Assembly (NCBI GenBank): GCA_043818055.1
Contig: JBDRGF010000060.1
Location: 516-64,515 of the forward strand
Length of the DNA stretch: 64,000 nucleotides
DNA from: Pseudomonadota bacterium
Lineage (GTDB): Bacteria > UBA10199 > 2-02-FULL-44-16 > JBDRGF01
Direction: 5' to 3'
Shown: positions 1 to 64,000 of the stretch, piece by piece
Numbering within the stretch: the first letter of the stretch is position 1
How the letters are laid out: every line of letters begins with the position of its first letter
Notes under the pieces: generated by a model
Told to the model about the DNA's origin: nothing
Database searches by the model: none
Seen by the model: only the letters and a program-made list of their open reading frames with translations
Position numbers and translations under genes: made by a program

Positions 1-7
1 TAGAGAT

Positions 8-625
8 ATGACTTTGGGATGTGTCAAATTGTGGTCATATCCAGAGATTATGAATGGCGCATTGGTTTTTAAGCTTTCTGCAGAGGTCGATAAAGAATAT
101 TCCCCAGAGAATGTGAAAATTCGTAATTTAGACGGACCTTATTTCCCTGCCCTTCTTCCAAAACTTGGAGATGATATGGGTGGATGGGCTTTGATCAGCT
201 GCTATAGTGTCAATGTTCTTTATTCTATCCCTGCAGATCCAAATAAACCGAGGGCGTTGGAAAGTATATTTTATGATCTTGACAAGAGGGCATCTCCTGG
301 ATTGCGTAGTGGTAGCCCAACAATGACGCTTGGTGTAGATCGGGATGAATTTGGACAACAACGAATTGTTTTAAGGTGTGATAGTGGAGATTACGCGGTT
401 TCTTATATTGCGCATGAAGGTTATACAGGTTCTCACCAAGAAGAAATTTGGACAAATCTTGGAGGTGGTGCGGCAATGGTATCCTGGTGCATGTTTGTTC
501 AGCGACAGGGTGTGGTGATGGGAAATATTCATATTGTGGAAGGGGAAAGAGCATCTCCTCCTATTAATGCTGATCATCCTTGGACAAGGGAGACCGAACA
601 AAGGCTATGGGAAGAGGGTAACTGA
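8..625 (+). CDS. hypothetical protein; the ORF is open at the window edge, so it may be 5' partial
   Basis: Long ORF in the six-frame track; no motif recognised. Confidence 0.35.
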   Translation: MTLGCVKLWSYPEIMNGALVFKLSAEVDKEYSPENVKIRNLDGPYFPALLPKLGDDMGGWALISCYSVNVLYSIPADPNKPRALESIFYDLDKRASPGLRSGSPTMTLGVDRDEFGQQRIVLRCDSGDYAVSYIAHEGYTGSHQEEIWTNLGGGAAMVSWCMFVQRQGVVMGNIHIVEGERASPPINADHPWTRETEQRLWEEGN

Positions 626-853
626 AATCGAAGCTTGCTCAAGCTTGAGCCATTGATAGTTAAAGCTAAACTATCTTAGCAACATTGTTTCCCAATATCA
701 TCTCTATAACTTTCTGTTTTTCAATCATTCAGACCTTTCATTTGCCAATTTAGATTTACCCAGACAGAGCTAAAATCGGGCGGCGCATTTTGATTTCGAA
801 TCTTTAAATTCCATCTAAATCTCTAAACACCTGTATTTAAAGCATTCACAACT

Positions 854-868
854 TGGCACAGTCATTGC
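854..868 (+). promoter_or_regulatory. sigma54 (-24/-12) promoter TGGCAC-N5-TTGC
   Basis: The sequence cTTGGCACagtcaTTGCTataat matches the RpoN consensus TGGCACG-N4-TTGCW. It lies about 100 bp upstream of the 966 ORF. Confidence 0.55.
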
Positions 869-924
869 TATAATGTATTTAAATGATATCTCAGGACCAT
901 AGATGAAACATTCCTCTTAAAGAT

Positions 925-956
925 AGATTGACACATATTTAAAATTGTGTCAATCT
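925..956. promoter_or_regulatory. perfect 10-bp inverted repeat (AGATTGACAC-N12-GTGTCAATCT), putative operator
   Basis: Seen directly. It sits between the sigma54 promoter and the start codon of the AbiEi-like gene. AbiEi antitoxins are known to autorepress through inverted repeats. Confidence 0.5.
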
Positions 957-965
957 ACATAAACT

Positions 966-1538
966 ATGACATCTATAAAAATCAATAGGTTACCCAAAAA
1001 GCCCTTTTCCTATCAGGAAGCACTTAAGACAGGCCTAACTGAACACGCGCTCAGAAAACTCCTAGAACAGGGTACTATTGAGCGTATAAGTCGAGGCGTT
1101 TATCAGCTCTCTGAACAATCTGAAGGCTCGGAAGATGACCAATATGCCGCTGCCACCCTTAGATGTGACCTTCCTTCAAGTGTGTGCCTTCTCTCTGCTC
1201 TGGATCATTATCATTTAACTGACCAAATCCCTAGAAAAACCTGGATGCTTGTGCCGGATTCGAAAAGAATCCGCGCAAATGAATTAAGGCTTATGCGATC
1301 CAGATCTCCGAAATGGGATATCGGTATTAAAAAAACAAAATCGTATTGGATCACTACAATTGAACGCACGCTCATTGATTGTCTTGTTTATAAGCAAATA
1401 GTTGGGTCTCAAGTAGCCCTATCAGCTCTTAAAAAAGCTGTCTCACAGAAAAAGATAAAACTTGGCAAACTTTATGATGTGGCAAAGAAAATGAAAGTTG
1501 AACATCGCATCAGATCATACATCGAGGCACTCACATAA
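966..1538 (+). CDS. AbiEi-like (type IV TA antitoxin family) DNA-binding regulator
   Basis: The N-terminus LRKLLEQGTIERISRGVYQL resembles the AbiEi_4 winged-helix domain; 190 aa. Confidence 0.55.
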   Translation: MTSIKINRLPKKPFSYQEALKTGLTEHALRKLLEQGTIERISRGVYQLSEQSEGSEDDQYAAATLRCDLPSSVCLLSALDHYHLTDQIPRKTWMLVPDSKRIRANELRLMRSRSPKWDIGIKKTKSYWITTIERTLIDCLVYKQIVGSQVALSALKKAVSQKKIKLGKLYDVAKKMKVEHRIRSYIEALT

Positions 1539-1685
1539 TGAATGGTGAAAAAGCAAAACAAATTCGCCGCTTTTCTCAGTGCAGCCTGGCCTGGAATAAG
1601 GGTAATAGGCGAAAAAATCGATTTTCAAAACGCTTGGAAGGAGCTTATCGAGAAACTTGATAAAATTGATAATATGTTCGTTTGA
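1538..1685 (+). pseudogene. short frame-disrupted remnant downstream of the AbiEi-like gene; possibly a decayed AbiEii-like partner
   Basis: ATG overlaps the AbiEi stop (TAATG). A 41-codon ORF is followed by an alternative-frame continuation (KIDFQNAWKELIEKLDKIDNMFV). No full-length gene is present. Confidence 0.2.
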
Positions 1686-1819
1686 CGAATAGCAATAAAC
1701 TCAGAGGGAGTTAAAATCAAACAGTGTGCTCGAGGCTTCACCTCTAAAAAACATTTGAAAACAAAACCAAATGAAGTATTATCCCCCAGCTTCGTTTAAT
1801 CTTTTAATAAGGAGAAAAA

Positions 1820-2170
1820 ATGAGACTATTTAAAGTAATGTTTGTTTTTGTTGTGTTAGCTGGTTTTTGTGTTGGTTGCAGTGGCGGCGACAAACCGAGT
1901 ATGCAAGGTTCTAAAAGTGACATGGGCGACTTCTTAAAGGATTATGAAAATTTTGTTGTAGATTACTGCGCAGATGGAGAAAAATTTAAATCTGCCTCCA
2001 TGTCAGAAAAAATGGCCTTTTCACAGAAGATGATGAAACATGCCGAAAAGATGACTGAGTACAATGCACTTCTTATGGGTTTCAAATCATCTGAGGACGA
2101 TGCTGCAAAAAAAAAGCTAGAAAAATTAGAAGCAAAACTTGAAAAATGCTCAGCATATTACGAGATGTAA
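1820..2170 (+). CDS. small lipoprotein (signal peptide with lipobox VGC)
   Basis: MRLFKVMFVFVVLAGFCVGCSGG; RBS AAGGAG upstream. Confidence 0.55.
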   Translation: MRLFKVMFVFVVLAGFCVGCSGGDKPSMQGSKSDMGDFLKDYENFVVDYCADGEKFKSASMSEKMAFSQKMMKHAEKMTEYNALLMGFKSSEDDAAKKKLEKLEAKLEKCSAYYEM

Positions 2171-2246
2171 GACAAAAATAAATCCAACGCCAATACCCCC
2201 GCTGAAAAAGCCTCTTGGGCGCTCGGGTTCGATCTCTTGTTTCCAC

Positions 2247-2276
2247 AAAAAAACCGCCAATCGGCGGTTTATTTTG
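2247..2276. terminator. bidirectional rho-independent terminator
   Basis: Hairpin CCGCCAATCGGCGG flanked by an A-run and a T-run, between the lipoprotein gene and the minus-strand tRNA-Ala. Confidence 0.6.
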
Positions 2277-2277
2277 T

Positions 2278-2350
2278 GGAGCACAAGGGATTCGAACCCT
2301 CGACTTCCACGTTGCGAACGTGGCGCTCTCCCAGCTGAGCTAGTGCCCCA
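2278..2350 (-). tRNA. tRNA-Ala (anticodon CGC)
   Basis: Manual cloverleaf: acceptor GGGGCAC/GTGCTCC; D-arm GCTCAGCTGGGAGAGC; anticodon loop TTCGCAA; T-arm GAGGGTTCGAATCCCTT. Confidence 0.85.
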
Positions 2351-2443
2351 AAAAACCAGTTTGTAGTGCGTAGTGTTTAGTAAATTGATCCATCACCACA
2401 AACTAAGCACTTAGCACTACACACTAATCACTGCCTTATCCTG

Positions 2444-2517
2444 CGCGCCTAGCAGGATTCGAACCTGCGACCTTCTGCTCCGGAGGCAGACGCTCTAATC
2501 CGCTGAGCTATAAGCGC
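2444..2517 (-). tRNA. tRNA-Arg (anticodon CCG)
   Basis: Manual cloverleaf: acceptor GCGCTTA/TAGGCGC; anticodon loop CTCCGGA; T-loop GCAGGTTCGAATCCTGC. Confidence 0.85.
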
Positions 2518-2562
2518 AAACACTAGGCACTAAACACTACACACTAATCACTGCTTTATTTG

Positions 2563-2634
2563 TGGGCGTTACAGGATTTGAACCTGTGACTTCTACCGTG
2601 TGAAGGTAGCGCTCTCCCGCTGAGCTAAACGCCC
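2563..2634 (-). tRNA. tRNA-Val (anticodon CAC)
   Basis: Manual cloverleaf: acceptor GGGCGTT/AACGCCC; anticodon loop TTCACAC; T-loop ACAGGTTCAAATCCTGT. Confidence 0.85.
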
Positions 2635-2761
2635 AAAATGCATCCGGTCGTATATCGTATGTCGAGTATCGACGCAAGAAATAATCTAAAGCTAGGCTTC
2701 GCTATGCACTAAAAACTGATTTTTCTACACACTAAACACTAAACACTATATACTGCCTTAT

Positions 2762-4558
2762 ATGTGGTTCGACGATTACACGCCAGAGGAGGAGGGGCAC
2801 CTAAAACAGCTCAGCGCTAGAGAGGTTGTTTCAAGGCTCTTAAACCTGCTAGAGAGCAAGAGGCCGATATTCATCGGTGGAATTTTTCTCGTCTTTGCCT
2901 CGTTGGGAGACTTGGGCGGCCCACTTGCGCTCAAATATCTAATAGATTCTGGGATAGAAAAACATGACCTCACAGCTATAATCACCACTTCGCTGATCTA
3001 CGCACTCCTTCTTTGCACAGGAACGCTAGCATCATATTTGCAGACTATCGTCATCGCCAAGATGGGGTTGGGGATCGTTACCAGATTGAAGGAAAAGGCG
3101 TTCAGGCATCTGCTCTCCCTGTCGCTCGCCTATTTCGACAAGCACGCGCCCGGCTCACTCATCGCGCGCGTCGAGTCGGATGCTGAAAGGCTGCAGACAT
3201 TATTCGGTGAGATATTGCAGCCCCTCCTGAGATCCCTATTCGTATCAATAGCGACGATCGCTATTATGTTTGCCACATCATACAAAGTGACTCTGATAGT
3301 ATTGACGATCATCCTGCCGATGGCGATCGGAACGCTCTTCGTGTTGCGATATGTGAGGGAACGACTTAAAGTTGCCCGGCACATATTCGCAAAGATATCG
3401 AGTTTTCTGATCGAGTATGTTCAGGCGCTGCCCATCATCCAGCTCTTCGGCTACGGAAAGAGCGCCTCTGCCAAACTAAACGGCCTTGGAAAAAACATCT
3501 ATTCTTCCGAAGGACGCGCATGGATAATGGAAAACAGCTACTGGGGATTTTTTATGACGATGGAGATCGTCGTCGTTATGATCATCATCTATATCTCCTC
3601 CGAATCTCTACTTGGAATAAGCATAAGCCTGGGCACTGTGGTACTCTTCATCGAATACACCCGCCAGCTCTTCCTTCCGATCGTCATGTTCTCCGAGTTC
3701 ATGGCCTTCGTTCAAAGGGCATTTGCCTCTGCCGATCGCGTCTTCGATCTGATCGACACGCCCTCAAAGACACCGGACAGGGAGGGCGCGATCGAAGTGA
3801 TATCAAAGGATTGGAAAGAGATCCGGTTCGAAGATGTCTCGTTCACATATGATGGCGGCGTCGGCGCCCTCAAAAATATCAACTTTTCAATCGAACGCGG
3901 CCAAAAGGTTGCGCTGGTCGGCGTCTCCGGAGGGGGAAAGAGCACCATCACACACCTTCTGTTGAGATTCTATGAACCTACCAAGGGAAAAATACTTTTA
4001 GACAAGATCGATATAAAAGATATCAAACACTCGGCGTGGCGAAAAGATATTGGACTCGTGATGCAACAGATAAACCTCTTCCCGGGAACGCTTGCGGACA
4101 ACCTTCGCGCATTCTCCGACCATATACCGGAAGAGGCTCTCAAAAAGGCGATAGAGATCATTCAGGCAGAAGAGATCGTGAGCGGATTTAAAAACGGATT
4201 GAACGAGGAGATTCACGAGGGCGGGACAAACCTCTCACAGGGAGAGAGGCAGATCCTCTCGTTTGCAAGGGCCATCGTCAACAACCCGGAGATTTTGATT
4301 TTGGATGAAGCCACATCCTCCGTCGATCCTATCACCGAATGGCAAATTCAGAAATCGCTAAACTGCATGTTGGAGGGAAGAACGGCAATCATCGTCGCAC
4401 ACAGGCTATCAACGATAACGCACGCAGATAAGATTTTGGTCGTTCAGGATGGCGAGATTGTCGAGGAGGGAACTCATAAGGAATTATACGATAAGGATGG
4501 GGTTTACAGGGAGCTGATCGAGTTGCAGTTCGGAAACGCGCCGGAGGAGGTGTTATGA
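2762..4558 (+). CDS. ABC exporter, fused permease-ATPase (MsbA-like), subunit 1
   Basis: N-terminal 6-TM region; Walker A GVSGGGKST; signature LSQGERQ; Walker B ILILDEATS. Confidence 0.9.
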   Translation: MWFDDYTPEEEGHLKQLSAREVVSRLLNLLESKRPIFIGGIFLVFASLGDLGGPLALKYLIDSGIEKHDLTAIITTSLIYALLLCTGTLASYLQTIVIAKMGLGIVTRLKEKAFRHLLSLSLAYFDKHAPGSLIARVESDAERLQTLFGEILQPLLRSLFVSIATIAIMFATSYKVTLIVLTIILPMAIGTLFVLRYVRERLKVARHIFAKISSFLIEYVQALPIIQLFGYGKSASAKLNGLGKNIYSSEGRAWIMENSYWGFFMTMEIVVVMIIIYISSESLLGISISLGTVVLFIEYTRQLFLPIVMFSEFMAFVQRAFASADRVFDLIDTPSKTPDREGAIEVISKDWKEIRFEDVSFTYDGGVGALKNINFSIERGQKVALVGVSGGGKSTITHLLLRFYEPTKGKILLDKIDIKDIKHSAWRKDIGLVMQQINLFPGTLADNLRAFSDHIPEEALKKAIEIIQAEEIVSGFKNGLNEEIHEGGTNLSQGERQILSFARAIVNNPEILILDEATSSVDPITEWQIQKSLNCMLEGRTAIIVAHRLSTITHADKILVVQDGEIVEEGTHKELYDKDGVYRELIELQFGNAPEEVL

Positions 4559-6312
4559 TCAGCAACATAAAATGGGGTTGGCGCTATTGGCGCGCGCATA
4601 AGCGGATGATTCTGGTGATGTTCTTCTTCACGGGCATGTCTGCGCTGGTCGCCGTCAGCTTTCCATTCCTCTTCGGAAGGGCGGTGGGGGACCTCGCCAA
4701 GATCGCACAGGGGTCATCTCCTGAATCTATACATCTCACTCGAATATTTGGAATTTTAGCATTGGTCGCTGTCGGCCGGTTTATATCCCGCCTCTTTCCC
4801 TCGTTCAGGGCGCTGATGAACATCACATTCGATAACGAGATCCGAGAAAACACATTCTCAAAAATTCTGGAAAAGGATTATCGCTTCCTCGCTCGATTCA
4901 GGTCGGGGGATGTCGTCACAAGGATGACCGACGACATAACAGGATATCCGAAGGTCTCATGGTTTCTCTGTTCCGGCATCTTCAGGGGGTGTGAATCGGG
5001 GGCGATGCTCATCGCCTGCACGATAGCGATGCTCATCTTAAACTGGAAGTTAGCTCTCTTGTCGCTGGTTCCATTTCCACCGATGATATATATCTTCCTT
5101 CGCTTGAGGGAGAGGCTGGGAAAGACATATGAATCACAGCAGCAACAGGTCTCGAACACGAACAACCTCCTCGAGTCTGCGTTTTCGGGGATCAATATCG
5201 TTAAGGCGTTCAGGGCTGAAAATGGTTTGGCTGAAAGATTGAAAAAGCTGCTGCACAACAGGATCGGCGTTCAGCTCGATCTGGCTAAACTGATGATGCT
5301 CGTTCATTCGCTCGACCGCCTCACCGTTCGCATGGGACAGGTGATCGTAATTTCGATCGGCGGTTACATGGTATTAGAGGGCATGACGACGCTGGCCATC
5401 CTCTACACATTCTATATCTACCTTGAGCTCTTCGTCGTCGTGATGATGGATCTTCCTATGCTCATGGTAGGGGGGAAACAGTTTTCGGTATCGGTTGGGC
5501 GCGTCGAGGAGATATCCAACTTTCCAGTTCTCTATCACAAAGGGTCTTCAGGTAAAGAGCTGAATAGCATAGACAAGGTTGAATTTAAAAATGTCTCGTT
5601 CAGACACGATCGCGGCGGAGGGATAACGAGGATCAATTGCACAGTGACAAAAGGCTCGCGCATTGCCCTCATAGGCGAAGTAGGTTCTGGTAAGAGCATC
5701 TTCCTGCAGGTGCTGTCAGGCATATTGCCGGTGCAGGAGGGTGAGATCCTAATCAACGACATCCCGCTAAAAGAGTTGAACTTCAGATCGTTCATAGAGC
5801 GGGTGGGGTACGTCCCGCAGGAGAATCTGCTTTTTTCAGTGAGCATCAGGGAAAATGTCTCATGCGGCAGAATGATATCGAAAAAGCGCATCGAGCGCTC
5901 TCTCTCCATCGCCCAGATGGATGATCTGACAAGGCTCTCTCACGGAATGGAAACTATCCTCGGCAGCAAGGGATCACTCATATCGGGAGGGCAGAGGCAG
6001 CGAATAGCTATAGCAAGGGCTCTGGCGGCAAGGCCGGATCTGATTCTGTTGGACGACTGCACAGCAGCCCTCGACGCATACAAGGAGCGCGCATTTTGGA
6101 AGGAGTTCAAGTCGGAATTTAGAAATGCTATCACATTCACAGTCTCTCACCGGCTCGCAACGATAAGGGAATCCGATCTCGTCTTCGTCTTTGAAGGTGG
6201 ATATCTCATCGAACAGGGCGATCACAAAACGCTCTCAGAAAAATCTACACTCTACAAAAGATATCAGGAGTTGGAGAGGCACAAAGAACATTTTGAAGGG
6301 GTTTCGACATAA
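4555..6312 (+). CDS. ABC exporter, fused permease-ATPase, subunit 2 (heterodimer partner)
   Basis: Walker A GEVGSGKS; signature LSGGQRQR; Walker B LILLDDCTAALD; 4-bp overlap with the upstream gene. Confidence 0.9.
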   Translation: MISNIKWGWRYWRAHKRMILVMFFFTGMSALVAVSFPFLFGRAVGDLAKIAQGSSPESIHLTRIFGILALVAVGRFISRLFPSFRALMNITFDNEIRENTFSKILEKDYRFLARFRSGDVVTRMTDDITGYPKVSWFLCSGIFRGCESGAMLIACTIAMLILNWKLALLSLVPFPPMIYIFLRLRERLGKTYESQQQQVSNTNNLLESAFSGINIVKAFRAENGLAERLKKLLHNRIGVQLDLAKLMMLVHSLDRLTVRMGQVIVISIGGYMVLEGMTTLAILYTFYIYLELFVVVMMDLPMLMVGGKQFSVSVGRVEEISNFPVLYHKGSSGKELNSIDKVEFKNVSFRHDRGGGITRINCTVTKGSRIALIGEVGSGKSIFLQVLSGILPVQEGEILINDIPLKELNFRSFIERVGYVPQENLLFSVSIRENVSCGRMISKKRIERSLSIAQMDDLTRLSHGMETILGSKGSLISGGQRQRIAIARALAARPDLILLDDCTAALDAYKERAFWKEFKSEFRNAITFTVSHRLATIRESDLVFVFEGGYLIEQGDHKTLSEKSTLYKRYQELERHKEHFEGVST

Positions 6313-6343
6313 AAGATATTCATTAGTTGTTTGTAGTTCAATT

Positions 6344-6371
6344 GTAGGGGCGGTTCGCGAACCGCCCCTAC
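6344..6371. repeat. REP-like perfect palindrome GTAGGGGCGGTTCGCGAACCGCCCCTAC; member of a dispersed family, convergent terminator
   Basis: Seen directly. Related copies are at 45179, 46344, 52002 and 52603. Confidence 0.7.
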
Positions 6372-6375
6372 AAAA

Positions 6376-6792
6376 TTATAACAAAACCGGAGTATCATCG
6401 TTTTTTTCATTCGGGGTTGATGGACAGACGGAGAGCATCTCTCGCTGTAGCTTTTTCATAATCTCATCACTCACCATTTTTGCTACGGATACATTGAAAT
6501 AGGGCATCGCAATTTTCAACATCGTCTGAGCCTTTAATTCAAAGCATCTTCGGCTTTTTGTTAAATCCTTTCCAAGGGAATCGTCGATAAATTTCTTCGG
6601 GTTTTTCAAAAATCTTTTTATCACGCTATTATGCGCCGGGCAAATGGGCGGTCGGCAAATCCTTTTCAGCTCCTTGTGTATGGCGATATAGCTCAAAAAA
6701 TCCATCTTCGACAGCGCTGCTATCTTCTGGTTCTTGCGTTCCCTGTATAAATTTGAGATCTCCTTCAGATGTCCCTGGATGTTGACCTTCAT
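6376..6792 (-). CDS. hypothetical protein (138 aa)
   Basis: ORF downstream of the recF/DUF45 genes; no motif recognised. Confidence 0.4.
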   Translation of the reverse strand: MKVNIQGHLKEISNLYRERKNQKIAALSKMDFLSYIAIHKELKRICRPPICPAHNSVIKRFLKNPKKFIDDSLGKDLTKSRRCFELKAQTMLKIAMPYFNVSVAKMVSDEIMKKLQREMLSVCPSTPNEKNDDTPVLL

Positions 6793-6801
6793 GTTGTCTC
6801 C

Positions 6802-7509
6802 TTAATCTTTGTTGGGTTTCATCAGAAAGCCCTTCATTTTTTTTATCCAGAGGTGAGCCTCTTTAAATTGAGGATATTCCCTCTCCATATTTTTAAATAC
6901 CTTTGGGTGATGAGATCTTCTTCCGTTTTTGTGGGCATCCGCTCTTGGCGCCAGCTGATGACACATCTCATGAAAGACAACAGATTCAACTACAAAGAGT
7001 GGGACCTCATCTCTATCGAGATGTCGGTGAATCGTAATCAGTTTCTCCCGCGCACAATATGATCCGAGCTGAATAGTCCTGATTCTCCTCTTCTGGGCAG
7101 GCCTTCTTCCCCAGCCTATTTTTGCATCAACGTGGCTTTCAAAAAAGGCAACATTTAACCTCTCATATATTTCATCCAGGTCGAAATACTTACCATCCTT
7201 TTTAAGCGCCCTCTCTTTTCTCAAATCGCCTGATATCAACTGTCGATTGGCCACAAAAAAATCGTTGATGATATTTCCCGCCAGCCGATCTTTGCACGAC
7301 GCGTATTTAGCCACCGCACTTAAAACCGCTTCGTCGGCATATAAAAACACCTCGTCCAGTTTTATCTTCGCTGATCCGTGATCAATCTTGCTTGAGAGGA
7401 TAGACCATCGGCTTCTGGTCAGAGTCAGTTTCACCTCCATCCTCAACAGCTGACTCAGTTGGGAAGAGAGTCTCTCCGGCGTTGCTGTCAAAGGGATTTC
7501 AAGCTGCAT
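6802..7509 (-). CDS. YgjP-like metal-dependent hydrolase (DUF45/M48-like)
   Basis: FHEMCHQL (HExxH) followed by HHPKVF; layout typical of COG1451. Confidence 0.6.
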   Translation of the reverse strand: MQLEIPLTATPERLSSQLSQLLRMEVKLTLTRSRWSILSSKIDHGSAKIKLDEVFLYADEAVLSAVAKYASCKDRLAGNIINDFFVANRQLISGDLRKERALKKDGKYFDLDEIYERLNVAFFESHVDAKIGWGRRPAQKRRIRTIQLGSYCAREKLITIHRHLDRDEVPLFVVESVVFHEMCHQLAPRADAHKNGRRSHHPKVFKNMEREYPQFKEAHLWIKKMKGFLMKPNKD

Positions 7510-7511
7510 GT

Positions 7512-8618
7512 TCAGACCCTTTTTCCATTTTCAATTGTAAATATCTTCGGATCCATGCCGCTCCAGAGCTTTGGCGAGGAGGTGTCGGTCGTCGTAACCA
7601 GCACCTGCCCCTGTTCTGTAGATAGATAATCGAGCAAAAACCGGCTCCGCTCTTCGTCGAGCTCGCTCAACACATCATCGAGCAAGAGAAGCGGCAGATG
7701 TCCAAATCTCTTTTTATAAAGCTCCAGCTCCGATATCTTTAACGCAAGCATCGTCGTCCTCAACTGTCCCTGCGATCCGTATTCTTTGAGAGGTTTGGAG
7801 CCTATCTTCACCAATATATCATCCCTGTGAGGACCGACCAGTGTATAACCGCGAGCAACTTCATCCGCACGTCGCTCAATCAATCGTTCTGAAAAAAGAG
7901 AGGAGATGGTTTCAACATCTAAATTTTTAAAATCTCCTAATGCCGAAGCATATTCGATCGACGCCCTTCCATCAGACGGGGCGATTGCACTGTATTGAAC
8001 TGGCAGTTCAGAGTCGATCATCCCGACCCATGTTGCGCGATAAACTAGCACCTTTGACCCAACAGCTATGAGCCTCTGATCCCAGATATCCAGCTGATCT
8101 AATACAGATCTATTCTCAAAAGCATCTATCAGGATCCTGTTTCTCTGGCTTACGATCTTCTCATATTCCTTGAGCGTTCTACGATATCCCGTTTCAAAAC
8201 GAGCTATCAACGAATCGAGATAATTCCTGCGCGCTGATGGTGAGTTGCGAAGAAGAAGAATATCCTCAGGTGAAAAGATAACTGTGGCCGCCCCGTTGTA
8301 GAGGCTGTGCATCTTTCTCTTGCCGTTGACTTCAAAATATTTTTTCCCATCAATGATGTTGAGTTTTATAACATCGCCGCAACCATCGTAGCGCTCAACC
8401 TCTCCCTCAACGATCGTGCTAGCCTCTCCCCAAAATACAATCTCGTGAGGTCGCGAAGTGCGAAACGAATTCCCCTCGATAAGACAATTGATCGCTTCGA
8501 TGAGATTCGTCTTCCCCTGCGCATTTTTTCCCATGATGAGATTGACGCTCTCGGAGAGCTCAAACGACTCACAAGAAAAATTCCTAAAATTTCTAAGTTT
8601 TAGATTTTTTAAAAACAT
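7512..8618 (-). CDS. recF: DNA replication and repair protein RecF
   Basis: MFLKNLKLRNFRNF followed by P-loop GKNAQGKTNLIEAI. Start placed at the internal ATG (8618) rather than the GTG at 8633. Confidence 0.9.
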   Translation of the reverse strand: MFLKNLKLRNFRNFSCESFELSESVNLIMGKNAQGKTNLIEAINCLIEGNSFRTSRPHEIVFWGEASTIVEGEVERYDGCGDVIKLNIIDGKKYFEVNGKRKMHSLYNGAATVIFSPEDILLLRNSPSARRNYLDSLIARFETGYRRTLKEYEKIVSQRNRILIDAFENRSVLDQLDIWDQRLIAVGSKVLVYRATWVGMIDSELPVQYSAIAPSDGRASIEYASALGDFKNLDVETISSLFSERLIERRADEVARGYTLVGPHRDDILVKIGSKPLKEYGSQGQLRTTMLALKISELELYKKRFGHLPLLLLDDVLSELDEERSRFLLDYLSTEQGQVLVTTTDTSSPKLWSGMDPKIFTIENGKRV

Positions 8619-8627
8619 AAAAAGTAA

Positions 8628-8646
8628 GGGCACAGTTCATGTGCCC
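8628..8646. terminator. short hairpin GGGCACAgttcaTGTGCCC between dnaN and recF
   Basis: Seen directly. Confidence 0.3.
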
Positions 8647-8656
8647 TCCCTATGTA

Positions 8657-8690
8657 ACTTAAACACTTCTACACTTAAACACTCACGCAC
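8657..8690. repeat. ACTTAAACACTTCTACACTTAAACACT repeat, heptamer family
   Basis: Same words as at 20676-20696 and 58526-58562. Confidence 0.55.
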
Positions 8691-9794
8691 TTACAAGCGC
8701 ATCGGCATGATGATATGTGCAAACCCCTTATCTGTTTCGCTCCTGATAACGCACGGAGAGGTGTCATCCCCCAAATCGAATGTTATCTTTTCATCCGGAA
8801 GCACAGAAAGGGCGTCCAAAAAATACTTGCCGTTGAAGCCGACATCGAAGGTCTCTCCTTTATAATCGACCTCGAGCATATCCCGGGCTTCGCCCATATC
8901 CGGATTGGAGGAGAGAAGCTCCAGATTTTTGGGTGAAAAGGTGAACTTCACCCCTCTCCCTCGCTCCATGGCCAGAACGGAGACAAGCTTCAAGGATTTG
9001 CATATAGCGTCCTTTGAAACGGTCGCCTTTTTCCGGGCAGTCTTGGGAATAACCTGTGAATATGGAGGGAACTGACCATCTATCAGTCTGATTATCAACT
9101 CAACTCCTTCATATCTGGCAACCGCATATTTTTCCGAAACCAGAAGATCTACACTCTCAGAATCCTCCAGAATTTTTTTAAGCTCACTCACCCCCTTCTT
9201 CGGTATGATGACCCCCGTCCTGGTCCCTATATCCCATTTCACAGGTATGTTTCGCTCCACTATCGAAAGACGGTGTCCATCCGTAGCGACCATCTTCAAT
9301 CCATCTGTTGTCTGTTCGAAGAGCACACCATTCAGATTGTATCTCGTCTCATCTGTGGACATTGCAAAGGCAGTTTTATCGAGCATCTCCTTCAGATCGT
9401 TTGAATGTATGCTCTGAAACTCTCCCTTTCCAACCTTAGGAAGGGCAGGAAAATCAGTCGAGGTCAGTCCCATGATCTTGAACTTGGCATCGCCACAGGT
9501 GATTTTGATGGAATAGTCGGAACCGACTTCAACTGTAATAAGAGATTCCGGAAGTTCCTTTATTATATCATAAAAACTGCGCGCATGAATGGTAACGCTC
9601 CCCTCTCTTAACACCTCAGCAGGAAGCGAGTACTTCATCCCGATTTCTAAATCGGTCGCAGTGAGAGTTAAGCTTTTGCCGGAGGCATTGATGAGAATAT
9701 TTGCCAATATAGGCATTGTCGTCTTTCTCTCAACTATACTTTGAAGCTTTGCCAATCCCTTTACGAGTTCATTTCTTTTAACTTTTAATTCCAT
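8691..9794 (-). CDS. dnaN: DNA polymerase III beta sliding clamp
   Basis: 367 aa, N-terminus MELKVKRNEL; located between dnaA and recF. Confidence 0.9.
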   Translation of the reverse strand: MELKVKRNELVKGLAKLQSIVERKTTMPILANILINASGKSLTLTATDLEIGMKYSLPAEVLREGSVTIHARSFYDIIKELPESLITVEVGSDYSIKITCGDAKFKIMGLTSTDFPALPKVGKGEFQSIHSNDLKEMLDKTAFAMSTDETRYNLNGVLFEQTTDGLKMVATDGHRLSIVERNIPVKWDIGTRTGVIIPKKGVSELKKILEDSESVDLLVSEKYAVARYEGVELIIRLIDGQFPPYSQVIPKTARKKATVSKDAICKSLKLVSVLAMERGRGVKFTFSPKNLELLSSNPDMGEARDMLEVDYKGETFDVGFNGKYFLDALSVLPDEKITFDLGDDTSPCVIRSETDKGFAHIIMPMRL

Positions 9795-10043
9795 TTGGTG
9801 GCTCCTTATCTTTATAATATAATATATAAATATAAATAGTAGTAGTAACAGGCCCTGTTGATACTGTTGATAACTGACTCAAAGCCCTGTCTATTAGATG
9901 TCCCCCTGGTTTAATAACATGTTCATAACTAAAAAAAACTATTAATAAGATTTAATAACTTTTTAATCTCATCTTTCTTCGATCGAGAATATGTGATTAT
10001 AAACTTTGTATCAACAGCTTTTCCACAGCAGCCTGTGGAAAAA
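9795..10043. other. dnaA-dnaN intergenic AT-rich region with degenerate DnaA-box-like 9-mers; candidate oriC/DUE
   Basis: Tandem TGTTGATAC and TGTTGATAA at 9856-9873. Palindromic TTTTCCACA (10010-10018) and TGTGGAAAA (10026-10034). AT-rich stretch at 9805-9840. Confidence 0.4.
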
Positions 10044-11381
10044 TCAAACCTCGAGAGAGCCTTCGATTTTAGAAATATCTATCTTCAACTCCTCGGAGCT
10101 TTGAAGCAGCCGCTCAATTTTTTTACAGGCATGCATAACCGTTGTGTGATCCTTTCCACCGAAATTTGTTCCTATCTCAGGAAAAGAGGTCTTTAATAAT
10201 TTTTTAGTGAGGTACATAGCTATCTGTCTTGGATAGGCCAAAACCTTAGTTCTACATGTGGATTTTAAATCTGCCACAGAGATGCTGTAAAAGTTGGCGA
10301 CGGTTCGTTGAATATCGCCGATTGTTATCTTTACCTTATTTTGGAATGGAATCAGGTTTTGAAGCACCTCTTTTGCAAAATCGACAGTGATCTTTGCCCC
10401 CGTCAACGAGGCAAAGGCATTTAATCTGATGAGGGATCCTTCCAACTCTCTAACGTTGTTTTTGATATTGGTTGCCAGATACATCGCTACATCGCCGGGA
10501 CATCTCAAACTGTCCGCCTCTGCCTTTTTCTGTAATATGGCTATTCTAGTCTCAAGATCAGGAGGTGCAATATCAGCGATGAGTCCCCATTCAAACCTCG
10601 ACCTCAAACGCTCCTCAAGTCCCCGGATCTCCTTTGGGAATCTATCAGACGTTATCACTATCTGTCTTTGTGATTCGTGAAGCGCGTTGAAGGTGTGGAA
10701 GAACTCATCCTGGGTCCGCTCCTTTCCAGCGATGAATTGTACGTCATCTATGAGCAGGACGTGACATTTATCACGGAACTTTTTTCTAAACTCCGGCATC
10801 CTTTCGAACCTGATTGAGGTGATCAGCTCGTTCATGAAGCGCTCGCCGGAAAGATATAGCACAGCGATGTCCGGGTATTTTTTCCTGACTTCTATTCCTA
10901 TTGCATTGAGAAGATGTGTTTTTCCGAGCCCCACTCCGCCGTAGATGAAGAGCGGGTTATAGCGCCCACCTGGGAGATCGGCCACAGCCTTGCATGCTGC
11001 GTGGGCGAATTGATTGGAGCTTCCAACCACAAAGCTTTCGAAGGTTAAACGTGAGATGAGACCCGAGGAGTTAATCTGATCCCTCATCGCTTGAGACTGA
11101 GGAACGAAGATCTCCCGATTGATTGGCTGAGCCTCTTCGGGCGCAGCACTGATCTCGTAGGTGACGCGAAGATTCTTTCCTGTGATATCCTTGAGCGTCT
11201 GGGATACAAGATCCCTATAAAAATCGTTGATCCAGTCACCTACAAACTTATTGGGAATCAAAATTACAAACTTATCCCCAGAAATCGTCACATCCTCGAT
11301 TTGATTAAACCATGTGTTGTAGTTTAACTCGCTGATTTTACACTTTATTTTAGACTTTAAGGAAGAAAGTAATTCGTTCAT
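10044..11381 (-). CDS. dnaA: chromosomal replication initiator DnaA
   Basis: AAA+ Walker A GGVGLGKTHLLNAIG; C-terminal DNA-binding domain; 445 aa. Confidence 0.95.
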   Translation of the reverse strand: MNELLSSLKSKIKCKISELNYNTWFNQIEDVTISGDKFVILIPNKFVGDWINDFYRDLVSQTLKDITGKNLRVTYEISAAPEEAQPINREIFVPQSQAMRDQINSSGLISRLTFESFVVGSSNQFAHAACKAVADLPGGRYNPLFIYGGVGLGKTHLLNAIGIEVRKKYPDIAVLYLSGERFMNELITSIRFERMPEFRKKFRDKCHVLLIDDVQFIAGKERTQDEFFHTFNALHESQRQIVITSDRFPKEIRGLEERLRSRFEWGLIADIAPPDLETRIAILQKKAEADSLRCPGDVAMYLATNIKNNVRELEGSLIRLNAFASLTGAKITVDFAKEVLQNLIPFQNKVKITIGDIQRTVANFYSISVADLKSTCRTKVLAYPRQIAMYLTKKLLKTSFPEIGTNFGGKDHTTVMHACKKIERLLQSSEELKIDISKIEGSLEV

Positions 11382-11387
11382 AAAATG

Positions 11388-11408
11388 TTATCCACATATT
11401 TATCCACA
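11388..11408. promoter_or_regulatory. two perfect DnaA boxes TTATCCACA (11388-11396 and 11400-11408)
   Basis: Exact consensus 9-mers immediately upstream of the dnaA start. Confidence 0.75.
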
Positions 11409-11520
11409 GGTGTTGATAAGCAAAGTTGATATTGTTCATAAATCAGTTGCCATTTAGGATTGCAAGCAAATTTTATTAAGAGATACGTATTAAAAGAATA
11501 AGCTTGACTTTAAAGGCAGT

Positions 11521-11670
11521 TTATAGTGCTTAGTGCAAAGTGTTTAGTGACGGGAAAGAAAACTAACGTATTGAATTTAATGAGAAAAGCAGGTTAAGGT
11601 GTCCGGTGTTATGGGTAGGGATAAAAGTTGTAAAACTAAGCACTAAGCACTAAGCACTATACACTAAAAA
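11521..11670. repeat. inverted arrays of heptamer repeats (TAGTGCT x4, then ACTAAGC x3 plus degenerate units) flanking a 75-bp spacer
   Basis: Seen directly, upstream of rpmH and within the dnaA-rpmH intergenic region. Confidence 0.55.
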
Positions 11671-11692
11671 CTGTTTTTAACGAGGTTTAATC

Positions 11693-11827
11693 ATGAAGAG
11701 AACGTTTCAGCCAAGCAACATCAAGATGAAGAGAAAACATGGCTTTAGGGCAAGGATGAGCACTGCCGGTGGGCGCAAGGTTATCAACAACAGGCGCCGC
11801 AAGGGAAGGGCAAAGCTTTCTGCTTAA
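11693..11827 (+). CDS. rpmH: 50S ribosomal protein L34
   Basis: Manual translation [44 protein letters not shown] (44 aa). The ORF is too short to appear in the ORF track. Confidence 0.9.
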
Positions 11828-11835
11828 AGGGGGCT

Positions 11836-12195
11836 ATGCTTACCTTTTCCCGCTGTGATAGGGTGTTGTCCTCCTCGGATTTCCTGAAGGTTAAAAAGAC
11901 AGGCGTCTCAATATCAAGTGGAAAACTAAAGATCGCATTTCTCAAAGGCAAGAGCAAAAGACTGGGTACGGTTGTCGGCAAAAGTTGCGGCAGCGCCCCA
12001 AAGAGAAACAGGATAAAAAGGATTGTAAGGGAACACTTTCGTCTGAACCGGGATCTCTATCCACAAGGAGATGTAGTTGTGATAGCGATGTCGGGCGCGC
12101 AAAGCCAGACCAACGAGGAGTTAAGGGCAACGCTCTTTAAGGGTTTGTTGTTGTTATCGGCAAAAAGAGAGAAGGCCTCTTGTTTAAAAGAATAG
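11836..12195 (+). CDS. rnpA: ribonuclease P protein component
   Basis: 119 aa basic protein immediately after rpmH; conserved arrangement. Confidence 0.85.
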   Translation: MLTFSRCDRVLSSSDFLKVKKTGVSISSGKLKIAFLKGKSKRLGTVVGKSCGSAPKRNRIKRIVREHFRLNRDLYPQGDVVVIAMSGAQSQTNEELRATLFKGLLLLSAKREKASCLKE

Positions 12196-12413
12196 CAGTG
12201 ATGATGATAAGGTTTTATCAGCTTTCCATCTCTCCCTTTATGGGTGGTTGCTGTCGGTTTTATCCAAGCTGTTCTCATTACGCGCTCATCGCATACGAAA
12301 AAAGAGGTTTTGTTGAGGCAACAATTTTAGTAATAAAGAGGCTCTTAAGGTGTGGGCCGTGGCATGATGGGGGCGTTGATTTTTTAGCCACAGAAAATAA
12401 TAAAAATAATTGA
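12180..12413 (+). CDS. yidD: membrane protein insertion efficiency factor YidD
   Basis: YQLSISPFMGGCCRFYPSCSHYA motif. Confidence 0.85.
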   Translation: MFKRIAVMMIRFYQLSISPFMGGCCRFYPSCSHYALIAYEKRGFVEATILVIKRLLRCGPWHDGGVDFLATENNKNN

Positions 12414-12464
12414 TTTAGCAACATTCACAGGAAAGTTGCGATAATAGATGAAAAGAGGAGAGTT

Positions 12465-14150
12465 ATGGGTGATCACAAAAGAATAATTTTACTGGTCGTT
12501 TTAAGTGCCGTTGTTATGTTTGCCTGGTCGCATTTTTTCAAGCCAGCGCCAGTGAGTGATACGAAAACACCCGCAGCCCAGCAGGTTGTAGAACAATCTA
12601 AAGAGATGCCGGTAGAGAGCGCCGCTACGATAAAATCACAGGGAGCATTTGATCCACAGAAGGAGATTCCCATCACAGAGGTTGTTATAGAAAACGCACT
12701 CTATGCTGTGACGATATCTTCTGAGGGGGCTCTCCCGACAAGCTTTAAACTCAAAAATTACAGGGTGGAGGCAGGTGATAAAAGCCCACTTTTGGACTTA
12801 GCTAAAACGAAGAATCAGGAAACCCTTGCAATGGCGCTTTTTTCTCTTGGTGATGTGGGAATACCAGAAAAGCCGAGGTTTAAAGTTGTTTCATCGACGA
12901 CCGACGAAGCGACATTCAGCTGGAGGAATTCGAAGATAGAGCTGATCAAGAGATATAAGTTTAAAGAGGGAAACTACCTCTTCGATGTGGAAGCCGAGGT
13001 GAAAAATCTCACATCGAGTCCTATAGTTGTTAATCCCTCTATGACGTTTGCAGGAGATGCCTATCCAAAAGAATCATCCGGAATACTTGGCATGTTTAAA
13101 CAACCTCCTGTGACAAATGAAAATCCCGTTTACTCTCTCAACAGAAAGGTTGAGAGGGAGACGAATGTTTTCAAGCTTCCCGATGAAAAGGCCTTCACAG
13201 GCGCTATCTCCTGGGCAGGCTTAGAGGATCGCTATTTCATGACGACCGTGATTCCCCGCACAATCACCGATTCTGAAAAGCTCATCATCAGCAGTCGTGA
13301 CATTCCTGATGGAGAGAAACCCGGCAAGCTCATCACCGCCTCCCTTTCGAACGCGGGCGTTCAAATTCCAGGAAGTGGGTCAAAGACTTTTGCATATAGC
13401 GTCTACGCCGGCCCTAAAGATATCGATCTTTTGAAAGCGGTCGGTGTCGGGCTGGAAAGCGCGATCGATTTCGGCTGGTTTTCACTTATAGCGGTTCCGA
13501 TACTTTATCTACTGAGATTTTTCTACACGCTGGTCGATAGCTGGGGCATCTCGATCATCCTTCTCACGATTTTTATCAAAATAGTTTTATATCCTATCAC
13601 GAAAAAATCGATGAAGTCGATGAAGGCGATGCAGAAGTTGCAGCCGCAACTTAAGGAGCTGCAAAAGAAGTATAAGGGTGACAAGAAGAAGATCCAGGAG
13701 GAGACGATGCGGCTCTTCCAGACCCACAAGGCAAACCCGATGGGTGGATGTCTGCCGATGCTTCTGCAGTTTCCGATCTACATAGCTCTTTATAAAGTGC
13801 TGTGGAATTCAACCGAGCTCTATCACGTTCCATTTTTATATTACCCCGACCTGTCAGCCTCAGATCCATATTTCATCACTCCGGTATTGATGGGAGTCTT
13901 CATGTTCCTGCAACAGAGGATGATGCCATCGACGAGTGCTGATCCTACGCAGCAGAAGATGATGATGATCATGCCGGTCATGTTCACGGTCTTCATGCTC
14001 TTCCTGCCGGTGGGTCTCGTGCTCTATATCCTGATCAGCACCGCAGCAGGAGTAATTCAGCAGGTGATGTACAATAACAACATCCGCGTCAGAGATCTCG
14101 TCAGAGGCAAAGTGAGCTGGAAGAAGTTTTTAGGAAAGAGCCTGGCGTAA
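12465..14150 (+). CDS. yidC: membrane protein insertase YidC
   Basis: 561 aa; periplasmic domain followed by a 5-TM C-terminal domain. Confidence 0.9.
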   Translation: MGDHKRIILLVVLSAVVMFAWSHFFKPAPVSDTKTPAAQQVVEQSKEMPVESAATIKSQGAFDPQKEIPITEVVIENALYAVTISSEGALPTSFKLKNYRVEAGDKSPLLDLAKTKNQETLAMALFSLGDVGIPEKPRFKVVSSTTDEATFSWRNSKIELIKRYKFKEGNYLFDVEAEVKNLTSSPIVVNPSMTFAGDAYPKESSGILGMFKQPPVTNENPVYSLNRKVERETNVFKLPDEKAFTGAISWAGLEDRYFMTTVIPRTITDSEKLIISSRDIPDGEKPGKLITASLSNAGVQIPGSGSKTFAYSVYAGPKDIDLLKAVGVGLESAIDFGWFSLIAVPILYLLRFFYTLVDSWGISIILLTIFIKIVLYPITKKSMKSMKAMQKLQPQLKELQKKYKGDKKKIQEETMRLFQTHKANPMGGCLPMLLQFPIYIALYKVLWNSTELYHVPFLYYPDLSASDPYFITPVLMGVFMFLQQRMMPSTSADPTQQKMMMIMPVMFTVFMLFLPVGLVLYILISTAAGVIQQVMYNNNIRVRDLVRGKVSWKKFLGKSLA

Positions 14151-14206
14151 ATAAAAGCAGCATGTAGTGCAGAGCATGTGGCATGTGGGCAAAAGACAAC
14201 GCAAAT

Positions 14207-14253
14207 AAAAAGCCCCCGATATTTGATTAAAAATATTCGGGGGCTTTGTTTTG
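14207..14253. terminator. bidirectional rho-independent terminator
   Basis: Hairpin AGCCCCCGATATTTGATTAAAAATATTCGGGGGCT flanked by A-runs and T-runs, between yidC and the FHA gene. Confidence 0.65.
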
Positions 14254-14266
14254 TGTGAGGAGTTTA

Positions 14267-15841
14267 TTATTTCAGGTGTGCTCTGCGATCGTTAGGTTTG
14301 ACGAGCCTTATCCTCATCATTATCATTTCACCGTTTCCTATAATTCTTAAATCATCCCCATCTTCGAGTTGATTTGAAAGATTATGGGAAAGAGGGAAGT
14401 AGAGCTTTGTTCCATGTTTTCTGATATAGAGCTGATTTTTTGCTCCCAGGTCAGCGACAAAAGAGCTTCCATCAGCTTTGAAAATAAGCTTTGCGTGTTC
14501 GCGGGAAACATAGTCTCTATCGATAGTCAGACGGTTGCCAGTCTGAGCAATGGCCGAATTGCGACCAAAAACAAATTCATTATTTCCTGAAGCTGCAATC
14601 GAAAGAAATCCCAGCGCCTCTGTTTTTTCCCCATCTTTTTTTGTAGCTATCTGTAGATAGCCAAGTACCTCTCCCATTGGGCTGTGCTGATTTGGCACTA
14701 CCCCATTTCCCAATCCGTTGTCTGTAAATGGGGTTGTTCCTTTCGGGATGATTGGATAGACGATATCTTTTATCGAGAAGGCTACTGTTTGCTCGGGTTG
14801 ATGGAGAACTTGAACATCTGGATCGTCAGGGCTTAGCTCGGTTACATTTTCAACCACCGTTTGATCACTTTTTAGCTTACGTGCATCTATAACGTGAACC
14901 CCTTTAGCTACGGGATTCACATATCCATGAACAATCCGTGTACTGTTTAGATCGATCATAATAGTCCTGGTTGGAAGCTGTTTCATCTCTTCTGTGGTGA
15001 ACATAAATTGAACACCACCAAGCGTGACAAGCTCTGGAACTTCCAAGGCAAAACGTTCAGATTTCATCGGAGTATCTTCATCGGAAGAGACTGTTCCACG
15101 CTCAATTACAAGCGCAAAACCTCTTCCATCGAATTGAAAGTGTGCTCGTGGTGCAGCACCGAGGAGCACAGGGACACCATATTCAAATGAAAACGTGCCG
15201 CCGAGAGCACTTTCCAAGATGCTCTGTACGGTGTATTCTCGGGGGTTGCTTGAGGCTGGGATAAATTCTGTGCCGGTATCGGTATGTCTCAGTATTCTAC
15301 TAGGAAGCTCCTTTGCGAGATTTAATTTTGGGGCTTTATTTGGATCGATGAGATTAACCCTAAATTTAGGGCCATCTCCAATGGAGATCAGCGAACCCTC
15401 ATCTATAAATACCCACTGATTTTCATGTAGGAGGGCTCCATTTACAAAGATCACATCTGCCACGTTTGCCTTTATCGCGGTCCCATCTAGTTTCATCGTC
15501 CCTGATTTTCCTTGATAATAAATATTTCCCAAAACAACCGGCATTTCTGATGAAATGGGCAGCTCTATAGCATGTGAAGGGTTTTTTCCTATCAAGAAGT
15601 TCTGCTTTGGACCGGAGGGAATTAAAAGATCAACGGCGCCAACATCAACATGAAATTTTCCTAACCCCAAAGCAGGTTTGCCATGAAACGCATTAAGCGC
15701 AAAACAATCTATCCTGTGTGGCGTTCCATCCAACTCAAATTGTGAACGATCTCCGGCCGGATTTTTTTCAAAAGGGGAAGGGCTTTGTACTGTCGGCATA
15801 GGGACATGCGGATTAAAAGAAATTCCAAAATTACCACTCAT
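14267..15841 (-). CDS. FHA-domain protein with a large unknown N-terminal region
   Basis: C-terminal FVFGRNSAIAQTGNRL...SREHAKL...ADLGAKNQLYI is FHA-like. Confidence 0.6.
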   Translation of the reverse strand: MSGNFGISFNPHVPMPTVQSPSPFEKNPAGDRSQFELDGTPHRIDCFALNAFHGKPALGLGKFHVDVGAVDLLIPSGPKQNFLIGKNPSHAIELPISSEMPVVLGNIYYQGKSGTMKLDGTAIKANVADVIFVNGALLHENQWVFIDEGSLISIGDGPKFRVNLIDPNKAPKLNLAKELPSRILRHTDTGTEFIPASSNPREYTVQSILESALGGTFSFEYGVPVLLGAAPRAHFQFDGRGFALVIERGTVSSDEDTPMKSERFALEVPELVTLGGVQFMFTTEEMKQLPTRTIMIDLNSTRIVHGYVNPVAKGVHVIDARKLKSDQTVVENVTELSPDDPDVQVLHQPEQTVAFSIKDIVYPIIPKGTTPFTDNGLGNGVVPNQHSPMGEVLGYLQIATKKDGEKTEALGFLSIAASGNNEFVFGRNSAIAQTGNRLTIDRDYVSREHAKLIFKADGSSFVADLGAKNQLYIRKHGTKLYFPLSHNLSNQLEDGDDLRIIGNGEMIMMRIRLVKPNDRRAHLK

Positions 15842-15928
15842 ATGAGACCTCCTTGAAGTTAAGATAGTTGTTCTTTTATCGGTATTTTCTTAAAAAGGTT
15901 GCTAGTTTTTTACGTTGTTAGAAATTGT

Positions 15929-17590
15929 TTAAAAGTGGGAGACCAACAAAATTCCGAGATCTTTTAGTTTACCCTTCGTTGCTGATTTTATTATTCTTTC
16001 TAAGTCAGATTTGTCTAGTTTTGAAACGTCAAAGCCTCTTCGTTTGAGGTTTTGCAGGGTTTGTCCAAGCACTCTGCCGACGAGCTTCATATTCATATTA
16101 TCTTTAGCAAACTTGTCAATCAGAGGTATATGGTTTGAAAGTGAGAGGTTGTCGATAGTGTCTTTAGGTAGACCATATTTTCTAAAGCGTGCTTCAACTG
16201 TATATGTGGGCTCGGGGAGCTTATTTTTAATTTCTTCAACTCGCGAGGACTCTATTTTTACCGGTGGGTGATCTGTGTCAGGATACATCCTCTCTGCGCC
16301 GGGGAGAATTCTTTCGAATTCGGTGAGCCCTGCTTTGCAGGCCTTTCTGGTTTCGTTAGGGACGCCATCATATGCCTCGAGAATCCTGTTTTTTATCTCA
16401 TCAGTCGCTGTGATAGTATCGGCAGCATCGCCCCAGACGATCGCGACCACATCCTCATCGCCCCTTCCCATTGCCCTTGTCAATTTACGAAAGTCGATAT
16501 CATCCCCTGAATATGTGGGATAGTTATCTGTGTGGAAGATGTTGGGGAGGGAATCCAAACAGGCGATCACCCTCACGCGCCCTGAGAGTTCATGGGCAAA
16601 AGTCTTTCCCGGCTGTGTCGGCCAGTTGAAGAGGCCACTCCAGCCGCAAATTTTTATTGCATGAATGTTTTTACCTTGGCCAAGCGCCCTCTGCATCTGC
16701 TCGTTTTTTGTATTGTTGAAGATCTCAGTGACATCCTCTTCATGAATAGCAAGGCCATCTTTTCTGAGGAAACGTTTTTGTAATTCGTCGCGAAGATCGA
16801 GGAGAGCCTTTTGCCTCAAGGCCTCGATGCGCGTGAGGGCTGGGATCAGCTGGTAGCGGGGAACTCCCTTGATTTCTACACGTGAGCCTCCCGCAATCGA
16901 CACATTTACATCCTGTCTCACCGAACCTATTCCGCGCCTTATGTTTTTCGATGATCGAAGAAGCCTGCCGATATGTTTGACGCCGCGGCCTGCCTCGTCA
17001 GGCGTTTTAAAACAGGGGGCGGTTACGACCTCGATCAAAGGTGTTCCCAGCCTGTCCGTACGAAACTTGATGAGATGCCCTGAATTTTCCACCTCCCTGC
17101 ACGAATCCTCCTCGATAGAGAGCTGATAAACTTCTATTTCCCTCCCTTCGAACGGGACCTTTCCATTTATACCGACGATCCCCGTCCTCTGAAACCCGGT
17201 CGGAATCGAACCGTCGAGGTATTGTTTGCGGGCGATATGCATCTCATCGACGATCGAACAGTTGGTGAGCAGTGCCAGCTCTATTGCAATATCAAGGGCT
17301 TGCGGGTTGATCAAAAATGGCGGGGTGTCATCAAGGTCATAAGTACAGACCGACTCCTTGTTGAGCAGATAGAGGATCTCCTTTTTGGTCTTAAATTCCA
17401 TGAGGGCGCAGCCGTCATAAAAACCCATTTCGGAGAGGGTAGGCCTCATATGGCGCAGGACTTCAGCATGATGGTTTTTTGAATATCTGCCGGCCGGACA
17501 CCTGCAGAAGAGTTTTTTATCGGTCAGGAGCTGTTGATGAATCTCCACACCGCATTTGAAGCCAAGATTTTTGAGTTCATCATTAGACAT
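15929..17590 (-). CDS. GatE-like Glu-tRNA(Gln) amidotransferase subunit E homologue (archaeal type)
   Basis: GVEIHQQL...KLFCRCP...FQRTG...RLGTPLIEVVT...RQDVNVSI...RVEIKGV tracks the archaeal GatE core. Confidence 0.6.
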   Translation of the reverse strand: MSNDELKNLGFKCGVEIHQQLLTDKKLFCRCPAGRYSKNHHAEVLRHMRPTLSEMGFYDGCALMEFKTKKEILYLLNKESVCTYDLDDTPPFLINPQALDIAIELALLTNCSIVDEMHIARKQYLDGSIPTGFQRTGIVGINGKVPFEGREIEVYQLSIEEDSCREVENSGHLIKFRTDRLGTPLIEVVTAPCFKTPDEAGRGVKHIGRLLRSSKNIRRGIGSVRQDVNVSIAGGSRVEIKGVPRYQLIPALTRIEALRQKALLDLRDELQKRFLRKDGLAIHEEDVTEIFNNTKNEQMQRALGQGKNIHAIKICGWSGLFNWPTQPGKTFAHELSGRVRVIACLDSLPNIFHTDNYPTYSGDDIDFRKLTRAMGRGDEDVVAIVWGDAADTITATDEIKNRILEAYDGVPNETRKACKAGLTEFERILPGAERMYPDTDHPPVKIESSRVEEIKNKLPEPTYTVEARFRKYGLPKDTIDNLSLSNHIPLIDKFAKDNMNMKLVGRVLGQTLQNLKRRGFDVSKLDKSDLERIIKSATKGKLKDLGILLVSHF

Positions 17591-17766
17591 AAAGGATCAT
17601 CTAGTGTGACGGATGGTTTGGGTCAATAGGAAAAAAGATCATGTGGCATGTGGAAAACCCCGTTAAACCGATTTTTGTCTACATACTACATGCCACATGC
17701 GCCTTTGTTTCTATTGCTAGAACACTATTCCTAAGTTATTATAGGCGTCCAACAAAGGAGAAAATT

Positions 17767-18795
17767 ATGACAGAGCATAGTAAAAAAATAATGGAGGGGG
17801 CCAGACAGGCCGTCTTAAATTGTGTAAAGTTAAAGGAGGGGGAGGGGGTTGTTATAATAACCGACCTTGAGACCGAGGCGCTCGCTGAGGCGATAGAGAA
17901 GGTTGCGAGTGAATTGACAAATGATATCCATCTCTTTGTGATGGAGGATTTTGGCGATCGATCCGAGGATGGGTCGGATCCGCTTGAATTTCCACGCGAG
18001 ATTGTAGAGGCGATGAGAACATCGAAAGCTAGCTTTTATATCGCTCAGGGAAAGCCCGGGGAACTCAAAACTTTCAGAAGACCGATGCTCAAGTTTGTCG
18101 AGGAATTTAAACTCAAACATGCTCACATGATAGGCTTTGAGGAGAAGATGATGGAGGAGGGGATGGCCGCCGACTACAAGGCGATTCAGGCGCTCTCTTT
18201 GAAGGTTTATAATGAAGTGAAACATGCGAAAAAGATTCGCGTCACCACGCCATCAGGCACCGATATCACGGCCGAGTTTTCCCCCGATTATAAGTGGCAC
18301 ATTTCCGATGGAGATATTCGACCACTTCATTGGATGAACCTCCCCGACGGCGAGGTCTTCACCGCCCCTAAGAGTGTCAATGGCCATGTCGTGATCGATG
18401 GGACGCTTGGAGATTACTTCAGTGAGAAGTATGGCTCGCTTGATAAAAACCCTGTAGAATTTGATCTCAAGGAGGGGGAGGCAGTTAAGGGAAGCATTAA
18501 GTGTAAAAATGAAGAGCTCAAAAATGATTTAGAAAAATATGTCTTCGGTGGAGTTGAAAATGCCGAGAGGGTGGGGGAATTTGCGATTGGGACAAATATC
18601 GGTCTTGACCACCTGATCGGAAATCTATTGCAGGACGAAAAATTCCCGGGCGTTCATATCGCCCTTGGCGATTCTTATCCCGACAAGACCGGCGCCCCCT
18701 GGCATTCAGAGCATCACATCGATGGCGTGATGAAGAACACAACGATCATCGTTGACGATAAGCCGCTCATGAAGGATGGGCTGTTTTTAATTTAA
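17767..18795 (+). CDS. M29-family aminopeptidase (AmpS/PepS-like)
   Basis: Overall resemblance to thermophilic metalloprotease M29. Start moved to ATG 17767, which has an AAGGAG RBS. Confidence 0.5.
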   Translation: MTEHSKKIMEGARQAVLNCVKLKEGEGVVIITDLETEALAEAIEKVASELTNDIHLFVMEDFGDRSEDGSDPLEFPREIVEAMRTSKASFYIAQGKPGELKTFRRPMLKFVEEFKLKHAHMIGFEEKMMEEGMAADYKAIQALSLKVYNEVKHAKKIRVTTPSGTDITAEFSPDYKWHISDGDIRPLHWMNLPDGEVFTAPKSVNGHVVIDGTLGDYFSEKYGSLDKNPVEFDLKEGEAVKGSIKCKNEELKNDLEKYVFGGVENAERVGEFAIGTNIGLDHLIGNLLQDEKFPGVHIALGDSYPDKTGAPWHSEHHIDGVMKNTTIIVDDKPLMKDGLFLI

Positions 18796-18813
18796 TAGAA
18801 TTGGAGGAAAAAC

Positions 18814-19185
18814 ATGGAAGAGGAAAAAGATCAGGAAGGCCGGCAATGTCCCCTATACGAGGACCATGTAAGAAGCTGTGTTGAATACATCAGATCTGTC
18901 AAGGAGATATCGACTTTAGGGTTTTGTGTTTCAGAGAAGCATGAGGAGTGTCCCTTCTACAGGTCGATTAAGAAAATAGGGTCTGTTTGTGAGATGGTTG
19001 AACGATGCCCCATATTCAAAGCTCTTTCGATTAAAGATTTTGAGCTGTTTAGAGAAACTACTAAAGAATATTGTCTCTCTCAAAACAATATAAGGTGTAA
19101 GAGATATATATTAAAGAAGGCAGGGAAAGATATCCCGCTAAACCTCATGCCCGATGGCAGTAAGCTGTCCGACGATGAAAAATAG
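18814..19185 (+). CDS. Cys-rich small protein (8 Cys), hypothetical
   Basis: ORF with an RBS GGAGG; cysteine spacing suggests metal binding. Confidence 0.4.
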   Translation: MEEEKDQEGRQCPLYEDHVRSCVEYIRSVKEISTLGFCVSEKHEECPFYRSIKKIGSVCEMVERCPIFKALSIKDFELFRETTKEYCLSQNNIRCKRYILKKAGKDIPLNLMPDGSKLSDDEK

Positions 19186-19202
19186 ATCTTTAAGATTATT
19201 CC

Positions 19203-20603
19203 TTAGAGGATTTGATATTTTTTGAGTCTATGCACGAGTGTGGAGCGTGGAAGATTCAAAACCCTCGCCGCCTCGCTGATATTGCCCGAAGCCTTGCGCA
19301 GGGCGCCGATCAAATTTACAGCCTCTTCACCCTTTATCGCATTTAACACATCTTTGTTTTCAAGAACCGATGAATCGACGGTTGAATTAACGACCCTTTT
19401 AGCCTCTTCAAGGTCGATCCCCAGATCGTTTGGCGCGAGCTCTCCATCCCCGAGCACTGCCGCCCTCTCTATTATATTCTGAAGCTCCCTAATATTTCCC
19501 GGCCAGTCGTATTCACAGAGGAGGCTCGTAGCCTCGTGAGACATCTTCAGGTTTTTTCCAAATTCGCGTGAGAATTTAGCAATGAAGTGATCGATGAGGT
19601 ATGGGATGTCTTCCCTCCTCTCACGCAGCGCGGGAAGGGTGATCGGAATTACATTTAATCTATAAAAGAGGTCCTGCCTGAATTTTCCATTAGCTACAAA
19701 TTGTTCAAGTGGCTGATGTGTTGCGGCTATGAGCCTTACGTTGACCTCTTTTGTATCAACGCCGCCAACCCTCTCGAAGCGCCTCTCCTGAATTGCCCTC
19801 AAAAGTTTTACCTGTACCTGATCGGGTAGGTCTCCAATCTCATCCAGAAAAAGAGTCCCTTCGTCGGCAAGCTCGAATCTGCCGGCCTTTGCATGAAGCG
19901 CCCCCGTGAATGACCCCTTCTCATGGCCGAAGAGCTCGCTCTCTAACACACCCGGAGAGAGTGCCGCGCAGTGTACGGCTACGAATGGTTTATCGCTCCT
20001 CGGGCTCGAGTCATGTATTGCCCGGGCTATCAGCTCCTTGCCCGTCCCTGTCTCGCCGCGGATCAGAACAGTTGAAGGTGTGGAAGCGACCTTTCTCACC
20101 TGTTCCATGACCGATGAAAGCCCTCCCTCAGCGCCTATGATCGTGAGAAAATTATGATTCGATTTAATCTCATCCTCGAGCACCTTTACCTTCGTCTCGG
20201 CCGCCTTGAGACGCTTTATCTTTTCTATGCGTTCTTTGTATATCTCAATCGCTCCATCGCAGATCTTTTTCAATGATTCCGGCTTCCACGGTTTTACGAC
20301 ATAGTCATAGACATGCCCGTCGTTTATGGCCTTCAGCAACGCCTCGTTATCTGTGAAGGCGGTGAGGATGATGCGCTGTGGGTGTGGATTGAGCTTCATC
20401 GCCTCTTTTAAAAATTCAATCCCTGTCATCTTAGGCATGCGCTGATCTGTGATGATGAGCGCAATTTCAGGCTCCCTCTTTATGATATCAAGGCCTTCAA
20501 AACCAGAGGGCGCAAGTCGCACATCATAATCGAATCTGAATACACGTTTGAACGTGTCGAGATTCGCCTGATCGTCATCTATGTAAAGGACTATTGGTTT
20601 CAT
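19203..20603 (-). CDS. sigma54-dependent response regulator (NtrC family)
   Basis: REC domain, AAA+ [22 protein letters not shown]-terminal HTH. Confidence 0.9.
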
Positions 20604-20615
20604 AAATGCAGTGTT

Positions 20616-20696
20616 TAAGTGTAGAAGTGTTTGAGTATAGAAGTTACAATAAAAATAGGTTTTGTTAACTTAAACACTCAAACACTTCTACACTTA
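20616..20696. repeat. 21-bp perfect inverted repeat (TAAGTGTAGAAGTGTTTGAGT / ACTCAAACACTTCTACACTTA) with a 39-nt spacer, between the HK and RR genes
   Basis: Seen directly; the arms belong to the heptamer repeat family. Confidence 0.6.
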
Positions 20697-22388
20697 CGCA
20701 CTGGGTATCGCAAGCGATACCCTGAACGTTGTTCCCTCTCCTATCTTTGAACTCACGTCGATCTTTCCGCCGTGTTTGCTTACGATCTGATGGGATATAG
20801 ATAAGCCCAAGCCGATACCCTCTCCCTGATCCTTTGTCGTGAAGAATGGATCGAAGATCTTCGGCAATATATTCTCTGGGATGCCTCTTCCTGAATCCTT
20901 TATTTCAACACAAACATTTCCCTCTTCTGCAGAGGTCTTTATCCAGATGTCCCCTTCGCCATCGATCGCGTCGATCGAATTTTTTAGTATGTTCATCCAG
21001 ACCTGATTTATCTGGCCGGCATTTGCCGATATTTTGGGGAGGTTTCTGAACTCCTTGTGCACGCTGATCCTCTCGTTCGTCTCATGCTTTAAGAGATGAA
21101 TGGTGCTCTCGATCCCCTCGACAAGATCAACATCAGCAACGACATCGTCGGTCGAGTGGGCGAAGTGTCTAAGATCGGCAACGATCTCTTTGGTACGAAT
21201 TGCCCCCTCTTCTATATTTGAGATCATCGACTTGAGATCTGCAATCACCTCGTGCGAGGCCATCTCATCTTTGTATTTTGGGGCGTCGAATGGCACGATC
21301 GTCTCAAGATAGGCGGTATAATTTTTCAGAGGTTCGATGTTTGAATATATAAAAGTTGTCGGATTGTTTATCTCATGGGCAACGCCGGCGACGAGCTGAC
21401 CAAGGGATGCCATCTTCTCAGACTGCACGAGTTGCAACTGCGTCTTTTTCAGGTTGCCGAGGACGAGTCCGAAGAGAGAGGCTATGGGAAGCAGGATGGT
21501 GACAGGCGCTACGAGATTGAGCGGCATTTTCATCCTGAAGAGAAAAATCGCGATCATAACGGTGAGCGGCACCATGAAGGCGAGCAGCTGACCGATCAGC
21601 AGATATTTTGCGGTTATGTTTGCAAATGCCCTGTCGGCATTGTTCATCCTCCATCCGAGCATCAAGAGCCAGAAGAGGTAGGATAGAACTGCATATATCA
21701 CGGCTAAGATCTCAAATGTTGGCCAGCTGGTCGGATAGAAATAGAATGATACGCAGTAAGGGATGTAGATCATCGCGGATAGAAGATACGGGAGCGCGAC
21801 GATCCAGCGCTTCTTTTCAAATTGCCTCGGAAGGGTTGGATAGACAAGCGCAAAATGGGTCATGAATGCAGGGATGAGCGTGAAGACAGCCATGAATAAC
21901 CAACTCGCGGTGTAACGTGTATGCAGATCGAAGGAGCTTATCATGTAAAAGGAAATTCCCAGATAGAAGAGGGTGAAGGGCAACGCACCTTGCATGCCAC
22001 GGAAGAGAAAATAGATGACGCATCCGGATATTAAAAAGAGGATTCCGGTTGAAAAGCTCAGGAAAAAGGTCTTGAGGAAATCGCTTATTGTGAACGTCAT
22101 AGGTGCAATCGTTGCGAAGCGCACCTTGTCGCCGCTCGTTATGATATATCGATCCTCGCCGATTTTATTTATATGATCATGATAGGTCAAACCCGCATCG
22201 TAACCGGTCCAGTTGAACTGGTTGAACGCACCGACTATTTTGTTCTCAAAGGTGAGAAAGCCCGGAAAGGGCTCGCTGATCATCGACTTAGCGCTTCTGA
22301 AGAAATAGATAGAGAGCAATATAAGAAGGCAGGATATAATTAATACGGCTAACGAATTGATATTTTTCATCTTCATCAGTTTTATCAT
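20694..22388 (-). CDS. sensor histidine kinase with an N-terminal 7TM receptor region
   Basis: Multiple TM helices; H-box HEINNPTTFI; HATPase GIGLGLSISHQIV. Confidence 0.85.
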   Translation of the reverse strand: MIKLMKMKNINSLAVLIISCLLILLSIYFFRSAKSMISEPFPGFLTFENKIVGAFNQFNWTGYDAGLTYHDHINKIGEDRYIITSGDKVRFATIAPMTFTISDFLKTFFLSFSTGILFLISGCVIYFLFRGMQGALPFTLFYLGISFYMISSFDLHTRYTASWLFMAVFTLIPAFMTHFALVYPTLPRQFEKKRWIVALPYLLSAMIYIPYCVSFYFYPTSWPTFEILAVIYAVLSYLFWLLMLGWRMNNADRAFANITAKYLLIGQLLAFMVPLTVMIAIFLFRMKMPLNLVAPVTILLPIASLFGLVLGNLKKTQLQLVQSEKMASLGQLVAGVAHEINNPTTFIYSNIEPLKNYTAYLETIVPFDAPKYKDEMASHEVIADLKSMISNIEEGAIRTKEIVADLRHFAHSTDDVVADVDLVEGIESTIHLLKHETNERISVHKEFRNLPKISANAGQINQVWMNILKNSIDAIDGEGDIWIKTSAEEGNVCVEIKDSGRGIPENILPKIFDPFFTTKDQGEGIGLGLSISHQIVSKHGGKIDVSSKIGEGTTFRVSLAIPSA

Positions 22389-22412
22389 TATATAGATGCA
22401 ATTTCCAATTCA

Positions 22413-22460
22413 CAATACCCAATTAACAATTTCTATAAGGAAGGGGTTAATTGGGTATTG
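22413..22460. promoter_or_regulatory. 15-bp perfect inverted repeat CAATACCCAATTAAC-N18-GTTAATTGGGTATTG upstream of the HK-RR operon
   Basis: Seen directly; followed by direct repeats ATTGGATATTG. Confidence 0.45.
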
Positions 22461-22546
22461 GATATTGTAAATTGGATATTGATTATATCAGTAGCAGCAC
22501 CATATAAATTACACTCAAGGCTATATAGATGATTACTTTTTTCATC

Positions 22547-23344
22547 TCACTCCCCCTTCTTGGGCGCCGCGCAGCTTATGTTGTAATTGCTGTTATTAAA
22601 GGATTCTCCTGAGATTGTGCAGAATATGGTTTCCCCTCCCGATTTGAGATGGAGCGTTCCGGTGAATGACTCGGTTTGTTTTTGCGATGCGGTCGAGAGG
22701 CTTCCCTCGAACGTGATATCAAATACCATCGCAGCTCCCTTGCTACCGGAGAGGCTTAAAGCACCGGTGATCTTCTCCCATACAGTCATCTCAACAGAAT
22801 CGTTGCTGTTTATGTAAGTATTGCTCAACATGGAATCACACATCGCATCAAATCCCTTGAGAATCTTTGTCTGGGACTCCTGTTTGACAACGCCTGTCAT
22901 GATGATCTTTTCGGAACTATATGAGTTGAGAATTTTGTAATTCCCAAAATCAGCGGAGATTAAGCCGATGAGATTTGCGCTGTCCCCGTCTGTTTTTTTG
23001 AGATCCACATCTCCCGAAAGCATAACATCTCCATAGTAATATTTGTCTTTGAACGTCTCGTCGATGTTGAGTGTAGCGCTTCCCCCCTGACAGAGCTGGT
23101 TTATCAATTGAATTTGAGAGCCGACATCATTTTGCTTCGACATGGCATCGTTGAATTTGTTTTGAACTTCATTAAACACAGGAGAAAAATAATTTTTGAT
23201 CTGGCTTGTTGAAGAGAGAAGGATGGGAGCCCCATCTCCCTCTTCGACATCGGCGATGTTCGCATTCTCAGTTGATGGAGCCGAACCACATGCGTTCAAG
23301 GTTGCGAGGATGACAAATGCTATTGATAGATATGTTTTTTTCAT
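22547..23344 (-). CDS. lipoprotein, hypothetical
   Basis: Start moved to the internal ATG, giving MKKTYLSIAFVILATLNACGS (lipobox), with an RBS. Confidence 0.5.
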   Translation of the reverse strand: MKKTYLSIAFVILATLNACGSAPSTENANIADVEEGDGAPILLSSTSQIKNYFSPVFNEVQNKFNDAMSKQNDVGSQIQLINQLCQGGSATLNIDETFKDKYYYGDVMLSGDVDLKKTDGDSANLIGLISADFGNYKILNSYSSEKIIMTGVVKQESQTKILKGFDAMCDSMLSNTYINSNDSVEMTVWEKITGALSLSGSKGAAMVFDITFEGSLSTASQKQTESFTGTLHLKSGGETIFCTISGESFNNSNYNISCAAPKKGE

Positions 23345-23363
23345 AAGATTCTCCTTTTTGTTT

Positions 23364-23975
23364 TTATGGTTGATTGTTGTTTGCACCACAGGCGATGCCA
23401 TCTCTTGCAAGAATGTCTGACGTAATTTGAATGAATTCAAATGTGCAGCTAAAGCCGCTCGTTTCGAAACATTCCCCCTCGATCACAAAATGCTCCACAC
23501 CGTTTATATATTTTCTTCCTATTCTGGCTTCGCAGGATGTGACGGTATCGCCAAACCTGAACAGGTCGTAGTCCTTCACATTGGAATAGTCGTTGAACGG
23601 ATAAAAGGTCAGCTTATCATTATTGTCTTCATCAATCAGCCAGACGAGATTATTGTGCGCGCTATAATCACACTGGTTGATAACATCCTTCGAGCATTGA
23701 TTATAGACGACTTCATATGTTCCAATTGGGGAGTTCAGTTTTTTTGGAAAGTTGGTTTCGTCAACATCGCTATCACGAGAATCGCTCTCAACCGGTAGTG
23801 TTGCCGGCACAATTGATGGAGGCGGATCGTCTCTTTGTTGGAAAACAACATAATCATTATCAGGCGGATCTGTGAAGATACATTCACCATCCTTGTCACA
23901 TACATCACCACATCCACTTGCTATCAACAACAGCGCCACTCCGATTAACAGCTTTGTAACTCTTTTTACTCTCAT
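23364..23975 (-). CDS. lipoprotein, hypothetical, Asp/Cys-rich
   Basis: Start moved to MRVKRVTKLLIGVALLLIASGCG (lipobox); RBS AGGAGG. Confidence 0.5.
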   Translation of the reverse strand: MRVKRVTKLLIGVALLLIASGCGDVCDKDGECIFTDPPDNDYVVFQQRDDPPPSIVPATLPVESDSRDSDVDETNFPKKLNSPIGTYEVVYNQCSKDVINQCDYSAHNNLVWLIDEDNNDKLTFYPFNDYSNVKDYDLFRFGDTVTSCEARIGRKYINGVEHFVIEGECFETSGFSCTFEFIQITSDILARDGIACGANNNQP

Positions 23976-24245
23976 CCTCTCCTCCTTGGTTGTTGGTTTC
24001 ACCCCATGTAAAAGCAATGCCCGTGCCAATGAGGTCGAGAAATAATAATCAACAATATCAACAGGTTATGTTTTTAGCGATTTTTTAGGATCATGCAATT
24101 TAACGAAAATTAACCAAACATAGCCAATTCCAACCTCCGGGGTTGGAGGTGATCGGTTGATTGCAAAGGCGTGAATGGAAGGTTGTTTAGTAAGGAGTAA
24201 TTATGCCCTCTTGATGAGTCAATCCCAAACTTAGTTGATATTTTG

Positions 24246-25595
24246 AAAAGCGGTTCGGTTAACATTTTAAGCAGCCTCATCAGCAATTTTTCGATTCAGC
24301 TTCAATTCATTTTTCAAAGCCATTCTCAGTTCATGCAGATGTCGATATCCACTGATTCGATTTAACCTGGGTTCAACATCCAGTAACGTAGCAGCTAACC
24401 ATCTTTGTCTCTGTGATGAGTTCTGCCAATAATCAACTTTTCCACAGCGTTGTTCGATCATTGCATTGATCGATTCTATACAGTTGGTTGTCTTTAGGCT
24501 TCTTCCCAGCTTTGTAAAAAGACCTAAACGATGTAATGTTAATGTCTCCTCAAACCCTTCATCCAAACTTCTTACTGCTGATAAATTTCTTTTCTCTAAA
24601 TCGTTCCGGATTTTTAAAAGTGACGCCTTAGCCTCTGAGTAAGTTGGCCGTTCATAAGCTCTCTGTAATTGTCTCCTTACTAAGGGCTGTTCCTCTTTTG
24701 ACAAATAATCCACTACGTTCTCGCGCTTATGCCATTGACATCGCTGGATTAAACTCTTTCCTTTGAAAGCTCTTTTTATCCCGGAATTCAACCCTTTAGA
24801 CCCATCCACGATTACTAATATCCCTTCTTCAATCGACATCCCACGTTTCAATAACTCATTCAGAAAATCTATAGTAACATGATTGTTCTCCGTTGCTGTT
24901 TCTATAAACCCCAGTATAATTTTACACCCCTCTATTGTCAGTCCAACAGCTACTATCAAATCATTCTTTGAAAATGTTTTCCCGTCAATCCACATTGCCA
25001 CAAAATCATAACAGCTCAAATCCCGCTCCTGAAGCTCTCTGAGCTTCTCCTGGCTAACTTTTACAAATTGTCGTGATACACTCGAAGACGATAATCCAAA
25101 TGCTTCCGGTACTGCCATTGCTGCTGACTCATAATCCCGACACGATATACCTTTCAATATCCGATTCATTGCCATCTCTTCCATCGAATGGGCTCCATTA
25201 TGCAATCGACTGTAACTCTTGAGAACTGTTTCACTCTTCATCCTTTTATCCCGAACGCGTGGAACACCTATTCCTATTCGCTGTCCCCCCAAAACTACAG
25301 ACCCTGGGTTGGTCCCATACCGGACGTAATCCCCACGACTATATCGCTCTCCTGCCAGTTGTCGCACTTCCTCTTGCAATTCCTCTTGTACCTTCATTAA
25401 CCCTAATGGTATCAGCTGCTCGATTAGCTCCAGTCGACTATCAAGCTTTAGCCCTTCATATTCGTCTATTTTTATTACTCGCGCTTTTTTCCTGTACTTT
25501 TTTCTTATCCCTTGTACTCTTTTCATGGCGGTTCCTCCTTTATTTGTTGGTAATTTTGACCTCACATCTTAATTACCAAAGTTGGAACCGCTTTT
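24246..25595. mobile_element. IS256-family insertion sequence (about 1.35 kb)
   Basis: Mutator-type transposase; imperfect terminal inverted repeats sharing GAACCGCTTTT at both ends. Confidence 0.7.
24267..25526 (-). CDS. IS256-family transposase
   Basis: Conserved MWIDGK, CQWHKRENV and NCIESINA blocks; start at MKRVQG with an AAGGAGG RBS. Confidence 0.85.
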   Translation of the reverse strand: MKRVQGIRKKYRKKARVIKIDEYEGLKLDSRLELIEQLIPLGLMKVQEELQEEVRQLAGERYSRGDYVRYGTNPGSVVLGGQRIGIGVPRVRDKRMKSETVLKSYSRLHNGAHSMEEMAMNRILKGISCRDYESAAMAVPEAFGLSSSSVSRQFVKVSQEKLRELQERDLSCYDFVAMWIDGKTFSKNDLIVAVGLTIEGCKIILGFIETATENNHVTIDFLNELLKRGMSIEEGILVIVDGSKGLNSGIKRAFKGKSLIQRCQWHKRENVVDYLSKEEQPLVRRQLQRAYERPTYSEAKASLLKIRNDLEKRNLSAVRSLDEGFEETLTLHRLGLFTKLGRSLKTTNCIESINAMIEQRCGKVDYWQNSSQRQRWLAATLLDVEPRLNRISGYRHLHELRMALKNELKLNRKIADEAA

Positions 25596-25689
25596 TTTTA
25601 CCTAATTTTAACTAACTTTAGCACACGCTCGAATAACCAATACTTTTCAATCTATCCCGATTCCGCTGAATCGCCATTTTTTCGAATTA

Positions 25690-26535
25690 ATGAGGGATGA
25701 GGTTAATCACTGCGTAAGACCTGACGATCCTGATCCGTTTGTAGGAGCGATAAAGGGCTCGATTTGCTGGAGTCGTTCTATGGAAGAAATTTATTTTTCT
25801 TGGAATGGTCCACTCGATGGAGATGTCAGTTTAGCAAATCTTAACACTTTTCGAAAACCCTTCTTTGCCGGTTGGCAGTTTTGCATGCTTTTAGGGGCCT
25901 ATATAGTTTATAATCATGATTATTGTGAGGAGCGTCCTCTTGCAACTCCGTATGAAGCAGAGGGGAACGGCCTGATGGGCAGACGAAAAACGACAAGTCT
26001 CTATCAAAATTTATTAAATGATTTTGAGATATTCATTTTATCAAGCAGTAGCTGCATAGCCGCCCTCTCCCCCATATGGAATGCTACTCTAAATCCAAAT
26101 TCGATCGCGAAAATGTCCGCTATTAATTATATTAGCCGCAACCATAGCTTAGGAGTGCTCGATGAGGGAGATAAGGTTGAATTTGGCAAGCTCTCCCTTT
26201 ATAGATATGGCGAGATCGTTGGAAGGGTTGAGGGGCGCGACGGGAAGGCGATCGTTATCGTGGGAAAGTGTCAGGCCCAGGAAGGAACGCTTGTTCCTGT
26301 TACTGTGGAAACAAAGAGTGGTAGATTTCAAGGTGAGGAACTGCATCCTGGAGATGAATTTGAAGTCACTGAGCCGACAATATTTTCACAAAAGGCACAC
26401 GCTTATATGAAGAAAACCAACATTGCTATAGTAGAACCAATAAATCCCGAACTTCCTGAGGTCAACCAAGAAGAATTTGATCAAATTCGCAGTTTAACGG
26501 GTTGGGACGAAGATGAACCATGTAATTTAGGCTAA
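25690..26535 (+). CDS. hypothetical protein
   Basis: ORF only; it begins about 95 bp from the IS end. Confidence 0.35.
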   Translation: MRDEVNHCVRPDDPDPFVGAIKGSICWSRSMEEIYFSWNGPLDGDVSLANLNTFRKPFFAGWQFCMLLGAYIVYNHDYCEERPLATPYEAEGNGLMGRRKTTSLYQNLLNDFEIFILSSSSCIAALSPIWNATLNPNSIAKMSAINYISRNHSLGVLDEGDKVEFGKLSLYRYGEIVGRVEGRDGKAIVIVGKCQAQEGTLVPVTVETKSGRFQGEELHPGDEFEVTEPTIFSQKAHAYMKKTNIAIVEPINPELPEVNQEEFDQIRSLTGWDEDEPCNLG

Positions 26536-26595
26536 TTTCAATCCTCTACATTCATTCACTAATCACTACACACTATCCACTATCAACTGCTTTTT

Positions 26596-26610
26596 TGGCA
26601 CGCATCTTGC
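26596..26610 (+). promoter_or_regulatory. sigma54 promoter TGGCACgcatcTTGC
   Basis: Perfect -24/-12 elements, 26 bp upstream of the 26636 ORF. Confidence 0.55.
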
Positions 26611-26635
26611 TCTATAATGCCCTCGTGAGGGCAAA

Positions 26636-26884
26636 ATGAAAAAATCAAATACACTGGAATTCATAGAGATGTTATTGACGGAGGGCTGGGGGGAGCTCTC
26701 CTGTAGCAATCCGATCGTCCTGTCGTGTGGCGGTATCTATATTCCCCCAAGAAAGAAGTTCAATGCGAGATATTCGTATGATCTTCTGACTACCGCAAAT
26801 GGCTTAGAGCCTGTGAAGGTAGTCCCTGAAAAGCCGCTGAGAAACATGCTGAAAGTGGTTTTAGAGAAGGAATCGCTGAACTAG
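26636..26884 (+). CDS. small hypothetical protein (82 aa), sigma54-driven
   Basis: RBS GAGGG; no motif recognised. Confidence 0.4.
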   Translation: MKKSNTLEFIEMLLTEGWGELSCSNPIVLSCGGIYIPPRKKFNARYSYDLLTTANGLEPVKVVPEKPLRNMLKVVLEKESLN

Positions 26885-26921
26885 CGGCTTAAACTTGAAA
26901 TTTTGTCTCTCCTTAATACTG

Positions 26922-26985
26922 GCCCGCTGACAAGAAGTTGTTGGCGGGCCGATTTTTCAACACCCGGTGTTGAAAAATGGGGCCT
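26922..26985. terminator. tandem hairpins (GGCCCGC...GCGGGCC and TTTTTCAACACCCGGTGTTGAAAAA); convergent terminator
   Basis: Seen directly, between the 26636 ORF and mtnA. Confidence 0.55.
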
Positions 26986-28021
26986 TTGCGATTCCCCTTT
27001 CTGTTATTATTGCAGTTATGAGTTCGTGGGGTGTAACATCGAAAGCTGGATTGATGACCTTCACAGCATCCGGGGTTAGCCTCTCAGCTCCTATCGTCGT
27101 CACTTCATCGCTCGATCGCTCTTCGATGGGGATTTCATCGCCGCTTTTGATATTCATATCTACCGTTGACCATGGGGCCGCGACATAAAAGGGAATGTTA
27201 TGAAACTTCGCTAGGACCGCGACTCCATATGTTCCGATCTTGTTTGCCGTATCGCCGTTGGAGGCAATCCTGTCAGCGCCGACGATGCAGCCGTCGATCT
27301 TTCCCGCCTTCATGAGGCTTGCCGCCATGTTATCCGTGATGACTGTCACATCGACGCCATGCTTTTTTAATTCCCATGCGGTGAGCTTGGCACCCTGCAG
27401 CCTCGGACGGGTTTCGTCCGCATAAACCCTGATCTTTTTTCCCGCATCGTGAGCGGCATAGATCACTCCAAGCGCGGTTCCATAGCCCCCTGTAGCCAAC
27501 GCCCCGGCGTTGCAGTGCGTGAGGATGGCGCTTCCATCCTTGATCAGAGCCTGTCCGTATTTTCCCAATGTGTAATTTGCTTCGATATCCTCTTTGAGAA
27601 TGTCCGTTGCAGTTTTTATTAATAAGTTGGTGATCTCTTTGGTCACTTTTTCCCTGTTATTCTTGGCTACGCTCTTCATCCGCTCAATTGCCCAGAAAAG
27701 ATTGACGGCAGTCGGGCGGGTTTGAGCAAGAACGTCACAAATTTGACACAATCTATCATAATAGGTGTCAAAATTTCCGACAGCTACTTTTGAAATACCC
27801 AGAGCCACACCCATGGCGGCAGCGACTCCGATTGCCGGCGCGCCGCGTATTACCATATCCTTTATCGCCTGGGCCACATCCTGGTAATTGTCGTAGGTGA
27901 AATATACCTCTTTAGCGGGCAGTGCCCTCTGATCGAGCATAACTACCTTGTTATCCTCCCAGCTTATTGTCTTTATCAGCTGCATGCGCCTCCAATTTTG
28001 ATTATCCGACCTTTTTGTCAT
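26957..28021 (-). CDS. mtnA: S-methyl-5-thioribose-1-phosphate isomerase
   Basis: LDQRALP; eIF-2B-like fold motifs RGAPAIGVAAAMG. The start could instead be ATG 27985, which has a strong RBS. Confidence 0.8.
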   Translation of the reverse strand: MTKRSDNQNWRRMQLIKTISWEDNKVVMLDQRALPAKEVYFTYDNYQDVAQAIKDMVIRGAPAIGVAAAMGVALGISKVAVGNFDTYYDRLCQICDVLAQTRPTAVNLFWAIERMKSVAKNNREKVTKEITNLLIKTATDILKEDIEANYTLGKYGQALIKDGSAILTHCNAGALATGGYGTALGVIYAAHDAGKKIRVYADETRPRLQGAKLTAWELKKHGVDVTVITDNMAASLMKAGKIDGCIVGADRIASNGDTANKIGTYGVAVLAKFHNIPFYVAAPWSTVDMNIKSGDEIPIEERSSDEVTTIGAERLTPDAVKVINPAFDVTPHELITAIITERGIAKAPFFNTGC

Positions 28022-28033
28022 TTTTTATCGTTT

Positions 28034-29518
28034 CTATATGATTGATACAATTTTCATCCTGAATTTTTCGAGCTCCTCAGCGGAGGGTTTGGTTCTTAAT
28101 ACATCGACAAACTTTTGCAAGCAGGCTTTTTGTGCTTCCGGCCTTAGTGAAAAGATAATATCCAAAGTTGGGAAAAAGGGCTGCTTATGACAATTTTCTG
28201 ATATGGCTTCATCGGGCACATTGAGTCTTCTTTGCAATTTTTGAATGAGCTCACGATCGACATCTCCGATCAACTTAAAGGCGTCATCTATCTCTCTTGT
28301 GATTTCGTCGACATCATCCGTTTTACATCTGAGCGGTTCCCCCACAACGACATCGATCATAACAGCGCTTTGAATTTTTGAACTCCCTTTTGGGCACAAG
28401 GTTGCAGCATTTTTTATGAAGATGGGCATCACATTCGGTTTCGGATCGGCAGCCTTGATGATATGGGCACACCCCTTTTTTATATGTCGGTTAAAACTCT
28501 CAAGTCGCTTTTTAGATCCGACTGCATAATAGCCGGCGTCATTCCGTGAACCATCGAGATTACGATGCCGCCTTGCGCGAGTTCCCTGTGGAAAAATAGC
28601 TAAAGGCAGGTAGCTGTTTTTAAGGAGGTTCCCGGTTCGTTCGACGTCGAGCTTTGCATCTTCCACATTTCCACGTCTGTTGACGAAGATCATATCGAGT
28701 TTCTCGGCCAGCAAGCCGAGCCCGAGAATTCTATAATAGAGGGGGTTTTTCTTGAAGTGCTTTTTGGCCAAAAGAAATCTTGGGAGAAATTTATTTGTGT
28801 TTAAATTTGTGGAGATGATGAGCGGAAGTAGAATGAAATCAAAAAAACTTCCGTGATTGAGCAATAAAATTGTCGGTCGATCTTTGTTGAAGGATAAACG
28901 ATCTGAATTTTTCACATTGAGAGAGCTGGAGGTCAGGATGAGCATTCCAGTTGCCCAGATCAGAGAGAGTGCTGAAATAGAGTTTTGAAATTCTTCAGCG
29001 TTGAGATCCTTTCTTATCGATAGGGCAAGGCGCGTCAGCAGAAATGTGCAATAGGCGCCCATCATGGTTCTGAGAAATGTACTCATGCCCGATCTTGATT
29101 TAGCGAAGTTCCATTCGTTGGGCATAATCGTTCGAGCAAGATTTGCTGGAAGTTCAAATGAGAACGGGCTCAAAGATTTTAAATAGAGGTTAAAAAAATC
29201 GATCGGATGAATTCTGGGATTTGATGCAGCGAATTTTACAAGCTTAATCCGATCATCTTTTTTTATTTTAAGCGAGAGAAGAAAACTGCCGAGCATCAAA
29301 ACGGGGAGGATGATTTTATATGGAAAATAGATCATATAATAGAAGACGAAGAAAAACATCATCGGGTTGATGATATAATATCTTGGAAGTGAGATAAAAA
29401 ACTCCCAATATCCAAAAATCTGATTGATAGAAGGATTGATTTCAAACCTTTTTCTTCGAAAAAGAAAAAACAGAATTGTTAAGAATGGGACAAGATAAAA
29501 AGGAAGAAAAATCAACAC
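28034..29518 (-). CDS. membrane-bound PlsC-family acyltransferase with a C-terminal extension
   Basis: NHGSFFD (HxxxxD) acyltransferase motif; several TM helices. Confidence 0.55.
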   Translation of the reverse strand: MLIFLPFYLVPFLTILFFLFRRKRFEINPSINQIFGYWEFFISLPRYYIINPMMFFFVFYYMIYFPYKIILPVLMLGSFLLSLKIKKDDRIKLVKFAASNPRIHPIDFFNLYLKSLSPFSFELPANLARTIMPNEWNFAKSRSGMSTFLRTMMGAYCTFLLTRLALSIRKDLNAEEFQNSISALSLIWATGMLILTSSSLNVKNSDRLSFNKDRPTILLLNHGSFFDFILLPLIISTNLNTNKFLPRFLLAKKHFKKNPLYYRILGLGLLAEKLDMIFVNRRGNVEDAKLDVERTGNLLKNSYLPLAIFPQGTRARRHRNLDGSRNDAGYYAVGSKKRLESFNRHIKKGCAHIIKAADPKPNVMPIFIKNAATLCPKGSSKIQSAVMIDVVVGEPLRCKTDDVDEITREIDDAFKLIGDVDRELIQKLQRRLNVPDEAISENCHKQPFFPTLDIIFSLRPEAQKACLQKFVDVLRTKPSAEELEKFRMKIVSII

Positions 29519-29529
29519 GATTAATCCCC

Positions 29530-30579
29530 TTATTTTATTTTATGGAGAGGTGTTAATTTATATTTAAATTTTAGTTCGACCGGTTTTTTTCCAACTCTAA
29601 ACACCTCTTTGGAAAGGCTTCTTGATATTCTATTTGAAACGGAGCTGGCGTGTCCTTTTTGAGCTTCATAGATTGTGGAGATAAGACCCTCTTCATCCTG
29701 TGAGATGACGATGTCCATCGGATATCTGACAAGGCTCTTAATGAAGTTTTCAATCTGATGGACGAGCGCCTTGCTCTTGCCTATCCCCATATATTTTCTC
29801 TTCAAATTAAAATCGCAGATAGATATGTCAAATCTGAAAGAGCTCTCCGGAGCGTCATGTTTTGCAAGTTTCTTGTCAGTTGGGAGAATAATACGATATG
29901 AAATTCTGCCGGAACGAAGTTTTTCGATCCACATCTGCCCACCTTCTTTAAGAAGAATGTTTCTTACGGTATCTATAAGCTCAAGTTCCGCGGGAACGCC
30001 TTCGTGTTCATAGAGCCTTGAGATCAATGATGCGCCGGTCTCACTCTTGAGCAATTCATCATCGGCATGAAAATCAAGCTGCACCGCTTTCCCGGTTCTA
30101 AACGCCACCTCAGAGGCAACGATACTAATTCTTCCTCCCATCGTGGAGTTTGTGGCCAGATATTTGAGCAGATTTGATATCGCCTTTTCGAGCCTATCTT
30201 CATCTATAAAAGCAGGAAGCAGACTCGATGACGCGGCGAAATGATATCGAATCTGTCTCGAGAGAAAGCTCATATCATATTTAGTGAGCATCTTTTTTAT
30301 CGTAGATAACACATCGACAAAATCTCCCTTGGTAGAGCTTTTTTCTTTGTTGGGGGTTTGACCAGCTGAAAGTTCCATGAGGGTGTTTCTTATGGAATGA
30401 AACGCGGAATTGATTTCGTGAGGCATCTCTCCCGGCCAGCTGCTCTCGATATATTCAAGTGTTGCGAGATGGTTTTGAGATGAGAATTCCGGTTTTTTCA
30501 CTTTTGCGCCCCGCTTCGTTTTCTTATTTTTTTTATCCTCTTTTTTCTTCATGTCGGCGGTATAAATATCACATGGCAT
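29530..30579 (-). CDS. hypothetical protein with a histidine-kinase-like ATPase fold (orphan)
   Basis: Putative H-box FHSIRNTL; N-box-like NLLKYLATN; G-rich segment. Weak evidence. Confidence 0.3.
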   Translation of the reverse strand: MPCDIYTADMKKKEDKKNKKTKRGAKVKKPEFSSQNHLATLEYIESSWPGEMPHEINSAFHSIRNTLMELSAGQTPNKEKSSTKGDFVDVLSTIKKMLTKYDMSFLSRQIRYHFAASSSLLPAFIDEDRLEKAISNLLKYLATNSTMGGRISIVASEVAFRTGKAVQLDFHADDELLKSETGASLISRLYEHEGVPAELELIDTVRNILLKEGGQMWIEKLRSGRISYRIILPTDKKLAKHDAPESSFRFDISICDFNLKRKYMGIGKSKALVHQIENFIKSLVRYPMDIVISQDEEGLISTIYEAQKGHASSVSNRISRSLSKEVFRVGKKPVELKFKYKLTPLHKIK

Positions 30580-30783
30580 GCTTCGAACACAAGAAAGTTA
30601 TGGGGGTGGGTGTAACGCTCCGATTGCAGTGCGGATAAGAAATAAATTGCATTACAATTATCTGTTTAAAAAACGGTGGAGGGCTTCTTAATAAACCACC
30701 GCTATTAAAATCTTTTTGGTTTGTTTTTTCTTAACTTCTTGTTATCACCGCTTTACAACCCTTAGAGAAAATATGAGAGGTGA

Positions 30784-31386
30784 TTGATGATAGAAACACT
30801 GACGATCCGTCAAATTCCGGTCGGTCCCATGATGAATTTCTCTTATTTGGTGGGAGACCCAAAGAGCGGAAAAGCGGTGATAATCGATCCCTGCTGGGAG
30901 GCCGAAAAGCTGATAGCGAGGGCGATGTCGGATGCTTTAAACATCTCTTTTTTGCTTGCGACGCACGCTCATTTCGATCATATCAATGCTCTCGAGCCCC
31001 TTTGTGAGCAGCTGAAGATCCCGGTGTATGTTCACGAGTCGGAGGCGGATGAATTGCCGGAAGGAATACGGGTTGAGAAGACGAAAGAGGGGACAATCAT
31101 TCCATTGGGAGATCATGAGTTTAAATGTTTGCATACGCCTGGTCACACGCCGGGCTCTCAATGTTTTTTGATCGATGGAAATTTGTTCACAGGGGATACG
31201 CTCTTTGTCGAATCATGCGGCAGAGTGGATCTTCCCGGCGGAGACGAGTCGGTGATGAGGGCGTCTCTCAAGCGTTTATCGGAGCTTCCCTCGTCGACCA
31301 TAGTCTATCCCGGACACGACTATGGCTCTAAGCCATCCAGCACCATTGACTATGAAAAAAAGAACAACCCGTTCATGGGAGGATAG
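30784..31386 (+). CDS. MBL-fold metallo-hydrolase (glyoxalase II-like)
   Basis: HAHFDH motif; 200 aa. Confidence 0.75.
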   Translation: MMIETLTIRQIPVGPMMNFSYLVGDPKSGKAVIIDPCWEAEKLIARAMSDALNISFLLATHAHFDHINALEPLCEQLKIPVYVHESEADELPEGIRVEKTKEGTIIPLGDHEFKCLHTPGHTPGSQCFLIDGNLFTGDTLFVESCGRVDLPGGDESVMRASLKRLSELPSSTIVYPGHDYGSKPSSTIDYEKKNNPFMGG

Positions 31387-33225
31387 ATGAGAAGGGCATT
31401 TCTTACAGAGCTGAATGAAAACGGAATTTTGGCCGATGGAGCCATAGGGACCGAGCTTTACAAGCGCGGCATGTTTCTGAACCGCTGCTATGATGAGCTC
31501 AATATCTCCCAGCCGGAATTGATCAAGGGTATTCATCGCGAATATATCGATGCCGGCTCTCACCTAATCGAAACAAACACCTTTATTGCAAATCGTCCCG
31601 CCCTCTCCGCGCACGGCCTTGAGGATAAGGTGAGGCTTATCAATCTTGCGGGTGCGAAGATTGCCAGAGAGGTTGCGGGAGATGATATCTATGTTGCAGG
31701 CTCTGTAGGGCCGCTGCGATGGGCATTTAAGGGAAGAAACCTTACTGACGCTGATCTCGACTCAGCATATCGCGAACAGATCGAGGCGCTTGCTGAAGGT
31801 GGGGTTGACGCGATAATCTTTGAAACCTTTACATCGATCTCGGAGCTAGAGGCTGCTTTCAAGGCAGCAAAAAAGGTTTGTAATCTTCCGATGGTCACGC
31901 AGGTCACGCTCAAATATCTTGGCGAGGGGATGTTCACCGGAATCGATCCTCAGATGGCCGCCTGCAAAATGCAAGCCTGGGGCGCGGATGTCATAGGAGT
32001 CAACTGCTGTGACGGACCTCAGGGGGTCTTTGAGGCGGTGAAGGAGATGGCAAAGGTGACGAAGAGGCCACTCTCGGCAATGCCTAATTGCGGATTGCCG
32101 CAGGTTGTTGAGGGAAGGCTCAGATATTTGGCAACGCCGGAATATATGGGGGAATACGCGAGGCGTTATGCGCAGGCGGGGGTGCGTCTGATAGGTGGGT
32201 GCTGCGGAACCACGCCGGATCATATTCGCGAGATGGCAAAATTTCTGAAATCGGTGAGACCTGTGACGGTCAAAACGCCCGAAAAAGAGTGTGTGGGTGT
32301 AAAAGAGGCTCAGCCGGAGAGAAAAAGAATAAACCCCTCTCATAAGAGTCAATTTGGCAACATGCTGGGTAAAAAGTTTCAGATTTCAGTTGAGTTATAC
32401 CCACCACTTGGAACGGATACTCAGAAGGCCATCGATGGTGCTAAAATGCTTAAGGATTTTGGCGTCGACGCTGTCAATATTGCCGACGGTCCACGCGCTA
32501 TGGCGCGGATGAATCCTATCGCGATGGCAGTTATTCTGAAACAGAAGATGGATATTGAGGTGATAGTTCATTACTGCTGTCGTGACAGGAATCTCTTAGG
32601 CATGCAGATGGATCTCTTGGGGGCGGTGGCGCTTAACCTCAACAACATGCTCTTCATCACAGGAGATCCGCCAAAGATGGGAAACTATCCGAACGCGACG
32701 GCGGTCTTTGATATCGATTCGATAAGCCTGATACGCTTTGCCGACAACATGAATAACGGAATGGACTTTGCGAACCGTCCGCTGGGCGGGAATACAAAAA
32801 TTCTCATAGGCTGCGGCGTAAATCCCGGGGCGGTCGATTTGGATATCGAAGTGGAGAGATATAAACAAAAGGTAGAAGCCGGGGCCGAGTTTGTCTTTTC
32901 ACAGCCGAGTTTTGATGTAAAACTTTTGGAGGCCTTTTTCAAAAAGACCTCCGATGTGAGAGAGATCCCATTTTTTGTCGGAGTCCTGCCTCTCGTATCA
33001 CTAAGAAACGCCGAATTCCTGGACAACGAAGTCCCCGGCATGCAGGTCCCAGACCAGATCATGAAAAAGATGAAAGAGGCCAAGTCGAAGGAAAAACAGC
33101 TGGAAGTAGGTCTTGCGGTCGCAAGGGAATCTCTTCAGGCTGCAAAAGGCATGGACCGCGTCAAAGGCGCCTACATCATGCCACCGTTTGGAAGGTATGA
33201 ACTCATCAAATCGCTTATCAGGTGA
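31387..33225 (+). CDS. bifunctional homocysteine S-methyltransferase / methylenetetrahydrofolate reductase
   Basis: N-terminal Hcy-binding domain with GGCCGTTPDHI; C-terminal MetF-like TIM barrel. Confidence 0.8.
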   Translation: MRRAFLTELNENGILADGAIGTELYKRGMFLNRCYDELNISQPELIKGIHREYIDAGSHLIETNTFIANRPALSAHGLEDKVRLINLAGAKIAREVAGDDIYVAGSVGPLRWAFKGRNLTDADLDSAYREQIEALAEGGVDAIIFETFTSISELEAAFKAAKKVCNLPMVTQVTLKYLGEGMFTGIDPQMAACKMQAWGADVIGVNCCDGPQGVFEAVKEMAKVTKRPLSAMPNCGLPQVVEGRLRYLATPEYMGEYARRYAQAGVRLIGGCCGTTPDHIREMAKFLKSVRPVTVKTPEKECVGVKEAQPERKRINPSHKSQFGNMLGKKFQISVELYPPLGTDTQKAIDGAKMLKDFGVDAVNIADGPRAMARMNPIAMAVILKQKMDIEVIVHYCCRDRNLLGMQMDLLGAVALNLNNMLFITGDPPKMGNYPNATAVFDIDSISLIRFADNMNNGMDFANRPLGGNTKILIGCGVNPGAVDLDIEVERYKQKVEAGAEFVFSQPSFDVKLLEAFFKKTSDVREIPFFVGVLPLVSLRNAEFLDNEVPGMQVPDQIMKKMKEAKSKEKQLEVGLAVARESLQAAKGMDRVKGAYIMPPFGRYELIKSLIR

Positions 33226-33267
33226 ATTTATAAAAATGCTTGACCATGCTCCATAAATGGCGTACAT

Positions 33268-34443
33268 TTGTGGAGTATGTTCCATAGACTACTTAACCCG
33301 CTTAAATCTAATAGTTTTTTTATATTTGGTGCAAGAGGCACCGGTAAAACCACATTTCTAAAGAGTTTTTTTTCAAACATCAAGACTATCTGGATAGATT
33401 TATTAGATCCGACAGTGGAAGATAATTACTCCCGCCGGCCAAATCTACTTGGCCAACAGATAGAGGCAGTTTTGGGAGATATCGAATGGGTTGTTATAGA
33501 TGAGATTCAAAAGACCCCAAAACTTTTAAACCTGGTTCATAAGTATATTGAAGAATATAATATTAAATTTGCTCTTACGGGATCCAGTGCAAGAAAACTT
33601 AAAAGAGGCTCAGCTAATCTGCTAGCTGGCAGAGCATTTATGAATTATCTTTTTCCGCTCACGCATGTAGAGATGGGAGAATTTTTTGACTTAGGATCTG
33701 CCTTGCAGTGGGGAACATTGCCAAAGGCAGTTCTTTTAAATAGTCCTGAAGAAAAGAAAGCATTTTTGGATGCATATGCACTTACTTATTTAAAGGAGGA
33801 AATCTGGGGGGAACATATCATCAGAGAGCTCGATCCATTCAGAAGATTTTTGGAGATTGCGGCTCAGATGAATGGGGAGGTGATTAATTATACAAATATT
33901 GGGAAAGATGTCGGCGCTGATACAAAGACCATACAATCCTATTTTGAGATATTAGAGGATACACTTATAGGGACATTGTTAGAACCATTCCATTTATCCA
34001 TTCGGAAAAGACAGAGAAAGAATCCAAAGTTTTATTTCTTTGATACAGGGGTCTCGAGAGCTCTGGAAAAAACTCTGCTTCAACCTCTTTTGCCGAACAC
34101 CTTTTCCTTCGGAAAAACTTTTGAGCACTTTATTATATCAGAGGCGCATAGGTTGAATGTATATCATAATCTTGATTTTCAGTTTTCATATTTAAGAACT
34201 AAAGAGGATGCGGAAATCGATCTTATCATTGAGAGGAGAGGCATGCCCACAGCCCTTGTCGAGATCAAGTCAACAGACTCCATCGATGAAAGACACACAA
34301 GAACTCTTGAGCTGTTTTTGAAAGATTTAAAAAATGCCCAGGGTTACTGTTTTTCAAGAGATCCCATTCGCAAAAAAATAGGTCATGTCAACGTCCTCCC
34401 TTGGCAGGAAGGTTTAAAGCAAGTAGGGCTTTTGGGGAAATAA
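33268..34443 (+). CDS. AAA-family ATPase with a DUF4143-type C-terminal domain
   Basis: P-loop GARGTGKTT; COG1373 architecture; this is where AT-rich composition begins. Confidence 0.7.
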   Translation: MWSMFHRLLNPLKSNSFFIFGARGTGKTTFLKSFFSNIKTIWIDLLDPTVEDNYSRRPNLLGQQIEAVLGDIEWVVIDEIQKTPKLLNLVHKYIEEYNIKFALTGSSARKLKRGSANLLAGRAFMNYLFPLTHVEMGEFFDLGSALQWGTLPKAVLLNSPEEKKAFLDAYALTYLKEEIWGEHIIRELDPFRRFLEIAAQMNGEVINYTNIGKDVGADTKTIQSYFEILEDTLIGTLLEPFHLSIRKRQRKNPKFYFFDTGVSRALEKTLLQPLLPNTFSFGKTFEHFIISEAHRLNVYHNLDFQFSYLRTKEDAEIDLIIERRGMPTALVEIKSTDSIDERHTRTLELFLKDLKNAQGYCFSRDPIRKKIGHVNVLPWQEGLKQVGLLGK

Positions 34444-34489
34444 TAAGAACATGTTGGGAATCAAAGAAACACATGGTATTGGTAGATAA

Positions 34490-35035
34490 TTACAAATACC
34501 AGCCCAAGTGAAGATAACCTATAGGTGCATAAAAATTAGTTCCACCGATTCTGTGGTAACCAAAGCTTATCTCTGGTGAAAGAACAAAATGTTTTGTCAT
34601 TCTAAATTCATATCCTGCACCAGTACTGAAGCCAAAACCCATTTTTGTATCCATTTGGGCGCCTCGGTCATTATACCGGGCATCTGAAAAACCAACGCCT
34701 GCGTTTGCATAAAAATTATTCCACAAAAAGACCTGGGTCTTTGCCTGTCCTGAGAGAAGCATCATTGTCCTCATTTCTCCACCAATTTTACGCCTGGTGA
34801 AGAGGCTGGAATCATCATAATAAAGAGATATTTTTTCATTGAACGCATAGCCGATTCTAAAACCAAGACCACCTGCAACCATCTTTATATGATTTGTTTC
34901 TGTTCCTACCATGGGACCGAATCCAATTAAGAACCCCTTTCTATTTGCAAACTCTTTATCCTCAGCACTTGCCGCATTGATAATGACAAAAGAAAAAATG
35001 AGAAGTGATAAACCCAAAATGAACGTTTTACGCAT
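34490..35035 (-). CDS. small outer-membrane beta-barrel protein (OmpW/OmpA-like)
   Basis: Signal peptide, alternating amphipathic strands, aromatic C-terminus. Confidence 0.55.
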   Translation of the reverse strand: MRKTFILGLSLLIFSFVIINAASAEDKEFANRKGFLIGFGPMVGTETNHIKMVAGGLGFRIGYAFNEKISLYYDDSSLFTRRKIGGEMRTMMLLSGQAKTQVFLWNNFYANAGVGFSDARYNDRGAQMDTKMGFGFSTGAGYEFRMTKHFVLSPEISFGYHRIGGTNFYAPIGYLHLGWYL

Positions 35036-35084
35036 ATGGATCTCCTTTTAAGGTATTAATGAATGTGATTTGTAGCATATTAGC

Positions 35085-35096
35085 GGGGGGGGGGGG
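35085..35096. repeat. G12 homopolymer tract about 50 bp upstream of the OMP start codon
   Basis: Counted directly: 12 consecutive G. Confidence 0.9.
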
Positions 35097-35223
35097 CAAT
35101 AAAAAAATTGATAGTTTGTTAGGGGCATCTTGCTTTAAGATCTATAGGAGAGGCTGTGTTTTTACCACATACCACATGCGCTTTTTTAAGGTCAATTTTC
35201 ATATCAATATCAATTTTTAACAT

Positions 35224-35259
35224 TGTCCGGACTGTAGTCTAGGATTCCGGACATTTTTT
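35224..35259 (+). terminator. hairpin TGTCCGGA...TCCGGACA plus T6
   Basis: Seen directly. It follows a 14-codon ORF (35179-35223); this may be a small transcript upstream of the cluster promoter. Confidence 0.35.
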
Positions 35260-35327
35260 GTTCATATCAAAATTACACCAAACATCAAAACTCTGATATA
35301 TCAACAAGTTATCCTCCTTAATAATCT

Positions 35328-35342
35328 TGGCACAACAATTGC
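35328..35342 (+). promoter_or_regulatory. sigma54 promoter TGGCACaacaaTTGC driving the AT-rich cluster
   Basis: cTTGGCACAacaATTGCTATA is nearly identical to the promoter at 854; it lies 76 bp upstream of the GTG at 35418. Confidence 0.6.
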
Positions 35343-35417
35343 TATATGGATTTCCAAAGCTCAGGCAAAAACAATTATAACTACTGATATAAAATGTAAC
35401 AATAAGCGGAGGATGCT

Positions 35418-36554
35418 GTGACTGGCCATAATGCCTATACCCCAAACAAAATAGCAAATGATCATCTTCGATCATATACAACTTCTAACTTAAATATTTT
35501 TGAAAGACCGCCGTCTTATTCTTCTTGTAGTTCCCCCATTCGTTATGAAATCCGTAAAGGTCTTTTAGCTGGAAAGTATGTAGGTAGAGTAGTTGTTTTT
35601 CTTAGAGGCGCAGGATGTGAATGGATGAAAACTGGTGGTGGTTGCACCATGTGTGGCTTTCATTTGGCGACGAATGCAGGAGTGAAAATAAATGATGAAG
35701 CTCAATTTGAACAGGTAGAAAAGGCTCTGAATGAGACTCGTAAATATCATTTTCCCATATTATGCCTTTATAACGATGGTAGTTTTTTAAATGCTAATGA
35801 AATATCCAGAGGGGTTGTTGCCAAAATTTTAAACTTAATAAATAAATCTACCTGGATAAAAAAACTAGTCGTTGAAAGCAGGCCGGAATATATCACCGAT
35901 GAATCATTATTATTCGTCAAAAATCATCTTTCTATTGATTTTAAAATTGCAGTAGGACTTGAGACCACCTCTGACCAGATCAGATATAATTGTCTTAATA
36001 AAGGCTTTTCATTGGAGGATTTTAAGAGAGCATTTATGACGATCCTCTCTTATGGCTATCAAATCAAGCCACTTCTGCTAGTTAAACCACCCTTCTTAAC
36101 TGAAAGGGAGGCCATTGATGATTGTGTCAATTCAATTGGCCAACTAAAAGACATGGGAGTGCCCGCTGTTGATTTGGAGATTATGACTATTCAGGAGGGG
36201 ACACTCGTTTATAAATTATGGCAAAAAGGTTTGTATGCAACACCTTCATTGTGGTCTGTTTTAGAAATTATTTCAAAAAGCCCAAGTGATTATCCAGTAT
36301 ACATTAGTCCTATACAATATTCAGTTGATCAGTTTTTCCAAATGGCAAACTGTAGAGTTTGTTTTGAAGCAATATCAAATAAGATAATCAATTCATATAA
36401 TGTAAATCTGAATAGACAAGAGCTCTTAGTCTTGGTCAATAGGTTCGATTGTTTTTGTAGGCATAACTGGCAAGAAAAACTGAAGGAACATGATGATAGA
36501 CCATTAAAACTTCGAAGCACAGAGATGATTAAGATTCTGAAAGGAAAACGCTGA
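35418..36554 (+). CDS. radical-SAM-like enzyme with non-canonical Cx8Cx2C spacing
   Basis: GAGCEWMKTGGGCTMCG cluster, plus C-terminal CxxC and CFC; GTG start with a GGAGG RBS. Confidence 0.45.
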   Translation: MTGHNAYTPNKIANDHLRSYTTSNLNIFERPPSYSSCSSPIRYEIRKGLLAGKYVGRVVVFLRGAGCEWMKTGGGCTMCGFHLATNAGVKINDEAQFEQVEKALNETRKYHFPILCLYNDGSFLNANEISRGVVAKILNLINKSTWIKKLVVESRPEYITDESLLFVKNHLSIDFKIAVGLETTSDQIRYNCLNKGFSLEDFKRAFMTILSYGYQIKPLLLVKPPFLTEREAIDDCVNSIGQLKDMGVPAVDLEIMTIQEGTLVYKLWQKGLYATPSLWSVLEIISKSPSDYPVYISPIQYSVDQFFQMANCRVCFEAISNKIINSYNVNLNRQELLVLVNRFDCFCRHNWQEKLKEHDDRPLKLRSTEMIKILKGKR

Positions 36555-37729
36555 TGAATTTGAAAAAGAAATCCTGGGTAGAAATTAGCAGAAATAAATT
36601 GCTTAGCAATATTGCAACTATAAGATCCTGTGTTGGAAATAATCAAAAAATAGGTGCAATGTTAAAAGGTAATGCTTATGGGCATGGTATTTTAGAAACT
36701 CTCGAATGCATTGCTCATGAAGTGGACTTGTTTTGCGTAATTGCGCCTGAAGATGCAATCAACATACACAGGTATCTGTTGAACAATAATATAAAAGGTA
36801 AAAGAATATTGGTTGTTGGCCCGGTAAACGAAACAGAGATTATATCTCTTTGCGATGCAGGGGTAGAAATAGCTATTGCAGATTTGGGATGGGAATCATT
36901 TATTTCAAAGCTTAAAAAATATTCGCTAAAAAATAAGATAAAAGTACATATATACATCGATACAGGACTTGGAAGAGAAGGGATTGCTAACAATGACCTT
37001 TCAAGCCTTTTGTTTCTAGAAAGAGCTAAAGATCTAATAGATATTGTTGGAGTAATGACCCACTTTTCAAATGCAGACATTATTGGCCCTCCTGAATATG
37101 CAAAATTACAACTTGAAAACTTTTATAAAGGTATTGATGTTCTTCGTTCATTAATCTCTGGGAGTGAGAAGTGGCAATTTCATACCTCTGCTAGTTCCCC
37201 TTCACTTCTGTTTCAGGATGCAATTGGTGATTTCATACGTCCAGGAATTGGTCTATATGGGCATTGGACTTCACCGGAAACGGAGTGGAGTTGTAAAATA
37301 AAACACCAAAGATCTGTAATGTTAATGCCGGCGCTCAGTTGGAGATGTGAAACCCAGATCATAAAAAGATTAAACGCTGGATGTGCTACTGGTTACGATC
37401 TTGCCTATATATGCCAAAAACCAATGACAATAGGGGTTTTGCCAATTGGTTACTATGACGGTTATCCATATCAGGCTAGTGGGAAATCATACGTTTTGAT
37501 TAAAGGAAAACGATGTCCAATTCTTGGCAATATCATGATGAATAATATTGTTGTTGATTTGACAGATATTGAAGTATCTTCTTCTATCGAGGAACAAGCG
37601 GTTGCTACATTGATTGGAAATGACGGTGATGAAACTATTACAGCAGAAATGGTTGCTAAGTGGTCAAACAGCATCAACTATCAAGTATTGACAGGAATAG
37701 GAGATCACTTAAAAAGAATAATAGTATGA
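36554..37729 (+). CDS. alanine racemase family PLP enzyme
   Basis: PLP-lysine motif AMLKGNAYGHG; fold-type III N-terminal barrel plus C-terminal domain. Confidence 0.75.
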   Translation: MNLKKKSWVEISRNKLLSNIATIRSCVGNNQKIGAMLKGNAYGHGILETLECIAHEVDLFCVIAPEDAINIHRYLLNNNIKGKRILVVGPVNETEIISLCDAGVEIAIADLGWESFISKLKKYSLKNKIKVHIYIDTGLGREGIANNDLSSLLFLERAKDLIDIVGVMTHFSNADIIGPPEYAKLQLENFYKGIDVLRSLISGSEKWQFHTSASSPSLLFQDAIGDFIRPGIGLYGHWTSPETEWSCKIKHQRSVMLMPALSWRCETQIIKRLNAGCATGYDLAYICQKPMTIGVLPIGYYDGYPYQASGKSYVLIKGKRCPILGNIMMNNIVVDLTDIEVSSSIEEQAVATLIGNDGDETITAEMVAKWSNSINYQVLTGIGDHLKRIIV

Positions 37730-37759
37730 AAAATAGTAAGTAAGGGTAAAGGTAAAGCA

Positions 37760-38869
37760 ATGAATAATGAAATTTTAGCACAAGCAAATGAAGTTTCTAA
37801 GTCCTATCGACAGGTCAATAGAGGGAAATCATTTTTTGATTCTTTAAAGAACATATGGAATCCCTCATATACAGAAAAAGAGGCTCTTAAAACACTTTCT
37901 TTTTCTATCAAGAGAGGAGAAATAGTTGGACTTCTTGGTCCCAATGGTGCGGGCAAATCAACCTTCGTAAAGATACTTTGTGGTTTAATTGTGCCTACCA
38001 ATGGAAATGTTGCTGTCATGGGACATGATCCCAGCGATAAAGATTTTAATTTAAAACATCATCTTGGAGTGATTTTTGGGCAAAAATCATCACTATGGTG
38101 GGATCTTTCGATTAAGGAAAATATTAAAATATTTGCAGCCATTTATAATAAACAGTCAGTTATTGATCAAGAGTGGATAGAGCAGTTGATAACCAGGCTG
38201 GATCTCAAACATGTGATTGATACTCCTATTAGAAATTTAAGCCTTGGTGAGCGAGTAAAAAGTGAACTGGTTTCTGTCTTGCTCTATAAACCTACGCTCT
38301 TGGTTTTAGATGAACCTACAATAGGACTGGATGTAACTTCAAAGAAAGAAATAAGAACACTATTGAAGGAATTGGCGAGTGAGCAGGGAATGTCCATTTT
38401 ACTGACTTCACATGACATGGTAGATATTGAAAGCTGTTGCCAAAGGGTTGTGATAATAGATAAGGGAGAAAAAATATTTGAAGGTTCTATTTCAAATTTG
38501 AGAAAGCAGATTGACCCACTAAAAACAATTATTGTCAGATTGCCAATACAATCTAAAGAGAACGAATTAAATTTAGAAAGTATAATTAAAAATAAATTAG
38601 AATATCTTAGTAATAAATATCCTCTGAAAATATCTATTTCTAATTCATTAGTCGAAACTCTAGGTTGCATATACCCAAACAATGGTGTGTCGGAAGATTC
38701 CATTATTCAAATTGACTTAGAGGAAAAATATTCCAGCAGTGTTCTTGGGGTATTGCTAGGGATAGAAAATGATCTGGATATTGAGATCAGACCGCGGTCA
38801 TTAGAATCGTTAATCGTTAAATTTTTCAAAGATAACAAGGAAGCGAGTGAATCAAGAACGGGACCCTAA
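37760..38869 (+). CDS. ABC transporter ATP-binding protein with an approximately 120-aa C-terminal extension
   Basis: GLLGPNGAGKST, LSLGERVK, LVLDEPTIGLD. Confidence 0.85.
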   Translation: MNNEILAQANEVSKSYRQVNRGKSFFDSLKNIWNPSYTEKEALKTLSFSIKRGEIVGLLGPNGAGKSTFVKILCGLIVPTNGNVAVMGHDPSDKDFNLKHHLGVIFGQKSSLWWDLSIKENIKIFAAIYNKQSVIDQEWIEQLITRLDLKHVIDTPIRNLSLGERVKSELVSVLLYKPTLLVLDEPTIGLDVTSKKEIRTLLKELASEQGMSILLTSHDMVDIESCCQRVVIIDKGEKIFEGSISNLRKQIDPLKTIIVRLPIQSKENELNLESIIKNKLEYLSNKYPLKISISNSLVETLGCIYPNNGVSEDSIIQIDLEEKYSSSVLGVLLGIENDLDIEIRPRSLESLIVKFFKDNKEASESRTGP

Positions 38870-38878
38870 AGGACAGTA

Positions 38879-39706
38879 TTGACCATGAAGATAAATGATA
38901 AATCATTTTTCAATATGCCAATGGCATTGATTAAAACAGGACTGAAATTAGTTTTGTGTGATAGAGGAATGTTTATAACTGATTTTTTTCTTGCAACTAC
39001 ATTGCCTTTTCTTGTCCAGTATCTTGTCTGGTCATATGTCTATAATTCCAGGGGAATAGAGTCTATTTCGGGTTACTCATACGTCACAACAATAACATAT
39101 TATGCATTGGCAATCTTGATAGGCCGATTCAATAATGGCTATGTGGTGATTACTAAGAATGCCAATGAAATTCATGAAGGGCAATTGGAGCTGAGAATGG
39201 CAAGGCCTTTTACATTGTATCAAAAGAATTTCTTTGAATTTCTCGGAGAAAGCCTTCTTTATATCATTCCTGTGGTTATTTCGATTATTGTGTGTGCAGT
39301 TGTCTGCTTCAAATCAATCTATCTTAATCCTCTTTTTTGGATACTACTGATTCTACAATTGGTTTTATCTCAATTTCTTATTTTTAACCTCTCATGGATA
39401 TTAGCAGGAAGCACCATTTGGTTGGTGAGAGGTTTTTTTATGGCTAATTTGCTAGCGGCTTTTCAATCATTTTTTGGTGGAGAACTACTCCCAGTAGCAT
39501 TTTGGCCTTCATGGTTGATTCCTATTCTAAAATATAATCCCTTTTATTTTATTAACGGTGCAATTATAGATTCCTTCCTCCACGGAAACGAGATCGTATT
39601 AATCACTAACTGTTTCTATACTCTTGCTTATGCCTGTGTCCTATTTTTCATCGGAAAAGTTGTGTGGAGCTGTGGTTTGAAAAAATATTCTGGAGCAGGG
39701 GGGTAA
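38879..39706 (+). CDS. ABC-2 type transporter permease
   Basis: 6-TM hydrophobic profile, adjacent to the ATPase. Confidence 0.6.
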   Translation: MTMKINDKSFFNMPMALIKTGLKLVLCDRGMFITDFFLATTLPFLVQYLVWSYVYNSRGIESISGYSYVTTITYYALAILIGRFNNGYVVITKNANEIHEGQLELRMARPFTLYQKNFFEFLGESLLYIIPVVISIIVCAVVCFKSIYLNPLFWILLILQLVLSQFLIFNLSWILAGSTIWLVRGFFMANLLAAFQSFFGGELLPVAFWPSWLIPILKYNPFYFINGAIIDSFLHGNEIVLITNCFYTLAYACVLFFIGKVVWSCGLKKYSGAGG

Positions 39707-39708
39707 TT

Positions 39709-40512
39709 ATGATAAGCAAAGTAAAAAGAAAGATGCAGGGTAATATAATATCGAAATTAATGAAAGCAGCTTTGGGAGAGCAAATAGCTTATCGGTTAGA
39801 TTTAAGTTTAGACTTATTATTAGTGCTATTAATAAATGGGCTCAGGATTGCGGTTGTTGAGGCCATTATGATACATACTTCGTTGCTGGCCACTTGGAGT
39901 AAAAAAGAAATAGAAATTCTATACTTGATTGCCTTAGTGATGTCACTTTTTGTGGATTCTTTTTTAAAAAGTGTTCAACATTTTATTCATGAATATCATC
40001 GAGGAATAATAACACCTCAACTCTTAAGACCATATTCCATGACAAAATTGATTTTGCTTAGATGGATGAAACCCGCGCACGCTCTGACAGCGTTGATTTT
40101 GATGATTCCAGTATTTTACTATGGGATAGGAGGTGTAACAAATATTTCAATAGATTGGATGAGTTTATTTTGGGGAATATTTTCGTTTGTTTTAGGAGTT
40201 ATTACCATTGTTCTTTTCTCTGTTTCCCTTCATTTGATCAGTGTTTTTGCAGTAAGAGAGCTACCAATGGATTACATATTCTTTCACCTATATAGATTTT
40301 CTTATTGGCCAATTGATATCTTCCCTAAAGCGTTCCAGTTTTTTTCTATTGTAATGCCAGTGCTTGTTTGTAGTAGTGTTGCATCTGCATTTTTATCAAA
40401 AGGAAGCTCCCCCTACTTATATCTACTGGTGCTTTCTTCAATTTTTTCGTTCGTAGTCTTTAAAATAATGACAATAAAGATTAGGGGGAGATTGTCACTT
40501 ATCGGAGGATAA
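39709..40512 (+). CDS. ABC-2 type transporter permease (second)
   Basis: Hydrophobic multi-TM protein; start moved to ATG 39709, which has an RBS. Confidence 0.55.
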   Translation: MISKVKRKMQGNIISKLMKAALGEQIAYRLDLSLDLLLVLLINGLRIAVVEAIMIHTSLLATWSKKEIEILYLIALVMSLFVDSFLKSVQHFIHEYHRGIITPQLLRPYSMTKLILLRWMKPAHALTALILMIPVFYYGIGGVTNISIDWMSLFWGIFSFVLGVITIVLFSVSLHLISVFAVRELPMDYIFFHLYRFSYWPIDIFPKAFQFFSIVMPVLVCSSVASAFLSKGSSPYLYLLVLSSIFSFVVFKIMTIKIRGRLSLIGG

Positions 40513-40571
40513 GTGAAGCAGTATAGCCTTTAGAATTTAAAAACAAGAATTTGAATAAAAAGAGGTGAATT

Positions 40572-42005
40572 ATGGTCTATGATATAAAATTTCATAATTT
40601 TGAGGATCCAATCATAGCAAAATATAGTGTTTTTCCCACAAGCAGGACTCCCGAAACTCTGGAGCAACAAATTGATATTCTATCAAAGTGGAATAATGAA
40701 AAAGAGAAAATGCATAATCGAACTAAGTGGAGCGTGGAAGATTTAAATAAATTGAAAATTCAGCAGCTAAGCGTTTTAGTAGATCACGCTTTTAATAATG
40801 TTGTTTTCTATCATGAGCTCTATAAAAAATTTGGTTTTCAAGCAGGGGAAATTAGATCCTGGAAAGGCTTTGGTTCCCTTCCAGTTATTAACAAAATAGA
40901 TTTGGCAAACAACTTTCCTGATAGAATTGTGGCTAAAGGATATGTTCATAATAAGTTGCATGGGGCTAGGACATCTGGTTCAAATGGAATGCCTGTAACA
41001 ATTGTGTCTGATTGGAACAGGGTGGCTCAAGATACTATTGATCGAATGAGAATGTTTGAAATTATGATGTCATCTTCAATTGATGAGAACGACTGGAGGT
41101 ATTGTATAGATTATTCTCCATGGTGGATATCATCCTTTGTTGGAAAGTATAGATCATATACTGTTCACTTAAATTGTCCAATTGATAAGATTGTAGAGCA
41201 TATTCGAAAACTCAAACCTACTGTTGTTTGCGGTGTAGGTAACATGATTATTGAAATAGCATCTCGGTTGCCAGACGCTAAACAATTAGGAATAAAATGT
41301 TTTTCTTCTAATAGCGAGACTACATCTATTGATCAGAGGAGAAAGATTTCATCTGATATTGGTGTTCCAATACTTGATGAGTATTCCTCAGAAGAGCTTG
41401 GCTTGATTGCAACTGAGTGCAATTATGGTGCATACCATGTGGTGGAAGATTCCTGTCATGTTGAGCTGTTGTCATTAGAAGATAATAGCGAAACCAAAAC
41501 CGATGATTTAGGCAGAATAATTGGGACTGGCATGTGGAATATGGCAATGCCGATTATTCGCTATGATCAGGGAGATTTGGCAGAGTGGAGTACGTCAGGA
41601 GAGAAGTGCGCATGTAATCAAACATTTAGAAGGTTTAAATGTTTTCACGGTCGATCAGATCAGGCTCTTTTTAGTCCAGTATATGGTTTAGTTCCTCCTA
41701 TTAAAATTTTAGCAATCATGGATAACACTTTAGCTTGCACAGATTCTGGATTTTTATGTTTTCGTTTGATACAGAAAGCATTTGATACGCTAGAGCTATA
41801 TGTTGTTGTTGAAAACGATAAGAGAGAACTCAATATGAAGTTGTTTGAAAAGTTCAAAACAGACATTAACGCTCTCTTTAAATATAATATGACTATTAAA
41901 AACTTGTTTGTTGATGAGTTGCCACCTGGGAATAGCTATAAAAGAAAAACTATCGTTAATGAAATTCCGAAAAATAGTTTGAAAGAAAGGTGTTTAACCA
42001 AATGA
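40572..42005 (+). CDS. PaaK/CapK/F390-synthetase-like adenylate-forming ligase
   Basis: ANL motifs TSGSNGMP (P-loop) and YDQGD (A8-like); about 450 aa, typical of the phenylacetate-CoA ligase family. Confidence 0.6.
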   Translation: MVYDIKFHNFEDPIIAKYSVFPTSRTPETLEQQIDILSKWNNEKEKMHNRTKWSVEDLNKLKIQQLSVLVDHAFNNVVFYHELYKKFGFQAGEIRSWKGFGSLPVINKIDLANNFPDRIVAKGYVHNKLHGARTSGSNGMPVTIVSDWNRVAQDTIDRMRMFEIMMSSSIDENDWRYCIDYSPWWISSFVGKYRSYTVHLNCPIDKIVEHIRKLKPTVVCGVGNMIIEIASRLPDAKQLGIKCFSSNSETTSIDQRRKISSDIGVPILDEYSSEELGLIATECNYGAYHVVEDSCHVELLSLEDNSETKTDDLGRIIGTGMWNMAMPIIRYDQGDLAEWSTSGEKCACNQTFRRFKCFHGRSDQALFSPVYGLVPPIKILAIMDNTLACTDSGFLCFRLIQKAFDTLELYVVVENDKRELNMKLFEKFKTDINALFKYNMTIKNLFVDELPPGNSYKRKTIVNEIPKNSLKERCLTK

Positions 42006-42901
42006 AAATAGCAATTATTCATGACGAGATACATCCTCTAATAAATCAGGTTGTATCTGGGCTTGCAGAGAAAAACATAGAGGTTCATTTATTGTTATGG
42101 AATGACTTTAAATATCAATGCTCTGATGGTGTAATTGAAATATTTAATAAAGATCAGAACCTCTGTGGTTTTGATAAAATCTTTCTTGAGAGAGCTGGAG
42201 AGGAATCGCCTAGTTATTATACTCAACTCAGACTGCTTAAAATCGCCCAAAGCATGGGATGTAAGATTTTTAATGATCCATATGCGTATGAGCGTGCGCG
42301 AGATAAGGCTTCTGCGACTTTAATTTTATCTAAAAATTTACTTCCAGTACCACCAACGATTTTGGTTCACAATATAGAAGAGATTCAAGATTTTATATCA
42401 CTACATAAAGATGTAATTTGTAAACCTATACTGGGCCATAGTGGAATAGGTATCCTACCATTTTCTGAAAAGAATATTCCTTTTGATAAATTACAGGAGT
42501 TGCTTGTTAAAGATGGAGTGATGTTGCTGCAAAAATATATCAAAGGTCATTATCAGAGAGATGTTAGAGTAGATGTGGTGAATGGAAAAATTGCTCAATG
42601 TTATTATCGTTACGCTAATGACATCTCTCAGTTTCATGGTGACTATGTGGTTTGTAATGTGGCAAGAGGTGGACGGCCAGCTTTTATTGACGCTCCAAGT
42701 GATGCTAGAAAATTGGCGCTTGCAGCGGCAAAGTGTTTAGATTTGGTTGTTGCAGGAGTGGATTTTATAGAAAACGAAAACGGAGAGCTTTTTATATCTG
42801 AGGTTAACCCAGAACCTAACATGCCAGGAACTGAAGGTGTGGCATTTCCAAAAGCAATATCCAATTTTCTTTCTATTCCTTTTATAGAGGAAGAGAACTA
42901 A
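42002..42901 (+). CDS. RimK-like ATP-grasp ligase
   Basis: ICKPILGHSGIGI; GVDFIENENGELFISEVNPEP. Confidence 0.65.
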   Translation: MKIAIIHDEIHPLINQVVSGLAEKNIEVHLLLWNDFKYQCSDGVIEIFNKDQNLCGFDKIFLERAGEESPSYYTQLRLLKIAQSMGCKIFNDPYAYERARDKASATLILSKNLLPVPPTILVHNIEEIQDFISLHKDVICKPILGHSGIGILPFSEKNIPFDKLQELLVKDGVMLLQKYIKGHYQRDVRVDVVNGKIAQCYYRYANDISQFHGDYVVCNVARGGRPAFIDAPSDARKLALAAAKCLDLVVAGVDFIENENGELFISEVNPEPNMPGTEGVAFPKAISNFLSIPFIEEEN

Positions 42902-42902
42902 A

Positions 42903-44234
42903 ATGTTCAAAGAAGCTAATTCCTCCATTGAATGGGATCAAAGTATCAATGAAGAAGATGTCAAATGGTTGATAAGTTTACAGAAGAAATATTCATTTCT
43001 ACCATGCTGTCGCAATCTTGAAAATATGTTGCTTAGGCCTGTTATTTTGGATCAAGTAGCTTATCAGCAAATGCAAAATGTTGCTGCCAATGCGATAAGG
43101 ATAACGGTAGAGGTTTTTAAAAAAACTTATACCGATGCTAAAGCCCTTGCTAAGGAAAATGGAATTGATAGCAGGTTGATGGATTTTTTTACGGATAGTT
43201 TAAATTCAAATCTCTGGACATTGATGATGGCCAGGCCAGATATTATCATTGATAAAAATGGTAATATTAAAGTTATTGAACTCAACATTGAACCTTCTAT
43301 TGGAGGACTTGTTGATTGTACCGTTTTACCAGATGAATATATTAATGGACCCTCTGGCAATAAAGTAATAAAAAAAACTCAGCTACGCTTTGATCGGCCA
43401 CTCGTAGAAATGGCGGCAATGCTGCGAAATTTGTGGGGCAGCTTAGGCAATAATTCTACTCCTAATGTTGCTTTGATCGAATATCAATACGACGTATTGG
43501 TAAATCAGTTACAAGCAGAAATACTTTCAGGCATGGGTGTTTCCACATCATATGTAAGGCCATGGGAATTAAATATTAAAGCTGGGGAACATGGTCTTTA
43601 TTATGGAAATAAATTGATTGATATTGCCATAAGAAATTTTCCACTCGATGTCCCTTCAAGTGATGAAGAAATATTATCCCTAAATACTTTGTTGAAAAGT
43701 TACCAGGATAAACATGCTTTCCATTTACCAGGAGATGCAACTAGCATCATCGCTAATAAAAAATCATTTGCTTTAGTATGGGAACATATTGAGTTTCTTT
43801 CTATGTCCGATCAGCTCTTTGTTAAAAACCATATACCTTATACGAAACTTCTAACAAAAAAGACTTTGGAAAGGCATGAGGCATTTGGCAATAAAGATTT
43901 ATGGGTATTGAAAAAAAGTATCGGGCATGGCGGAAAAGATGTTCTTATTGGAAAGGATGCGGCGTCTGATAAACTATGGAATCAGATTCTCAATGAGAGA
44001 GCCTCCTCCAGGGAATATGTTATGCAAAATTTTATAGAACCATCACAAGTTGTTTTACCATTTGTGAAACAAGGTTGTTTATATAAGCAAAAAGTGGACA
44101 TAATCTTTGGTCAATATGTTTTTGGAGATCGAGCGGGAGGGACTCTTGTACGATTCAAAAACTCAGACGCAGGGGGTGCTATCAATGTCTCTCGAGGGAC
44201 TGGAGCATGTTTTTGTCTAATAAAAGCGTCATAA
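42903..44234 (+). CDS. second ATP-grasp-type ligase (GspS/circularly-permuted-like)
   Basis: DIIIDKNGNIKVIELNIEP and KKSIGHGGKDVLIG segments. Confidence 0.4.
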   Translation: MFKEANSSIEWDQSINEEDVKWLISLQKKYSFLPCCRNLENMLLRPVILDQVAYQQMQNVAANAIRITVEVFKKTYTDAKALAKENGIDSRLMDFFTDSLNSNLWTLMMARPDIIIDKNGNIKVIELNIEPSIGGLVDCTVLPDEYINGPSGNKVIKKTQLRFDRPLVEMAAMLRNLWGSLGNNSTPNVALIEYQYDVLVNQLQAEILSGMGVSTSYVRPWELNIKAGEHGLYYGNKLIDIAIRNFPLDVPSSDEEILSLNTLLKSYQDKHAFHLPGDATSIIANKKSFALVWEHIEFLSMSDQLFVKNHIPYTKLLTKKTLERHEAFGNKDLWVLKKSIGHGGKDVLIGKDAASDKLWNQILNERASSREYVMQNFIEPSQVVLPFVKQGCLYKQKVDIIFGQYVFGDRAGGTLVRFKNSDAGGAINVSRGTGACFCLIKAS

Positions 44235-44247
44235 TAACTCTGTTGTT

Positions 44248-45162
44248 TCAGCTCAAAAACTTCAACGCGCTTTGTGCAGCGATTAACCCTTGTGCAGTTG
44301 AAATTGCCGGGTTTTGTGGTAGGCCGCAGATAACATCGCCAGCTGCATAACAGCCCGGGTGCGATGTTGAGAGGGTTTCATCGACTAGCACGGTTCCTTT
44401 ATCGGAGAGCCTTATCTCGCCTTTTGCAAATTCTGTCGATGGCTGAAATTCGTGTAGATAATTAAATAGGCCAGAGGCATCAAGCTGCCTCTCCTTTCCG
44501 GTTTCGATTATCGTTATGGATTCGATGTTGCCGCTTCCATCAATCTTTCTGACGCTGCTGGAAAAAAACGTTTCGATCTTCTTTTCATTTTGAATTTGAT
44601 CAATGTGTTTGTTGCTCGCGTCCAGACGATTCGACGGAATCACAAAAAATATTTTCTCGGCATGTTTTGAGAGATCGAGGACGGCATCCACAGAGGTCTG
44701 ATTTTTTCCCACTACCACTATTTTTCTGTCATGAAAGAGGTGACCATCTTTTTTTACGTCGTATGAAACGCCAGAACCTAAAAACTGCTGCTCTCCGGGG
44801 AGATAGTTCGTCCTCTCGGATGCGCCGCTGGCTATGATGATGGTGCGCGCTTGCAGCTTTTCACCATCCGATAGAAAGATAGAAATAGATTCAGGCTCAT
44901 TTTTTTGTTTTGTTACCTGAGCGGTTTTGACGTGAGCGCCGTTTAAAGTAGCCTGTTTTCTAAGTCTTTCTATGAGCACCTTTCCGGATATGCTCTCGAC
45001 TAATCCTGGAAAATATCTGACATGAGGCAAAGACCCCATGAATCCGAAGTGGACACCCTTGTCCACCAACAGACATTTTTTTCTAAAGTTGGCCAGGTAT
45101 GTAGCCGCTGCGCACCCTGCCGGCCCGCCCCCGATGATTATCACGTCATAAAATGTATGCAT
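44248..45162 (-). CDS. FAD-dependent pyridine nucleotide-disulfide oxidoreductase (TrxB-like)
   Basis: VIIIGGGPAGCAAA Rossmann motif; second NAD(P) motif VVVGKN; C-terminal GD motif. Confidence 0.7.
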   Translation of the reverse strand: MHTFYDVIIIGGGPAGCAAATYLANFRKKCLLVDKGVHFGFMGSLPHVRYFPGLVESISGKVLIERLRKQATLNGAHVKTAQVTKQKNEPESISIFLSDGEKLQARTIIIASGASERTNYLPGEQQFLGSGVSYDVKKDGHLFHDRKIVVVGKNQTSVDAVLDLSKHAEKIFFVIPSNRLDASNKHIDQIQNEKKIETFFSSSVRKIDGSGNIESITIIETGKERQLDASGLFNYLHEFQPSTEFAKGEIRLSDKGTVLVDETLSTSHPGCYAAGDVICGLPQNPAISTAQGLIAAQSALKFLS

Positions 45163-45178
45163 AGGAACTCCTAATTTT

Positions 45179-45208
45179 GTAGGGGCGGTTCGCGAACCGC
45201 CCTAAAAC
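45179..45208. repeat. REP-like palindrome, imperfect copy (GTAGGGGCGGTTCGCGAACCGCCCTAAAAC)
   Basis: Near-identical to the element at 6344-6371. Confidence 0.65.
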
Positions 45209-45795
45209 AATGTGCCTTGAGCCTCATCCACTTCTCTCTCGCTGGGATGAGCTATTTCCCACGCGACCTCGCAGTGTCTGTTCGAGCCGTTATACTTGTC
45301 TGTGTAGAGTAACTCCTTATGTTTTGCTCCGTATTCAAATACCTCTTTCGTGATGCGGACGTCGTCCAGACAATATTTTTTCAGCTTATCCATCTCTCCA
45401 CTTCTATAATACTTGATAGCATCCAACCCGCTTCCGCTCTTGCCAATGTGTAAAGTCGCTTTAGCGACACTATCGAGGCTGACACGATGCCCAAGCCTTT
45501 TTTGCATCTCTTCCATTATATCAACCTGAGGCAGTTGTGATAGACTCATAGTGCAGTATCTCTGAAGAATAGGCGTATCAAATTTTTTACTGTTAAAACC
45601 GACCAAAACCGGCTTAAATTTTAAACGGTCTTCAAAGGCTGAGAGCTGATTTTCTTCATAGATGACGTACTCTCCCGTTTTATAATCAAAAGACCCGAGC
45701 ACTGAGATCCCAAGCTCTCGCAAATTATCCCTTCCCCCAACCTCATCGAAGAGATACTTTGTTTCTATGTCATAGACTATGATATTCTTGCCCAT
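45202..45795 (-). CDS. DEDD-family 3'-5' exonuclease
   Basis: YDIET...FNSKKFDTPIL...CLDDV motifs; start moved to MGKNIIVYDIET. Confidence 0.55.
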   Translation of the reverse strand: MGKNIIVYDIETKYLFDEVGGRDNLRELGISVLGSFDYKTGEYVIYEENQLSAFEDRLKFKPVLVGFNSKKFDTPILQRYCTMSLSQLPQVDIMEEMQKRLGHRVSLDSVAKATLHIGKSGSGLDAIKYYRSGEMDKLKKYCLDDVRITKEVFEYGAKHKELLYTDKYNGSNRHCEVAWEIAHPSEREVDEAQGTLF

Positions 45796-45858
45796 ACAGC
45801 TCGAATAACATAGGGTTATTATGGTGCAAGAAAAAAGATTTGAAACTGAGGGGGTAAA

Positions 45859-46296
45859 ATGAAGGTGCTTATTCAGAGGGTCGCTAAAGCCTCTGTCGAG
45901 GTCGAAGGTGAGGTGGTGGGCAAGATAGGCACGGGGCTGGTCCTCTTTTTTTGTGCGGAGGTGGGTGATGAAGAGACGCAAATTGAAAAGCTAGCGAACA
46001 AAGTGGCAAATTTGAGAATTTTCCCCGATAATGATGGAAAGATGAATCTCTCTGTCAGCGATATCAAAGGGGAGGTTTTGTCCATTTCCCAATTCACGCT
46101 GGCGGCCGATGTTGAGAAGGGAAATCGACCCTCATTCACAAAGGCCATGCCTCCCGAGGAGGCGGCGCGGTTTTATACACTTTTTTCAGAGGCGCTTGAA
46201 ATGCGGGGGCTGAAAGTAGCCAAGGGGATATTCGCCGCTCACATGTTGGTCAATATCTCAAATGATGGACCGGTCACGATAATGATTGGAGTGTAG
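45859..46296 (+). CDS. dtd: D-aminoacyl-tRNA deacylase
   Basis: MKVLIQRV...SQFTLAAD...NDGPVT; 145 aa. Confidence 0.9.
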   Translation: MKVLIQRVAKASVEVEGEVVGKIGTGLVLFFCAEVGDEETQIEKLANKVANLRIFPDNDGKMNLSVSDIKGEVLSISQFTLAADVEKGNRPSFTKAMPPEEAARFYTLFSEALEMRGLKVAKGIFAAHMLVNISNDGPVTIMIGV

Positions 46297-46343
46297 TGTA
46301 CAGTTTACAGTTCGCAGTACAAAGTGTATAGTGATGCGGTTTT

Positions 46344-46401
46344 GTAGGGGCAGACCCATGTGTCTGCCCTCGAGAGGGCGAACACGCGGGTTCGCCCCTA
46401 C
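46344..46401. repeat. REP-family element with two internal hairpins bounded by GTAGGGG...CCCCTAC
   Basis: Hairpins GGGCAGAC/GTCTGCCC and GGGCGAAC/GTTCGCCC. Confidence 0.6.
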
Positions 46402-46421
46402 ATCATTAGAATGGGGGATTT

Positions 46422-47264
46422 ATGAAGCGGACATTCTTATTCATCTCAATTCTTTTTTTAATCGGCACATCTGCCTTTGCCGCCAAATCTACGATGGATG
46501 ATGCTGATGCCAAACTAAAGAGCGGTGATTTGAAGGGGGCGGCTGTTGCTTATATTGATTATTATAACAATAACAAGAGGGACAAGTCCTCTGCGCGCGC
46601 GCTGGCGATGACGGGAAGGATCATGGACAAGTTGCGGGAGGTTGTCAGCGAAGAGGCAGAGAAGAAATGCTACTGGGGAAAGAACACCCCCAAGACACCT
46701 CAGTGCATGGAAAAAGAGGTTAAGGAATACAATAAGATATTCGGCAAGGATGCTCTAGAATATATAGGGGGGACGAGCATCGCTTACATTGATTATACAG
46801 GATCTCATTACAAGGAGCTGCTTAAAAAGTTCAAGAACAACAAGTATAGCGAGGAGGCAGAATTTTATCTCATGCTTCAAAACCTAAAAGGCCATCCGGA
46901 CGAGGTGCTCCCTAAGGTGAAAAGTTTTCTTGGCGAGCGCAAATCTGGCGAGTGGAAGAAGAGATCTCTTCTACTGTGGGCAAGAGTGAATCAGGATGTA
47001 TGGAACGTCTGGAAGGAATGGAGCTGGGTTGTATTCAATAAGAAAATTTCAGATGATGAGATGATCGTCAGGGCCGAACCGTATCGTCAGGAGGCCTTGA
47101 AAACTTTTTCCCAGATCAAGGGTAATAGTGGATTTATTGGAAAGGCTGCGAAGAGTGAATATAAGATGCTTAATGATCAGGTTGATGACGGCATCCATTA
47201 CAGCATTACAAACGATTCAACGCCCGGCACCTGGGCCAACTGGGGACTCAGCCTTACGGATTAG
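46422..47264 (+). CDS. secreted hypothetical protein
   Basis: Signal peptide MKRTFLFISILFLIGTSAFA. Confidence 0.45.
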   Translation: MKRTFLFISILFLIGTSAFAAKSTMDDADAKLKSGDLKGAAVAYIDYYNNNKRDKSSARALAMTGRIMDKLREVVSEEAEKKCYWGKNTPKTPQCMEKEVKEYNKIFGKDALEYIGGTSIAYIDYTGSHYKELLKKFKNNKYSEEAEFYLMLQNLKGHPDEVLPKVKSFLGERKSGEWKKRSLLLWARVNQDVWNVWKEWSWVVFNKKISDDEMIVRAEPYRQEALKTFSQIKGNSGFIGKAAKSEYKMLNDQVDDGIHYSITNDSTPGTWANWGLSLTD

Positions 47265-47270
47265 ACCTAT

Positions 47271-49232
47271 ATGCTTGAATCATTATATCAACACATATCT
47301 ATTCAGGGCGTTCTATGGCTGATGTTGCTTATCCCGCTCGTGGTTTTTTTTGTCTCCTCCCTTTGCTTTTTTTTGAATGGGTTCATTTCCAAACGCATTC
47401 CACTGGCATTCACAAATACCGCTCTTTTTATCGGCAGCGCGCTTTCGTTGTTCATCAGCTCGACGGTCTTTTTTACGCTCAGAGGATTTAAGGAGGTAGG
47501 ATCCACTCTCATAACAGGGCCTTTGTTTCGGTGGGCGGTTTCAAAGGGATTCATTGTCGAGATTGGACTTATAGTTGATGAACTGAATCTTGTGGCGCTG
47601 CTTCTCGTATCGTTTCTCTTCTTCATGGCGCATCTCTATTATTTCTCATATCCCAAAGAAGAATCTCTGGGGGCTAGAATCTTCCTGCCCCTTTCGCAAT
47701 TTTTTCTGACGATGACTATTCTCTCCGACAATCTCGTCTTGGTATTTGTCGGATGGGTTGGTCTGGCGTTTACTTCGTTCCTGGCCATTATGAATATTGG
47801 TGATGAGTTGGGCAACAAAAGGGCTTTTTGTTTTGTCAGCATAAGCATGCTCGCGGATATGATCCTTTTGATTTTTATCTTCCTCATCTTTGCAACTATG
47901 TCTGCACCTCAGATGACGGAGCTCAAGGAACTCTTCGTCTTTAAATCGATCGAAAATATGGTGCCATATCTTCTGCCGATGTCGCTGCCTCTTGGGCTTT
48001 TGATGGTCGCAGCTATTATCCTCAAGACAATTCCATATCCATTTACTCTCTGGTTTAGCTCCGGCAATAAATTACCATCCCATCTGTGGGCGCACATGCT
48101 CATCGGGCAGGGTATCTTTGCTGCAATTTATTTTGGTTTAAGGATGAATTTTCTCGTAGCGCTCAACCCCTTTGTTCTTGGGATCTTAAGCAGCGTCGGA
48201 CTTTTTCTGGCGATTTTGATGGCGATATTATCATTGGCCGAGAGGGATGCCTTTGTCTCACTCTGGTATCTCTTATTGGCGGAGGTGGGAGTTATTCTGG
48301 CCAGTTTAGGAAAAGGGATGTTTGTCGGAGCAGCGACTCACTTAGTTGCCTTTGGAACATTCGCGCTTCTTATTCTCTTTTGTGTTTCATCCGCTGTCAA
48401 AGCCGCTGGTGGTAGAAGGGATTTAAAGCAGCTGGGAGGATTAGGCAGGAGAATGCCTATCAGCCGATGGGGGGCTTTGATTGGAGGTTTATCGCTTGCC
48501 GGAATCGCCCCGACAATTGGAGCGGTGACGAAAGAGGGGGTTCTCTGGAGCGCCTACTCTTCACAAGGGCTTTGGTTGTGGATCCTCTATCTTGTCGCAG
48601 CTGCATTGAGCGCCTTTGCTATCTTTCGAATAGTTGGATATATATTTTTAGGGGATAGCACCCTCACAGAGGAGGAATGGTTTAAGGTTGCGGAGGTTGG
48701 ACCCGCTTCGATGATGAGCCAGATGATTCTCATGGCTGGAATCCTCTTCTGTTCATGGCTTGCATTTCCCTCCTTTTTTGGAGGGAGTGACTGGATTGCG
48801 AATTGGTTTTCCGGTATTTTGGTGGACAGAGCTTCCGCGGTATCGACCGGATCGGTCAGATATCTTCTTATGATAATATTCGAGGTGGTTATTTTACACG
48901 CCGTAGTTTTGAGTTCAGTCATCTATTCGCAGAGAAGGGACTGGGTGGATGGAATCGGCGATCGACTCTCTTACATTTCAAAAGCAACGAAGCAGGGTTT
49001 TTATTTGCCGAAGTTGTTCATGAATTGGCTGCCTTGGTTTTTTGTTACCATTAAAAATTTCATAGGCGCCAGCATTATAGACAGTTTCACAACAGAGCTC
49101 ATCTCGGGATTCGGCGCGCTCTGTGATTCGACTGCTTGTGTAGTCGCTTATGTGAACAAGAGAAACAGATATTTTTTACTCGCGTCGCTATTTTTTGCGC
49201 TGAGCTTTTTGTGTCTTTTAATGTTTGTGTGA
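47271..49232 (+). CDS. degenerate NuoL/MrpA-like antiporter-type membrane subunit
   Basis: 16 or more TM segments. The segment WFSSGNKLPSHLWAHMLIGQGIFAAIYFGLR aligns to the NuoL [31 protein letters not shown] core, with the key residues replaced. Confidence 0.5.
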   Translation: MLESLYQHISIQGVLWLMLLIPLVVFFVSSLCFFLNGFISKRIPLAFTNTALFIGSALSLFISSTVFFTLRGFKEVGSTLITGPLFRWAVSKGFIVEIGLIVDELNLVALLLVSFLFFMAHLYYFSYPKEESLGARIFLPLSQFFLTMTILSDNLVLVFVGWVGLAFTSFLAIMNIGDELGNKRAFCFVSISMLADMILLIFIFLIFATMSAPQMTELKELFVFKSIENMVPYLLPMSLPLGLLMVAAIILKTIPYPFTLWFSSGNKLPSHLWAHMLIGQGIFAAIYFGLRMNFLVALNPFVLGILSSVGLFLAILMAILSLAERDAFVSLWYLLLAEVGVILASLGKGMFVGAATHLVAFGTFALLILFCVSSAVKAAGGRRDLKQLGGLGRRMPISRWGALIGGLSLAGIAPTIGAVTKEGVLWSAYSSQGLWLWILYLVAAALSAFAIFRIVGYIFLGDSTLTEEEWFKVAEVGPASMMSQMILMAGILFCSWLAFPSFFGGSDWIANWFSGILVDRASAVSTGSVRYLLMIIFEVVILHAVVLSSVIYSQRRDWVDGIGDRLSYISKATKQGFYLPKLFMNWLPWFFVTIKNFIGASIIDSFTTELISGFGALCDSTACVVAYVNKRNRYFLLASLFFALSFLCLLMFV

Positions 49233-50718
49233 TCATGCAATTTGTTCGAGAGTATTCTTTGGAGGTTTTTTGTTAAGCTTAGTTATCATATTTCCTTTTG
49301 TCGCAGCAATAGCCTTAGGGTTGTATCCCAAAAAGCATCTCTTTCTCTTTCTCTCTATTCTTGGAATGATGCTTTTAGGTTTTGTGGGATTCAAGTGGTG
49401 GATGTCGGCTGGGGAGCTTATCGAAGTTCGTCATTGGGTGGGGGAGTTTGGCATCGGCTACAGATTGAACTTAGGAGGTCTGAGTTTACTGATCATATCA
49501 CTATTGTATCTCTTTTTATTTTACCTTGGGATCTTTAACGAAAAAGTTGATGAAAGTCATAATCTCGCATCATCGTTTTTGATACTCGGAACTATAGCCG
49601 GAGTGGTCATGTCCACCGACCTCATACTCTTCTATCTCTTTTTTGCCTCGCTCTGGTGGTGGCTGATATTGCTGAATCGCTCTAAATTCGGTTATTCATT
49701 CTATCTTCCCTTCATGCTCTTTGATATGTTGCTCCTGGTGACGATATTGTATGGAGGTGTGAAGATCGGTTCGTTTTCATTGGCAAAGTGGTACGGTTTT
49801 TCATTTCCCATCATCGAGGAGAGCCTCCTCTTCTGGGGATTTTTAGGCTCATGTCTTGCCAGATTGTTCGTGTTTCCATTTCACACAGGTTTCCTGAATT
49901 ACACGAAGAATGCCCGGTCTTCGCTTGTGATTTTCCTCGTAATGTCGGGTTTTTCAGTATCGGGATTGTTTGCGATCTATCGTTTTATCATCCCGATATT
50001 TAAGAACGCATCCCTCATCTATAGCAACTACGTAATTTTGTGGGCAGTCATTTCAATAGTTTATGGACTCATAGTGATCGGGAAAAGATCCACATACCAA
50101 AAAATGATAGCCCTTATCATCATGTTTGAATCGGAGCTCGCGCTGATCGGACTCTTTTCCTTTCAGGAAGAGGCTGTGATGGGGAGTCTCATGCTGATGC
50201 CGGCTATCATCTTTGGCGCAGGACTGCTTCTCTCTTTTAGCGGGAGGGTTGTTCAAAGAGAGGGATTTATAGTTGAAGGAAGAGTGAATCGTTGGTTCTT
50301 ATTGTTAGCACTCATATTTGTGATAGGGCTTCCCCCTTCAGCGGGATTTGTTTGGGGATTCTACCTCTTTCTTGGGAGCTTTCAGATAATGCCTAAATTG
50401 GGAGCGTTCATGTTGCTCGCCCTCTGGCTGTGGTTGATGATTTCCATCTACTATTTTACAATAGGTGGTGTTGAGCCCCAAAGTGCAAATGTCCGAAAGA
50501 ACAGATATTCACTGATCATTCCATTGATGCTGCTAGTCCTCTTCGGAGTTTATCCAAGGGCATGGATTTCATTTGTGGAGAGGGAGACAAGATCATATTT
50601 CAATGAGAACAATCTTTTCAGACAACAGAAGAAAGATTTAAAGAGTATAAACTCTGCTGCGACAATTCCTAGTCAGCGCATACTTGATAATAAATTGATA
50701 GTTCGGGGGAGGAGATGA
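49225..50718 (+). CDS. degenerate NuoM/MrpD-like membrane subunit
   Basis: FVFPFHTGFLNYTKNARSSLVIFLVMSGF aligns to the NuoM motif [28 protein letters not shown]. Confidence 0.5.
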   Translation: MCDHAICSRVFFGGFLLSLVIIFPFVAAIALGLYPKKHLFLFLSILGMMLLGFVGFKWWMSAGELIEVRHWVGEFGIGYRLNLGGLSLLIISLLYLFLFYLGIFNEKVDESHNLASSFLILGTIAGVVMSTDLILFYLFFASLWWWLILLNRSKFGYSFYLPFMLFDMLLLVTILYGGVKIGSFSLAKWYGFSFPIIEESLLFWGFLGSCLARLFVFPFHTGFLNYTKNARSSLVIFLVMSGFSVSGLFAIYRFIIPIFKNASLIYSNYVILWAVISIVYGLIVIGKRSTYQKMIALIIMFESELALIGLFSFQEEAVMGSLMLMPAIIFGAGLLLSFSGRVVQREGFIVEGRVNRWFLLLALIFVIGLPPSAGFVWGFYLFLGSFQIMPKLGAFMLLALWLWLMISIYYFTIGGVEPQSANVRKNRYSLIIPLMLLVLFGVYPRAWISFVERETRSYFNENNLFRQQKKDLKSINSAATIPSQRILDNKLIVRGRR

Positions 50719-51974
50719 GTCAACCTTTGATGATTCTTTTTGCAGGCGTGATTCTTTTTATCATCTTTGAGATTTTTTCCATCTCGAGAGAGAAATCTTT
50801 TGCATCGATCCTATCCGGCTCATTTCTGACACTCTTTGTGGTATTGTCGTGGAACAACTGGCTCAGCGAGAGCATGAACAGGGTGACGATCTTTTTGGGA
50901 ATATTGATTGGATTAGTTCTGCTTTCGATCTCTGTCATGAAATCTGACTGGAAGTGGAGGGATCTCGCCCTTCTGTTTATCTCAGGGATCGGTCTTATCC
51001 TCTCATCTTCGGCGAATAGTTTTTTTGGTTTTATCGCCGCGATCTGGTCTGCGGGTTTTGGCATAGCCATGCTTTTTGACTCCGATGAACAGACCCGGAC
51101 AGAGGCTCTGAATTTTATGTATGCGATCTCTCTTGGAGTATTGCTCCTGGTGGGTGGAGGATTATTATTTCTCAAAGGATCGGATTCCGCAGGAATCAAT
51201 TTTAATAAGATAGGCTTGATTTTCGCATCGGCCGGAGCCCTCGTGTTAATGGGGATCTATCCATTTGGTGTGTGGCTGAACAGGATTACCGAAGAGACTC
51301 CTAATTATATTCTTCTCCTGATCTATGGCGGTTGGAGGATCGCCCTTTTTGGCGGGATAATTCGCTTTTTATCCCCCCTGCTGGGCTTGAAGGGAAATTT
51401 TGCGATAGTATTGGGTCTTCTTGCCCTCATAACCACTTTCATAGGATCGGCATCCATCTGGAATGAACGGAAAGAACGAAGGATCATAATACATTTTAAC
51501 TATGCGCTGGGCGGAGTTTTCTTGCTTCCGATCGTCGCCCTCCCCGGGGGCGGTACCGACGTGGAGCAGATGATGCTTCTGCTTATGACGTCCCTTCTCT
51601 TTTCGATCATAGGTTTATTCAGTCTCGCATCCAGCAATATGGTCGGCATGTGGAGGAGGGCGATTGCAATCCTCCTGATGTTTTCCGGCGCTGGAATCGG
51701 CCCATTCTTCACCTTCTTTGCGAAGCTCAATCTCTTCTCTACACTATCCGCAGGTGGAAATATATATCCGCTCGTGTGTTCCTTTCTGGTCAGTTTGATG
51801 CTCATCATGAGCGTTGTGAGATTCGCCCTAAAGGTCGATGGCATTGAGCATGCGGTGGAAGATGGAACCATTGGAGCCAAGGCCGTATCATATTTTTCAT
51901 TCGCCGCGAGCCTCGTATTTGGGATACTGCCATCCGGAATGCTGGCCATCTCATGGTATTCAGCGAATAGTTGA
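50715..51974 (+). CDS. degenerate NuoN-like membrane subunit
   Basis: YPFGVWLNRITEETPNYILLLIYGGWRIALFGGIIRF is analogous to the conserved TM7-8 block. Confidence 0.45.
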   Translation: MSQPLMILFAGVILFIIFEIFSISREKSFASILSGSFLTLFVVLSWNNWLSESMNRVTIFLGILIGLVLLSISVMKSDWKWRDLALLFISGIGLILSSSANSFFGFIAAIWSAGFGIAMLFDSDEQTRTEALNFMYAISLGVLLLVGGGLLFLKGSDSAGINFNKIGLIFASAGALVLMGIYPFGVWLNRITEETPNYILLLIYGGWRIALFGGIIRFLSPLLGLKGNFAIVLGLLALITTFIGSASIWNERKERRIIIHFNYALGGVFLLPIVALPGGGTDVEQMMLLLMTSLLFSIIGLFSLASSNMVGMWRRAIAILLMFSGAGIGPFFTFFAKLNLFSTLSAGGNIYPLVCSFLVSLMLIMSVVRFALKVDGIEHAVEDGTIGAKAVSYFSFAASLVFGILPSGMLAISWYSANS

Positions 51975-52001
51975 TATTAAATATATCCCCATATCTGTAT
52001 T

Positions 52002-52043
52002 GTAGGGGCGGCCCCCTGTGGCCGCCCGCGGGTTATACCCTAC
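52002..52043. repeat. REP-family element
   Basis: GTAGGGGCGGCCCCCTGTGGCCGCC...ACCCTAC. Confidence 0.55.
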
Positions 52044-52134
52044 ATTCATATTATAACCGCAAGCGGTAGGCATTCATATAAACTGTTGAATCATTTCATT
52101 TTTTCGATACAATGAAGCAAATCAAGGGGGGATT

Positions 52135-52578
52135 ATGAAGCATTTAAAATGGGTGAGTTTGTTCTGCATCAGTCTCTGTCTGTTGCTGGGTTCTTCTCAG
52201 ATGATTTTTGCTGCCAAGGCACCATCACAGGGAGAAACATTGGAACGTCAGATGTGGACGGATATGAAAGCTAAGAAGTGGGTTGAAGTTAAAAATAAAA
52301 TGGCGCGAAATTTTCAATCGATCCATCAGGACGGGGCGCGCAACCGCAATCAGGAATTCAAATTGATAAAAAATCTCAAAATGGGACAATATATATTAAG
52401 CAATTTCAAAACAACGGAGAACGGCTCGACTATCATAGTGACATATGATGCCGCAGTTGAGGAGACGATCAATGGGAAACGCCTTTCAGGCAAGCCATCT
52501 CCGAGGCTCAGCGTGTGGATGCTAAACGGCAAGGATTGGCAATGGGTTGTTCATGCAAACTTAAATGCGTTGAAATAG
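52135..52578 (+). CDS. small secreted protein (possibly NTF2-like)
   Basis: Signal peptide; ends with a WQW aromatic motif. Confidence 0.4.
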   Translation: MKHLKWVSLFCISLCLLLGSSQMIFAAKAPSQGETLERQMWTDMKAKKWVEVKNKMARNFQSIHQDGARNRNQEFKLIKNLKMGQYILSNFKTTENGSTIIVTYDAAVEETINGKRLSGKPSPRLSVWMLNGKDWQWVVHANLNALK

Positions 52579-52602
52579 TCTATCAATGACGTGCTCATTG
52601 TT

Positions 52603-52664
52603 GTAGGGGTAGGTTTAAAACCTGCCTGCCTATTATAACGGGAGGGTTTCAAACCCTCCCCTAC
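52603..52664. repeat. REP-family element with two hairpins
   Basis: GTAGGGGTAGGTTTAAAACCTGCC...GGGAGGGTTTCAAACCCTCCCCTAC. Confidence 0.55.
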
Positions 52665-52684
52665 AAAAATTGAATTGAATTGAA

Positions 52685-54610
52685 ATGAAGATTAAACAAC
52701 TTATAATATTGATAATCGCATTATCCCTGTTTTTTTTAATTTCGATCAGCATTCTGGGATATATACAGACTAGCTACATTCAAAACAGACTCGTCAAAAT
52801 CAACGATCATTTTGCCCCTTTGGTAAAAAAGATAGGAGATCTGAGTTTTCAACAGAGGGAACTCAATACAAATGTGGACAGATTTATTGAGTTCAACCTT
52901 CTTCAAGAGGGATCGGGAGCGGGGTTGAAGGGAAAAGAGAGGGCGTTGCTTAATGACTCGCTGGAAACAAGTTCGAAAATGATAAAGGAACTGAAGGAAT
53001 CTGTTTCAAAAAAATTTGGGGTAGCCAAGAAGTGGATAATCTCGAGATCGGCGATAGCTGACAAAAAAAGATATTCAGAAGAGATAGGAATAATTGAGGA
53101 AAATCTGAAAGATCTCGAAAATGGCTATGTTCCATATTTGAATAAAGCGGAAAATATAGTTAATCAGATTGAGTGGAAGAAAGAATATCAGACTCAATCC
53201 ACGAGAGAGGATATGCAGATCGAGGGAGCTAATATCATCGCCAATCTCGATAACATCGGTTCAGGATTTGAAAAGATAATAGAAGGATCGATCAATAACC
53301 TTGAAAAAAATGAGAGGATATCACAGAAAGTAATCCTGGGAATGCTTGTCCTGGTGGTAGGGTTATATGCTTTTATAATAATATATTATGTGTTGCAGTT
53401 GTTTAAGAGTATACGCTTGGCCATAATCAAGGCACAGCAAATTGCTTCAGGAATGGCCTCTGTAGATGTTCATCTTCCATGTGAAGATGAAACAAGTTTG
53501 ATTCTTGGGTCTGTAAAGAAGATCAGAGAGTCGCTTGATGAGATCGGTAATAATCTCGAAATATGTAGTGATCAACTCAACGGTATCAATGAAGCCTCCA
53601 AGGACGCGGTGATTATTTTGGATGCGGAAAGAAAAATTCAGTTTTGGAGCAGTTCAGCCGAAATAATGTTTGGAAGGAGTATCGACGAAGCGAAAGGCCT
53701 TGTTTTCGATTCAATCTTTCCTTACCAACAATGTGAATCGATTTTTGCTGCGGATAATTCTGGAGAGGGAGATGTCGGCGGTACTAAGATCCTTGGGGGG
53801 ACTAAACAGCTGGAAGTGGCACGGAAAAACGGTTCTGAATTTCCTATTGAATTGTCTATCTCTGCGATGAAGATAAAAAACAGATGGAACTCTATTTGCA
53901 TCGTGAGGGATATATCGATTCGCAAACAGCTCGAAAGTTTAAGAGATGAACTGATAAGGATGATCATACATGATCTCAAAGGTCCACTGACTGGGATTTT
54001 ATCCTCATCTGAAATTCTGATGATGCCCGGTGTTGATCCTGAAAAAAGATTAAAGTTTTTGAAGATGATAAATATCAATTCTAAAAAGCTCGCAAATATG
54101 ATCATGAATCTGCTCGAGATCAGAAAGATGGAGGAGAAGGAACTCAAACTCAATAAGGAGGTTTTTAGAGGAAGCGATGTTCTTGAAGGAATATCATGGC
54201 TTAGGGATATGGCGTTGAGTGAAGAAAAGAACCTGAAAATAGATATACCAGAAAAAATTACATTATATACGGATAAAGGCCTTTTGATTCGTGTTCTTGA
54301 AAACCTGATAACAAATGCCATTAAGCATACTCCCAGCAAGGGCGATATAGTAGTGAACGCTAAAGAGGAGGATGAAAAGATTTTAATTGAAGTGATAGAT
54401 ACAGGGGAGGGGATTCCAAAGGAGAATATACAACATATCTTCGAAAGATTTTTTATGGTCAAAACACAAACTTTAAGATCTAAATTTGACACTGGGCTGG
54501 GGCTATCATTCTGTAAAATGGCGATAGAAGCCGATGGCGGTGAGATCAATGTCGAAAGTGAAGTTGGAAAAGGCTCAAGGTTTTATTTTTATATTTCAAA
54601 TCCAAAATGA
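52685..54610 (+). CDS. sensor histidine kinase (TM, coiled-coil, PAS, HisKA, HATPase)
   Basis: H-box MIIHDLKGPLTGI; N/G boxes NLITNAIKHT and GLGLSFCK. Confidence 0.85.
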   Translation: MKIKQLIILIIALSLFFLISISILGYIQTSYIQNRLVKINDHFAPLVKKIGDLSFQQRELNTNVDRFIEFNLLQEGSGAGLKGKERALLNDSLETSSKMIKELKESVSKKFGVAKKWIISRSAIADKKRYSEEIGIIEENLKDLENGYVPYLNKAENIVNQIEWKKEYQTQSTREDMQIEGANIIANLDNIGSGFEKIIEGSINNLEKNERISQKVILGMLVLVVGLYAFIIIYYVLQLFKSIRLAIIKAQQIASGMASVDVHLPCEDETSLILGSVKKIRESLDEIGNNLEICSDQLNGINEASKDAVIILDAERKIQFWSSSAEIMFGRSIDEAKGLVFDSIFPYQQCESIFAADNSGEGDVGGTKILGGTKQLEVARKNGSEFPIELSISAMKIKNRWNSICIVRDISIRKQLESLRDELIRMIIHDLKGPLTGILSSSEILMMPGVDPEKRLKFLKMININSKKLANMIMNLLEIRKMEEKELKLNKEVFRGSDVLEGISWLRDMALSEEKNLKIDIPEKITLYTDKGLLIRVLENLITNAIKHTPSKGDIVVNAKEEDEKILIEVIDTGEGIPKENIQHIFERFFMVKTQTLRSKFDTGLGLSFCKMAIEADGGEINVESEVGKGSRFYFYISNPK

Positions 54611-54639
54611 TTTTAAAAACCTCTTAACGGGCGAGTGTA

Positions 54640-56628
54640 ATGCGAAATAAAAGAAGTCAGCTGTTGCAACTCCTTTCAGTGGGTATAGGGGTTTATTTTG
54701 CCATCGGGGTCTCTCTATATTTTCTTGGTAAGTTTGCGAATGGTTTTGTCAGATCCGGTCTCGATCGGATGCTTCCATATATCAATGCGCAAGGTGAATA
54801 TTCTGTCTCCGTTAAAGATATAAATTACAGCCTTTTGTCAGGGCTTACAATCTCAGATGTGATCATAGCAAACAAGTCAAAAACCTCATCGCTCCTTGTT
54901 AAAGCGCCACGATTAAAAATTGAAATGGGTTTGAGTTTTCATCCTCTACCCGGACTCGAAGTGAAGAAGATTTCCCTGTACCACCCTGAAATTCTTTTTA
55001 GTTCTGAATTTGCCTATAGGAAGAAAGAGATTGTTGACTCAGGAAAGGGAGAAGAGAGACTTAAATCTGTTTTCACGTCATTCATGGAATATCTTAGTTT
55101 GAAGTTTGAAGGTATCAATGCGAAGTTGAAGCGTGTTCGTTTTGCAAATAGGTTTCAAATAGGTGTCGATCAGGCAGATGCAGAAATTTTGATTCATAAG
55201 GGGAGTAAAGAGGATAATTCATTTTCTTTGATCTTAAATAAACTCACAGGTTTTGCTGATATTGATCTTGATGGTTTGAAAGTATCGATGGAAATGCAGA
55301 GCGGTATCAATGGCGGAAAGAGGTTTGTGTTTGTGTCTGGCAACGCCGGTGACAAGGGTGTTGAAATAGATCTGAACGGAAAAGATCTGAAAATGAGTTC
55401 TTTTTCTAAATATCTTCCTCAGGTATTCTCAGCTGGCGATGATTCCAAATTCGATGTTGGGATGAAGTTAAAATCTGATCTGACTGAAGATGTTGCTCTT
55501 ATGACTTATAAGATAGTTTTTAACGACATGGATTTTGACGATGAGAGCCTCTCTGAAGATGAGATTGACGATGTAGAGCTAATACTGAAAGGGAATCTCA
55601 AATATGATGGAAACAAAAAAGAGTTTATTGTTACTAATTCAAATATAAGGATGGAAGATGCGGTTTTAAACATGGAAGGCTCATATAATTTAACCGATCG
55701 GAGATTAAAACTTGAATTAAAAATGAGTAACACGCCGATTCAGGAAATTATCAACTCTTTACCCTATGGTTTTATCAGCAGGATATATGGAGCAGAGGTC
55801 TCGGGCGATATCGATATGGATGTCAATCTGCTGCTCGATCTCAAAAATATTACGAGATCCGAGCTTGATCCATCGATCAATGTGGAGGAGTTTGAAGTTG
55901 TCGAATATCCAAAATCGATCGATATCAAAAAATTGAAAGGCCCCTTTACACATGTCGTCAGAAAAAAAGGGAAGGTTGTAGAAAAGATTTTAGTCAGTCC
56001 TAAAAATCCTAATTTTGTTCCATTCGATAAGCTGACCGAGACTGTGAAAAAGGGGGTTCTGACCTGCGAAGATGGCAGTTTTTTTTCACACAAAGGTTTT
56101 CAACCCAACCGCATTGAGGAGTCGCTGATCCAGAACATACAGAAAAAAAGTTTTGTAAGAGGGGCGTCAACCATCACGATGCAGCTGGCTAAAAATTTAT
56201 ATCTCAACGGCAAGAAGAATCTCTCCAGAAAGTTTCAGGAGATGCTCATCGCATATGCGCTGGAGCAGGAGCTCTCAAAGAAGAGAATACTCGAGATCTA
56301 TATGAACATCATCGAGTGGGGACCTGATATATATGGAATCAAAAGAGCAGCCGAACATTATTTCTCAAAAAAGCCGGAAGAAATCACCCCTCTCGAAGCC
56401 GCCTTTTTAGGATCGATAATCGCAAGCCCCATAAGATATCATAGGATGTATAGAGATGGCTCTGTTACCGATCAGTGGGCGACATATCTCGCCCTGATTC
56501 TAAAAAAGATGCATGTAACAGAAGAGGAGTTCGAAGCCTCCGCCCCCTTCCAACCCGAATTCAACTGGGTCAAAAAAGAACGTGAAGCGATGGAAGCATT
56601 AAGTCAGGAAAATAAAGTGGAAGAATAG
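54640..56628 (+). CDS. monofunctional peptidoglycan glycosyltransferase (GT51) fused to a roughly 440-aa N-terminal domain of unknown function
   Basis: C-terminal EDGSFFSHKGF, GASTITMQLAKN, RKFQE and KRILEIYMN are GT51 motifs I-IV; N-terminal TM plus a beta-rich region. Confidence 0.7.
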   Translation: MRNKRSQLLQLLSVGIGVYFAIGVSLYFLGKFANGFVRSGLDRMLPYINAQGEYSVSVKDINYSLLSGLTISDVIIANKSKTSSLLVKAPRLKIEMGLSFHPLPGLEVKKISLYHPEILFSSEFAYRKKEIVDSGKGEERLKSVFTSFMEYLSLKFEGINAKLKRVRFANRFQIGVDQADAEILIHKGSKEDNSFSLILNKLTGFADIDLDGLKVSMEMQSGINGGKRFVFVSGNAGDKGVEIDLNGKDLKMSSFSKYLPQVFSAGDDSKFDVGMKLKSDLTEDVALMTYKIVFNDMDFDDESLSEDEIDDVELILKGNLKYDGNKKEFIVTNSNIRMEDAVLNMEGSYNLTDRRLKLELKMSNTPIQEIINSLPYGFISRIYGAEVSGDIDMDVNLLLDLKNITRSELDPSINVEEFEVVEYPKSIDIKKLKGPFTHVVRKKGKVVEKILVSPKNPNFVPFDKLTETVKKGVLTCEDGSFFSHKGFQPNRIEESLIQNIQKKSFVRGASTITMQLAKNLYLNGKKNLSRKFQEMLIAYALEQELSKKRILEIYMNIIEWGPDIYGIKRAAEHYFSKKPEEITPLEAAFLGSIIASPIRYHRMYRDGSVTDQWATYLALILKKMHVTEEEFEASAPFQPEFNWVKKEREAMEALSQENKVEE

Positions 56629-56677
56629 CATCCGATTTATTGATAATTGGAAATTGTTAATTGGTTATAGAATGTTG

Positions 56678-58447
56678 TTACTTTTTCAAACTGATATTCA
56701 GTTCATCCAGCTGTCTTGCTGAGACGGTCGATGGGGCGTCGGTCATGAGGCATGATGCGGAGGTTGTCTTGGGGAAGGCGATGACATCGCGAATCGAATC
56801 GGAGCCGGCCATCAGCATTACCCATCTGTCGAGTCCCAGCGCCAGCCCTCCGTGAGGTGGGGCGCCAAAACCAAAGGCGTTGAGCAAAAATCCGAATTTC
56901 TCCTTGGCCTCCTCATCTGAGATGCCAAGATTCTTAAAGACCAGGCTTTGAATATCGGCGCGATGATTTCTGATCGATCCGCCGCCGATCTCATTGCCGT
57001 TGAGGATGATGTCGTATCCCAGAGAGCGGATGCCATGTGGACCCTTTTTCAGTTTGTCGATGTCGTCAGGGTGGGGTGCCGTGAAGGGATGATGAACAGC
57101 GACATGTCGTCCCTCTTCACCGCTCCATTCGAGCAGCGGAAAATTCACCACCCATAAAAAGTCATCCCTGTTTTTGTCGACGATGCCAAATTCGTGCGCT
57201 AGTTTTAATCTTAGCTCTCCCAACACAGTGTCAACGACACCTCTGTTTTTATCGGCTACTATGAAGAAGAGATCCCCCTCGCTGACATTCAAAAGTTTTG
57301 ATATCTCCTTTTTCTCATCATCTGATATAAATTTTGCGATTGAGGATTTCCACTCGCCATCCTTCACCTTTACCCATGCGAGTCCCTTGGCGCCAAATTT
57401 CTTTGCGAATTCCTCAAGCTTCTCGATATCTTTTCTCGACTGCTCCAACTTTTCGACATTCAACCCTTTAACGAATCCCCCATCGTTGGCAATTTTGGAA
57501 AATGCCTGAAAGGATGATTTCATCAGAGATTTGGTCAGATCCTTTAACTCCCAAGGGATGCGGCGATCAGGCTTATCACAGCCGAACCTGTCCATAGCCT
57601 CTTCGAAGTCGAGCCTGTCGAACGGAGCCTTGACCTCTTTTCCCAATACCTCTTTATAAACTGTAGTGATCAATCCTTCGATGAGCGCAATGATATCATC
57701 GACATCGATGAAGGATGCCTCGATATCGACCTGCGTGAATTCCGGCTGGCGATCGGCTCTCAGATCCTCATCCCTGAAACACTTTACGATCTGAAAATAT
57801 TTATCCATACCAGCGACCATCAAAAGCTGTTTGAAGAGCTGTGGCGATTGCGGCAGGGCGTAAAAGTGTCCCTTGCTCATGCGCGACGGAACGAGAAAAT
57901 CTCTAGCGCCTTCCGGCGTGCTGCGGGTCAGCATCGGAGTCTCAACTTCAACGAATTTATTTTCAGAGAGATAATTTCTTATCGACTGCGTTGTACGCGC
58001 CCTAAGCTCAAGCATTTTTTGCATCTTCGGCCTTCTTAAATCAAGATAGCGATGTTTTAGCCTCACCTCTTCAGAAACATGTATATCATCCTCAATTTCA
58101 AATGGAAGCGGTTTGGATTCATTCAATATGATAAGCTCCGAGGCCCTCACTTCGATTTCTCCCGTCGGCATATCCTTTCTCTCCTGTCCTGCGAGACGGG
58201 AGGAGACGACACCTTTCACAGTGATGACATATTCGTATCTTAAACTCTCTGCAATCTTGAACGATTCTTTCGAAAGATCTTTTGGATCGAAGATCACCTG
58301 AGTATATCCATAACGATCCCTCAGGTAGATAAAGATCAACCCTCCCAAGTCCTTTCGGGATCCAACCCATCCGGAGAGGATGACCTCCGTGTCAACATCG
58401 CTCTTTCGTAAATCACCGCAGGTATGTGTCCGCTTATAATCCTTCAT
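56678..58447 (-). CDS. aspS: aspartyl-tRNA synthetase
   Basis: 589 aa; N-terminal OB fold with class II core motifs. Confidence 0.9.
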   Translation of the reverse strand: MKDYKRTHTCGDLRKSDVDTEVILSGWVGSRKDLGGLIFIYLRDRYGYTQVIFDPKDLSKESFKIAESLRYEYVITVKGVVSSRLAGQERKDMPTGEIEVRASELIILNESKPLPFEIEDDIHVSEEVRLKHRYLDLRRPKMQKMLELRARTTQSIRNYLSENKFVEVETPMLTRSTPEGARDFLVPSRMSKGHFYALPQSPQLFKQLLMVAGMDKYFQIVKCFRDEDLRADRQPEFTQVDIEASFIDVDDIIALIEGLITTVYKEVLGKEVKAPFDRLDFEEAMDRFGCDKPDRRIPWELKDLTKSLMKSSFQAFSKIANDGGFVKGLNVEKLEQSRKDIEKLEEFAKKFGAKGLAWVKVKDGEWKSSIAKFISDDEKKEISKLLNVSEGDLFFIVADKNRGVVDTVLGELRLKLAHEFGIVDKNRDDFLWVVNFPLLEWSGEEGRHVAVHHPFTAPHPDDIDKLKKGPHGIRSLGYDIILNGNEIGGGSIRNHRADIQSLVFKNLGISDEEAKEKFGFLLNAFGFGAPPHGGLALGLDRWVMLMAGSDSIRDVIAFPKTTSASCLMTDAPSTVSARQLDELNISLKK

Positions 58448-58525
58448 TGTGTATCAAAATCCTTTCCTAAGAAGTTTTTTAAAAAAATATTGATCTTTGA
58501 AAAGTGTTTAAGATTGTTTAACTAT

Positions 58526-58562
58526 AACTTCTACACTCCTACACTCAAACACTTCTACACTC
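58526..58562. repeat. heptamer-family repeat ACTTCTACACTCCTACACTCAAACACTTCTACACT
   Basis: Seen between aspS and hisS. Confidence 0.55.
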
Positions 58563-59828
58563 TTACATCTCTATATCCACAAAATGCATGGGCAAGTCTT
58601 TGATTAAGACCTCTCTCTGTTGCTTTGAATGCATATCTCTCACTATCGCCATGCCCTTGCTCAGCTCCTCATCCCCGATTATCACTACCGTCTGAGCCCC
58701 CAGTTTATCCGCGCGCCTCATCTGCGATTTGAGCGAGCGCTGCATGTAATCCCATTCGACACAAACGCCGTCCCTTCTTATCCTCTGAATGATAGGCAAT
58801 ACCGCTTGTAAGGATTTTTCACCGATGAGGGCGAAATAGATGAATGGTTTTGTTTTAGGCTTCGATAAGTTTAAGCTCTCGAGGATCAGCATCAAACGCT
58901 CTAATCCAAGTGCCCATCCTACTCCTGCGACATCGGGTCCACCCAGAGCTTTTACCAAGCCGTCGTAGCGGCCACCTCCTGCTATCGCATCCTGAGCGCC
59001 TAGTGCCCCTGATACAAATTCAAAGGCCGTTCTGACATAATAATCAAGCCCGCGCACTATCCTCGTTTCTACCTCATAAAGAACTCCGACCGCTGAAAGA
59101 ATCGATTTCAAAGAATCGAAATGGGTTACGCATTTTTCACACCAGAAGTCTCCGATAGTTGGCGCATCGACCAAAAGTTTTTGACAATCGGAGTTTTTGC
59201 AGTCTAATACCCTGAGAGGATTTTTCCCCATCCTCCGCTGACAGTCGGGACACAGATCTTTCGCGACCTTGTCTTTAAGGAATGCAAAGAACTGTTTTTG
59301 AAATGTGGGTCGACAGTCGTCACATCCCAGAGAGTTGATTTTTAGTTTCCAATCTTCTATGCCAAGCTCCTTCAACAGGTGTGTGAGCATCACTATCACC
59401 TCAGCATCTGCGTGAGGTGTTTCAACTCCAAGAAGCTCGACCCCTATCTGATGAAACTGGCGCTGTCTTCCTTTTTGCGGACGCTCATATCTGAACATCG
59501 GGCCTATATAATAGTAGCGCGCCAATGGATCGTTAGAATCGATATTGGCGATGTATGATTTCACTATCGAAGCGGTGCCCTCAGGGCGCATGGCGAGTTT
59601 GTTTTCACTTTTGTCGGTGAGGGTGTACATCTCCTTCTCGACTATCGCTGTGTTTTCACCCACACCTCTTACGAAGAGTTCCACAGGTTCTAAGATCGGA
59701 GTTCTTAGCTCTTCAAATCCATAAAACGAAAAAACCTCTCTGGCGCATTTCTCGACCTGAGCCCACAGAGAACTCTGAGGCGGGGCTATGTCCGGCATCC
59801 CCCGAACACTTTTTATCAAATTTTTCAT
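58563..59828 (-). CDS. hisS: histidyl-tRNA synthetase
   Basis: 421 aa; class II motifs; MKNLIKSVRGMPD N-terminus. Confidence 0.9.
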   Translation of the reverse strand: MKNLIKSVRGMPDIAPPQSSLWAQVEKCAREVFSFYGFEELRTPILEPVELFVRGVGENTAIVEKEMYTLTDKSENKLAMRPEGTASIVKSYIANIDSNDPLARYYYIGPMFRYERPQKGRQRQFHQIGVELLGVETPHADAEVIVMLTHLLKELGIEDWKLKINSLGCDDCRPTFQKQFFAFLKDKVAKDLCPDCQRRMGKNPLRVLDCKNSDCQKLLVDAPTIGDFWCEKCVTHFDSLKSILSAVGVLYEVETRIVRGLDYYVRTAFEFVSGALGAQDAIAGGGRYDGLVKALGGPDVAGVGWALGLERLMLILESLNLSKPKTKPFIYFALIGEKSLQAVLPIIQRIRRDGVCVEWDYMQRSLKSQMRRADKLGAQTVVIIGDEELSKGMAIVRDMHSKQQREVLIKDLPMHFVDIEM

Positions 59829-59871
59829 TTCTACTCTCTCTTTAGGAAATCGGTGAAAAAATTTATCTTGT

Positions 59872-59945
59872 TGTCATCCTGAGTGAAACGAAGGGGCTTA
59901 GATTTTTGAAATTACAAGATTCTTCGCTTCGCTCAGAATGACAGA
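59872..59945. repeat. long inverted repeat (22-bp arms, 3 mismatches, 28-nt loop) in the hisS leader
   Basis: TGTCATCCTGAGTGAAACGAAG ... CTTCGCTTCGCTCAGAATGACAGA. Confidence 0.6.
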
Positions 59946-59993
59946 CATCTGAGTTTTACTGTTTTTCACCATTCCAGTTTTAGGGTATAATTT

Positions 59994-61394
59994 TTATTTT
60001 TTTATCTTCTCAATTTCCGATAAATATTTTTTTAATTTTGGGAACGACTTTTCTTTCCCTTTCAATTTCACAAAGAGATTCATCGCTTTTTTAAGTTCAT
60101 CATTACACTCATCGGAAAGCCCCATATCCATATACGCCTTTGCGAGCAAAAAAGCCGCCTCACCCTGGCGAAAGTAATTGTCAAAATCTTCAGAGGGAGT
60201 TTTAGGGATCGGTTTTTCTTCTATTGTTTTTTTGACCTGAGGCTTCTCCGGGGACTTTTCAACCTTCTTTTCCTGTGCAGGGGGTTTTACCGCCTTCTGT
60301 GTTTCGGCCTTTGCTTTTTTTGGCCTTCTGCGACCTCTGACAGTCTGACTCTCCTCATCATCCTCCTGCATCTTCTTTCTTTCCTCTTCTTCCCTCTTTT
60401 TCTCCTCCTCCAACTCCTTTTTATTTTTTTCCTCTATGATTTTCTTCTCGTTATGCCAATCCTTCTCAAGTTTTTTCCAGAGCCCGGATTCTAAATCCTC
60501 AACCTCCTTTGACACTTTATCCTCTTCATCCGGCATGAGGAGAAGAATTTTTAAATATGTTTTCAAAACCCCGTCGATATTCTCATCATCCCTGTAGAGA
60601 TCGGTGAGGAGATAATATTTTGTCACAGCCGAATCGAGTTGATTCAGAGAAGAATATAAATCCGCCTGCTTTTCCAGGAGGTCATGATCCTCGTCAACGA
60701 AATCCTGAAATTTTTCCAACCACTCAAGCGCTTTCTTTCTTTCATTTTGTTTATAATAGATGTTGATGAGGCTTCTGACTAAATCCGTCCTGTCATCCTG
60801 GTGCGACAATATCTTCTCATAGAGCTCGATCCTCTTTCTTTCTTCGATGCCTTTCTCCTCGAGCTGTTTAACATAAATTTCAGTCTCCTTGAGCGCTTGA
60901 TCGACTTCGCCTACACACTGATATACATCGGCGAGCCTCATCCTCGCATTTCCATCTTCAGGCTGAAGCTCCACAATCTTTTTTCTGAGCTCAAGTGCCC
61001 TTGCCATCTCTGAGCGTGCCTCCATGGCTGAAGCGACGATGTCATATTGTCTAACGGCGTCGTTTATCAAACTCATCTTTTCATAGAGTTTTCCTAGTTC
61101 TTCATTGATTTCAAACATCGATGGATTGAGCCTTAAGATATTCTTGTAAACAGTTACGGCCTTTAAAAAGAAACCCTCTTTTGTGTAGCTTGTGGCTACC
61201 TCGTTATAAAAACGAAGCGCACTGGATATCTGTTTTCTCTTGATATAGAGCTCGGCGATTTTAAGTTTCACCCGAAGATCGGTTGGGTCGACCAGCAAAA
61301 TCTTTTCATATTCCTTTATAGCTTTATCAATTTTACCAGTTTCGATAAAGGTGTTGGCCTGTTCCAGAATCTTTTCCTTGTTCAGAATCGTCAT
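59994..61394 (-). CDS. TPR-repeat protein with a KE-rich low-complexity region
   Basis: Multiple 34-residue TPR-like repeats; charged EEKKREEEERKK segment. Confidence 0.6.
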   Translation of the reverse strand: MTILNKEKILEQANTFIETGKIDKAIKEYEKILLVDPTDLRVKLKIAELYIKRKQISSALRFYNEVATSYTKEGFFLKAVTVYKNILRLNPSMFEINEELGKLYEKMSLINDAVRQYDIVASAMEARSEMARALELRKKIVELQPEDGNARMRLADVYQCVGEVDQALKETEIYVKQLEEKGIEERKRIELYEKILSHQDDRTDLVRSLINIYYKQNERKKALEWLEKFQDFVDEDHDLLEKQADLYSSLNQLDSAVTKYYLLTDLYRDDENIDGVLKTYLKILLLMPDEEDKVSKEVEDLESGLWKKLEKDWHNEKKIIEEKNKKELEEEKKREEEERKKMQEDDEESQTVRGRRRPKKAKAETQKAVKPPAQEKKVEKSPEKPQVKKTIEEKPIPKTPSEDFDNYFRQGEAAFLLAKAYMDMGLSDECNDELKKAMNLFVKLKGKEKSFPKLKKYLSEIEKIKK

Positions 61395-62099
61395 CTAGAC
61401 TCTCTCCCCTAGAGAGTTTAGTCCCTCCCTGGCCTTCGCGTTTTCGGGTTCCTTGTCGAGGATGGCCTGATAAATTCTACGCGCCTTTCTGATATGTCCC
61501 TGAGAGCTGAAAATACGTGCCATTGTCAATGTTTGCCAATGAGCCGAAGTCTTCATCTTTTCCTCGTCGTAATATTCTTCCTCTTTCTCCTCATCGTCGT
61601 TTGACTTAAATTCATATTCATCTTCATCCACATCTTCCTGAAGCTGTTCATCAGGTTCACTTACTAATTCAGTTTCAATCTCATGAGGTGCAGCCGGTTT
61701 TTCAAAGAGCTGCTCTGCGACAACAATTTTGCCATCCAGCTCCTTTATCATCTTTGAAGCGACGGGATGGTGTGGAATTTTTGAGAGGATCAATTTGAGC
61801 TCATCCTTTGCGAGCTCTTTATTTTCTCTATGCTTATGAATCTTTGCCATGACAAGATGTCCGCTGATCAAGTCGGGATGCTGATCCATCCCCTCCTTTG
61901 CGACAGCATAGGCTTCATCGGGCATGCCATATAAAAGAAAGTATTCAGCAACCGAAGCGAAGATGACAGAATTAGGCTCTTCCTGCCATTTCTGATAATA
62001 TCTTAAAAACAAGGAATTGTTCAGAAGGTCTGGATGTAACTTCATACAAACCCAGAAATACACAAATTGAAGCACTTTCGCAACGCCTTTTGGCAGCAA
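61395..62099 (-). CDS. TPR-like protein with an acidic segment
   Basis: Abuts the stop codon of the upstream TPR gene. Confidence 0.5.
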   Translation of the reverse strand: MLPKGVAKVLQFVYFWVCMKLHPDLLNNSLFLRYYQKWQEEPNSVIFASVAEYFLLYGMPDEAYAVAKEGMDQHPDLISGHLVMAKIHKHRENKELAKDELKLILSKIPHHPVASKMIKELDGKIVVAEQLFEKPAAPHEIETELVSEPDEQLQEDVDEDEYEFKSNDDEEKEEEYYDEEKMKTSAHWQTLTMARIFSSQGHIRKARRIYQAILDKEPENAKAREGLNSLGERV

Positions 62100-62190
62100 A
62101 AAGCACTATATAAGTGATTTTACCCTTATGGTTCCATACTTTGATCGAAATAGACCTCTAACGTAATGATTTTAAAGCGTATTTTTGAAA

Positions 62191-62991
62191 TCAGAAGAGG
62201 TTGAGATACCAGCTTATAATGTTGTTGCCGTAGAAGAGAAAGAGCATCGCGGCGAAGGCCATGAATGGTCCAAACGGAATTTCAAAATATCTCCCCTTGC
62301 GAAGGACGACGATTGTGAAAATGCCGACTACCAATCCGATGAGTGAGGAGGCGAGCAAAATGAAGATGATCGATTGCCAGCCGAAAAAGGCCCCGAGCAT
62401 CGCGGCAAATTTGACATCTCCACCCCCCAATCCCTCCCGTTTTTTTAATTTTTCATACCCGAGCGCCACCAAAAAGAGAAAACCACCCCCCACAACTACG
62501 CCGATCACGGAATCGAGCAGCTCATGAAATCTTAAAGCCGGATGTGCAAAGATAAAACGGACGGCGAGCCCTGCGAATATGCCGGGTATCGAAAATATAT
62601 CCGGTATAATTTTGTGTCTTAAGTCTATGAAGGTGATGATGATGAGCGGCAATACCAGTAAAAAATAATATGCGAGAAAGCGACCGATAGTTCTGAAGTG
62701 CCACCAGAGCATAAGGGCCAAGAGTATGGAGAGGATTTCGACGATCGGATACTGAATCGAAATCCTCTTTTTGCATTCCCGGCAGCGTCCCAGGAGAAGG
62801 ATATAACTGATTAGAGGAATATTCTCCCACCATGAGAGCTGATGGGAACAACAAACACAGTGGGATCTGGGGCTCACGACAGATTTCCCTCCGGGAATTC
62901 GGACGATGCAAACGTTCGCAAAGCTGCCCATGAGCGCGCCAAGCACCCCGGCGATTATGTAGTAACTGTATGCAGGAAGGAAAGTTAACAT
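62191..62991 (-). CDS. pilD: type IV prepilin leader peptidase (A24 family)
   Basis: Tetracysteine CxxC...CxxC motif; GGGDVKF catalytic Asp motif; multiple TM segments. Confidence 0.85.
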   Translation of the reverse strand: MLTFLPAYSYYIIAGVLGALMGSFANVCIVRIPGGKSVVSPRSHCVCCSHQLSWWENIPLISYILLLGRCRECKKRISIQYPIVEILSILLALMLWWHFRTIGRFLAYYFLLVLPLIIITFIDLRHKIIPDIFSIPGIFAGLAVRFIFAHPALRFHELLDSVIGVVVGGGFLFLVALGYEKLKKREGLGGGDVKFAAMLGAFFGWQSIIFILLASSLIGLVVGIFTIVVLRKGRYFEIPFGPFMAFAAMLFLFYGNNIISWYLNLF

Positions 62992-63060
62992 GAGGTCGGC
63001 TATTTTACATAAAAGAATAGTTTGGTCACGGGTTTTTATGTAGGAGGATGTCAGTTTAAC

Positions 63061-63993
63061 TTATTTCAACAGCACATCGACTATTTTTTTGATCTCCTTC
63101 GCATAAATCATATCTATATTCAATCTGAAGTACCAATCATCATTAGTTGGAAATTTTTTCATAAACTCCTGAATCTTTAGCTTTTGAAGCTCTGGAATAA
63201 AGTGTTTTCCAACCTTTGATAGAATTATAACAAAGTAGGCCTGAATTGGAATTGGTTCGCTGTTGCCGGTGTCGTGTCGTAGCATCTCCGGGATGGCATC
63301 CTTTTGACGGACATGTAGATTGAGCGTACGAATTCTATCCCATAGCAAGGGAACAACTTTGGTCTTCTGAAAGTATGCGACAACCTTTTTGATAAATTTT
63401 TCATCTGAAACATTCACCAGTGCAGCCAATGGACTCAAGAGTTTTTCATTTCCCGGGCAGTAAAGTGAATTGTATGGACTCAAACTCCTTTGAAAATCAT
63501 GGGGAAGCATTGGATCTACTTTAACTGTATTGAGCACACTTCCACTATTTGCCGCTCCTATGACCCTGGCCTTTAACTTATTACGAGCCAATCTCATTTT
63601 GTTCGTATCTGAAATCACCTTCATTATTGATTCAATTAATTTTGTCTTTTGATAGCTCTCCAATGCGATATCGGGATCAATTTCAACAAGCCTTGCGGCA
63701 AATTTTAATCCAATTACAAGAGAGCTCACCCTAAAATCCACCGCCTTGGGATGAAAACTCATTTGACTCAGGGCGTGCAGGATCGGAAACTGTTGAAGCA
63801 ATCTTACAGCCAGTTGACATATAGTAGTGAAGAGCTTTTGTTTCTGCCCGCTAGTAAGTTTAACGCTTCTAGCCATTTCGACAGTAGCACTCATGGCTTT
63901 AAACGTCTCCATCCATCTGTGTGCCATCCAATTGCGAAGTATTATCTTCTGTTTTTTAAACTTATATAATATTTTTTGTTCGAGACGGGCCAT
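63061..63993 (-). CDS. hypothetical protein
   Basis: ORF only. Confidence 0.35.
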   Translation of the reverse strand: MARLEQKILYKFKKQKIILRNWMAHRWMETFKAMSATVEMARSVKLTSGQKQKLFTTICQLAVRLLQQFPILHALSQMSFHPKAVDFRVSSLVIGLKFAARLVEIDPDIALESYQKTKLIESIMKVISDTNKMRLARNKLKARVIGAANSGSVLNTVKVDPMLPHDFQRSLSPYNSLYCPGNEKLLSPLAALVNVSDEKFIKKVVAYFQKTKVVPLLWDRIRTLNLHVRQKDAIPEMLRHDTGNSEPIPIQAYFVIILSKVGKHFIPELQKLKIQEFMKKFPTNDDWYFRLNIDMIYAKEIKKIVDVLLK

Positions 63994-64000
63994 CTTTGTT

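Follow-up and report, generated by a model that had tools for sequence, protein, structure and literature searches.

Four consensus sigma-54 elements in a 64-kb bacterial DNA window and the question of a common activator

Near-identical sigma-54 promoter elements in front of unrelated genes raise the question of whether these genes answer to one activator or to several. A sequence-only reading of a 64,000-nt stretch of bacterial DNA (the window) had proposed the former, namely that three perfect TGGCAC-N5-TTGC elements form a small regulon, with an NtrC-family activator encoded in the same window as the candidate regulator. We examined the elements, their upstream regions and the genes that they precede.

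Sigma-54 elements in the window

The positions of the three elements were exact (site 1, 854–868; site 2, 26596–26610; site 3, 35328–35342; all on the plus strand), and a fourth exact match on the minus strand had been overlooked (site 4, 24014–24028). Four matches compare with 0.08 expected in the window (a ∼50-fold excess), and this number was reached in none of 100 dinucleotide shuffles. All sites share the longer context TTGGCAC-N5-TTGCT, in which exactly 10 nt separate the GG doublet from the GC doublet. In a weighted scan of every GG-N10-GC in the window, they scored 15.7–16.2 of a maximum of 16.2, and the runner-up reached 14.0. Matches with one mismatch were as frequent as expected by chance (n = 3) and all intragenic. 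A weaker site on the minus strand (63794–63813) was also intragenic and was ruled out.

All four elements are intergenic and co-oriented with the following gene, the C at −12 lying 26–98 nt from the start codon. Intergenic positions with a co-oriented start codon ≤150 nt downstream make up 3.25% of the strand positions in the window, and four out of four sites fall within this promoter-eligible fraction (0.0325^4, ∼1e-6). Ribosome-binding sites were present between promoter and start codon at sites 2, 3 and 4. Based on the excess of matches, their intergenic, co-oriented placement and the score gap to other GG-N10-GC sequences, all four are very probably real sigma-54 (−24/−12) promoters. The alternative, that the matches reflect chance or composition in AT-rich intergenic DNA and are no promoters at all, would be in line with the absence of Sigma54 factor (rpoN) domains among the ORFs of the window, which comes from a 65-kb contig, and with the TATAAT found directly after the TTGC at sites 1 and 2. 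Relatives such as Bdellovibrio carry rpoN (PMC3464611), which, like the intact sigma-54 activator in the window, indirectly supports an rpoN gene elsewhere in the genome. We consider this alternative very improbable, as it has to account for a 50-fold excess, the score gap, the correct placement and orientation of every site and a sigma-54 activator encoded in the window.

Sites 1 and 3 also have CTTGGCACA-N3-ATTGCTATA in common, as the earlier reading had noted, and this core is the known extended sigma-54 consensus. The 70-nt flanks on both sides of the elements were no more alike than shuffled sequence, which rules out that the promoters are copies of one repeat or cassette. Among the 12 flank pairs compared, the lone p-value of 0.03 (site 1 versus site 2, upstream) was not significant after correction.

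Upstream regions and candidate activators

Enhancers of sigma-54 promoters are located at least 100 bp upstream, with a separate motif for every activator (PMC4641369). A shared upstream activator sequence, which the earlier reading had suggested looking for, did not emerge: k-mers and dyads common to the upstream regions of the four sites stayed at chance level and seed-based motifs were no better than shuffles, in a comparison of four sequences whose low power could let a degenerate common site escape. Instead, sites 2, 3 and 4 each have a perfect inverted repeat centred 90–116 nt upstream. These repeats differ in sequence, none of them recurs in the window, and they may act as terminators or operators rather than enhancers. 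They fall within a span set beforehand (−160 to −60), in which at least three of four sites would have a palindrome with a probability of 0.009. A different palindrome per site at an enhancer-like distance fits separate activators.

Several points speak for a single regulon of all four sites. Besides the NtrC-type regulator at 19203–20603 (minus strand), the window encodes no further sigma-54 activator of this class; the locus of this regulator is headed by site 4; and site 2 is just 2.5 kb away, forming a divergent neighbouring unit if the IS256-family insertion at 24267–25565 is taken out. The density of four perfect sites in 64 kb also exceeds that in 80 other activator-centred loci, where 21 exact matches were counted. 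Activation of all four sites by this regulator under its 7TM kinase nevertheless seems improbable to us: no motif is common to the upstream regions, neither the repeats and palindromes of sites 1–3 nor the site-4 palindrome have relatives within three mismatches in the window, the target genes are unrelated in function, and the site-1 element belongs to one copy of its gene only. The similarity between the sites ends at the sigma-54 consensus. A small regulon under one activator is thus not supported, and the promoters are probably separately controlled.

We therefore lean towards four independent canonical sigma-54 promoters with separate activators. Under this model, sigma-54 RNA polymerase would bind each TTGGCAC-N5-TTGCT as a closed complex and start ∼12 nt downstream only once an AAA+ enhancer-binding protein (EBP), bound ∼100–140 bp upstream, remodels the complex. 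The sequence directly shows the motif statistics, the positions, the gene content, the lack of a common upstream motif, the decay of the toxin gene and the conservation of the operator, whereas sigma-54 binding, the identity of the enhancers and the assignment of activators to promoters are what we infer here. With a palindrome of its own at enhancer distance, each of sites 2 and 3 would most likely depend on an activator other than the local one, encoded outside the window. This amounts to ordinary sigma-54 regulation of unrelated genes with a few interesting local details; it leaves the current understanding of sigma-54 unchanged, and its chief value is the correction of the regulon claim. 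If confirmed, the four promoters would provide an initial map of sigma-54 control for an uncultured lineage, represented by a metagenome-assembled genome (MAG) labelled 'Pseudomonadota bacterium' by NCBI.

Genes downstream of sites 4, 2 and 3

Site 4 (TGGCACGGGCATTGC, 24014–24028, minus strand; predicted start near 24002) is followed by the ribosome-binding site AAGGAGGAG and an ATG at 23975. The first genes downstream encode two lipoprotein-like products (22547–23975, minus strand; individually 23364–23975 and 22547–23344, with lipoboxes LIASGC and LNAC) that matched no Pfam or NCBIfam family. Next in order on the minus strand come a multi-pass sensor histidine kinase (20694–22388; HisKA/HATPase), with seven strongly hydrophobic segments within its first 310 residues, and the activator, which contains Response_reg, Sigma54_activat (E = 5e-70), AAA_lid_14 and HTH_8 domains. 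Its loop reads GSFTGA, a conservative variant of GAFTGA, and its Walker A motif GETGTGKE, so that the receiver (REC) domain, the AAA+ domain with its loop and the Fis-type helix-turn-helix expected of an NtrC-family EBP are all present. The domains and hydrophobic segments thus bear out the earlier description of an NtrC-family activator with a 7TM sensor kinase at 19203–22388.

We infer that kinase and regulator are co-transcribed with the lipoprotein genes, and the gaps between the genes of the locus contain no terminator-like site. Gaps of 158 and 90 nt do, however, separate lipoprotein genes, kinase and regulator, and long inverted repeats occur in them as well as a sigma-70-like promoter, so co-transcription of kinase and regulator from site 4 is not assured. 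At 101–119 nt upstream of the element lies the perfect palindrome TCCAACC-N5-GGTTGGA (24129–24147), which may be the enhancer (UAS) of the activator encoded in this locus, or else a terminator or operator. It sits downstream of the IS256 transposase gene. The NtrC-type regulator would most likely bind this palindrome and activate its own locus in positive feedback. Site 4 is the most coherent of the four, its layout suggesting a self-activating two-component locus.

This layout resembles canonical sigma-54/NtrC systems (glnAp2 with ntrBC; the EBP regulons of Desulfovibrio vulgaris, PMC4641369) in the TGGCAC-N5-TTGC core, the REC/AAA+/HTH_8 activator with a partner kinase, the promoter before the activator's own locus and the palindromes ∼100–140 bp upstream of the predicted start. 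In contrast to these systems, the sensor, a ∼7TM kinase behind two lipoprotein genes without a family match, is uncharacterised, the candidate enhancer is unlike the NtrC site, and searches returned no orthologous locus bearing these promoters, hence no phylogenetic footprint. In a scan of genome contigs, the nearest relative of the activator was 64% identical and came from a Pseudobdellovibrionaceae MAG, where its 5.7-kb contig lacked the promoter; a metagenome scan with the kinase returned just a short contig of the same organism and matches to the kinase domain only. If confirmed, the locus would point to a self-activating module of ∼7TM kinase and NtrC-type regulator with two lipoproteins of no recognised family. 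The IS256-family insertion between sites 4 and 2 has candidate terminal repeats, for which no matching target duplication was seen, and its boundaries are approximate.

Site 2 (TGGCACGCATCTTGC, 26596–26610, plus strand; predicted start near 26622) would drive an orphan 82-aa gene (26636–26884, plus strand) that is preceded by a GAGGG ribosome-binding site. The perfect 16-bp palindrome GAATTTGATCAAATTC (26473–26488), 108–123 nt upstream of the element and inside the preceding orphan ORF, is a candidate enhancer. A strong hairpin followed by GATTTTTC (26921–26950, plus strand) forms an intrinsic terminator that closes this single-gene unit. The 82-aa protein matched only itself among 5.8 billion proteins, and its structure prediction was uninformative (pLDDT 41). 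The homologue search for a 281-aa orphan protein likewise returned a self-match only. We also considered site 2 as the promoter of a small RNA; a search of Rfam gave no match, and we prefer the protein-coding reading because the ORF has a ribosome-binding site and a codon usage similar to that of real genes.

Site 3 (TGGCACAACAATTGC, 35328–35342, plus strand; predicted start near 35354) precedes the ribosome-binding site GGAGGA (35408–35413) and a GTG start codon at 35418, which opens an eight-gene operon of low GC content (∼35%; 35418–44234, plus strand). Its genes encode a RaSEA-like radical SAM enzyme, an alanine racemase, an ABC ATPase, two ABC-2 permeases, a PaaK-like adenylating ligase, a RimK-type ATP-grasp enzyme and a second ATP-grasp-like protein. 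The inverted repeat TGTCCGGA-N14-TCCGGACA (35224–35253), 75–104 nt upstream of the element, is a candidate enhancer; since a T-run follows it, it may alternatively act as a terminator or an insulator upstream of the promoter. Site 3 would drive an acquired set of genes for making and exporting a D-Ala or peptide-ligase product; if confirmed, this would place an acquired peptide-ligase/exporter operon under enhancer-dependent control. The nearest RaSEA-like cluster (41% identity) has no sigma-54 promoter.

The cell exterior is the central theme of sigma-54 regulons (PMC3162934). The lipoproteins, the alanine racemase with the ATP-grasp ligases and the ABC-2 exporter are targets in keeping with this theme (Francke et al. 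2011, PMC3162934; PMC12316311), whereas the orphan, cytoplasmic-looking 82-aa protein and the orphan antitoxin behind site 1 do not fit.

Overlapping predicted promoters at site 1 and the abiEi gene

Site 1 (TGGCACAGTCATTGC, 854–868, plus strand; predicted start near 880) would give abiEi a leader of ∼86 nt. It is overlapped exactly by a sigma-70-type promoter (845–874, plus strand) consisting of TTCACA, an 18-nt spacer and TATAAT with an extended −10 TG (11/12 matches); sites 2–4 have no comparable match. It is possible, although we give it less weight, that this sigma-70 promoter is the functional one and that the sigma-54 match is fortuitous, or a roadblock, with the closed complex of the sigma-54 holoenzyme occluding the sigma-70 promoter and repressing the upstream abiEi transcript. 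Both promoters predict a start near 880, palindromes are missing between −60 and −160 (the nearest lies at −179 or beyond), and sigma-54 can repress overlapping sigma-70 promoters by occlusion, as demonstrated in E. coli (PMC4551910). Against this reading, chance would very rarely produce a sigma-54 core that is perfect at 10 of 10 positions (0.08 expected per window), and the sigma-70 spacer imposes no constraint that would create one. The two mechanisms are not mutually exclusive. With separately controlled sigma-54 promoters, sigma-54 at site 1 would either add an inducible input or occlude the overlapping near-consensus sigma-70 promoter. As at the E. coli occlusion sites (class I/II; Schaefer et al. 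2015, PMC4551910), the −24/−12 element, with C at −12, falls inside a strong −35/−10 footprint. The case differs in that both elements are near-consensus with the same predicted start, and that the segment carrying them is specific to this copy and precedes another, putatively autoregulated promoter. If confirmed, it would be a natural case in which consensus elements for sigma-54 and sigma-70 are superimposed.

The two overlapping promoters are carried by a ∼75-nt segment (842–916, plus strand) with TTAAAG at both borders, which is missing from an 86%-identical abiEi copy and from four homologues. By this comparison, the sigma-54 element is specific to the abiEi copy in the window. Further downstream lies a conserved AbiEi promoter-operator (925–956, plus strand) with perfect 11-bp arms, AGATTGACACA-N10-TGTGTCAATCT, that contains a TTGACA −35 hexamer and a TGtCAATCT extended −10. 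Its TTGACAC-N12-GTGTCA is conserved just before the start codon in all seven distinct loci compared (7/7), and in the window copy and the 86%-identical copy the arms are lengthened to AGATTGACAC/GTGTCAAT. These features are those of an AbiEi inverted-repeat operator for autoregulation, of which the window contains no further copies.

The abiEi gene itself (966–1538, plus strand) encodes a full-length winged-helix regulator/antitoxin of 190 aa (PADLOC E = 1e-39 over residues 13–190; Pfam AbiEi_4 and DUF6577; under the NCBIfam equivalog cut-off). In homologues at 68–74% identity, AbiEi is followed by an intact AbiEii of 285–292 aa. Here, the DUF1814 nucleotidyltransferase gene that would complete a two-gene AbiE operon is a frameshifted pseudogene remnant (1538–1688, plus strand), in which residues 1–11 are joined out of frame to residues ∼245–285 and ∼230 middle residues are deleted. 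The AbiE system of Streptococcus agalactiae (type IV toxin-antitoxin/abortive infection; PMC3985639, PMC7319586) likewise has a full-length AbiEi behind an inverted-repeat operator that overlaps a sigma-70 promoter immediately ahead of the start codon; it differs from the window locus, where a ∼50-codon remnant leaves no working toxin adjoining and an additional sigma-54/sigma-70 promoter lies upstream. The earlier remark that a sigma-54 promoter on an antitoxin-like gene is unusual needs qualifying: the toxin gene is a remnant, abiEi keeps its conserved sigma-70 promoter-operator, and the sigma-54 element is copy-specific and overlaps an 11/12 sigma-70 promoter.

A more specific and, in our view, unlikely scenario is that the toxin-less AbiEi has been kept as a free-standing regulator and rewired by the 75-nt segment, with its co-positional sigma-54/sigma-70 dual promoter upstream of the autoregulated one, alongside a sigma-54-dependent single-gene unit for the homologue-less 82-aa protein. 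In that case, a regulator once involved in phage defence would be expressed in response to an EBP signal, or its expression would be gated by sigma-54 occlusion.

Sigma-54 elements and their genomic setting

Searching both strands of the window for TGGCAC-N5-TTGC returned four matches, against 0.08 expected, and none of the dinucleotide shuffles of the window contained four. The three perfect elements described in the sequence-only reading were located exactly, on the plus strand (site 1, 854–868; site 2, 26596–26610; site 3, 35328–35342), but a fourth on the minus strand had been overlooked (site 4, 24014–24028). All four read TTGGCAC-N5-TTGCT. A weighted scan across all GG-N10-GC sites in the window gave them 15.7–16.2 of 16.2, with an intragenic site as runner-up at 14.0. 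Allowing one mismatch added three further sites, all of them intragenic and in a number at chance level. Each of the four is intergenic, with a co-oriented start codon no more than 150 nt downstream, a placement available to 3.25% of strand-positions according to our own gene map of the window (Pfam, NCBIfam and PADLOC scans plus a tRNA finder). Together, the number of matches, the gap in score and the placement indicate that the observation is real and far above chance, and that sites 1–4 are genuine-looking sigma-54 promoters.

The window covers the chromosomal origin region, with minus-strand recF, dnaN and dnaA followed by plus-strand rnpA and yidC (7512–14150); oriC likely lies in the gap at 11382–11835. 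The tRNA finder located three tRNA genes at 2276–2634. The same organism is also present in JGI metagenome 3300014656. Domain scans of the window genes found no rpoN within the window, but we infer that the host carries one from its intact sigma-54 activator, an NtrC-type protein whose nearest relative among species representatives (64% identity) comes from a Pseudobdellovibrionaceae MAG. An rpoN-like gene is known from Bdellovibrio bacteriovorus (PMC3464611).

Site 4 and the question of common control

Read on the minus strand, the site 4 element is TTGGCACGGGCATTGCT (24014–24028). It is followed by a predicted transcription start near 24002, a leader of ∼27 nt with the ribosome-binding site AAGGAGGAG and by the ATG (23975, −) of a gene for a Cys-rich lipoprotein. 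Further genes on this strand encode a second lipoprotein (22547–23344), a multi-pass histidine kinase with seven strongly hydrophobic segments (20694–22388) and the NtrC-type regulator (19203–20603), which has REC, Sigma54_activat, AAA lid and HTH_8 domains, a GSFTGA loop and the Walker A motif GETGTGKE. The domain content and the hydrophobic segments bear out the earlier assignment of an NtrC-family activator and a 7TM kinase. A scan of the gaps between these genes found no terminator-like sites, yet the gaps are long (158 and 90 nt), contain long inverted repeats and include a sigma-70-like promoter that precedes the kinase gene and abuts its start (gap 22389–22546, −), so that read-through of a site 4 transcript as far as the kinase and the regulator would be plausible. 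Positive autoregulation of the local two-component locus would be the simplest model for this promoter.

The three elements first noticed had been proposed to form one small regulon, a proposal that our comparisons did not sustain. The promoter-region flanks of the four sites showed no more similarity than shuffled sequence does (p = 0.03 for one of 12 pairs, not significant after correction). Sites 1 and 3 are indeed identical over the extended core attributed to them, and this extended identity matches the published extended sigma-54 consensus, YTGGCACG-N4-TTGCW. A common upstream activator sequence was not found either: shared upstream k-mers were at chance level and a seed-based motif search performed no better than on shuffles, four sequences giving such searches little power.

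A perfect inverted repeat is found upstream of each of sites 2–4, its centre 90–116 nt away: GAATTTGATCAAATTC (26473–26488) for site 2, TGTCCGGA-N14-TCCGGACA (35224–35253) for site 3, and TCCAACC-N5-GGTTGGA, 101–119 nt upstream, for site 4. The nearest repeats of site 1 are at −179 or beyond. For three or more of the four sites to have such a repeat in the pre-set span of −160 to −60, the probability is 0.009 against a whole-window background, intergenic DNA being richer in inverted repeats. These palindromes could be terminators or operators rather than enhancers, and the T-run after the site 3 repeat would fit a terminator. As candidate enhancers, the three show no sequence relationship to one another, and none of them recurs elsewhere in the window. 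Since enhancers, situated at least 100 bp upstream, differ from activator to activator (PMC4641369), separate activators fit the pattern better than a single one. Site 4 probably autoregulates the local two-component system, and sites 1–3 are probably under the control of other activators.

Also present between the genes for the second lipoprotein and the kinase (22389–22546, −) are a hydrophobic mini-ORF of 20 codons, MKKVIIYIALSVIYMVLLLI, and an inverted repeat, CAATACCCAATT...AATTGGGTATTG, whose arms are 12 bp long (22413–22460). Separately, the 18-mer GTGTAGAAGTGTTTGAGT occurs four times in the window (0.02 expected), always in gaps between co-directional minus-strand genes and immediately past the upstream stop codon: between dnaN and recF (8657–8674, −), between kinase and regulator as an inverted pair (20619–20636, +; 20676–20693, −) and between hisS and aspS (58543–58560, −). 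The 18-mer appears to be either a REP-like intergenic repeat or some RNA element.

Site 1 and a decayed AbiE module

Downstream of site 1, 966–1538 encodes a full-length AbiEi antitoxin/regulator of 190 aa (PADLOC E = 1e-39; Pfam AbiEi_4 and DUF6577), in agreement with the TA-antitoxin-like gene of the sequence-only reading; the refined picture is of an AbiE module that has decayed and has a dual sigma-54/sigma-70 promoter upstream. In four homologous loci (68–74% identity), an intact gene for the partner toxin AbiEii overlaps the end of abiEi. The window abiEii (1538–1688) is a remnant, in which toxin residues 1–11 are fused out of frame to approximately residues 245–285. Because the same kind of truncation is present beside a second abiEi copy (86% identity) from the same metagenome (locus L149, 1136–1282), toxin loss with the antitoxin/regulator retained looks recurrent or inherited.

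All seven abiEi loci compared share an inverted repeat, TTGACAC-N12-GTGTCA, just before the start codon. The window version (925–956) has perfect 11-bp arms, and a TTGACA −35 hexamer and extended −10 lie within it, which fits the autoregulation of known abiE systems via promoter inverted repeats (PMC3985639, PMC7319586). Among the copies compared, the sigma-54 element is exclusive to that of the window and sits on a 75-nt segment missing from L149, which makes site 1 a predicted extra, copy-specific upstream promoter of the orphaned antitoxin gene, with transcription expected to start near 880. At this site there is also an overlapping sigma-70 promoter (11/12 match, extended TG), with no comparable overlap found at sites 2–4. 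Sigma-54 might add an activator-dependent input here, or it might occlude the sigma-70 promoter, as demonstrated at some E. coli promoters (PMC4551910).

Genes downstream of sites 2 and 3

From site 2, transcription is predicted to start near 26622, followed by a small hairpin that holds the ribosome-binding site GAGGG, an 82-aa ORF (26636–26884, +) and a strong plus-strand hairpin and its U-tract (26921–26950). The ORF had no homologue among 5.8 billion proteins, and no match was found in Rfam. Its codon-usage score of 0.18 resembles that of real genes (95th percentile of antisense frames, 0.07); a single-sequence structure model of the protein was uninformative. The adjacent upstream gene (25690–26535, 281/251 aa) is likewise an orphan, with no homologue among 1.84 billion representatives. 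Between these orphan genes and the site 4 locus sits an IS256/Mutator-family transposase gene (24267–25565, −), the ends of the element lying at roughly 24237 and 25656; no matching target-site duplication was found.

At site 3, the predicted transcription start near 35354 precedes a GGAGGA and a GTG start at 35418, the first of eight tightly spaced co-directional genes ending at 44234. The GC content of this operon is ∼35%, compared with ∼45% in its flanks. The first gene encodes a bacterial representative of the archaeosine RaSEA radical-SAM family (TIGR01210, marginally above cut-off), whose best homologue is only 48% identical; the others encode an alanine racemase, an ABC ATPase with two ABC-2 permeases, a PaaK-like adenylating enzyme, a RimK-type ATP-grasp ligase and a second ATP-grasp-like protein. 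The operon may specify an uncharacterised peptide or amino-acid-ligase pathway. A cluster around a 41%-identical RaSEA relative (L153) also has a RimK gene but is high-GC and otherwise different, and no sigma-54 element was found in it.

Upstream of site 3, a G12 homopolymer (35085–35096) lies ∼50 nt upstream of the start of an outer-membrane beta-barrel gene (34490–35035, −) and is a candidate slipped-strand phase-variation tract. The region also encodes an AAA_14/DUF4143 ATPase (33268–34443, +) that matches PDC-S01, a candidate defence family of PADLOC (E = 8e-58), and AAA_14/DUF4143 genes of a similar kind are found close to the AbiE locus in L147.

Follow-up and report, generated by a model that had tools for sequence, protein, structure and literature searches.

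An operon of eight genes, lying in an AT-rich island of a 64,000-nt stretch of bacterial DNA (hereafter the window), probably directs the synthesis and export of a small pseudopeptide, likely with a D-amino acid in it, that is non-ribosomal and made without NRPS machinery; on this reading the operon is sigma-54-dependent and was acquired horizontally. The genes, here called g1 to g8, encode a radical SAM enzyme (g1), a racemase (g2), an ABC-2 transporter (g3-g5) and three ligases (g6-g8). Gene structure, foreign composition, the promoter motif, catalytic motifs, the families and folds of the enzymes and the recurrence of these genes together elsewhere are given as observed; functions are assigned from homology and synteny. 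An earlier note on this DNA had proposed ligase-based, ribosome-independent assembly with ABC-2 export. Domain searches, a structural model of g8 and synteny support that core, and HMM searches of Pfam and NCBIfam together with structure search confirmed most of the gene-family calls, whereas a Wzt-like ATPase tail, an unusual cysteine motif and a one-off gene combination did not hold.

Operon Architecture and the Low-GC Island

ORF calling on the window gives eight + strand ORFs, co-directional and tightly packed, spanning 35418-44234. The junctions, described earlier as short or overlapping, indeed range from a 43-nt overlap to a 59-nt gap, and the two larger overlaps become a 2-nt gap and a 4-nt overlap with the internal ATGs 39709 and 42002, respectively. 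GC per 1 kb is 0.335-0.366 across 35-44 kb, below both flanks (0.44-0.51 at 31-33 kb and 44-49 kb). GC3 per gene is 0.26-0.34 in the eight operon genes vs. 0.34-0.60 in the 20 other genes of the window (Mann-Whitney p = 6e-7). The claim of an AT-rich operon is thus correct, but the flanks had been put at roughly 50% GC, and the right flank is at about 0.43-0.48.

In a 400-bp GC profile the fall begins at ~33.2 kb, so that two genes upstream of the operon also belong to the low-GC island, which together with per-gene GC3 is placed at 33200..44240. Pfam identifies these genes as a DUF4143 AAA ATPase (33268-34443, + strand) and a small outer-membrane beta-barrel protein (34490-35035, - strand). 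The eight operon genes are compositionally foreign, and the operon was most likely acquired horizontally. The source is a metagenome-assembled genome and, judged from the window alone, the island may reflect chimeric binning; it is interior to a single contig, with host-like genes flanking both sides.

A Sigma-54 Type Promoter

A sigma-54 type -24/-12 promoter, TGGCAC-N5-TTGC (TGGCACAACAATTGC), is found as an exact motif at 35328..35342 (+ strand). It lies 75 nt ahead of the g1 start, a GTG at 35418 with GGAGG 5 nt upstream, in agreement with the canonical promoter reported before. The exact motif occurs four times in the window against 0.08 expected, a count that none of 100 shuffles reached. 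Sites resembling a sigma-54 promoter are also present just upstream of the first gene in loci L009 (exact), L016 (one mismatch) and L015 (two mismatches). On this motif evidence, the operon is predicted to be under sigma-54 control. The window contains an NtrC-type sigma-54 activator gene at 19203-20603, and no enhancer-binding protein gene adjoins the operon. An inverted repeat (AACATTGTCCGGA-N14-TCCGGACATTTTT, 35219..35258), 70-110 bp upstream of the -24 element, is by its position a candidate enhancer-binding-protein site; an alternative reading is a terminator-like hairpin. An Rfam search returned no element.

Three Stand-Alone Ligases

The g6 product (40572..42005, + strand, 477 aa) is a PaaK-like adenylate-forming (ANL) ligase, as indicated by its PDB matches (phenylacetate-CoA ligases, E = 1.7e-15; PaaK-like ligase 6siw, E = 2.7e-9) and by its family alignment (A1), in which the TSGSxGxP-type loop (G136, S137, G139) and a C-terminal K457 are invariant. 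NCBIfam PaaK-type scores are far under cut-off. The enzyme is probably an amide-bond synthetase, which would form the amide directly rather than through a CoA thioester, although it may instead act as a CoA ligase that supplies acyl-CoA to an enzyme encoded at another locus. The operon encodes no carrier protein, condensation domain or CoA-dependent acyltransferase. The g7 product (41990..42901, + strand, 303 aa, possibly starting at the ATG at 42002) is a RimK-family ATP-grasp ligase (Pfam RimK 75.1 bits, cut-off 21). Its best NCBIfam matches are alpha-L-glutamate ligases, and it stays below the NCBIfam cut-offs (MptN, 145 bits; TIGR00768, 131.4 bits vs. cut-off 143.4). RimK-family enzymes are also able to modify proteins or cofactors.

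The g8 product (42903..44234, + strand, 443 aa) is an ATP-grasp acid-amine ligase of the eukaryotic glutathione-synthetase/GspS/Cp1B fold, which bears out the second ATP-grasp-like ligase suspected earlier. Its AF2 model (pLDDT 93.5) matches 3kal (E = 1.7e-17), human GSH synthetase (TM 0.69), Cp1B (9cjn), GspS and YgiC in Foldseek, and Cp1B is the top PDB match of the g8 family profile (E = 6.8e-10). Residues R111, D113, E126 and N128 are invariant in the g8 family and follow an R-x-D...E-x-N pattern as in Cp1B, the R-x-D part of which is directly aligned between the family profile and Cp1B. Alanine substitutions of R139, D141, E163 and N165 of Cp1B abolished or strongly lowered activity (PMC12568646). 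The model has the same circularly permuted ATP-grasp fold as eukaryotic-type GSH synthetase, GspS and YgiC-YjfC (TM 0.6-0.69), and g8 family members match Pfam GSP_synth, CP_ATPgrasp_1/2 and GSH_synth_ATP. However, identity to g8 is just 11-17%, g8 itself is above threshold for none of those Pfam models, and its setting is a biosynthetic operon, not thiol metabolism.

Such ligases might instead act on a target encoded elsewhere (a ribosomal peptide, a protein C-terminus or an amino-group carrier protein), in a RiPP/graspetide-like or LysW/RimK-S6-like manner. RimK, LysX/ArgX and graspetide maturases are among the weak matches to g7 and the g8 model, and radical SAM enzymes commonly tailor RiPPs. 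We nevertheless regard this as very unlikely: graspetide and LysX HMM scores are far under cut-off, small molecules are the substrates of the closest relatives of g8, and there is no credible precursor peptide or carrier ORF in or beside the operon, the internal intergenic gaps of which are ≤59 nt. Domain searches among the operon proteins found no NRPS, lanthipeptide or SPASM domain, and Pfam found neither a RiPP-recognition domain nor a leader peptidase in the operon. The earlier statement that NRPS and lanthipeptide hallmarks and a precursor ORF are missing therefore stands.

A RaSEA-Family Radical SAM Enzyme

The g1 product (35418..36554, + strand, 378 aa) belongs to the TIGR01210/RaSEA family, passing the HMM with 216.1 bits (cut-off 212.15), and was probably recruited from this family of archaeal tRNA-modification enzymes. 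Its identity to Methanoculleus proteins for which NCBI uses the name RaSEA is 34-36%. Its cysteines form a Cx8Cx2C motif (C67/C76/C79) and a C-terminal CxxC...CxC. The former had been noted as unusual; it is present, but it is a hallmark, invariant throughout the TIGR01210 family alignment (A3), Methanoculleus RaSEA-named proteins included. The top PDB sequence match, and the sole significant one, is queuine lyase (6p78, E = 2e-5), which we take to be a radical SAM enzyme cleaving a C-N bond. A rough neighbour-joining tree groups g1 with proteins encoded in biosynthetic contexts (L010, P0272), in a small clade that neighbours the Methanoculleus group but stays outside it.

Alternatively, the operon could serve to modify or salvage a metabolite of nucleoside or cofactor type (a 7-deazapurine or a glutamylated cofactor, for example). 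Three of the enzymes have archaeal affinities (RaSEA, F390-synthetase/PaaK-like and MptN-like), and the closest relatives that carry a name are RaSEA (tRNA archaeosine), queuine lyase, proteins annotated as 'CoF synthetase' and a tetrahydromethanopterin:glutamate ligase. We give this reading the least credence. No transglycosylase, preQ0 or pterin/flavin biosynthesis gene is present among the ORFs annotated at ~19-61 kb, MptN and PaaK equivalog scores are far under cut-off, and a racemase and an exporter are ill-suited to a cofactor pathway. Moreover, bacterial RaSEA-like genes occur in secondary-metabolite contexts, with a PKS/NRPS in Paenibacillus (L012) and with sets of PLP enzymes and exporters in L010, L011 and Clostridia.

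Racemase and ABC-2 Transporter

The g2 product (36554..37729, + strand, 391 aa) is a PLP-dependent alanine/serine racemase with Pfam Ala_racemase_N and Ala_racemase_C domains and 233.8 bits against TIGR00492 (cut-off 168). Aligned with its top PDB match, serine racemase 4ecl (E = 5e-49), it keeps the PLP lysine motif KxxAYGHG and the GY tyrosine.

The transporter comprises g3 (37760..38869, + strand, 369 aa), a DrrA/ABCA-type ABC ATPase extended at its C-terminus by a regulatory region (ABC_tran, E = 6.5e-31), and two ABC2_membrane_6 permeases (PF06182), g4 (38879..39706, + strand, E = 2.2e-10) and g5 (39664..40512, + strand, E = 5.6e-12). For g5 the ATG at 39709 is the more likely start. Orthologues of g4 adjoin an ATPase gene in 14 related loci. 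The extension of g3 had been called Wzt-like, which is refuted: the g3 family profile can be aligned along its entire length with NosF, and likewise with ABCA4 NBD2 together with the regulatory (R) domain, no Wzt chain is among its best 60 matches, and Pfam Wzt_C does not match g3. The conserved tail terminates in PSLExxxxxF(K/R).

A different reading is a surface or extracellular polymer, poly-amino-acid or amino-acid-decorated, that the operon would both assemble and export. One example is a RimK-type poly-alpha-glutamate on an acyl or D-amino-acid primer, for which the ABC-2 transporter would work in the manner of capsule or teichoic-acid exporters. ABC-2 transporters carry out polymers in other systems, and successive glutamate additions are possible for the RimK family, with which the glutamate-ligase matches of g7 agree. 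The divergent beta-barrel gene upstream in the same island, and the Pfam label 'CapK_C' on distant PaaK-like relatives, also fit. We consider a polymer quite unlikely, however, as the tail of g3 is not of the polymer-recognising Wzt type, the island lacks genes for a glycosyltransferase, a polymerase, a lipid carrier or an anchoring function, and related clusters replace the ABC-2 transporter by MFS or MatE small-molecule pumps. Three distinct single-step ligases are better suited to a defined short product.

Related Gene Clusters

The nearest relatives of all eight proteins are 25-46% identical and none of them is characterised. The gene combination is not a one-off: two independent metagenome loci, L105 and L159/L160, carry the radical SAM, racemase and PaaK-like genes at 32-43% identity, and share with the window the adjacent radical SAM-racemase pair. 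L105 has these genes in the order of the window. L159/L160 encodes permeases, ABC, radical SAM, racemase, PaaK-like, RimK and ATP-grasp_4 proteins, and the co-occurrence suggested as a check is found there; its third ligase is of ATP-grasp_4 type rather than of the GSH-synthetase fold of g8. More broadly, a PaaK-like ligase, ATP-grasp ligase(s) and an exporter (ABC-2, MFS or MatE) form a recurrent partnership in Bacillus thuringiensis, Bartonella, Photorhabdus, Xenorhabdus, Brenneria, Pseudomonas, actinomycetes and Oligoflexia, and gut Clostridia also have clusters anchored by a PaaK-like ligase. An orthologous ligase core with an ABC-2 exporter, at 30-46% identity, is seen in B. thuringiensis (L001), Bartonella (L003), Photorhabdus (L024/L025), Oligoflexia/Bdellovibrio (L015/L016), L105 and L159/L160. 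Photorhabdus-type clusters also encode a g8-family ligase (hhalign 99.8%). The amino-acid or polyamine supply genes around the core vary, and differ from those of the window: aminotransferase plus 2-hydroxyacid dehydrogenase, polyamine synthesis, or Cys/Met-family PLP enzymes.

Of 80 genome loci, 24 have a RaSEA-like gene inside the retrieved flank of the PaaK-like ligase, as do 40 of 80 metagenome loci, nearly always adjacent to the ligase gene. The loci with such a gene span Oligoflexia, Bdellovibrio, Clostridia, Bacilli and one archaeal MAG, and contain two separate radical SAM clades. One explanation is that g1 and g6 are a two-enzyme module analogous to ArcS-RaSEA, with the rest of the operon extending and exporting the product. 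In this model, which concerns a small-molecule substrate, g6 would attach a sacrificial amino acid, e.g., lysine through its epsilon-amine, to a carboxylate; g1 would then break the C-N bond so that a primary amide or amidine remains, or would catalyse related radical C-N chemistry. RaSEA functions only in complex with a partner that attaches lysine first (PMC11298593). Like RaSEA, g1 is genetically tied to an enzyme that joins substrates via a C-N bond, and it shares the invariant GCxW...GGCTMCG motif and most C-terminal cysteines; its HMM score and its kinship to queuine lyase point the same way. ArcS-RaSEA, in contrast, is a tRNA modification system of Euryarchaeota, while g1 is in a bacterial host and an exported-metabolite operon, with no ArcS/ArcTGT-type gene among the annotated window ORFs. 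In the window, g1 and g6 sit four genes apart, and genes for PLP enzymes more often occupy the place directly beside the radical SAM gene: a racemase gene in the window and in L105 and L160, one for a Cys/Met-family enzyme in L016, for a PALP enzyme in L010 and in the Clostridia type, and for an aminotransferase in L011. Such neighbours would be just as consistent with a radical reaction on a free amino acid. A radical SAM gene is also missing from many PaaK-like clusters, and the ligase from the radical SAM clusters L010-L012. The module, which would refine the pseudopeptide reading with specific and new chemistry, is unlikely, though the most probable of the alternatives.

Proposed Model for Pseudopeptide Assembly

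Dapdiamide (DdaG/DdaF/DdaI), bacilysin, rhizocticin and tabtoxin are products of stand-alone-ligase peptide pathways. Small peptides are also assembled by free-standing ligases in the E-64 (Cp1A-D; PMC12568646), mangotoxin (mboA-F; PMC13185094) and phevamine (hsvABC; PMC6187163) pathways. The operon resembles these pathways in its free-standing ATP-grasp ligases, tailoring oxidoreductase and dedicated efflux protein, without NRPS or precursor peptide. E-64 and dapdiamide also pair ATP-grasp ligases with an adenylate-forming amide synthetase, and Cp1B of E-64 is a structural and sequence-profile relative of g8. On the other hand, the pathways have no RaSEA-family radical SAM enzyme, alanine-racemase-type enzyme, PaaK-like ligase of the operon's clade or ABC2_membrane_6 exporter, and past the distant g8-Cp1B relationship no sequence-level orthology is seen. 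A search for a characterised pathway matching the whole gene combination found none, in line with the earlier note.

In the pseudopeptide model, sigma-54 RNA polymerase would bind the -24/-12 site and require an enhancer-binding activator. The g2 racemase would provide D-Ala or D-Ser. g6 would adenylate a carboxylic acid and join it straight to an amine, and g7 and g8 would each convert a carboxylate to its activated acyl phosphate and attach another amino acid or amine, giving up to three amide bonds. g1 may tailor a building block or the assembled peptide, and g3-g5 would export the product. We infer the substrates, the order of steps, the chemistry of g1 and export over import. The operon belongs to a widespread family of gene clusters that is uncharacterised and unstudied.

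Organization and Composition of the Operon

The DNA between 35418 and 44234 is occupied by eight plus-strand ORFs (g1 to g8), which form an operon of foreign composition. Neighbouring ORFs overlap by up to 43 nt or are separated by up to 59 nt; translation from the internal ATGs at 39709 and 42002 would turn the two larger overlaps into a 2-nt gap and an overlap of 4 nt, respectively. The GC content per 1 kb is 0.335-0.366 over 35-44 kb vs. 0.44-0.51 on either side, and GC3 is 0.26-0.34 in g1-g8 vs. 0.34-0.60 in 20 other genes of the window (Mann-Whitney p = 6e-7). The co-directional, compositionally distinct block of eight genes described in an earlier note is thus confirmed. The drop in GC begins already at ~33.2 kb, with the return at ~44.2 kb; the low-GC island therefore also includes a gene for a DUF4143 (AAA_14) ATPase (33268-34443, +) and a divergent gene for a small outer-membrane beta-barrel protein (34490-35035, -). 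The source is a metagenome-assembled genome (MAG) deposited as "Pseudomonadota bacterium" (locus tags ABIE74_05165 and ABIE74_05175).

Other features of the island and its surroundings deserve mention. The DUF4143 ATPase matches PDC-S01, a PADLOC candidate single-gene defence family (E = 7.8e-58), and the island may hold a defence gene alongside the biosynthetic operon. The operon as an anti-phage system was rejected, since PADLOC gave generic ATPase similarity for g3 only and nothing for the other seven proteins. A run of 12 G residues (35085-35096) precedes the start of the beta-barrel gene by ~50-60 bp, and could be a slipped-strand phase-variation tract or an artefact of metagenome assembly. 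A gene for a Mutator-family transposase (24267-25565, -; Pfam E = 6e-37) is found ~8 kb upstream of the island. A second AT-richer stretch (52685-56628; GC 0.37-0.40, GC3 0.40-0.42) encodes a PAS histidine kinase and a transglycosylase-domain protein.

A Candidate Sigma-54 Promoter

The site TGGCACAACAATTGC (35328-35342, +) is an exact match to the sigma-54 consensus TGGCAC-N5-TTGC, with the GG-N10-GC spacing, and lies 75 nt from the GTG start codon of g1, which has a GGAGG 5 nt upstream. Three other exact matches are present, at 854-868 (+), 24014-24028 (-) and 26596-26610 (+), making four in 64 kb when 0.08 are expected, a number reached in none of 100 shuffled sequences. An NtrC-type sigma-54 activator is encoded at 19203-20603, 15 kb from the operon. 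The four sites and the activator gene together indicate that the organism uses sigma-54 promoters, and they make 35328-35342 a good candidate; the -24/-12 element proposed earlier thus holds up as a motif. An inverted repeat, TGTCCGGA-N14-TCCGGACA (35219-35258), is located 70-110 bp upstream of the promoter-like site and, judged by position only, could be the binding site of an activator.

In three related loci described below, a sigma-54-like site is likewise found upstream of the first gene: in L009 at 39 nt (exact), in L016 at 58 nt (one mismatch) and in L015 (with two mismatches). No such motif was found upstream of the clusters in L105 and L159/L160, and a match in the Bartonella locus is probably due to chance, since it falls inside a coding region. 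Within the operon, sigma-70 promoter-like and terminator-like sites do not exceed the shuffled expectation, and an Rfam scan of 34.0-45.5 kb gave no match, and hence no riboswitch or leader RNA.

The Three Ligases

The g6 protein matches PaaK structures in the PDB to E = 1.7e-15, as well as the PaaK-like ligase 6siw and AjiA1. Against the PaaK equivalog models it scores 72-73 bits, the cut-offs being 646-700, so that by these profiles it is assigned only to the PaaK-like branch of the adenylate-forming enzymes. In the g6 family alignment (22 sequences), G136, S137 and G139 of the phosphate loop and the C-terminal catalytic lysine, K457, are invariant. Three cysteines, C283 and the C346/C348 pair (CxC), are near-invariant in the same alignment and may form a metal site; we know of no such cysteines as a feature of PaaK. 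The g7 protein is RimK-like (75.1 bits to the Pfam RimK model, with a gathering threshold of 21). It scores 131.4 bits against TIGR00768 (cut-off, 143.4), and its best NCBIfam matches are alpha-L-glutamate ligases, all below cut-off.

The Pfam matches of the g8 protein are all sub-threshold, a word-indexed homologue search returned only g8 itself, and an exact-sequence look-up in assemblies found nothing. An exhaustive HMMER search identified 935 relatives, of which 41 were used to build a structure model (pLDDT 93.5). With Foldseek, the model matches eukaryotic-type glutathione and homoglutathione synthetases (E = 1.7e-17, TM up to 0.69), and also the E-64 ligase Cp1B, glutathionylspermidine synthetase and YgiC/YjfC. 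When the family profile was compared with PDB sequences, the best match was again to Cp1B (E = 6.8e-10), with the R-x-D motif (RPD) directly aligned. R111, D113, E126 and N128 of g8 are invariant, in a pattern that follows R139, D141, E163 and N165 of Cp1B, whose replacement by alanine abolishes activity or strongly lowers it (PMC12568646). The fold matches, the match to the Cp1B profile and the pattern of catalytic residues together mark g8 as a predicted competent acid-amine ligase of glutathione-synthetase fold.

A rival reading is that the ligases act on a ribosomal peptide or a carrier protein. The earlier note had reported neither an NRPS hallmark nor a precursor ORF, and the searches agree: condensation, AMP-binding adenylation, carrier and ketosynthase domains are absent from the Pfam matches of the eight proteins, and no credible small ORF for a precursor peptide was found. 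One 53-aa ORF (35059-35220) was considered for this role and rejected, because its position is upstream of the promoter, it includes the poly-G tract, and nothing supports it. Graspetide maturase HMMs give only 25-40 bits, the cut-offs being 350-425; with scores so far below cut-off and no credible precursor ORF, a RiPP or graspetide cluster was set aside, and modification of a RiPP or a carrier protein is given lower confidence than assembly of a small product by the ligases themselves.

A Radical SAM Enzyme of the RaSEA Family

The g1 protein (378 aa) gave no match in the Pfam scan at E ≤ 0.01, and passes marginally the RaSEA equivalog model TIGR01210 (216.1 bits, cut-off 212.15). Its identity to Methanoculleus proteins annotated by NCBI as RaSEA is 34-36%; a few unnamed proteins from metagenomes come closer, at 37-48%. 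Its sole significant sequence relative in the PDB is the queuine lyase 6p78 (E = 2e-5). The Cx8Cx2C arrangement of C67, C76 and C79 (in GCxW...GGCTMCG) had been described as unusual; the motif is real, but it is not an oddity, since it is invariant in all aligned members of the TIGR01210 family, the named Methanoculleus RaSEA proteins included, and is thus a family signature. A rough neighbour-joining tree, which has no support values, places g1 with a protein of locus L010 and two other relatives (P0271 and P0272) beside the Methanoculleus RaSEA group, and the radical SAM enzymes of Clostridia in a separate clade of 22.

To our knowledge, the only documented reaction of the RaSEA family to date is the final step of archaeosine formation, and in the literature on RaSEA and TIGR01210 we found work on tRNA only. 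RaSEA works with ArcS and ArcTGT on preQ0-tRNA: ArcS attaches lysine to preQ0, and RaSEA takes the lysine off, leaving an amidine (PMC11298593). When the cluster and most large ORFs from about 19 to 61 kb were scanned with Pfam, no ArcS- or TGT-type domain was found, and the MAG is that of a bacterium. Given the lack of an ArcS/tRNA context among the ORFs scanned, we take g1 to be a TIGR01210 family member that is probably not a functional RaSEA orthologue. The family's link to archaeosine would fit an operon serving cofactor or nucleoside metabolism; with that context missing around g1, we consider such a role less probable than ligase-based peptide synthesis.

The Racemase and the Probable Exporter

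The g2 protein exceeds the alr equivalog model (TIGR00492, 233.8 bits vs. a cut-off of 168) and has both the Ala_racemase_N and Ala_racemase_C domains of Pfam. Its best PDB match is the VanT-type serine racemase 4ecl (E = 5e-49), in alignment with which the PLP lysine (K in AMLKGNAYGHG) and the catalytic tyrosine of the GY motif are conserved. D-Ala or D-Ser is a possible product, as judged from these matches.

By Pfam, g3 is an ABC_tran ATPase and g4 and g5 are two ABC2_membrane_6 permeases. The ATPase-permease-permease triplet recurs in 14 related loci and is, by family, an ABC-2 type exporter, the direction of transport being predicted. The g3 ATPase carries a C-terminal extension of ~100 residues, with a conserved PSLExxxxxF(K/R) at the end of the tail. 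The likeness of this tail to Wzt, suggested previously, did not survive: g3 has no Pfam match to Wzt_C, no Wzt is among the PDB matches listed for the g3 family profile, and the profile aligns end to end with the PDB sequences of NosF and of ABCA4 NBD2 plus its regulatory domain.

Recurrence of the Gene Combination

The contexts of g6 relatives (28-46% identical) were read in nine loci, and then in 80 species-level genomes and 80 metagenome contigs, which were compared by tblastn and clustering of neighbouring ORFs; the metagenome scan was seeded with the PaaK-like alignment. Clusters with the PaaK-like ligase nearly always also encode an exporter and between one and three ATP-grasp ligases. 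The exporter is of the MFS, MatE or ABC-2 type, in the last case with the same ATPase and permeases. The supply genes vary: an aminotransferase and a 2-hydroxyacid dehydrogenase are found in Bacillus thuringiensis, Bartonella and a spirochaete; a SAM decarboxylase and an aminopropyltransferase in Photorhabdus, Brenneria, Trinickia and Pseudomonas silvicola, the two being fused in Xenorhabdus and Oligoflexia; and actinomycetes have a different set behind a SARP-type regulator. A polymeric product is given lower confidence, because variation of supply genes around a constant ligase-exporter core and the exchange of ABC-2 for MFS or MatE exporters both argue for a defined small molecule as the probable product.

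Ligases of the g8 family occur in the Photorhabdus-type clusters (hhalign 99.8%), in L005, L009 and L010, and more weakly in Bartonella. The Photorhabdus (L024, L025), Brenneria (L022), Trinickia (L018) and P. silvicola (L007) loci share a conserved cluster at about 7.5-18 kb, comprising the SAM decarboxylase, the aminopropyltransferase, a 369-aa protein, the PaaK-like ligase, ATP-grasp_4, an ABC-2 exporter and an FA_desaturase-like protein; the g8-like ligase lies within it in the Photorhabdus and Brenneria loci. The 369-aa protein has no Pfam match, ends in FGGSFHCATLDVRR and looks amidinotransferase-like by eye. The cluster brings to mind phevamine-type polyamine conjugates.

A radical SAM gene resembling g1 is present in the flank retrieved with the PaaK-like gene, nearly always as its immediate neighbour, in 24/80 genome and 40/80 metagenome loci. 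In Oligoflexia (L015) and Bdellovibrio (L016) it is found, in slightly different orders, with a Cys/Met-family PLP enzyme, the PaaK-like ligase, two ATP-grasp_4 domains (fused in one protein in L016) and an ABC-2 exporter. Gut Clostridia MAGs share a well conserved operon of glyoxalase-like, PaaK-like, RaSEA-like radical SAM, PALP, aminotransferase, arginase-family, ABC, Orn/DAP decarboxylase and ABC genes (L043, L049, L050, L052-L054, L056-L058, L060-L063 and L070; in L050 at about 9-20 kb), which looks like an uncharacterised pathway for an amino-acid-derived metabolite with a resistance gene. Other bacterial relatives of g1 occur in biosynthetic settings that lack a PaaK-like gene: in L010 with PALP, a g8-like ligase, a B12-radical SAM enzyme and RimK; in L011 with an aminotransferase and MFS; and in L012 in a Paenibacillus PKS/NRPS locus. 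A 492-aa protein of L010 is not PaaK-like (hhalign probability 0.8%). That g1-like genes are tightly linked to the ligase, and more frequently still to a neighbouring PLP gene, points to possible radical chemistry at a C-N bond derived from an amino acid.

The gene set of the window is repeated in two further loci, of which L159/L160 has the cluster most like that of the operon. L105 has the radical SAM (37%), racemase (41%) and PaaK-like (33%) genes in the same order as in the window, and L159/L160 (identical DNA) encode an IS110 transposase, two permeases, the ABC ATPase (38%), radical SAM enzyme (35%), racemase (43%), PaaK-like ligase (32%), RimK (32%) and an ATP-grasp_4 protein. Their GC content (0.35-0.37) is akin to that of the island. 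A search for the radical SAM, PaaK-like and ATP-grasp trio elsewhere, which the earlier note had proposed, is thus positive, and the combination is not a one-off: L105 and L159/L160 repeat it independently, which makes it a recurrent, mobile cluster type. Mobility is further suggested by the IS110 transposase of L160, by an integrase encoded in L015 and by a tRNA gene whose 3' end adjoins L009. The L009 cluster starts directly after this 3' end and a terminator-like hairpin (1-560), suggesting island insertion at a tRNA. The 416-aa ligase of L160 is not g8-like (hhalign probability 0.2%). Between the racemase and PaaK-like genes of L160 there is ~1 kb (6554-7578) without a convincing ORF, which may be what is left of a gene, serve as a regulatory region or encode an RNA.

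Proposed Pathway and Its Relation to Known Systems

We propose that sigma-54 holoenzyme, together with some activator, turns on the operon. The racemase would produce a D-amino acid, and g6 would adenylate a carboxylic acid and hand it straight to an amine. Direct amide formation by g6 is favored because the operon has genes for neither a CoA-using transferase nor a carrier protein, and because PaaK-like enzymes that ligate directly, as in the chemistry of PDB matches of g6, are known. The ATP-grasp ligases g7 and g8 would each form an acyl phosphate and then add an amino acid or amine. The radical SAM enzyme would tailor a building block or the product, and g3-g5 would export the product.

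The scheme can be likened to peptide pathways that employ stand-alone ligases, such as those of dapdiamide, bacilysin and rhizocticin. In the case of mangotoxin, two ATP-grasp ligases make a tripeptide and an oxidase then makes the warhead (PMC13185094); E-64 is made by the ATP-grasp Cp1B and an amide-bond synthetase (PMC12568646), and phevamine is another example (PMC6187163). The operon belongs to none of these pathways and differs from each in gene content; the similarity of g8 to Cp1B is the sole relationship, and a distant one. A literature search for the gene combination returned analogues only and no described pathway, in line with the earlier note, although its coverage was incomplete, which makes it weak evidence of novelty. 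The earlier interpretation was largely right, with three points to correct: the cysteine motif characterises the whole family, g3 lacks a Wzt-like tail, and the gene combination is found elsewhere too. On its gene content, the cluster is best classified as one of NRPS-independent, ligase-based peptide biosynthesis within a large uncharacterised family.

Its most interesting element is the recruited RaSEA-type radical SAM enzyme, possibly with a new radical SAM reaction. The operon is a solid lead for genome mining, with nothing so far that points to a new principle. A bolder proposal, which we regard as rather improbable, is that RaSEA-family enzymes moved from archaeal tRNA modification into bacterial small-molecule biosynthesis, where, together with a PaaK-like ligase and a PLP enzyme, they form a conserved module for radical C-N chemistry, for example with a ligated amino acid as sacrificial nitrogen donor. 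The module would then define a new and widespread NRPS-independent product class, from gut Clostridia to predatory Oligoflexia, with the present operon as one sigma-54-regulated member.

Among the small peptides that free-standing ligases produce are potent antimetabolite toxins, inhibitors of proteases and virulence factors. Their clusters are mostly missed by standard genome-mining rules because they lack NRPS, PKS and precursor-peptide hallmarks. The operon offers a concrete handle on a large uncharacterised family anchored by one clade of PaaK-like ligases. The family extends to organisms of medical, agricultural and ecological interest, namely Bartonella, Photorhabdus/Xenorhabdus, Bacillus thuringiensis, Pseudomonas and Clostridia of the human or animal gut. 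If the product is an ordinary dipeptide- or tripeptide-like metabolite, the operon would be a useful but routine entry in the catalogue of biosynthetic gene clusters. The operon further suggests a function outside tRNA for radical SAM enzymes of the RaSEA family, and its product, if identified, could show new radical chemistry and a new compound class.

Follow-up and report, generated by a model that had tools for sequence, protein, structure and literature searches.

A secreted protein and degenerate NuoL-, NuoM- and NuoN-like subunits as the remnant of a complex I operon

The window (the whole 64-kb stretch of DNA analyzed here) carries a four-gene unit consisting of a gene for a secreted protein, called X in this article, and three consecutive genes for membrane proteins, called L, M, and N. 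The latter three, at 47271-51974, had been described in the initial annotation as NuoL/M/N-like. Their coordinates are exact, and the proteins are full-length, very divergent, and encoded in the order L, M, N. The features of the locus are given below, together with two upstream genes that serve as synteny anchors and lie outside the system.

44248-45162, minus strand: pyridine-nucleotide disulphide oxidoreductase (PyrRedox), synteny anchor
45202-45792/45981, minus strand: RNase_H_2-type exonuclease, synteny anchor
46304..46332, plus strand: candidate sigma-70-like promoter TTTACA-17-TATAGT upstream of X, a consensus match only (10/12 positions)
46343..46402, plus strand: GC-rich perfect hairpin, a REP-like GTAGGGGC...GCCCCTAC palindrome (-44.5 kcal/mol, z -5.1)
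46422..47264, plus strand: X, secreted TPR-like helical-repeat protein of 280 aa, first gene of the operon
47271..49232, plus strand: L, divergent NuoL homologue of 653 aa, with PF00361 and TIGR01974 matches
49270..50718, plus strand: M, divergent NuoM homologue of 482 aa, with a TIGR01972 match
50715..51974, plus strand: N, very divergent NuoN homologue of 419 aa, recognized by NF004442 and hhalign
52002..52045, plus strand: second REP-like palindrome, GTAGGGGCGGCCCC...CCCTAC, 28 nt past the N stop

L starts 7 nt beyond the X stop, the ATG of N shares bases with the M stop codon (ATGA), and GGAGG precedes the N start. Such Shine-Dalgarno sequences, and stop codons that overlap or adjoin the next start, point to a working operon. 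The M frame is open from a TTG at 49225 (49225-50718, 497 aa), and the TTG at 49270, which lies behind a GGAGG and is also the start in the NCBI annotation, is the likelier one (482 aa). The hairpin lies downstream of the promoter-like site and ahead of the X start, and the palindrome at 52002..52045, of the same REP-like family, delimits the operon on its 3' side; further copies are at 6344-6371 and 45179. The coding frames of L, M, and N contain no stop in about 1,570 codons and the other five frames 53-102 stops each, so the ORFs do not arise by chance. In the public NCBI annotation of the assembly, a MAG (records MFH1653433-36, locus tags ABIE74_05195-05210), X, M, and N are "hypothetical" and L is a "proton-conducting transporter."

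By sequence homology over their 14-TM core, the three proteins can be assigned to the superfamily of complex I and Mrp antiporter-like subunits. L matches PF00361 at 1.9e-18 (67 bits, cut-off 21.5) and the NuoL model TIGR01974 at 5e-48, with residues 16-646 on model positions 4-624 of 630. It thus appears to span the NuoL C-terminal extension, which in canonical NuoL comprises the lateral helix and the final TM anchor, and its best PDB matches are NuoL/Nqo12. M has no Pfam match; it aligns over its full length with the NuoM model TIGR01972 (2e-29, under the NCBI equivalog cut-off), and its PDB matches are NuoM/Nqo13. For N there is no Pfam match, phmmer against PDB sequences is empty even at E 10, and only 3 relatives at E<=0.001 occur among 1.84 billion representative proteins. 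N matches the NuoN model NF004442 at 2e-8 and, in a profile-profile comparison (hhalign) with canonical NuoN, reaches 98.1% probability (E 1e-13, 406 columns). Its predicted structure, built from a 4-sequence alignment, is of low confidence (pLDDT 49, pTM 0.51), and with that model the top 20 Foldseek matches in the PDB are all NuoN/NdhB/ND2 chains (E 2.5e-6 to 6e-5, TM 0.47-0.57).

The absence of partner subunits, also claimed at the outset, holds for the canonical ones in the window; what had been overlooked is that the secreted protein X, directly upstream, belongs to the unit. For each subunit, HMMs were derived from 7-29 relatives and run against all six-frame ORFs >=40 aa of the 64-kb window, of which none matched NuoA, B, CD, E, F, G, H, J, or K (E<=1). 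NuoI, which lies outside this HMM set, was covered by a CxxCxxCxxxCP motif search and by Pfam scans of about 45 window ORFs, which returned no respiratory, Mrp, or hydrogenase component. The window thus holds no detectable Q-module or quinone-site subunit, no NuoA, J, or K, and, by both HMM and Pfam searches, no N-module subunit (NuoE, F, G). NuoA, H, J, and K are likewise absent from the relative L004 described below. Cryptic nuoA-K remnants in intergenic DNA were considered and rejected: the intergenic stretches, 125 nt ahead of X and 7 nt separating X from L, leave no room for them, and there is no HMM match. The genes flanking the trio do encode secreted proteins, as first noted, both with signal peptides. 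The downstream one, a DUF4440 protein, was rejected as a partner; it is absent from the syntenic L004 locus and therefore probably unrelated.

Read from its sequence, X begins with the signal peptide MKRTFLFISILFLIGTSAFA|AK. It belongs to no Pfam family, has homologues in about 60 clusters (36-53% identity), and carries two invariant cysteines (C83, C95). Its AF2 model (pLDDT 88.8) is almost wholly alpha-helical with one short beta-hairpin. Foldseek finds weak TPR matches to BamD, YbgF, and MamA (best E 6e-3, TM 0.24-0.37), and TPR_6 and TPR_14 are weakly touched by only 7 of the 38 X family members, the YfiO profile being also among the few matches. X scores 16 bits against TIGR03302 (BamD; cut-off 81). 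No profile above its curated threshold and no significant structural match makes X a member of the TPR or BamD families. In its genomic context, X stands beside nuo genes at every locus long enough to show neighbors. At about 35 loci in related uncultured bacteria, a lineage that may be the GTDB phylum UBA10199, it lies between nuoB and nuoC/D of complete nuo operons, and at L005 its start overlaps the nuoB stop. X is a conserved nuo-operon gene specific to this lineage and is always accompanied by L, M, and N. A scan of GTDB representatives finds exactly one X locus per genome, and the literature searched describes neither X nor any gene located between nuoB and nuoC, nor clusters of nuoLMN alone.

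L alone, used as query against genome contigs, recovered no relative. At L005, the PyrRedox/RNase_H_2 pair lies upstream of a complete nuoA-B-X-CD-E-F-G-H-J-K-L-M operon; at L004, a distant relative, the same pair lies directly upstream of the same X-L-M-N cluster as in the window. The synteny with L005 places X-L-M-N at the ancestral nuo locus. Other relatives are at intermediate stages of reduction, and the shortened operons form a graded series:

L020: X-D'-H-J-K-L-M-N, D' being a degenerate NuoD-like gene
L007: a small ORF, then X-H-J-K-L-M-N
L037: X-H-J-K-L-M-N
L033: X-J-K-L-M-N
L013: X-H'-K-L-M-N, H' being a degenerate NuoH
L027: X-L-M
L004 and the window: X-L-M-N

The small ORF ahead of X in L007 and L035 was tried as a NuoA candidate and dropped, as it does not match the NuoA HMM.

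In bootstrapped neighbor-joining trees of X (a single protein alignment of 276 columns), the reduced operons do not form one group: their monophyly is recovered in 0/100 replicates. The placement of L027 inside a full-operon clade has 100/100 support, L033 and L036 group with the full L014/L017 (86/100), and the window and L004, which are sisters (100/100), group with the full L005/L031/L010 (88/100). These trees indicate that the redox arm was lost independently on at least three to four occasions. All the independent reduced lineages found keep L, M, and (where the contig reaches it) N.

Taken together, the best models, which are NuoL, NuoM, and NuoN in gene order, and the synteny with L005 establish a complex I origin. 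X-L-M-N (46422-51974) is what remains, at its original site, of a complete complex I (nuo) operon specific to this lineage. The initial label, NuoL/M/N (Mrp antiporter)-like, was right in recognizing degenerate antiporter-like subunits and can be refined in that their descent is from complex I and not from Mrp.

The degeneration is concentrated in the proton path. The replacement of HTWLPDAH by HTGFLNYT that first drew attention is visible in M when aligned to Paracoccus NuoM, and the broader claim that conserved charged residues are replaced is borne out as well: the TM5 glutamate is gone in all three proteins (to V in L, A in M, and W in N), as are most proton-path Lys, His, and Glu. In L (T. 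thermophilus numbering), the changes are E132V, H241L, H325F, K329A, and D386E, with D166, K216, H321, and K385 kept; in M, they are E123A, K204R, K235S, H292E, and E377G, with H211 kept; and in N (E. coli numbering), they are E133W, K158N, K217L, H224G, and K247R, with K395 kept. The Lys/His of TM8 and TM11 are replaced, and the TM12 glutamate of M has become glycine, leaving only L-K216, L-K385, and N-K395 of the conserved set of TM5 Glu, TM7 Lys, TM8 Lys/His, and TM12 Lys/Glu. Structural motifs are preserved, namely the P-F-x-x-W of TM7 and the G-x-P-P...GF of TM12. L004 has lost L-K385 and N-K395 and has in common with the window a Lys-to-Arg exchange at M-TM7 and N-TM8; its N (335 aa) lacks an N-terminal segment. 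Every full-type NuoL keeps all key proton-path residues examined, and each reduced operon lacks several.

Evolutionary rates follow the same divide. Pairs of full operons share 48-70% identity in L and 33-53% in X; in pairs including a reduced operon, X is unchanged (32-58%) and L drops to 20-55%, mostly 20-46%. Upon loss of the redox arm, X thus evolves at the same rate as before, and L, M, and N evolve faster and lose catalytic residues with their ORFs intact. For the window compared with L004, synonymous sites have reached saturation (pS about 0.78), so only pN can be compared: it is 0.44-0.53 for L, M, and N, below saturation, and 0.21-0.30 for X and the neighboring genes, making the membrane proteins 1.5-1.8 times faster than X at non-synonymous sites. 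Intact genes despite saturated synonymous sites, together with this pN, suggest that L, M, and N are still under selection. The near-identical L001 (99.8% nt) and L056 (96% nt) have no power for dN/dS, with zero differences in L and four in M.

The course of events can be reconstructed as follows. The ancestral operon of this lineage was nuoA-B-X-C/D-E-F-G-H-J-K-L-M-N, with X encoding an extra Sec-exported TPR-like protein. In the common ancestor of this organism and that of L004, deletion of nuoA-B and nuoC-K left X only 7 nt away from nuoL. The four products may still form an inner-membrane complex, in which L, M, and N would keep the antiporter-like fold, judging from the TM7 and TM12 motifs and the alignment through the NuoL C-terminal extension. 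They would have ceased to conduct protons through the canonical Lys/Glu/His axis, since that axis is interrupted in all three, and may instead serve as a membrane platform or anchor for periplasmic X. Because the sequence constraint on X stayed the same through the loss of the redox arm, X probably carries the retained, respiration-independent function, which may consist in protein-protein interaction in the cell envelope. The repeated stripping down of the operon in the same way also suggests that what is left does something other than pump protons. Our best reading of the whole, a non-pumping membrane-arm remnant retained because periplasmic X has its inner-membrane partner in it, with the function deduced, is one we give an even chance of being right. 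A bolder version, in which X-L-M-N is an unrecognized envelope complex and a dead antiporter module was convergently co-opted at least three to four times as a dock for X, is tentative and possible rather than probable.

Several alternatives have to be weighed against this. Residual movement of H+ or Na+ outside the canonical path, be it as a leak, a uniporter, or an antiporter, is unlikely; it would use D166, K216, K385, and Glu386 of L, Arg204 of M, and Arg247 and K395 of N. Some residual charge-dependent function is conceivable from the TM7 and TM12 lysines of L, retained along with D166, and from the Lys-to-Arg exchanges shared by M and N of the window and L004, which suggest selection for charge. 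Arginine, on the other hand, is a poor proton carrier, hydrophobic residues replace all three TM5 glutamates, and the central TM8/TM11 connectors are lost in every subunit. The surviving lysines are also not conserved within the clade, as L004 shows, and the faster evolution of L, M, and N relative to X argues in the same direction, even if marine actinomycete nuoAHJKLMN operons have been proposed as a proton pump (PMC6676996, PMC4018334). That faster evolution and the lost catalytic residues, together with the shortened N here and in L004, could also be seen as signs of a functionless relic in slow decay whose genes have yet to be deleted. We consider this very unlikely given the stop- and frameshift-free frames, the four genes being intact in L004 too despite saturated synonymous sites (with pN below saturation), the preserved Shine-Dalgarno sequences and translational coupling, and the retention of L, M, and, as far as contigs reach, N in each independent reduced lineage.

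A working enzyme could still be assembled if nuoA-K were encoded elsewhere in the genome, with X-L-M-N providing fast-evolving distal subunits of a split NADH:quinone oxidoreductase. Split nuo operons occur in other bacteria, and the 64 kb covered here come from one contig (65.4 kb) of this genome, so that relocated nuoA-K genes or a second nuo operon may lie outside it. However, the genes occupy the ancestral nuo site, from which A-B and C-K have been excised cleanly, with X and L now 7 nt apart; none of the three subunits has retained the full set of residues essential for pumping, which the NuoL of every full-type relative keeps; six further reduced lineages show the same pattern; and each genome in the GTDB representative scan has a single X locus. 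We therefore regard a split complex I as decidedly unlikely. A degenerate remnant of an Mrp-type antiporter, derived from MrpA/MrpD, has negligible probability. PF00361 is common to both groups, and NCBIfam MrpA/MrpD models match weakly (1e-7 to 2e-20), but the Nuo models outscore them, each being best for its own protein in L-M-N order, and complex I chains rank first among the PDB matches. L lacks the MrpB-like/DUF4040 domains (PF13244, PF20501, PF04039) seen in MrpA matches, and the small Mrp subunits (MrpC/E/F/G) are absent from the window. The model scores and the synteny with complete nuo operons decide against this origin.

Complex I is usually kept whole or lost whole. This lineage shows a stepwise dismantling, from the full operon through loss of the redox arm and of H/J/K to L/M/N alone, repeated with parallel loss of catalytic residues, and thus offers a natural experiment on the structural versus the catalytic parts of the antiporter-like fold, with possible reuse of a bioenergetic module as a scaffold. 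X, encoded between nuoB and nuoC, is a candidate new periplasmic accessory subunit of bacterial complex I. Should the envelope-complex reading be true, X would be a genuine one, on the periplasmic face, and its respiration-independent function alone would keep about 1,550 membrane-protein codons under selection after loss of the enzyme. In practical terms, the present "hypothetical" and "proton-conducting transporter" labels could lead metabolic reconstructions of these groundwater bacteria to credit a false proton pump or to miss the relic.

Among known systems, BamD, CpoB (YbgF), and MamA resemble X as a predicted helical repeat and are its best weak structural matches (Foldseek E>=6e-3, TM<=0.37); X has an exclusively nuo context and is no member of these families. 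Mitochondrial complex I has disulphide-containing supernumerary subunits on the intermembrane-space (outer) face of its membrane arm, and metazoan ND2 lacks three N-terminal helices. The two invariant cysteines of X and the truncated N of L004 recall these by analogy only, as there is no sequence relationship and X is TPR-like rather than of the CHCH fold. In cyanobacterial NdhD3/NdhF3-CupA and in DabB-DabA CO2 uptake, a PF00361 subunit is reused with a non-redox partner; these partners are cytoplasmic and carbonic-anhydrase-like, and their membrane subunits keep the proton-path residues, whereas X is a TPR-like exported protein with no sequence relationship to them. Mrp (MrpA-G) likewise has PF00361 antiporter-like subunits without a redox module, but it needs MrpB/C/E/F/G and keeps the Lys/Glu axis, both of which are missing here, and the present sequences are Nuo-type.

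In marine actinomycetes (Salinispora, Streptomyces, Kocuria), partial nuoAHJKLMN operons that comprise the membrane arm only are also derived from nuo and lack any peripheral-arm gene; they have been noted as unexplained extra copies beside a complete nuo operon, for which proton pumping has been proposed and not experimentally established (PMC4018334, PMC6676996). Those operons keep NuoA/H/J/K. The window lacks this set (the relatives L007 and L037 have H-J-K-L-M-N); here the ancestral locus itself is cut down to L/M/N, their proton-path residues are destroyed, and a secreted subunit is added. Compared with complex I itself, X-L-M-N lacks the Q-module, the N-module, and NuoA/H/J/K, its N is shortened, its membrane subunits have lost the TM5 glutamates and most of the TM7/TM8/TM11/TM12 Lys/His/Glu, and it has a periplasmic TPR-like companion, none being known in characterized complex I. 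What it shares with the NuoL-NuoM-NuoN module is direct descent, gene order, the TM7/TM12 structural motifs, and probably the overall fold family.

At the level of sequence, the X-L-M-N cluster is shown here to be an in-place relic of respiratory complex I (Nuo), whose four genes have been kept as an operon across deep divergence. The operon and the palindromes around it are the following:

46422-47264: X, 280 aa, the upstream ORF, with a Sec-type signal peptide
47271-49232: L, 653 aa, NuoL homologue
49225-50718: M, 497 aa from a TTG or 482 aa from the likelier TTG at 49270, NuoM homologue
50715-51974: N, 419 aa, NuoN homologue
6344-6371, 45179-45186, 46343-46402, and 52002-52045: intergenic GC-rich REP-like palindromes (GTAGGGGC...GCCCCTAC)

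The three consecutive ORFs L, M, and N coincide exactly with the coordinates in the initial annotation. L starts 7 nt past the stop of X, the most likely M start (TTG at 49270) is preceded by GGAGG and agrees with the NCBI annotation (482 aa), and the M stop and N start overlap as ATGA, with GGAGG ahead of the N ATG. L, M, and N are a single predicted translationally coupled unit. Their approximately 1,570 codons contain 0 stops in the coding frames, versus 53-102 in each of the other five frames of this DNA. Two of the REP-like palindromes, a family with an 8-mer in 6 copies (0.6 expected), bracket the operon; the upstream one, presumably within the 5' leader of X, folds into a hairpin of -44.5 kcal/mol (z -5.1).

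L matches PF00361 (1.9e-18) and the NuoL model TIGR01974 (5e-48), with residues 16-646 aligned to model positions 4-624 of 630, including the C-terminal extension that forms the lateral-helix region of canonical NuoL; its nearest solved structures are NuoL/Nqo12 chains. M gave no match in the Pfam scan, and both TIGR01972 (NuoM, 2e-29) and Nqo13/NuoM PDB chains align to its full length. N is the most divergent of the trio, with neither a Pfam nor a PDB sequence match, a single weak NuoN match (2e-8), and only three relatives among 1.84 billion representative proteins scanned exhaustively with HMMER. A profile of N and one close relative nevertheless matches canonical NuoN (98.1% probability, E 1e-13, 406 columns), and the top 20 PDB matches of its low-confidence AlphaFold model (pLDDT 49, pTM 0.51) are all NuoN/NdhB/ND2 chains (TM 0.47-0.57). 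Since the model, PDB, and profile matches come in canonical order, L, M, and N are the NuoL, NuoM, and NuoN orthologue-types, respectively, which bears out their original description as a degenerate NuoL/M/N-like trio; an Mrp origin is highly improbable. Model scores fall far under the NCBI equivalog cut-offs (164 vs 407 bits and 103 vs 264), and this shortfall is a measure of degeneration.

For the proton path, residues were aligned with T. thermophilus Nqo12 and Nqo13 and with E. coli NuoN as anchors, whose numbering reproduces the literature positions.

Proton-path residues in L, M, and N
L (Nqo12 numbering): replaced E132V, H241L, H325F, K329A, D386E; kept D166, K216, H321, K385
M (Nqo13 numbering): replaced E123A, K204R, K235S, H292E, E377G; kept H211
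N (E. coli numbering): replaced E133W, K158N, K217L, H224G, K247R; kept K395

The continuous Lys/Glu/His axis is shown to be gone from all three subunits, and the canonical proton path is, on this alignment, broken. The initial annotation was thus right about the loss of conserved charged and proton-path residues, with several positions replaced in each subunit, and about its example, HTWLPDAH becoming HTGFLNYT. The broken-helix hallmarks (TM7 P-F-x-x-W, TM12 G-x-P-P...G-F) are still present.

HMMs for NuoA, B, CD, E, F, G, H, J, and K, each built from 7-29 relatives, gave no match (E<=1) among six-frame ORFs of at least 40 aa across the whole 64 kb, and Pfam scans of approximately 45 window ORFs returned no respiratory, Mrp, or hydrogenase genes. 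The trio had been described as lacking partner subunits; this holds for canonical Nuo, Mrp, and hydrogenase partners within the 64 kb, but overlooks the upstream gene X. What the Pfam scans did return were transporters, regulators, tRNA synthetases, and genes of two of the following regions:

7512-14150: chromosomal origin genes recF, dnaN, dnaA, then yidC
24267-25565 (-): Mutator-family transposase
35400-44250: low-GC island (0.34-0.36 vs about 0.45 elsewhere) with an alanine racemase, an ABC-2-type transporter (ATPase and two permeases), two or three ATP-grasp (RimK/YheCD-like) enzymes, and two family-less proteins

The origin region marks the contig as chromosomal. The island may have been acquired horizontally, as a cluster that ligates or modifies peptides.

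We compared 47 loci around X homologues (L numbers, from related uncultured bacteria), annotated with reference Nuo proteins and HMMs. In about 35 of them, the operon is complete and X follows nuoB and precedes nuoC/D: A-B-X-C/D-E-F-G-H-J-K-L-M(-N). The X start overlaps the nuoB stop in L005 (RIFCSPLOWO2_02_FULL_44_10). PyrRedox and RNase_H_2 genes adjoin the full operon of L005 just as they do X-L-M-N in the window, which identifies the window locus as the ancestral nuo site rather than a stray duplicate. Other loci are reduced to varying degrees:

L007 (1.03-Mb contig): small ORF, then X-H-J-K-L-M-N
L037: X-H-J-K-L-M-N
L020: X-(degenerate D-like gene)-H-J-K-L-M-N
L033: X-J-K-L-M-N
L013: X-(degenerate H)-K-L-M-N
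L027: X-L-M

L004, the only real relative for N, has PyrRedox, RNase_H_2, X, L, M, and N arranged as in the window. The key proton-path residues examined are intact in every full-type NuoL, and each reduced operon lacks several of them in L, M, or N. Through each independent reduction, X is shown to stay with L and M and, on contigs long enough to include it, with N. We suspect that the X-L-M-N lineage belongs to the GTDB phylum UBA10199.

Several of these loci have peculiarities of their own. The NuoN-like protein of L004 (10001-11008) has just 335 aa and lacks the N-terminal helices found in the window's N, a truncation reminiscent of the one at the N-terminus of metazoan ND2. Two reduced operons have a conserved ORF of 130-170 aa immediately before X (L007 9619-10017 and L035 52-561); it sits at the nuoA/nuoB position and matches neither the NuoA nor the NuoB HMM. 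In the complete operons of L005 (16286-18060), L008, L017, L023, L026, and L031, nuoI is absent between nuoH and nuoJ, no ORF of these loci carries the CxxCxxCxxxCP ferredoxin motif, and NuoH is unusually long (415-437 aa); either NuoI is encoded elsewhere or these enzymes are unusual. L003 (ENA contig k141_445999, 5944-15171), among the closest database relatives of L, holds nuoA-B-C-D-H-J-K-L-M-N without E/F/G and without X. Its NuoL is divided between two ORFs (402 aa and 220 aa), and M and N have substitutions at several key positions (M K204R, K235P, E377W), which gives the locus the look of a further complex I variant that has partly degenerated.

Operon reduction is evidently repeated and independent. 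In a bootstrapped NJ tree of the single protein X, reduced operons are monophyletic in 0/100 bootstraps: L027 falls inside a clade otherwise made up of full operons (100/100), L033 and L036 join the full L014/L017 (86/100), and the window and L004 (together in 100/100) group with the full L005/L031/L010 (88/100). A scan of GTDB representative genomes found exactly one X locus in each of 20 genomes, which argues against paralogous full and reduced pairs with a common X. Between full operons, NuoL is the more conserved protein (48-70% identity vs 33-53% for X); in pairs with any reduced operon, X stays at 32-58% and L drops to 20-55% (mostly 20-46%).

Amino-acid identity, window vs L004
PyrRedox: 56%
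RNase_H_2: 70%
X: 53%
L: 37%
M: 35%
N: 27%

Between these two loci, synonymous sites are saturated (pS about 0.78), and non-synonymous sites have diverged by 0.21-0.30 in X and its neighboring genes and by 0.44-0.53 in L/M/N. The latter values are higher yet below saturation, and the ORFs are undisrupted, pointing to relaxed or altered, still purifying, selection; constraint on X is unchanged. An ENA contig (L056), which like L001 derives from groundwater metagenomes, shares 96% nucleotide identity with window 45910-48522 in a mosaic of divergence (dtd dS 0.40, X dS 0.037, first 417 codons of L identical), a pattern that hints at either a boundary of recombination or a chimeric assembly close to X.

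X itself falls outside every Pfam family. Its homologues form approximately 60 clusters (36-53% identity), every one from uncultured bacteria that bear the label Deltaproteobacteria, Pseudomonadota, Myxococcales, Bdellovibrio, or "bacterium". The family has in common two invariant cysteines along with several motifs under strong conservation. The confident AlphaFold model (pLDDT 88.8) is a helical repeat, nearly all alpha-helical with one short beta-hairpin. No sequence-related solved structure was found, fold matches are weak and of generic TPR type only (BamD, YbgF, MamA), and 7/38 family members weakly touch TPR profiles. Many homologues, about half of the members in the family alignment, carry a proline-rich C-terminal tail ending in a conserved P-[KQS]-R-W-[QNG]; it is missing from the window's X and some other members, full and reduced types alike. 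Public annotation, in an NCBI MAG whose records include MFH1653433-MFH1653436 (locus tags ABIE74_05195-05210), lists X, M, and N as hypothetical proteins, and a literature search turned up no account of X, nor of a gene lying between nuoB and nuoC.

As to what the cluster does, we give even chances to a reading in which L/M/N stay folded without pumping and would serve as a membrane platform for a periplasmic X, whose role would be independent of respiration and probably consist of TPR-type protein-protein interaction in the envelope. Residual, non-canonical ion transport by X-L-M-N is unlikely: two lysines persist in L and the window and L004 have K-to-R changes in common, but conservation of the surviving lysines does not extend to L004. 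Less likely again is a complex I that is split yet still works, with A-K in another part of the genome, of which 64 kb from one contig were surveyed here; the loss of key residues and a deletion made cleanly in place both speak against it. That the cluster is a functionless, decaying relic is the more doubtful still, given ORFs intact across saturated divergence and convergent retention.

Among documented systems, the closest are the membrane-arm-only nuoAHJKLMN operons of marine actinomycetes (Salinispora, Streptomyces, and Kocuria), which are extra copies with A/H/J/K and are assumed to be proton pumps (PMC4018334, PMC6676996). X-L-M-N, on the other hand, is the ancestral nuo locus itself, brought down to L/M/N, catalytically dead judging by sequence, and equipped with an extra secreted subunit.
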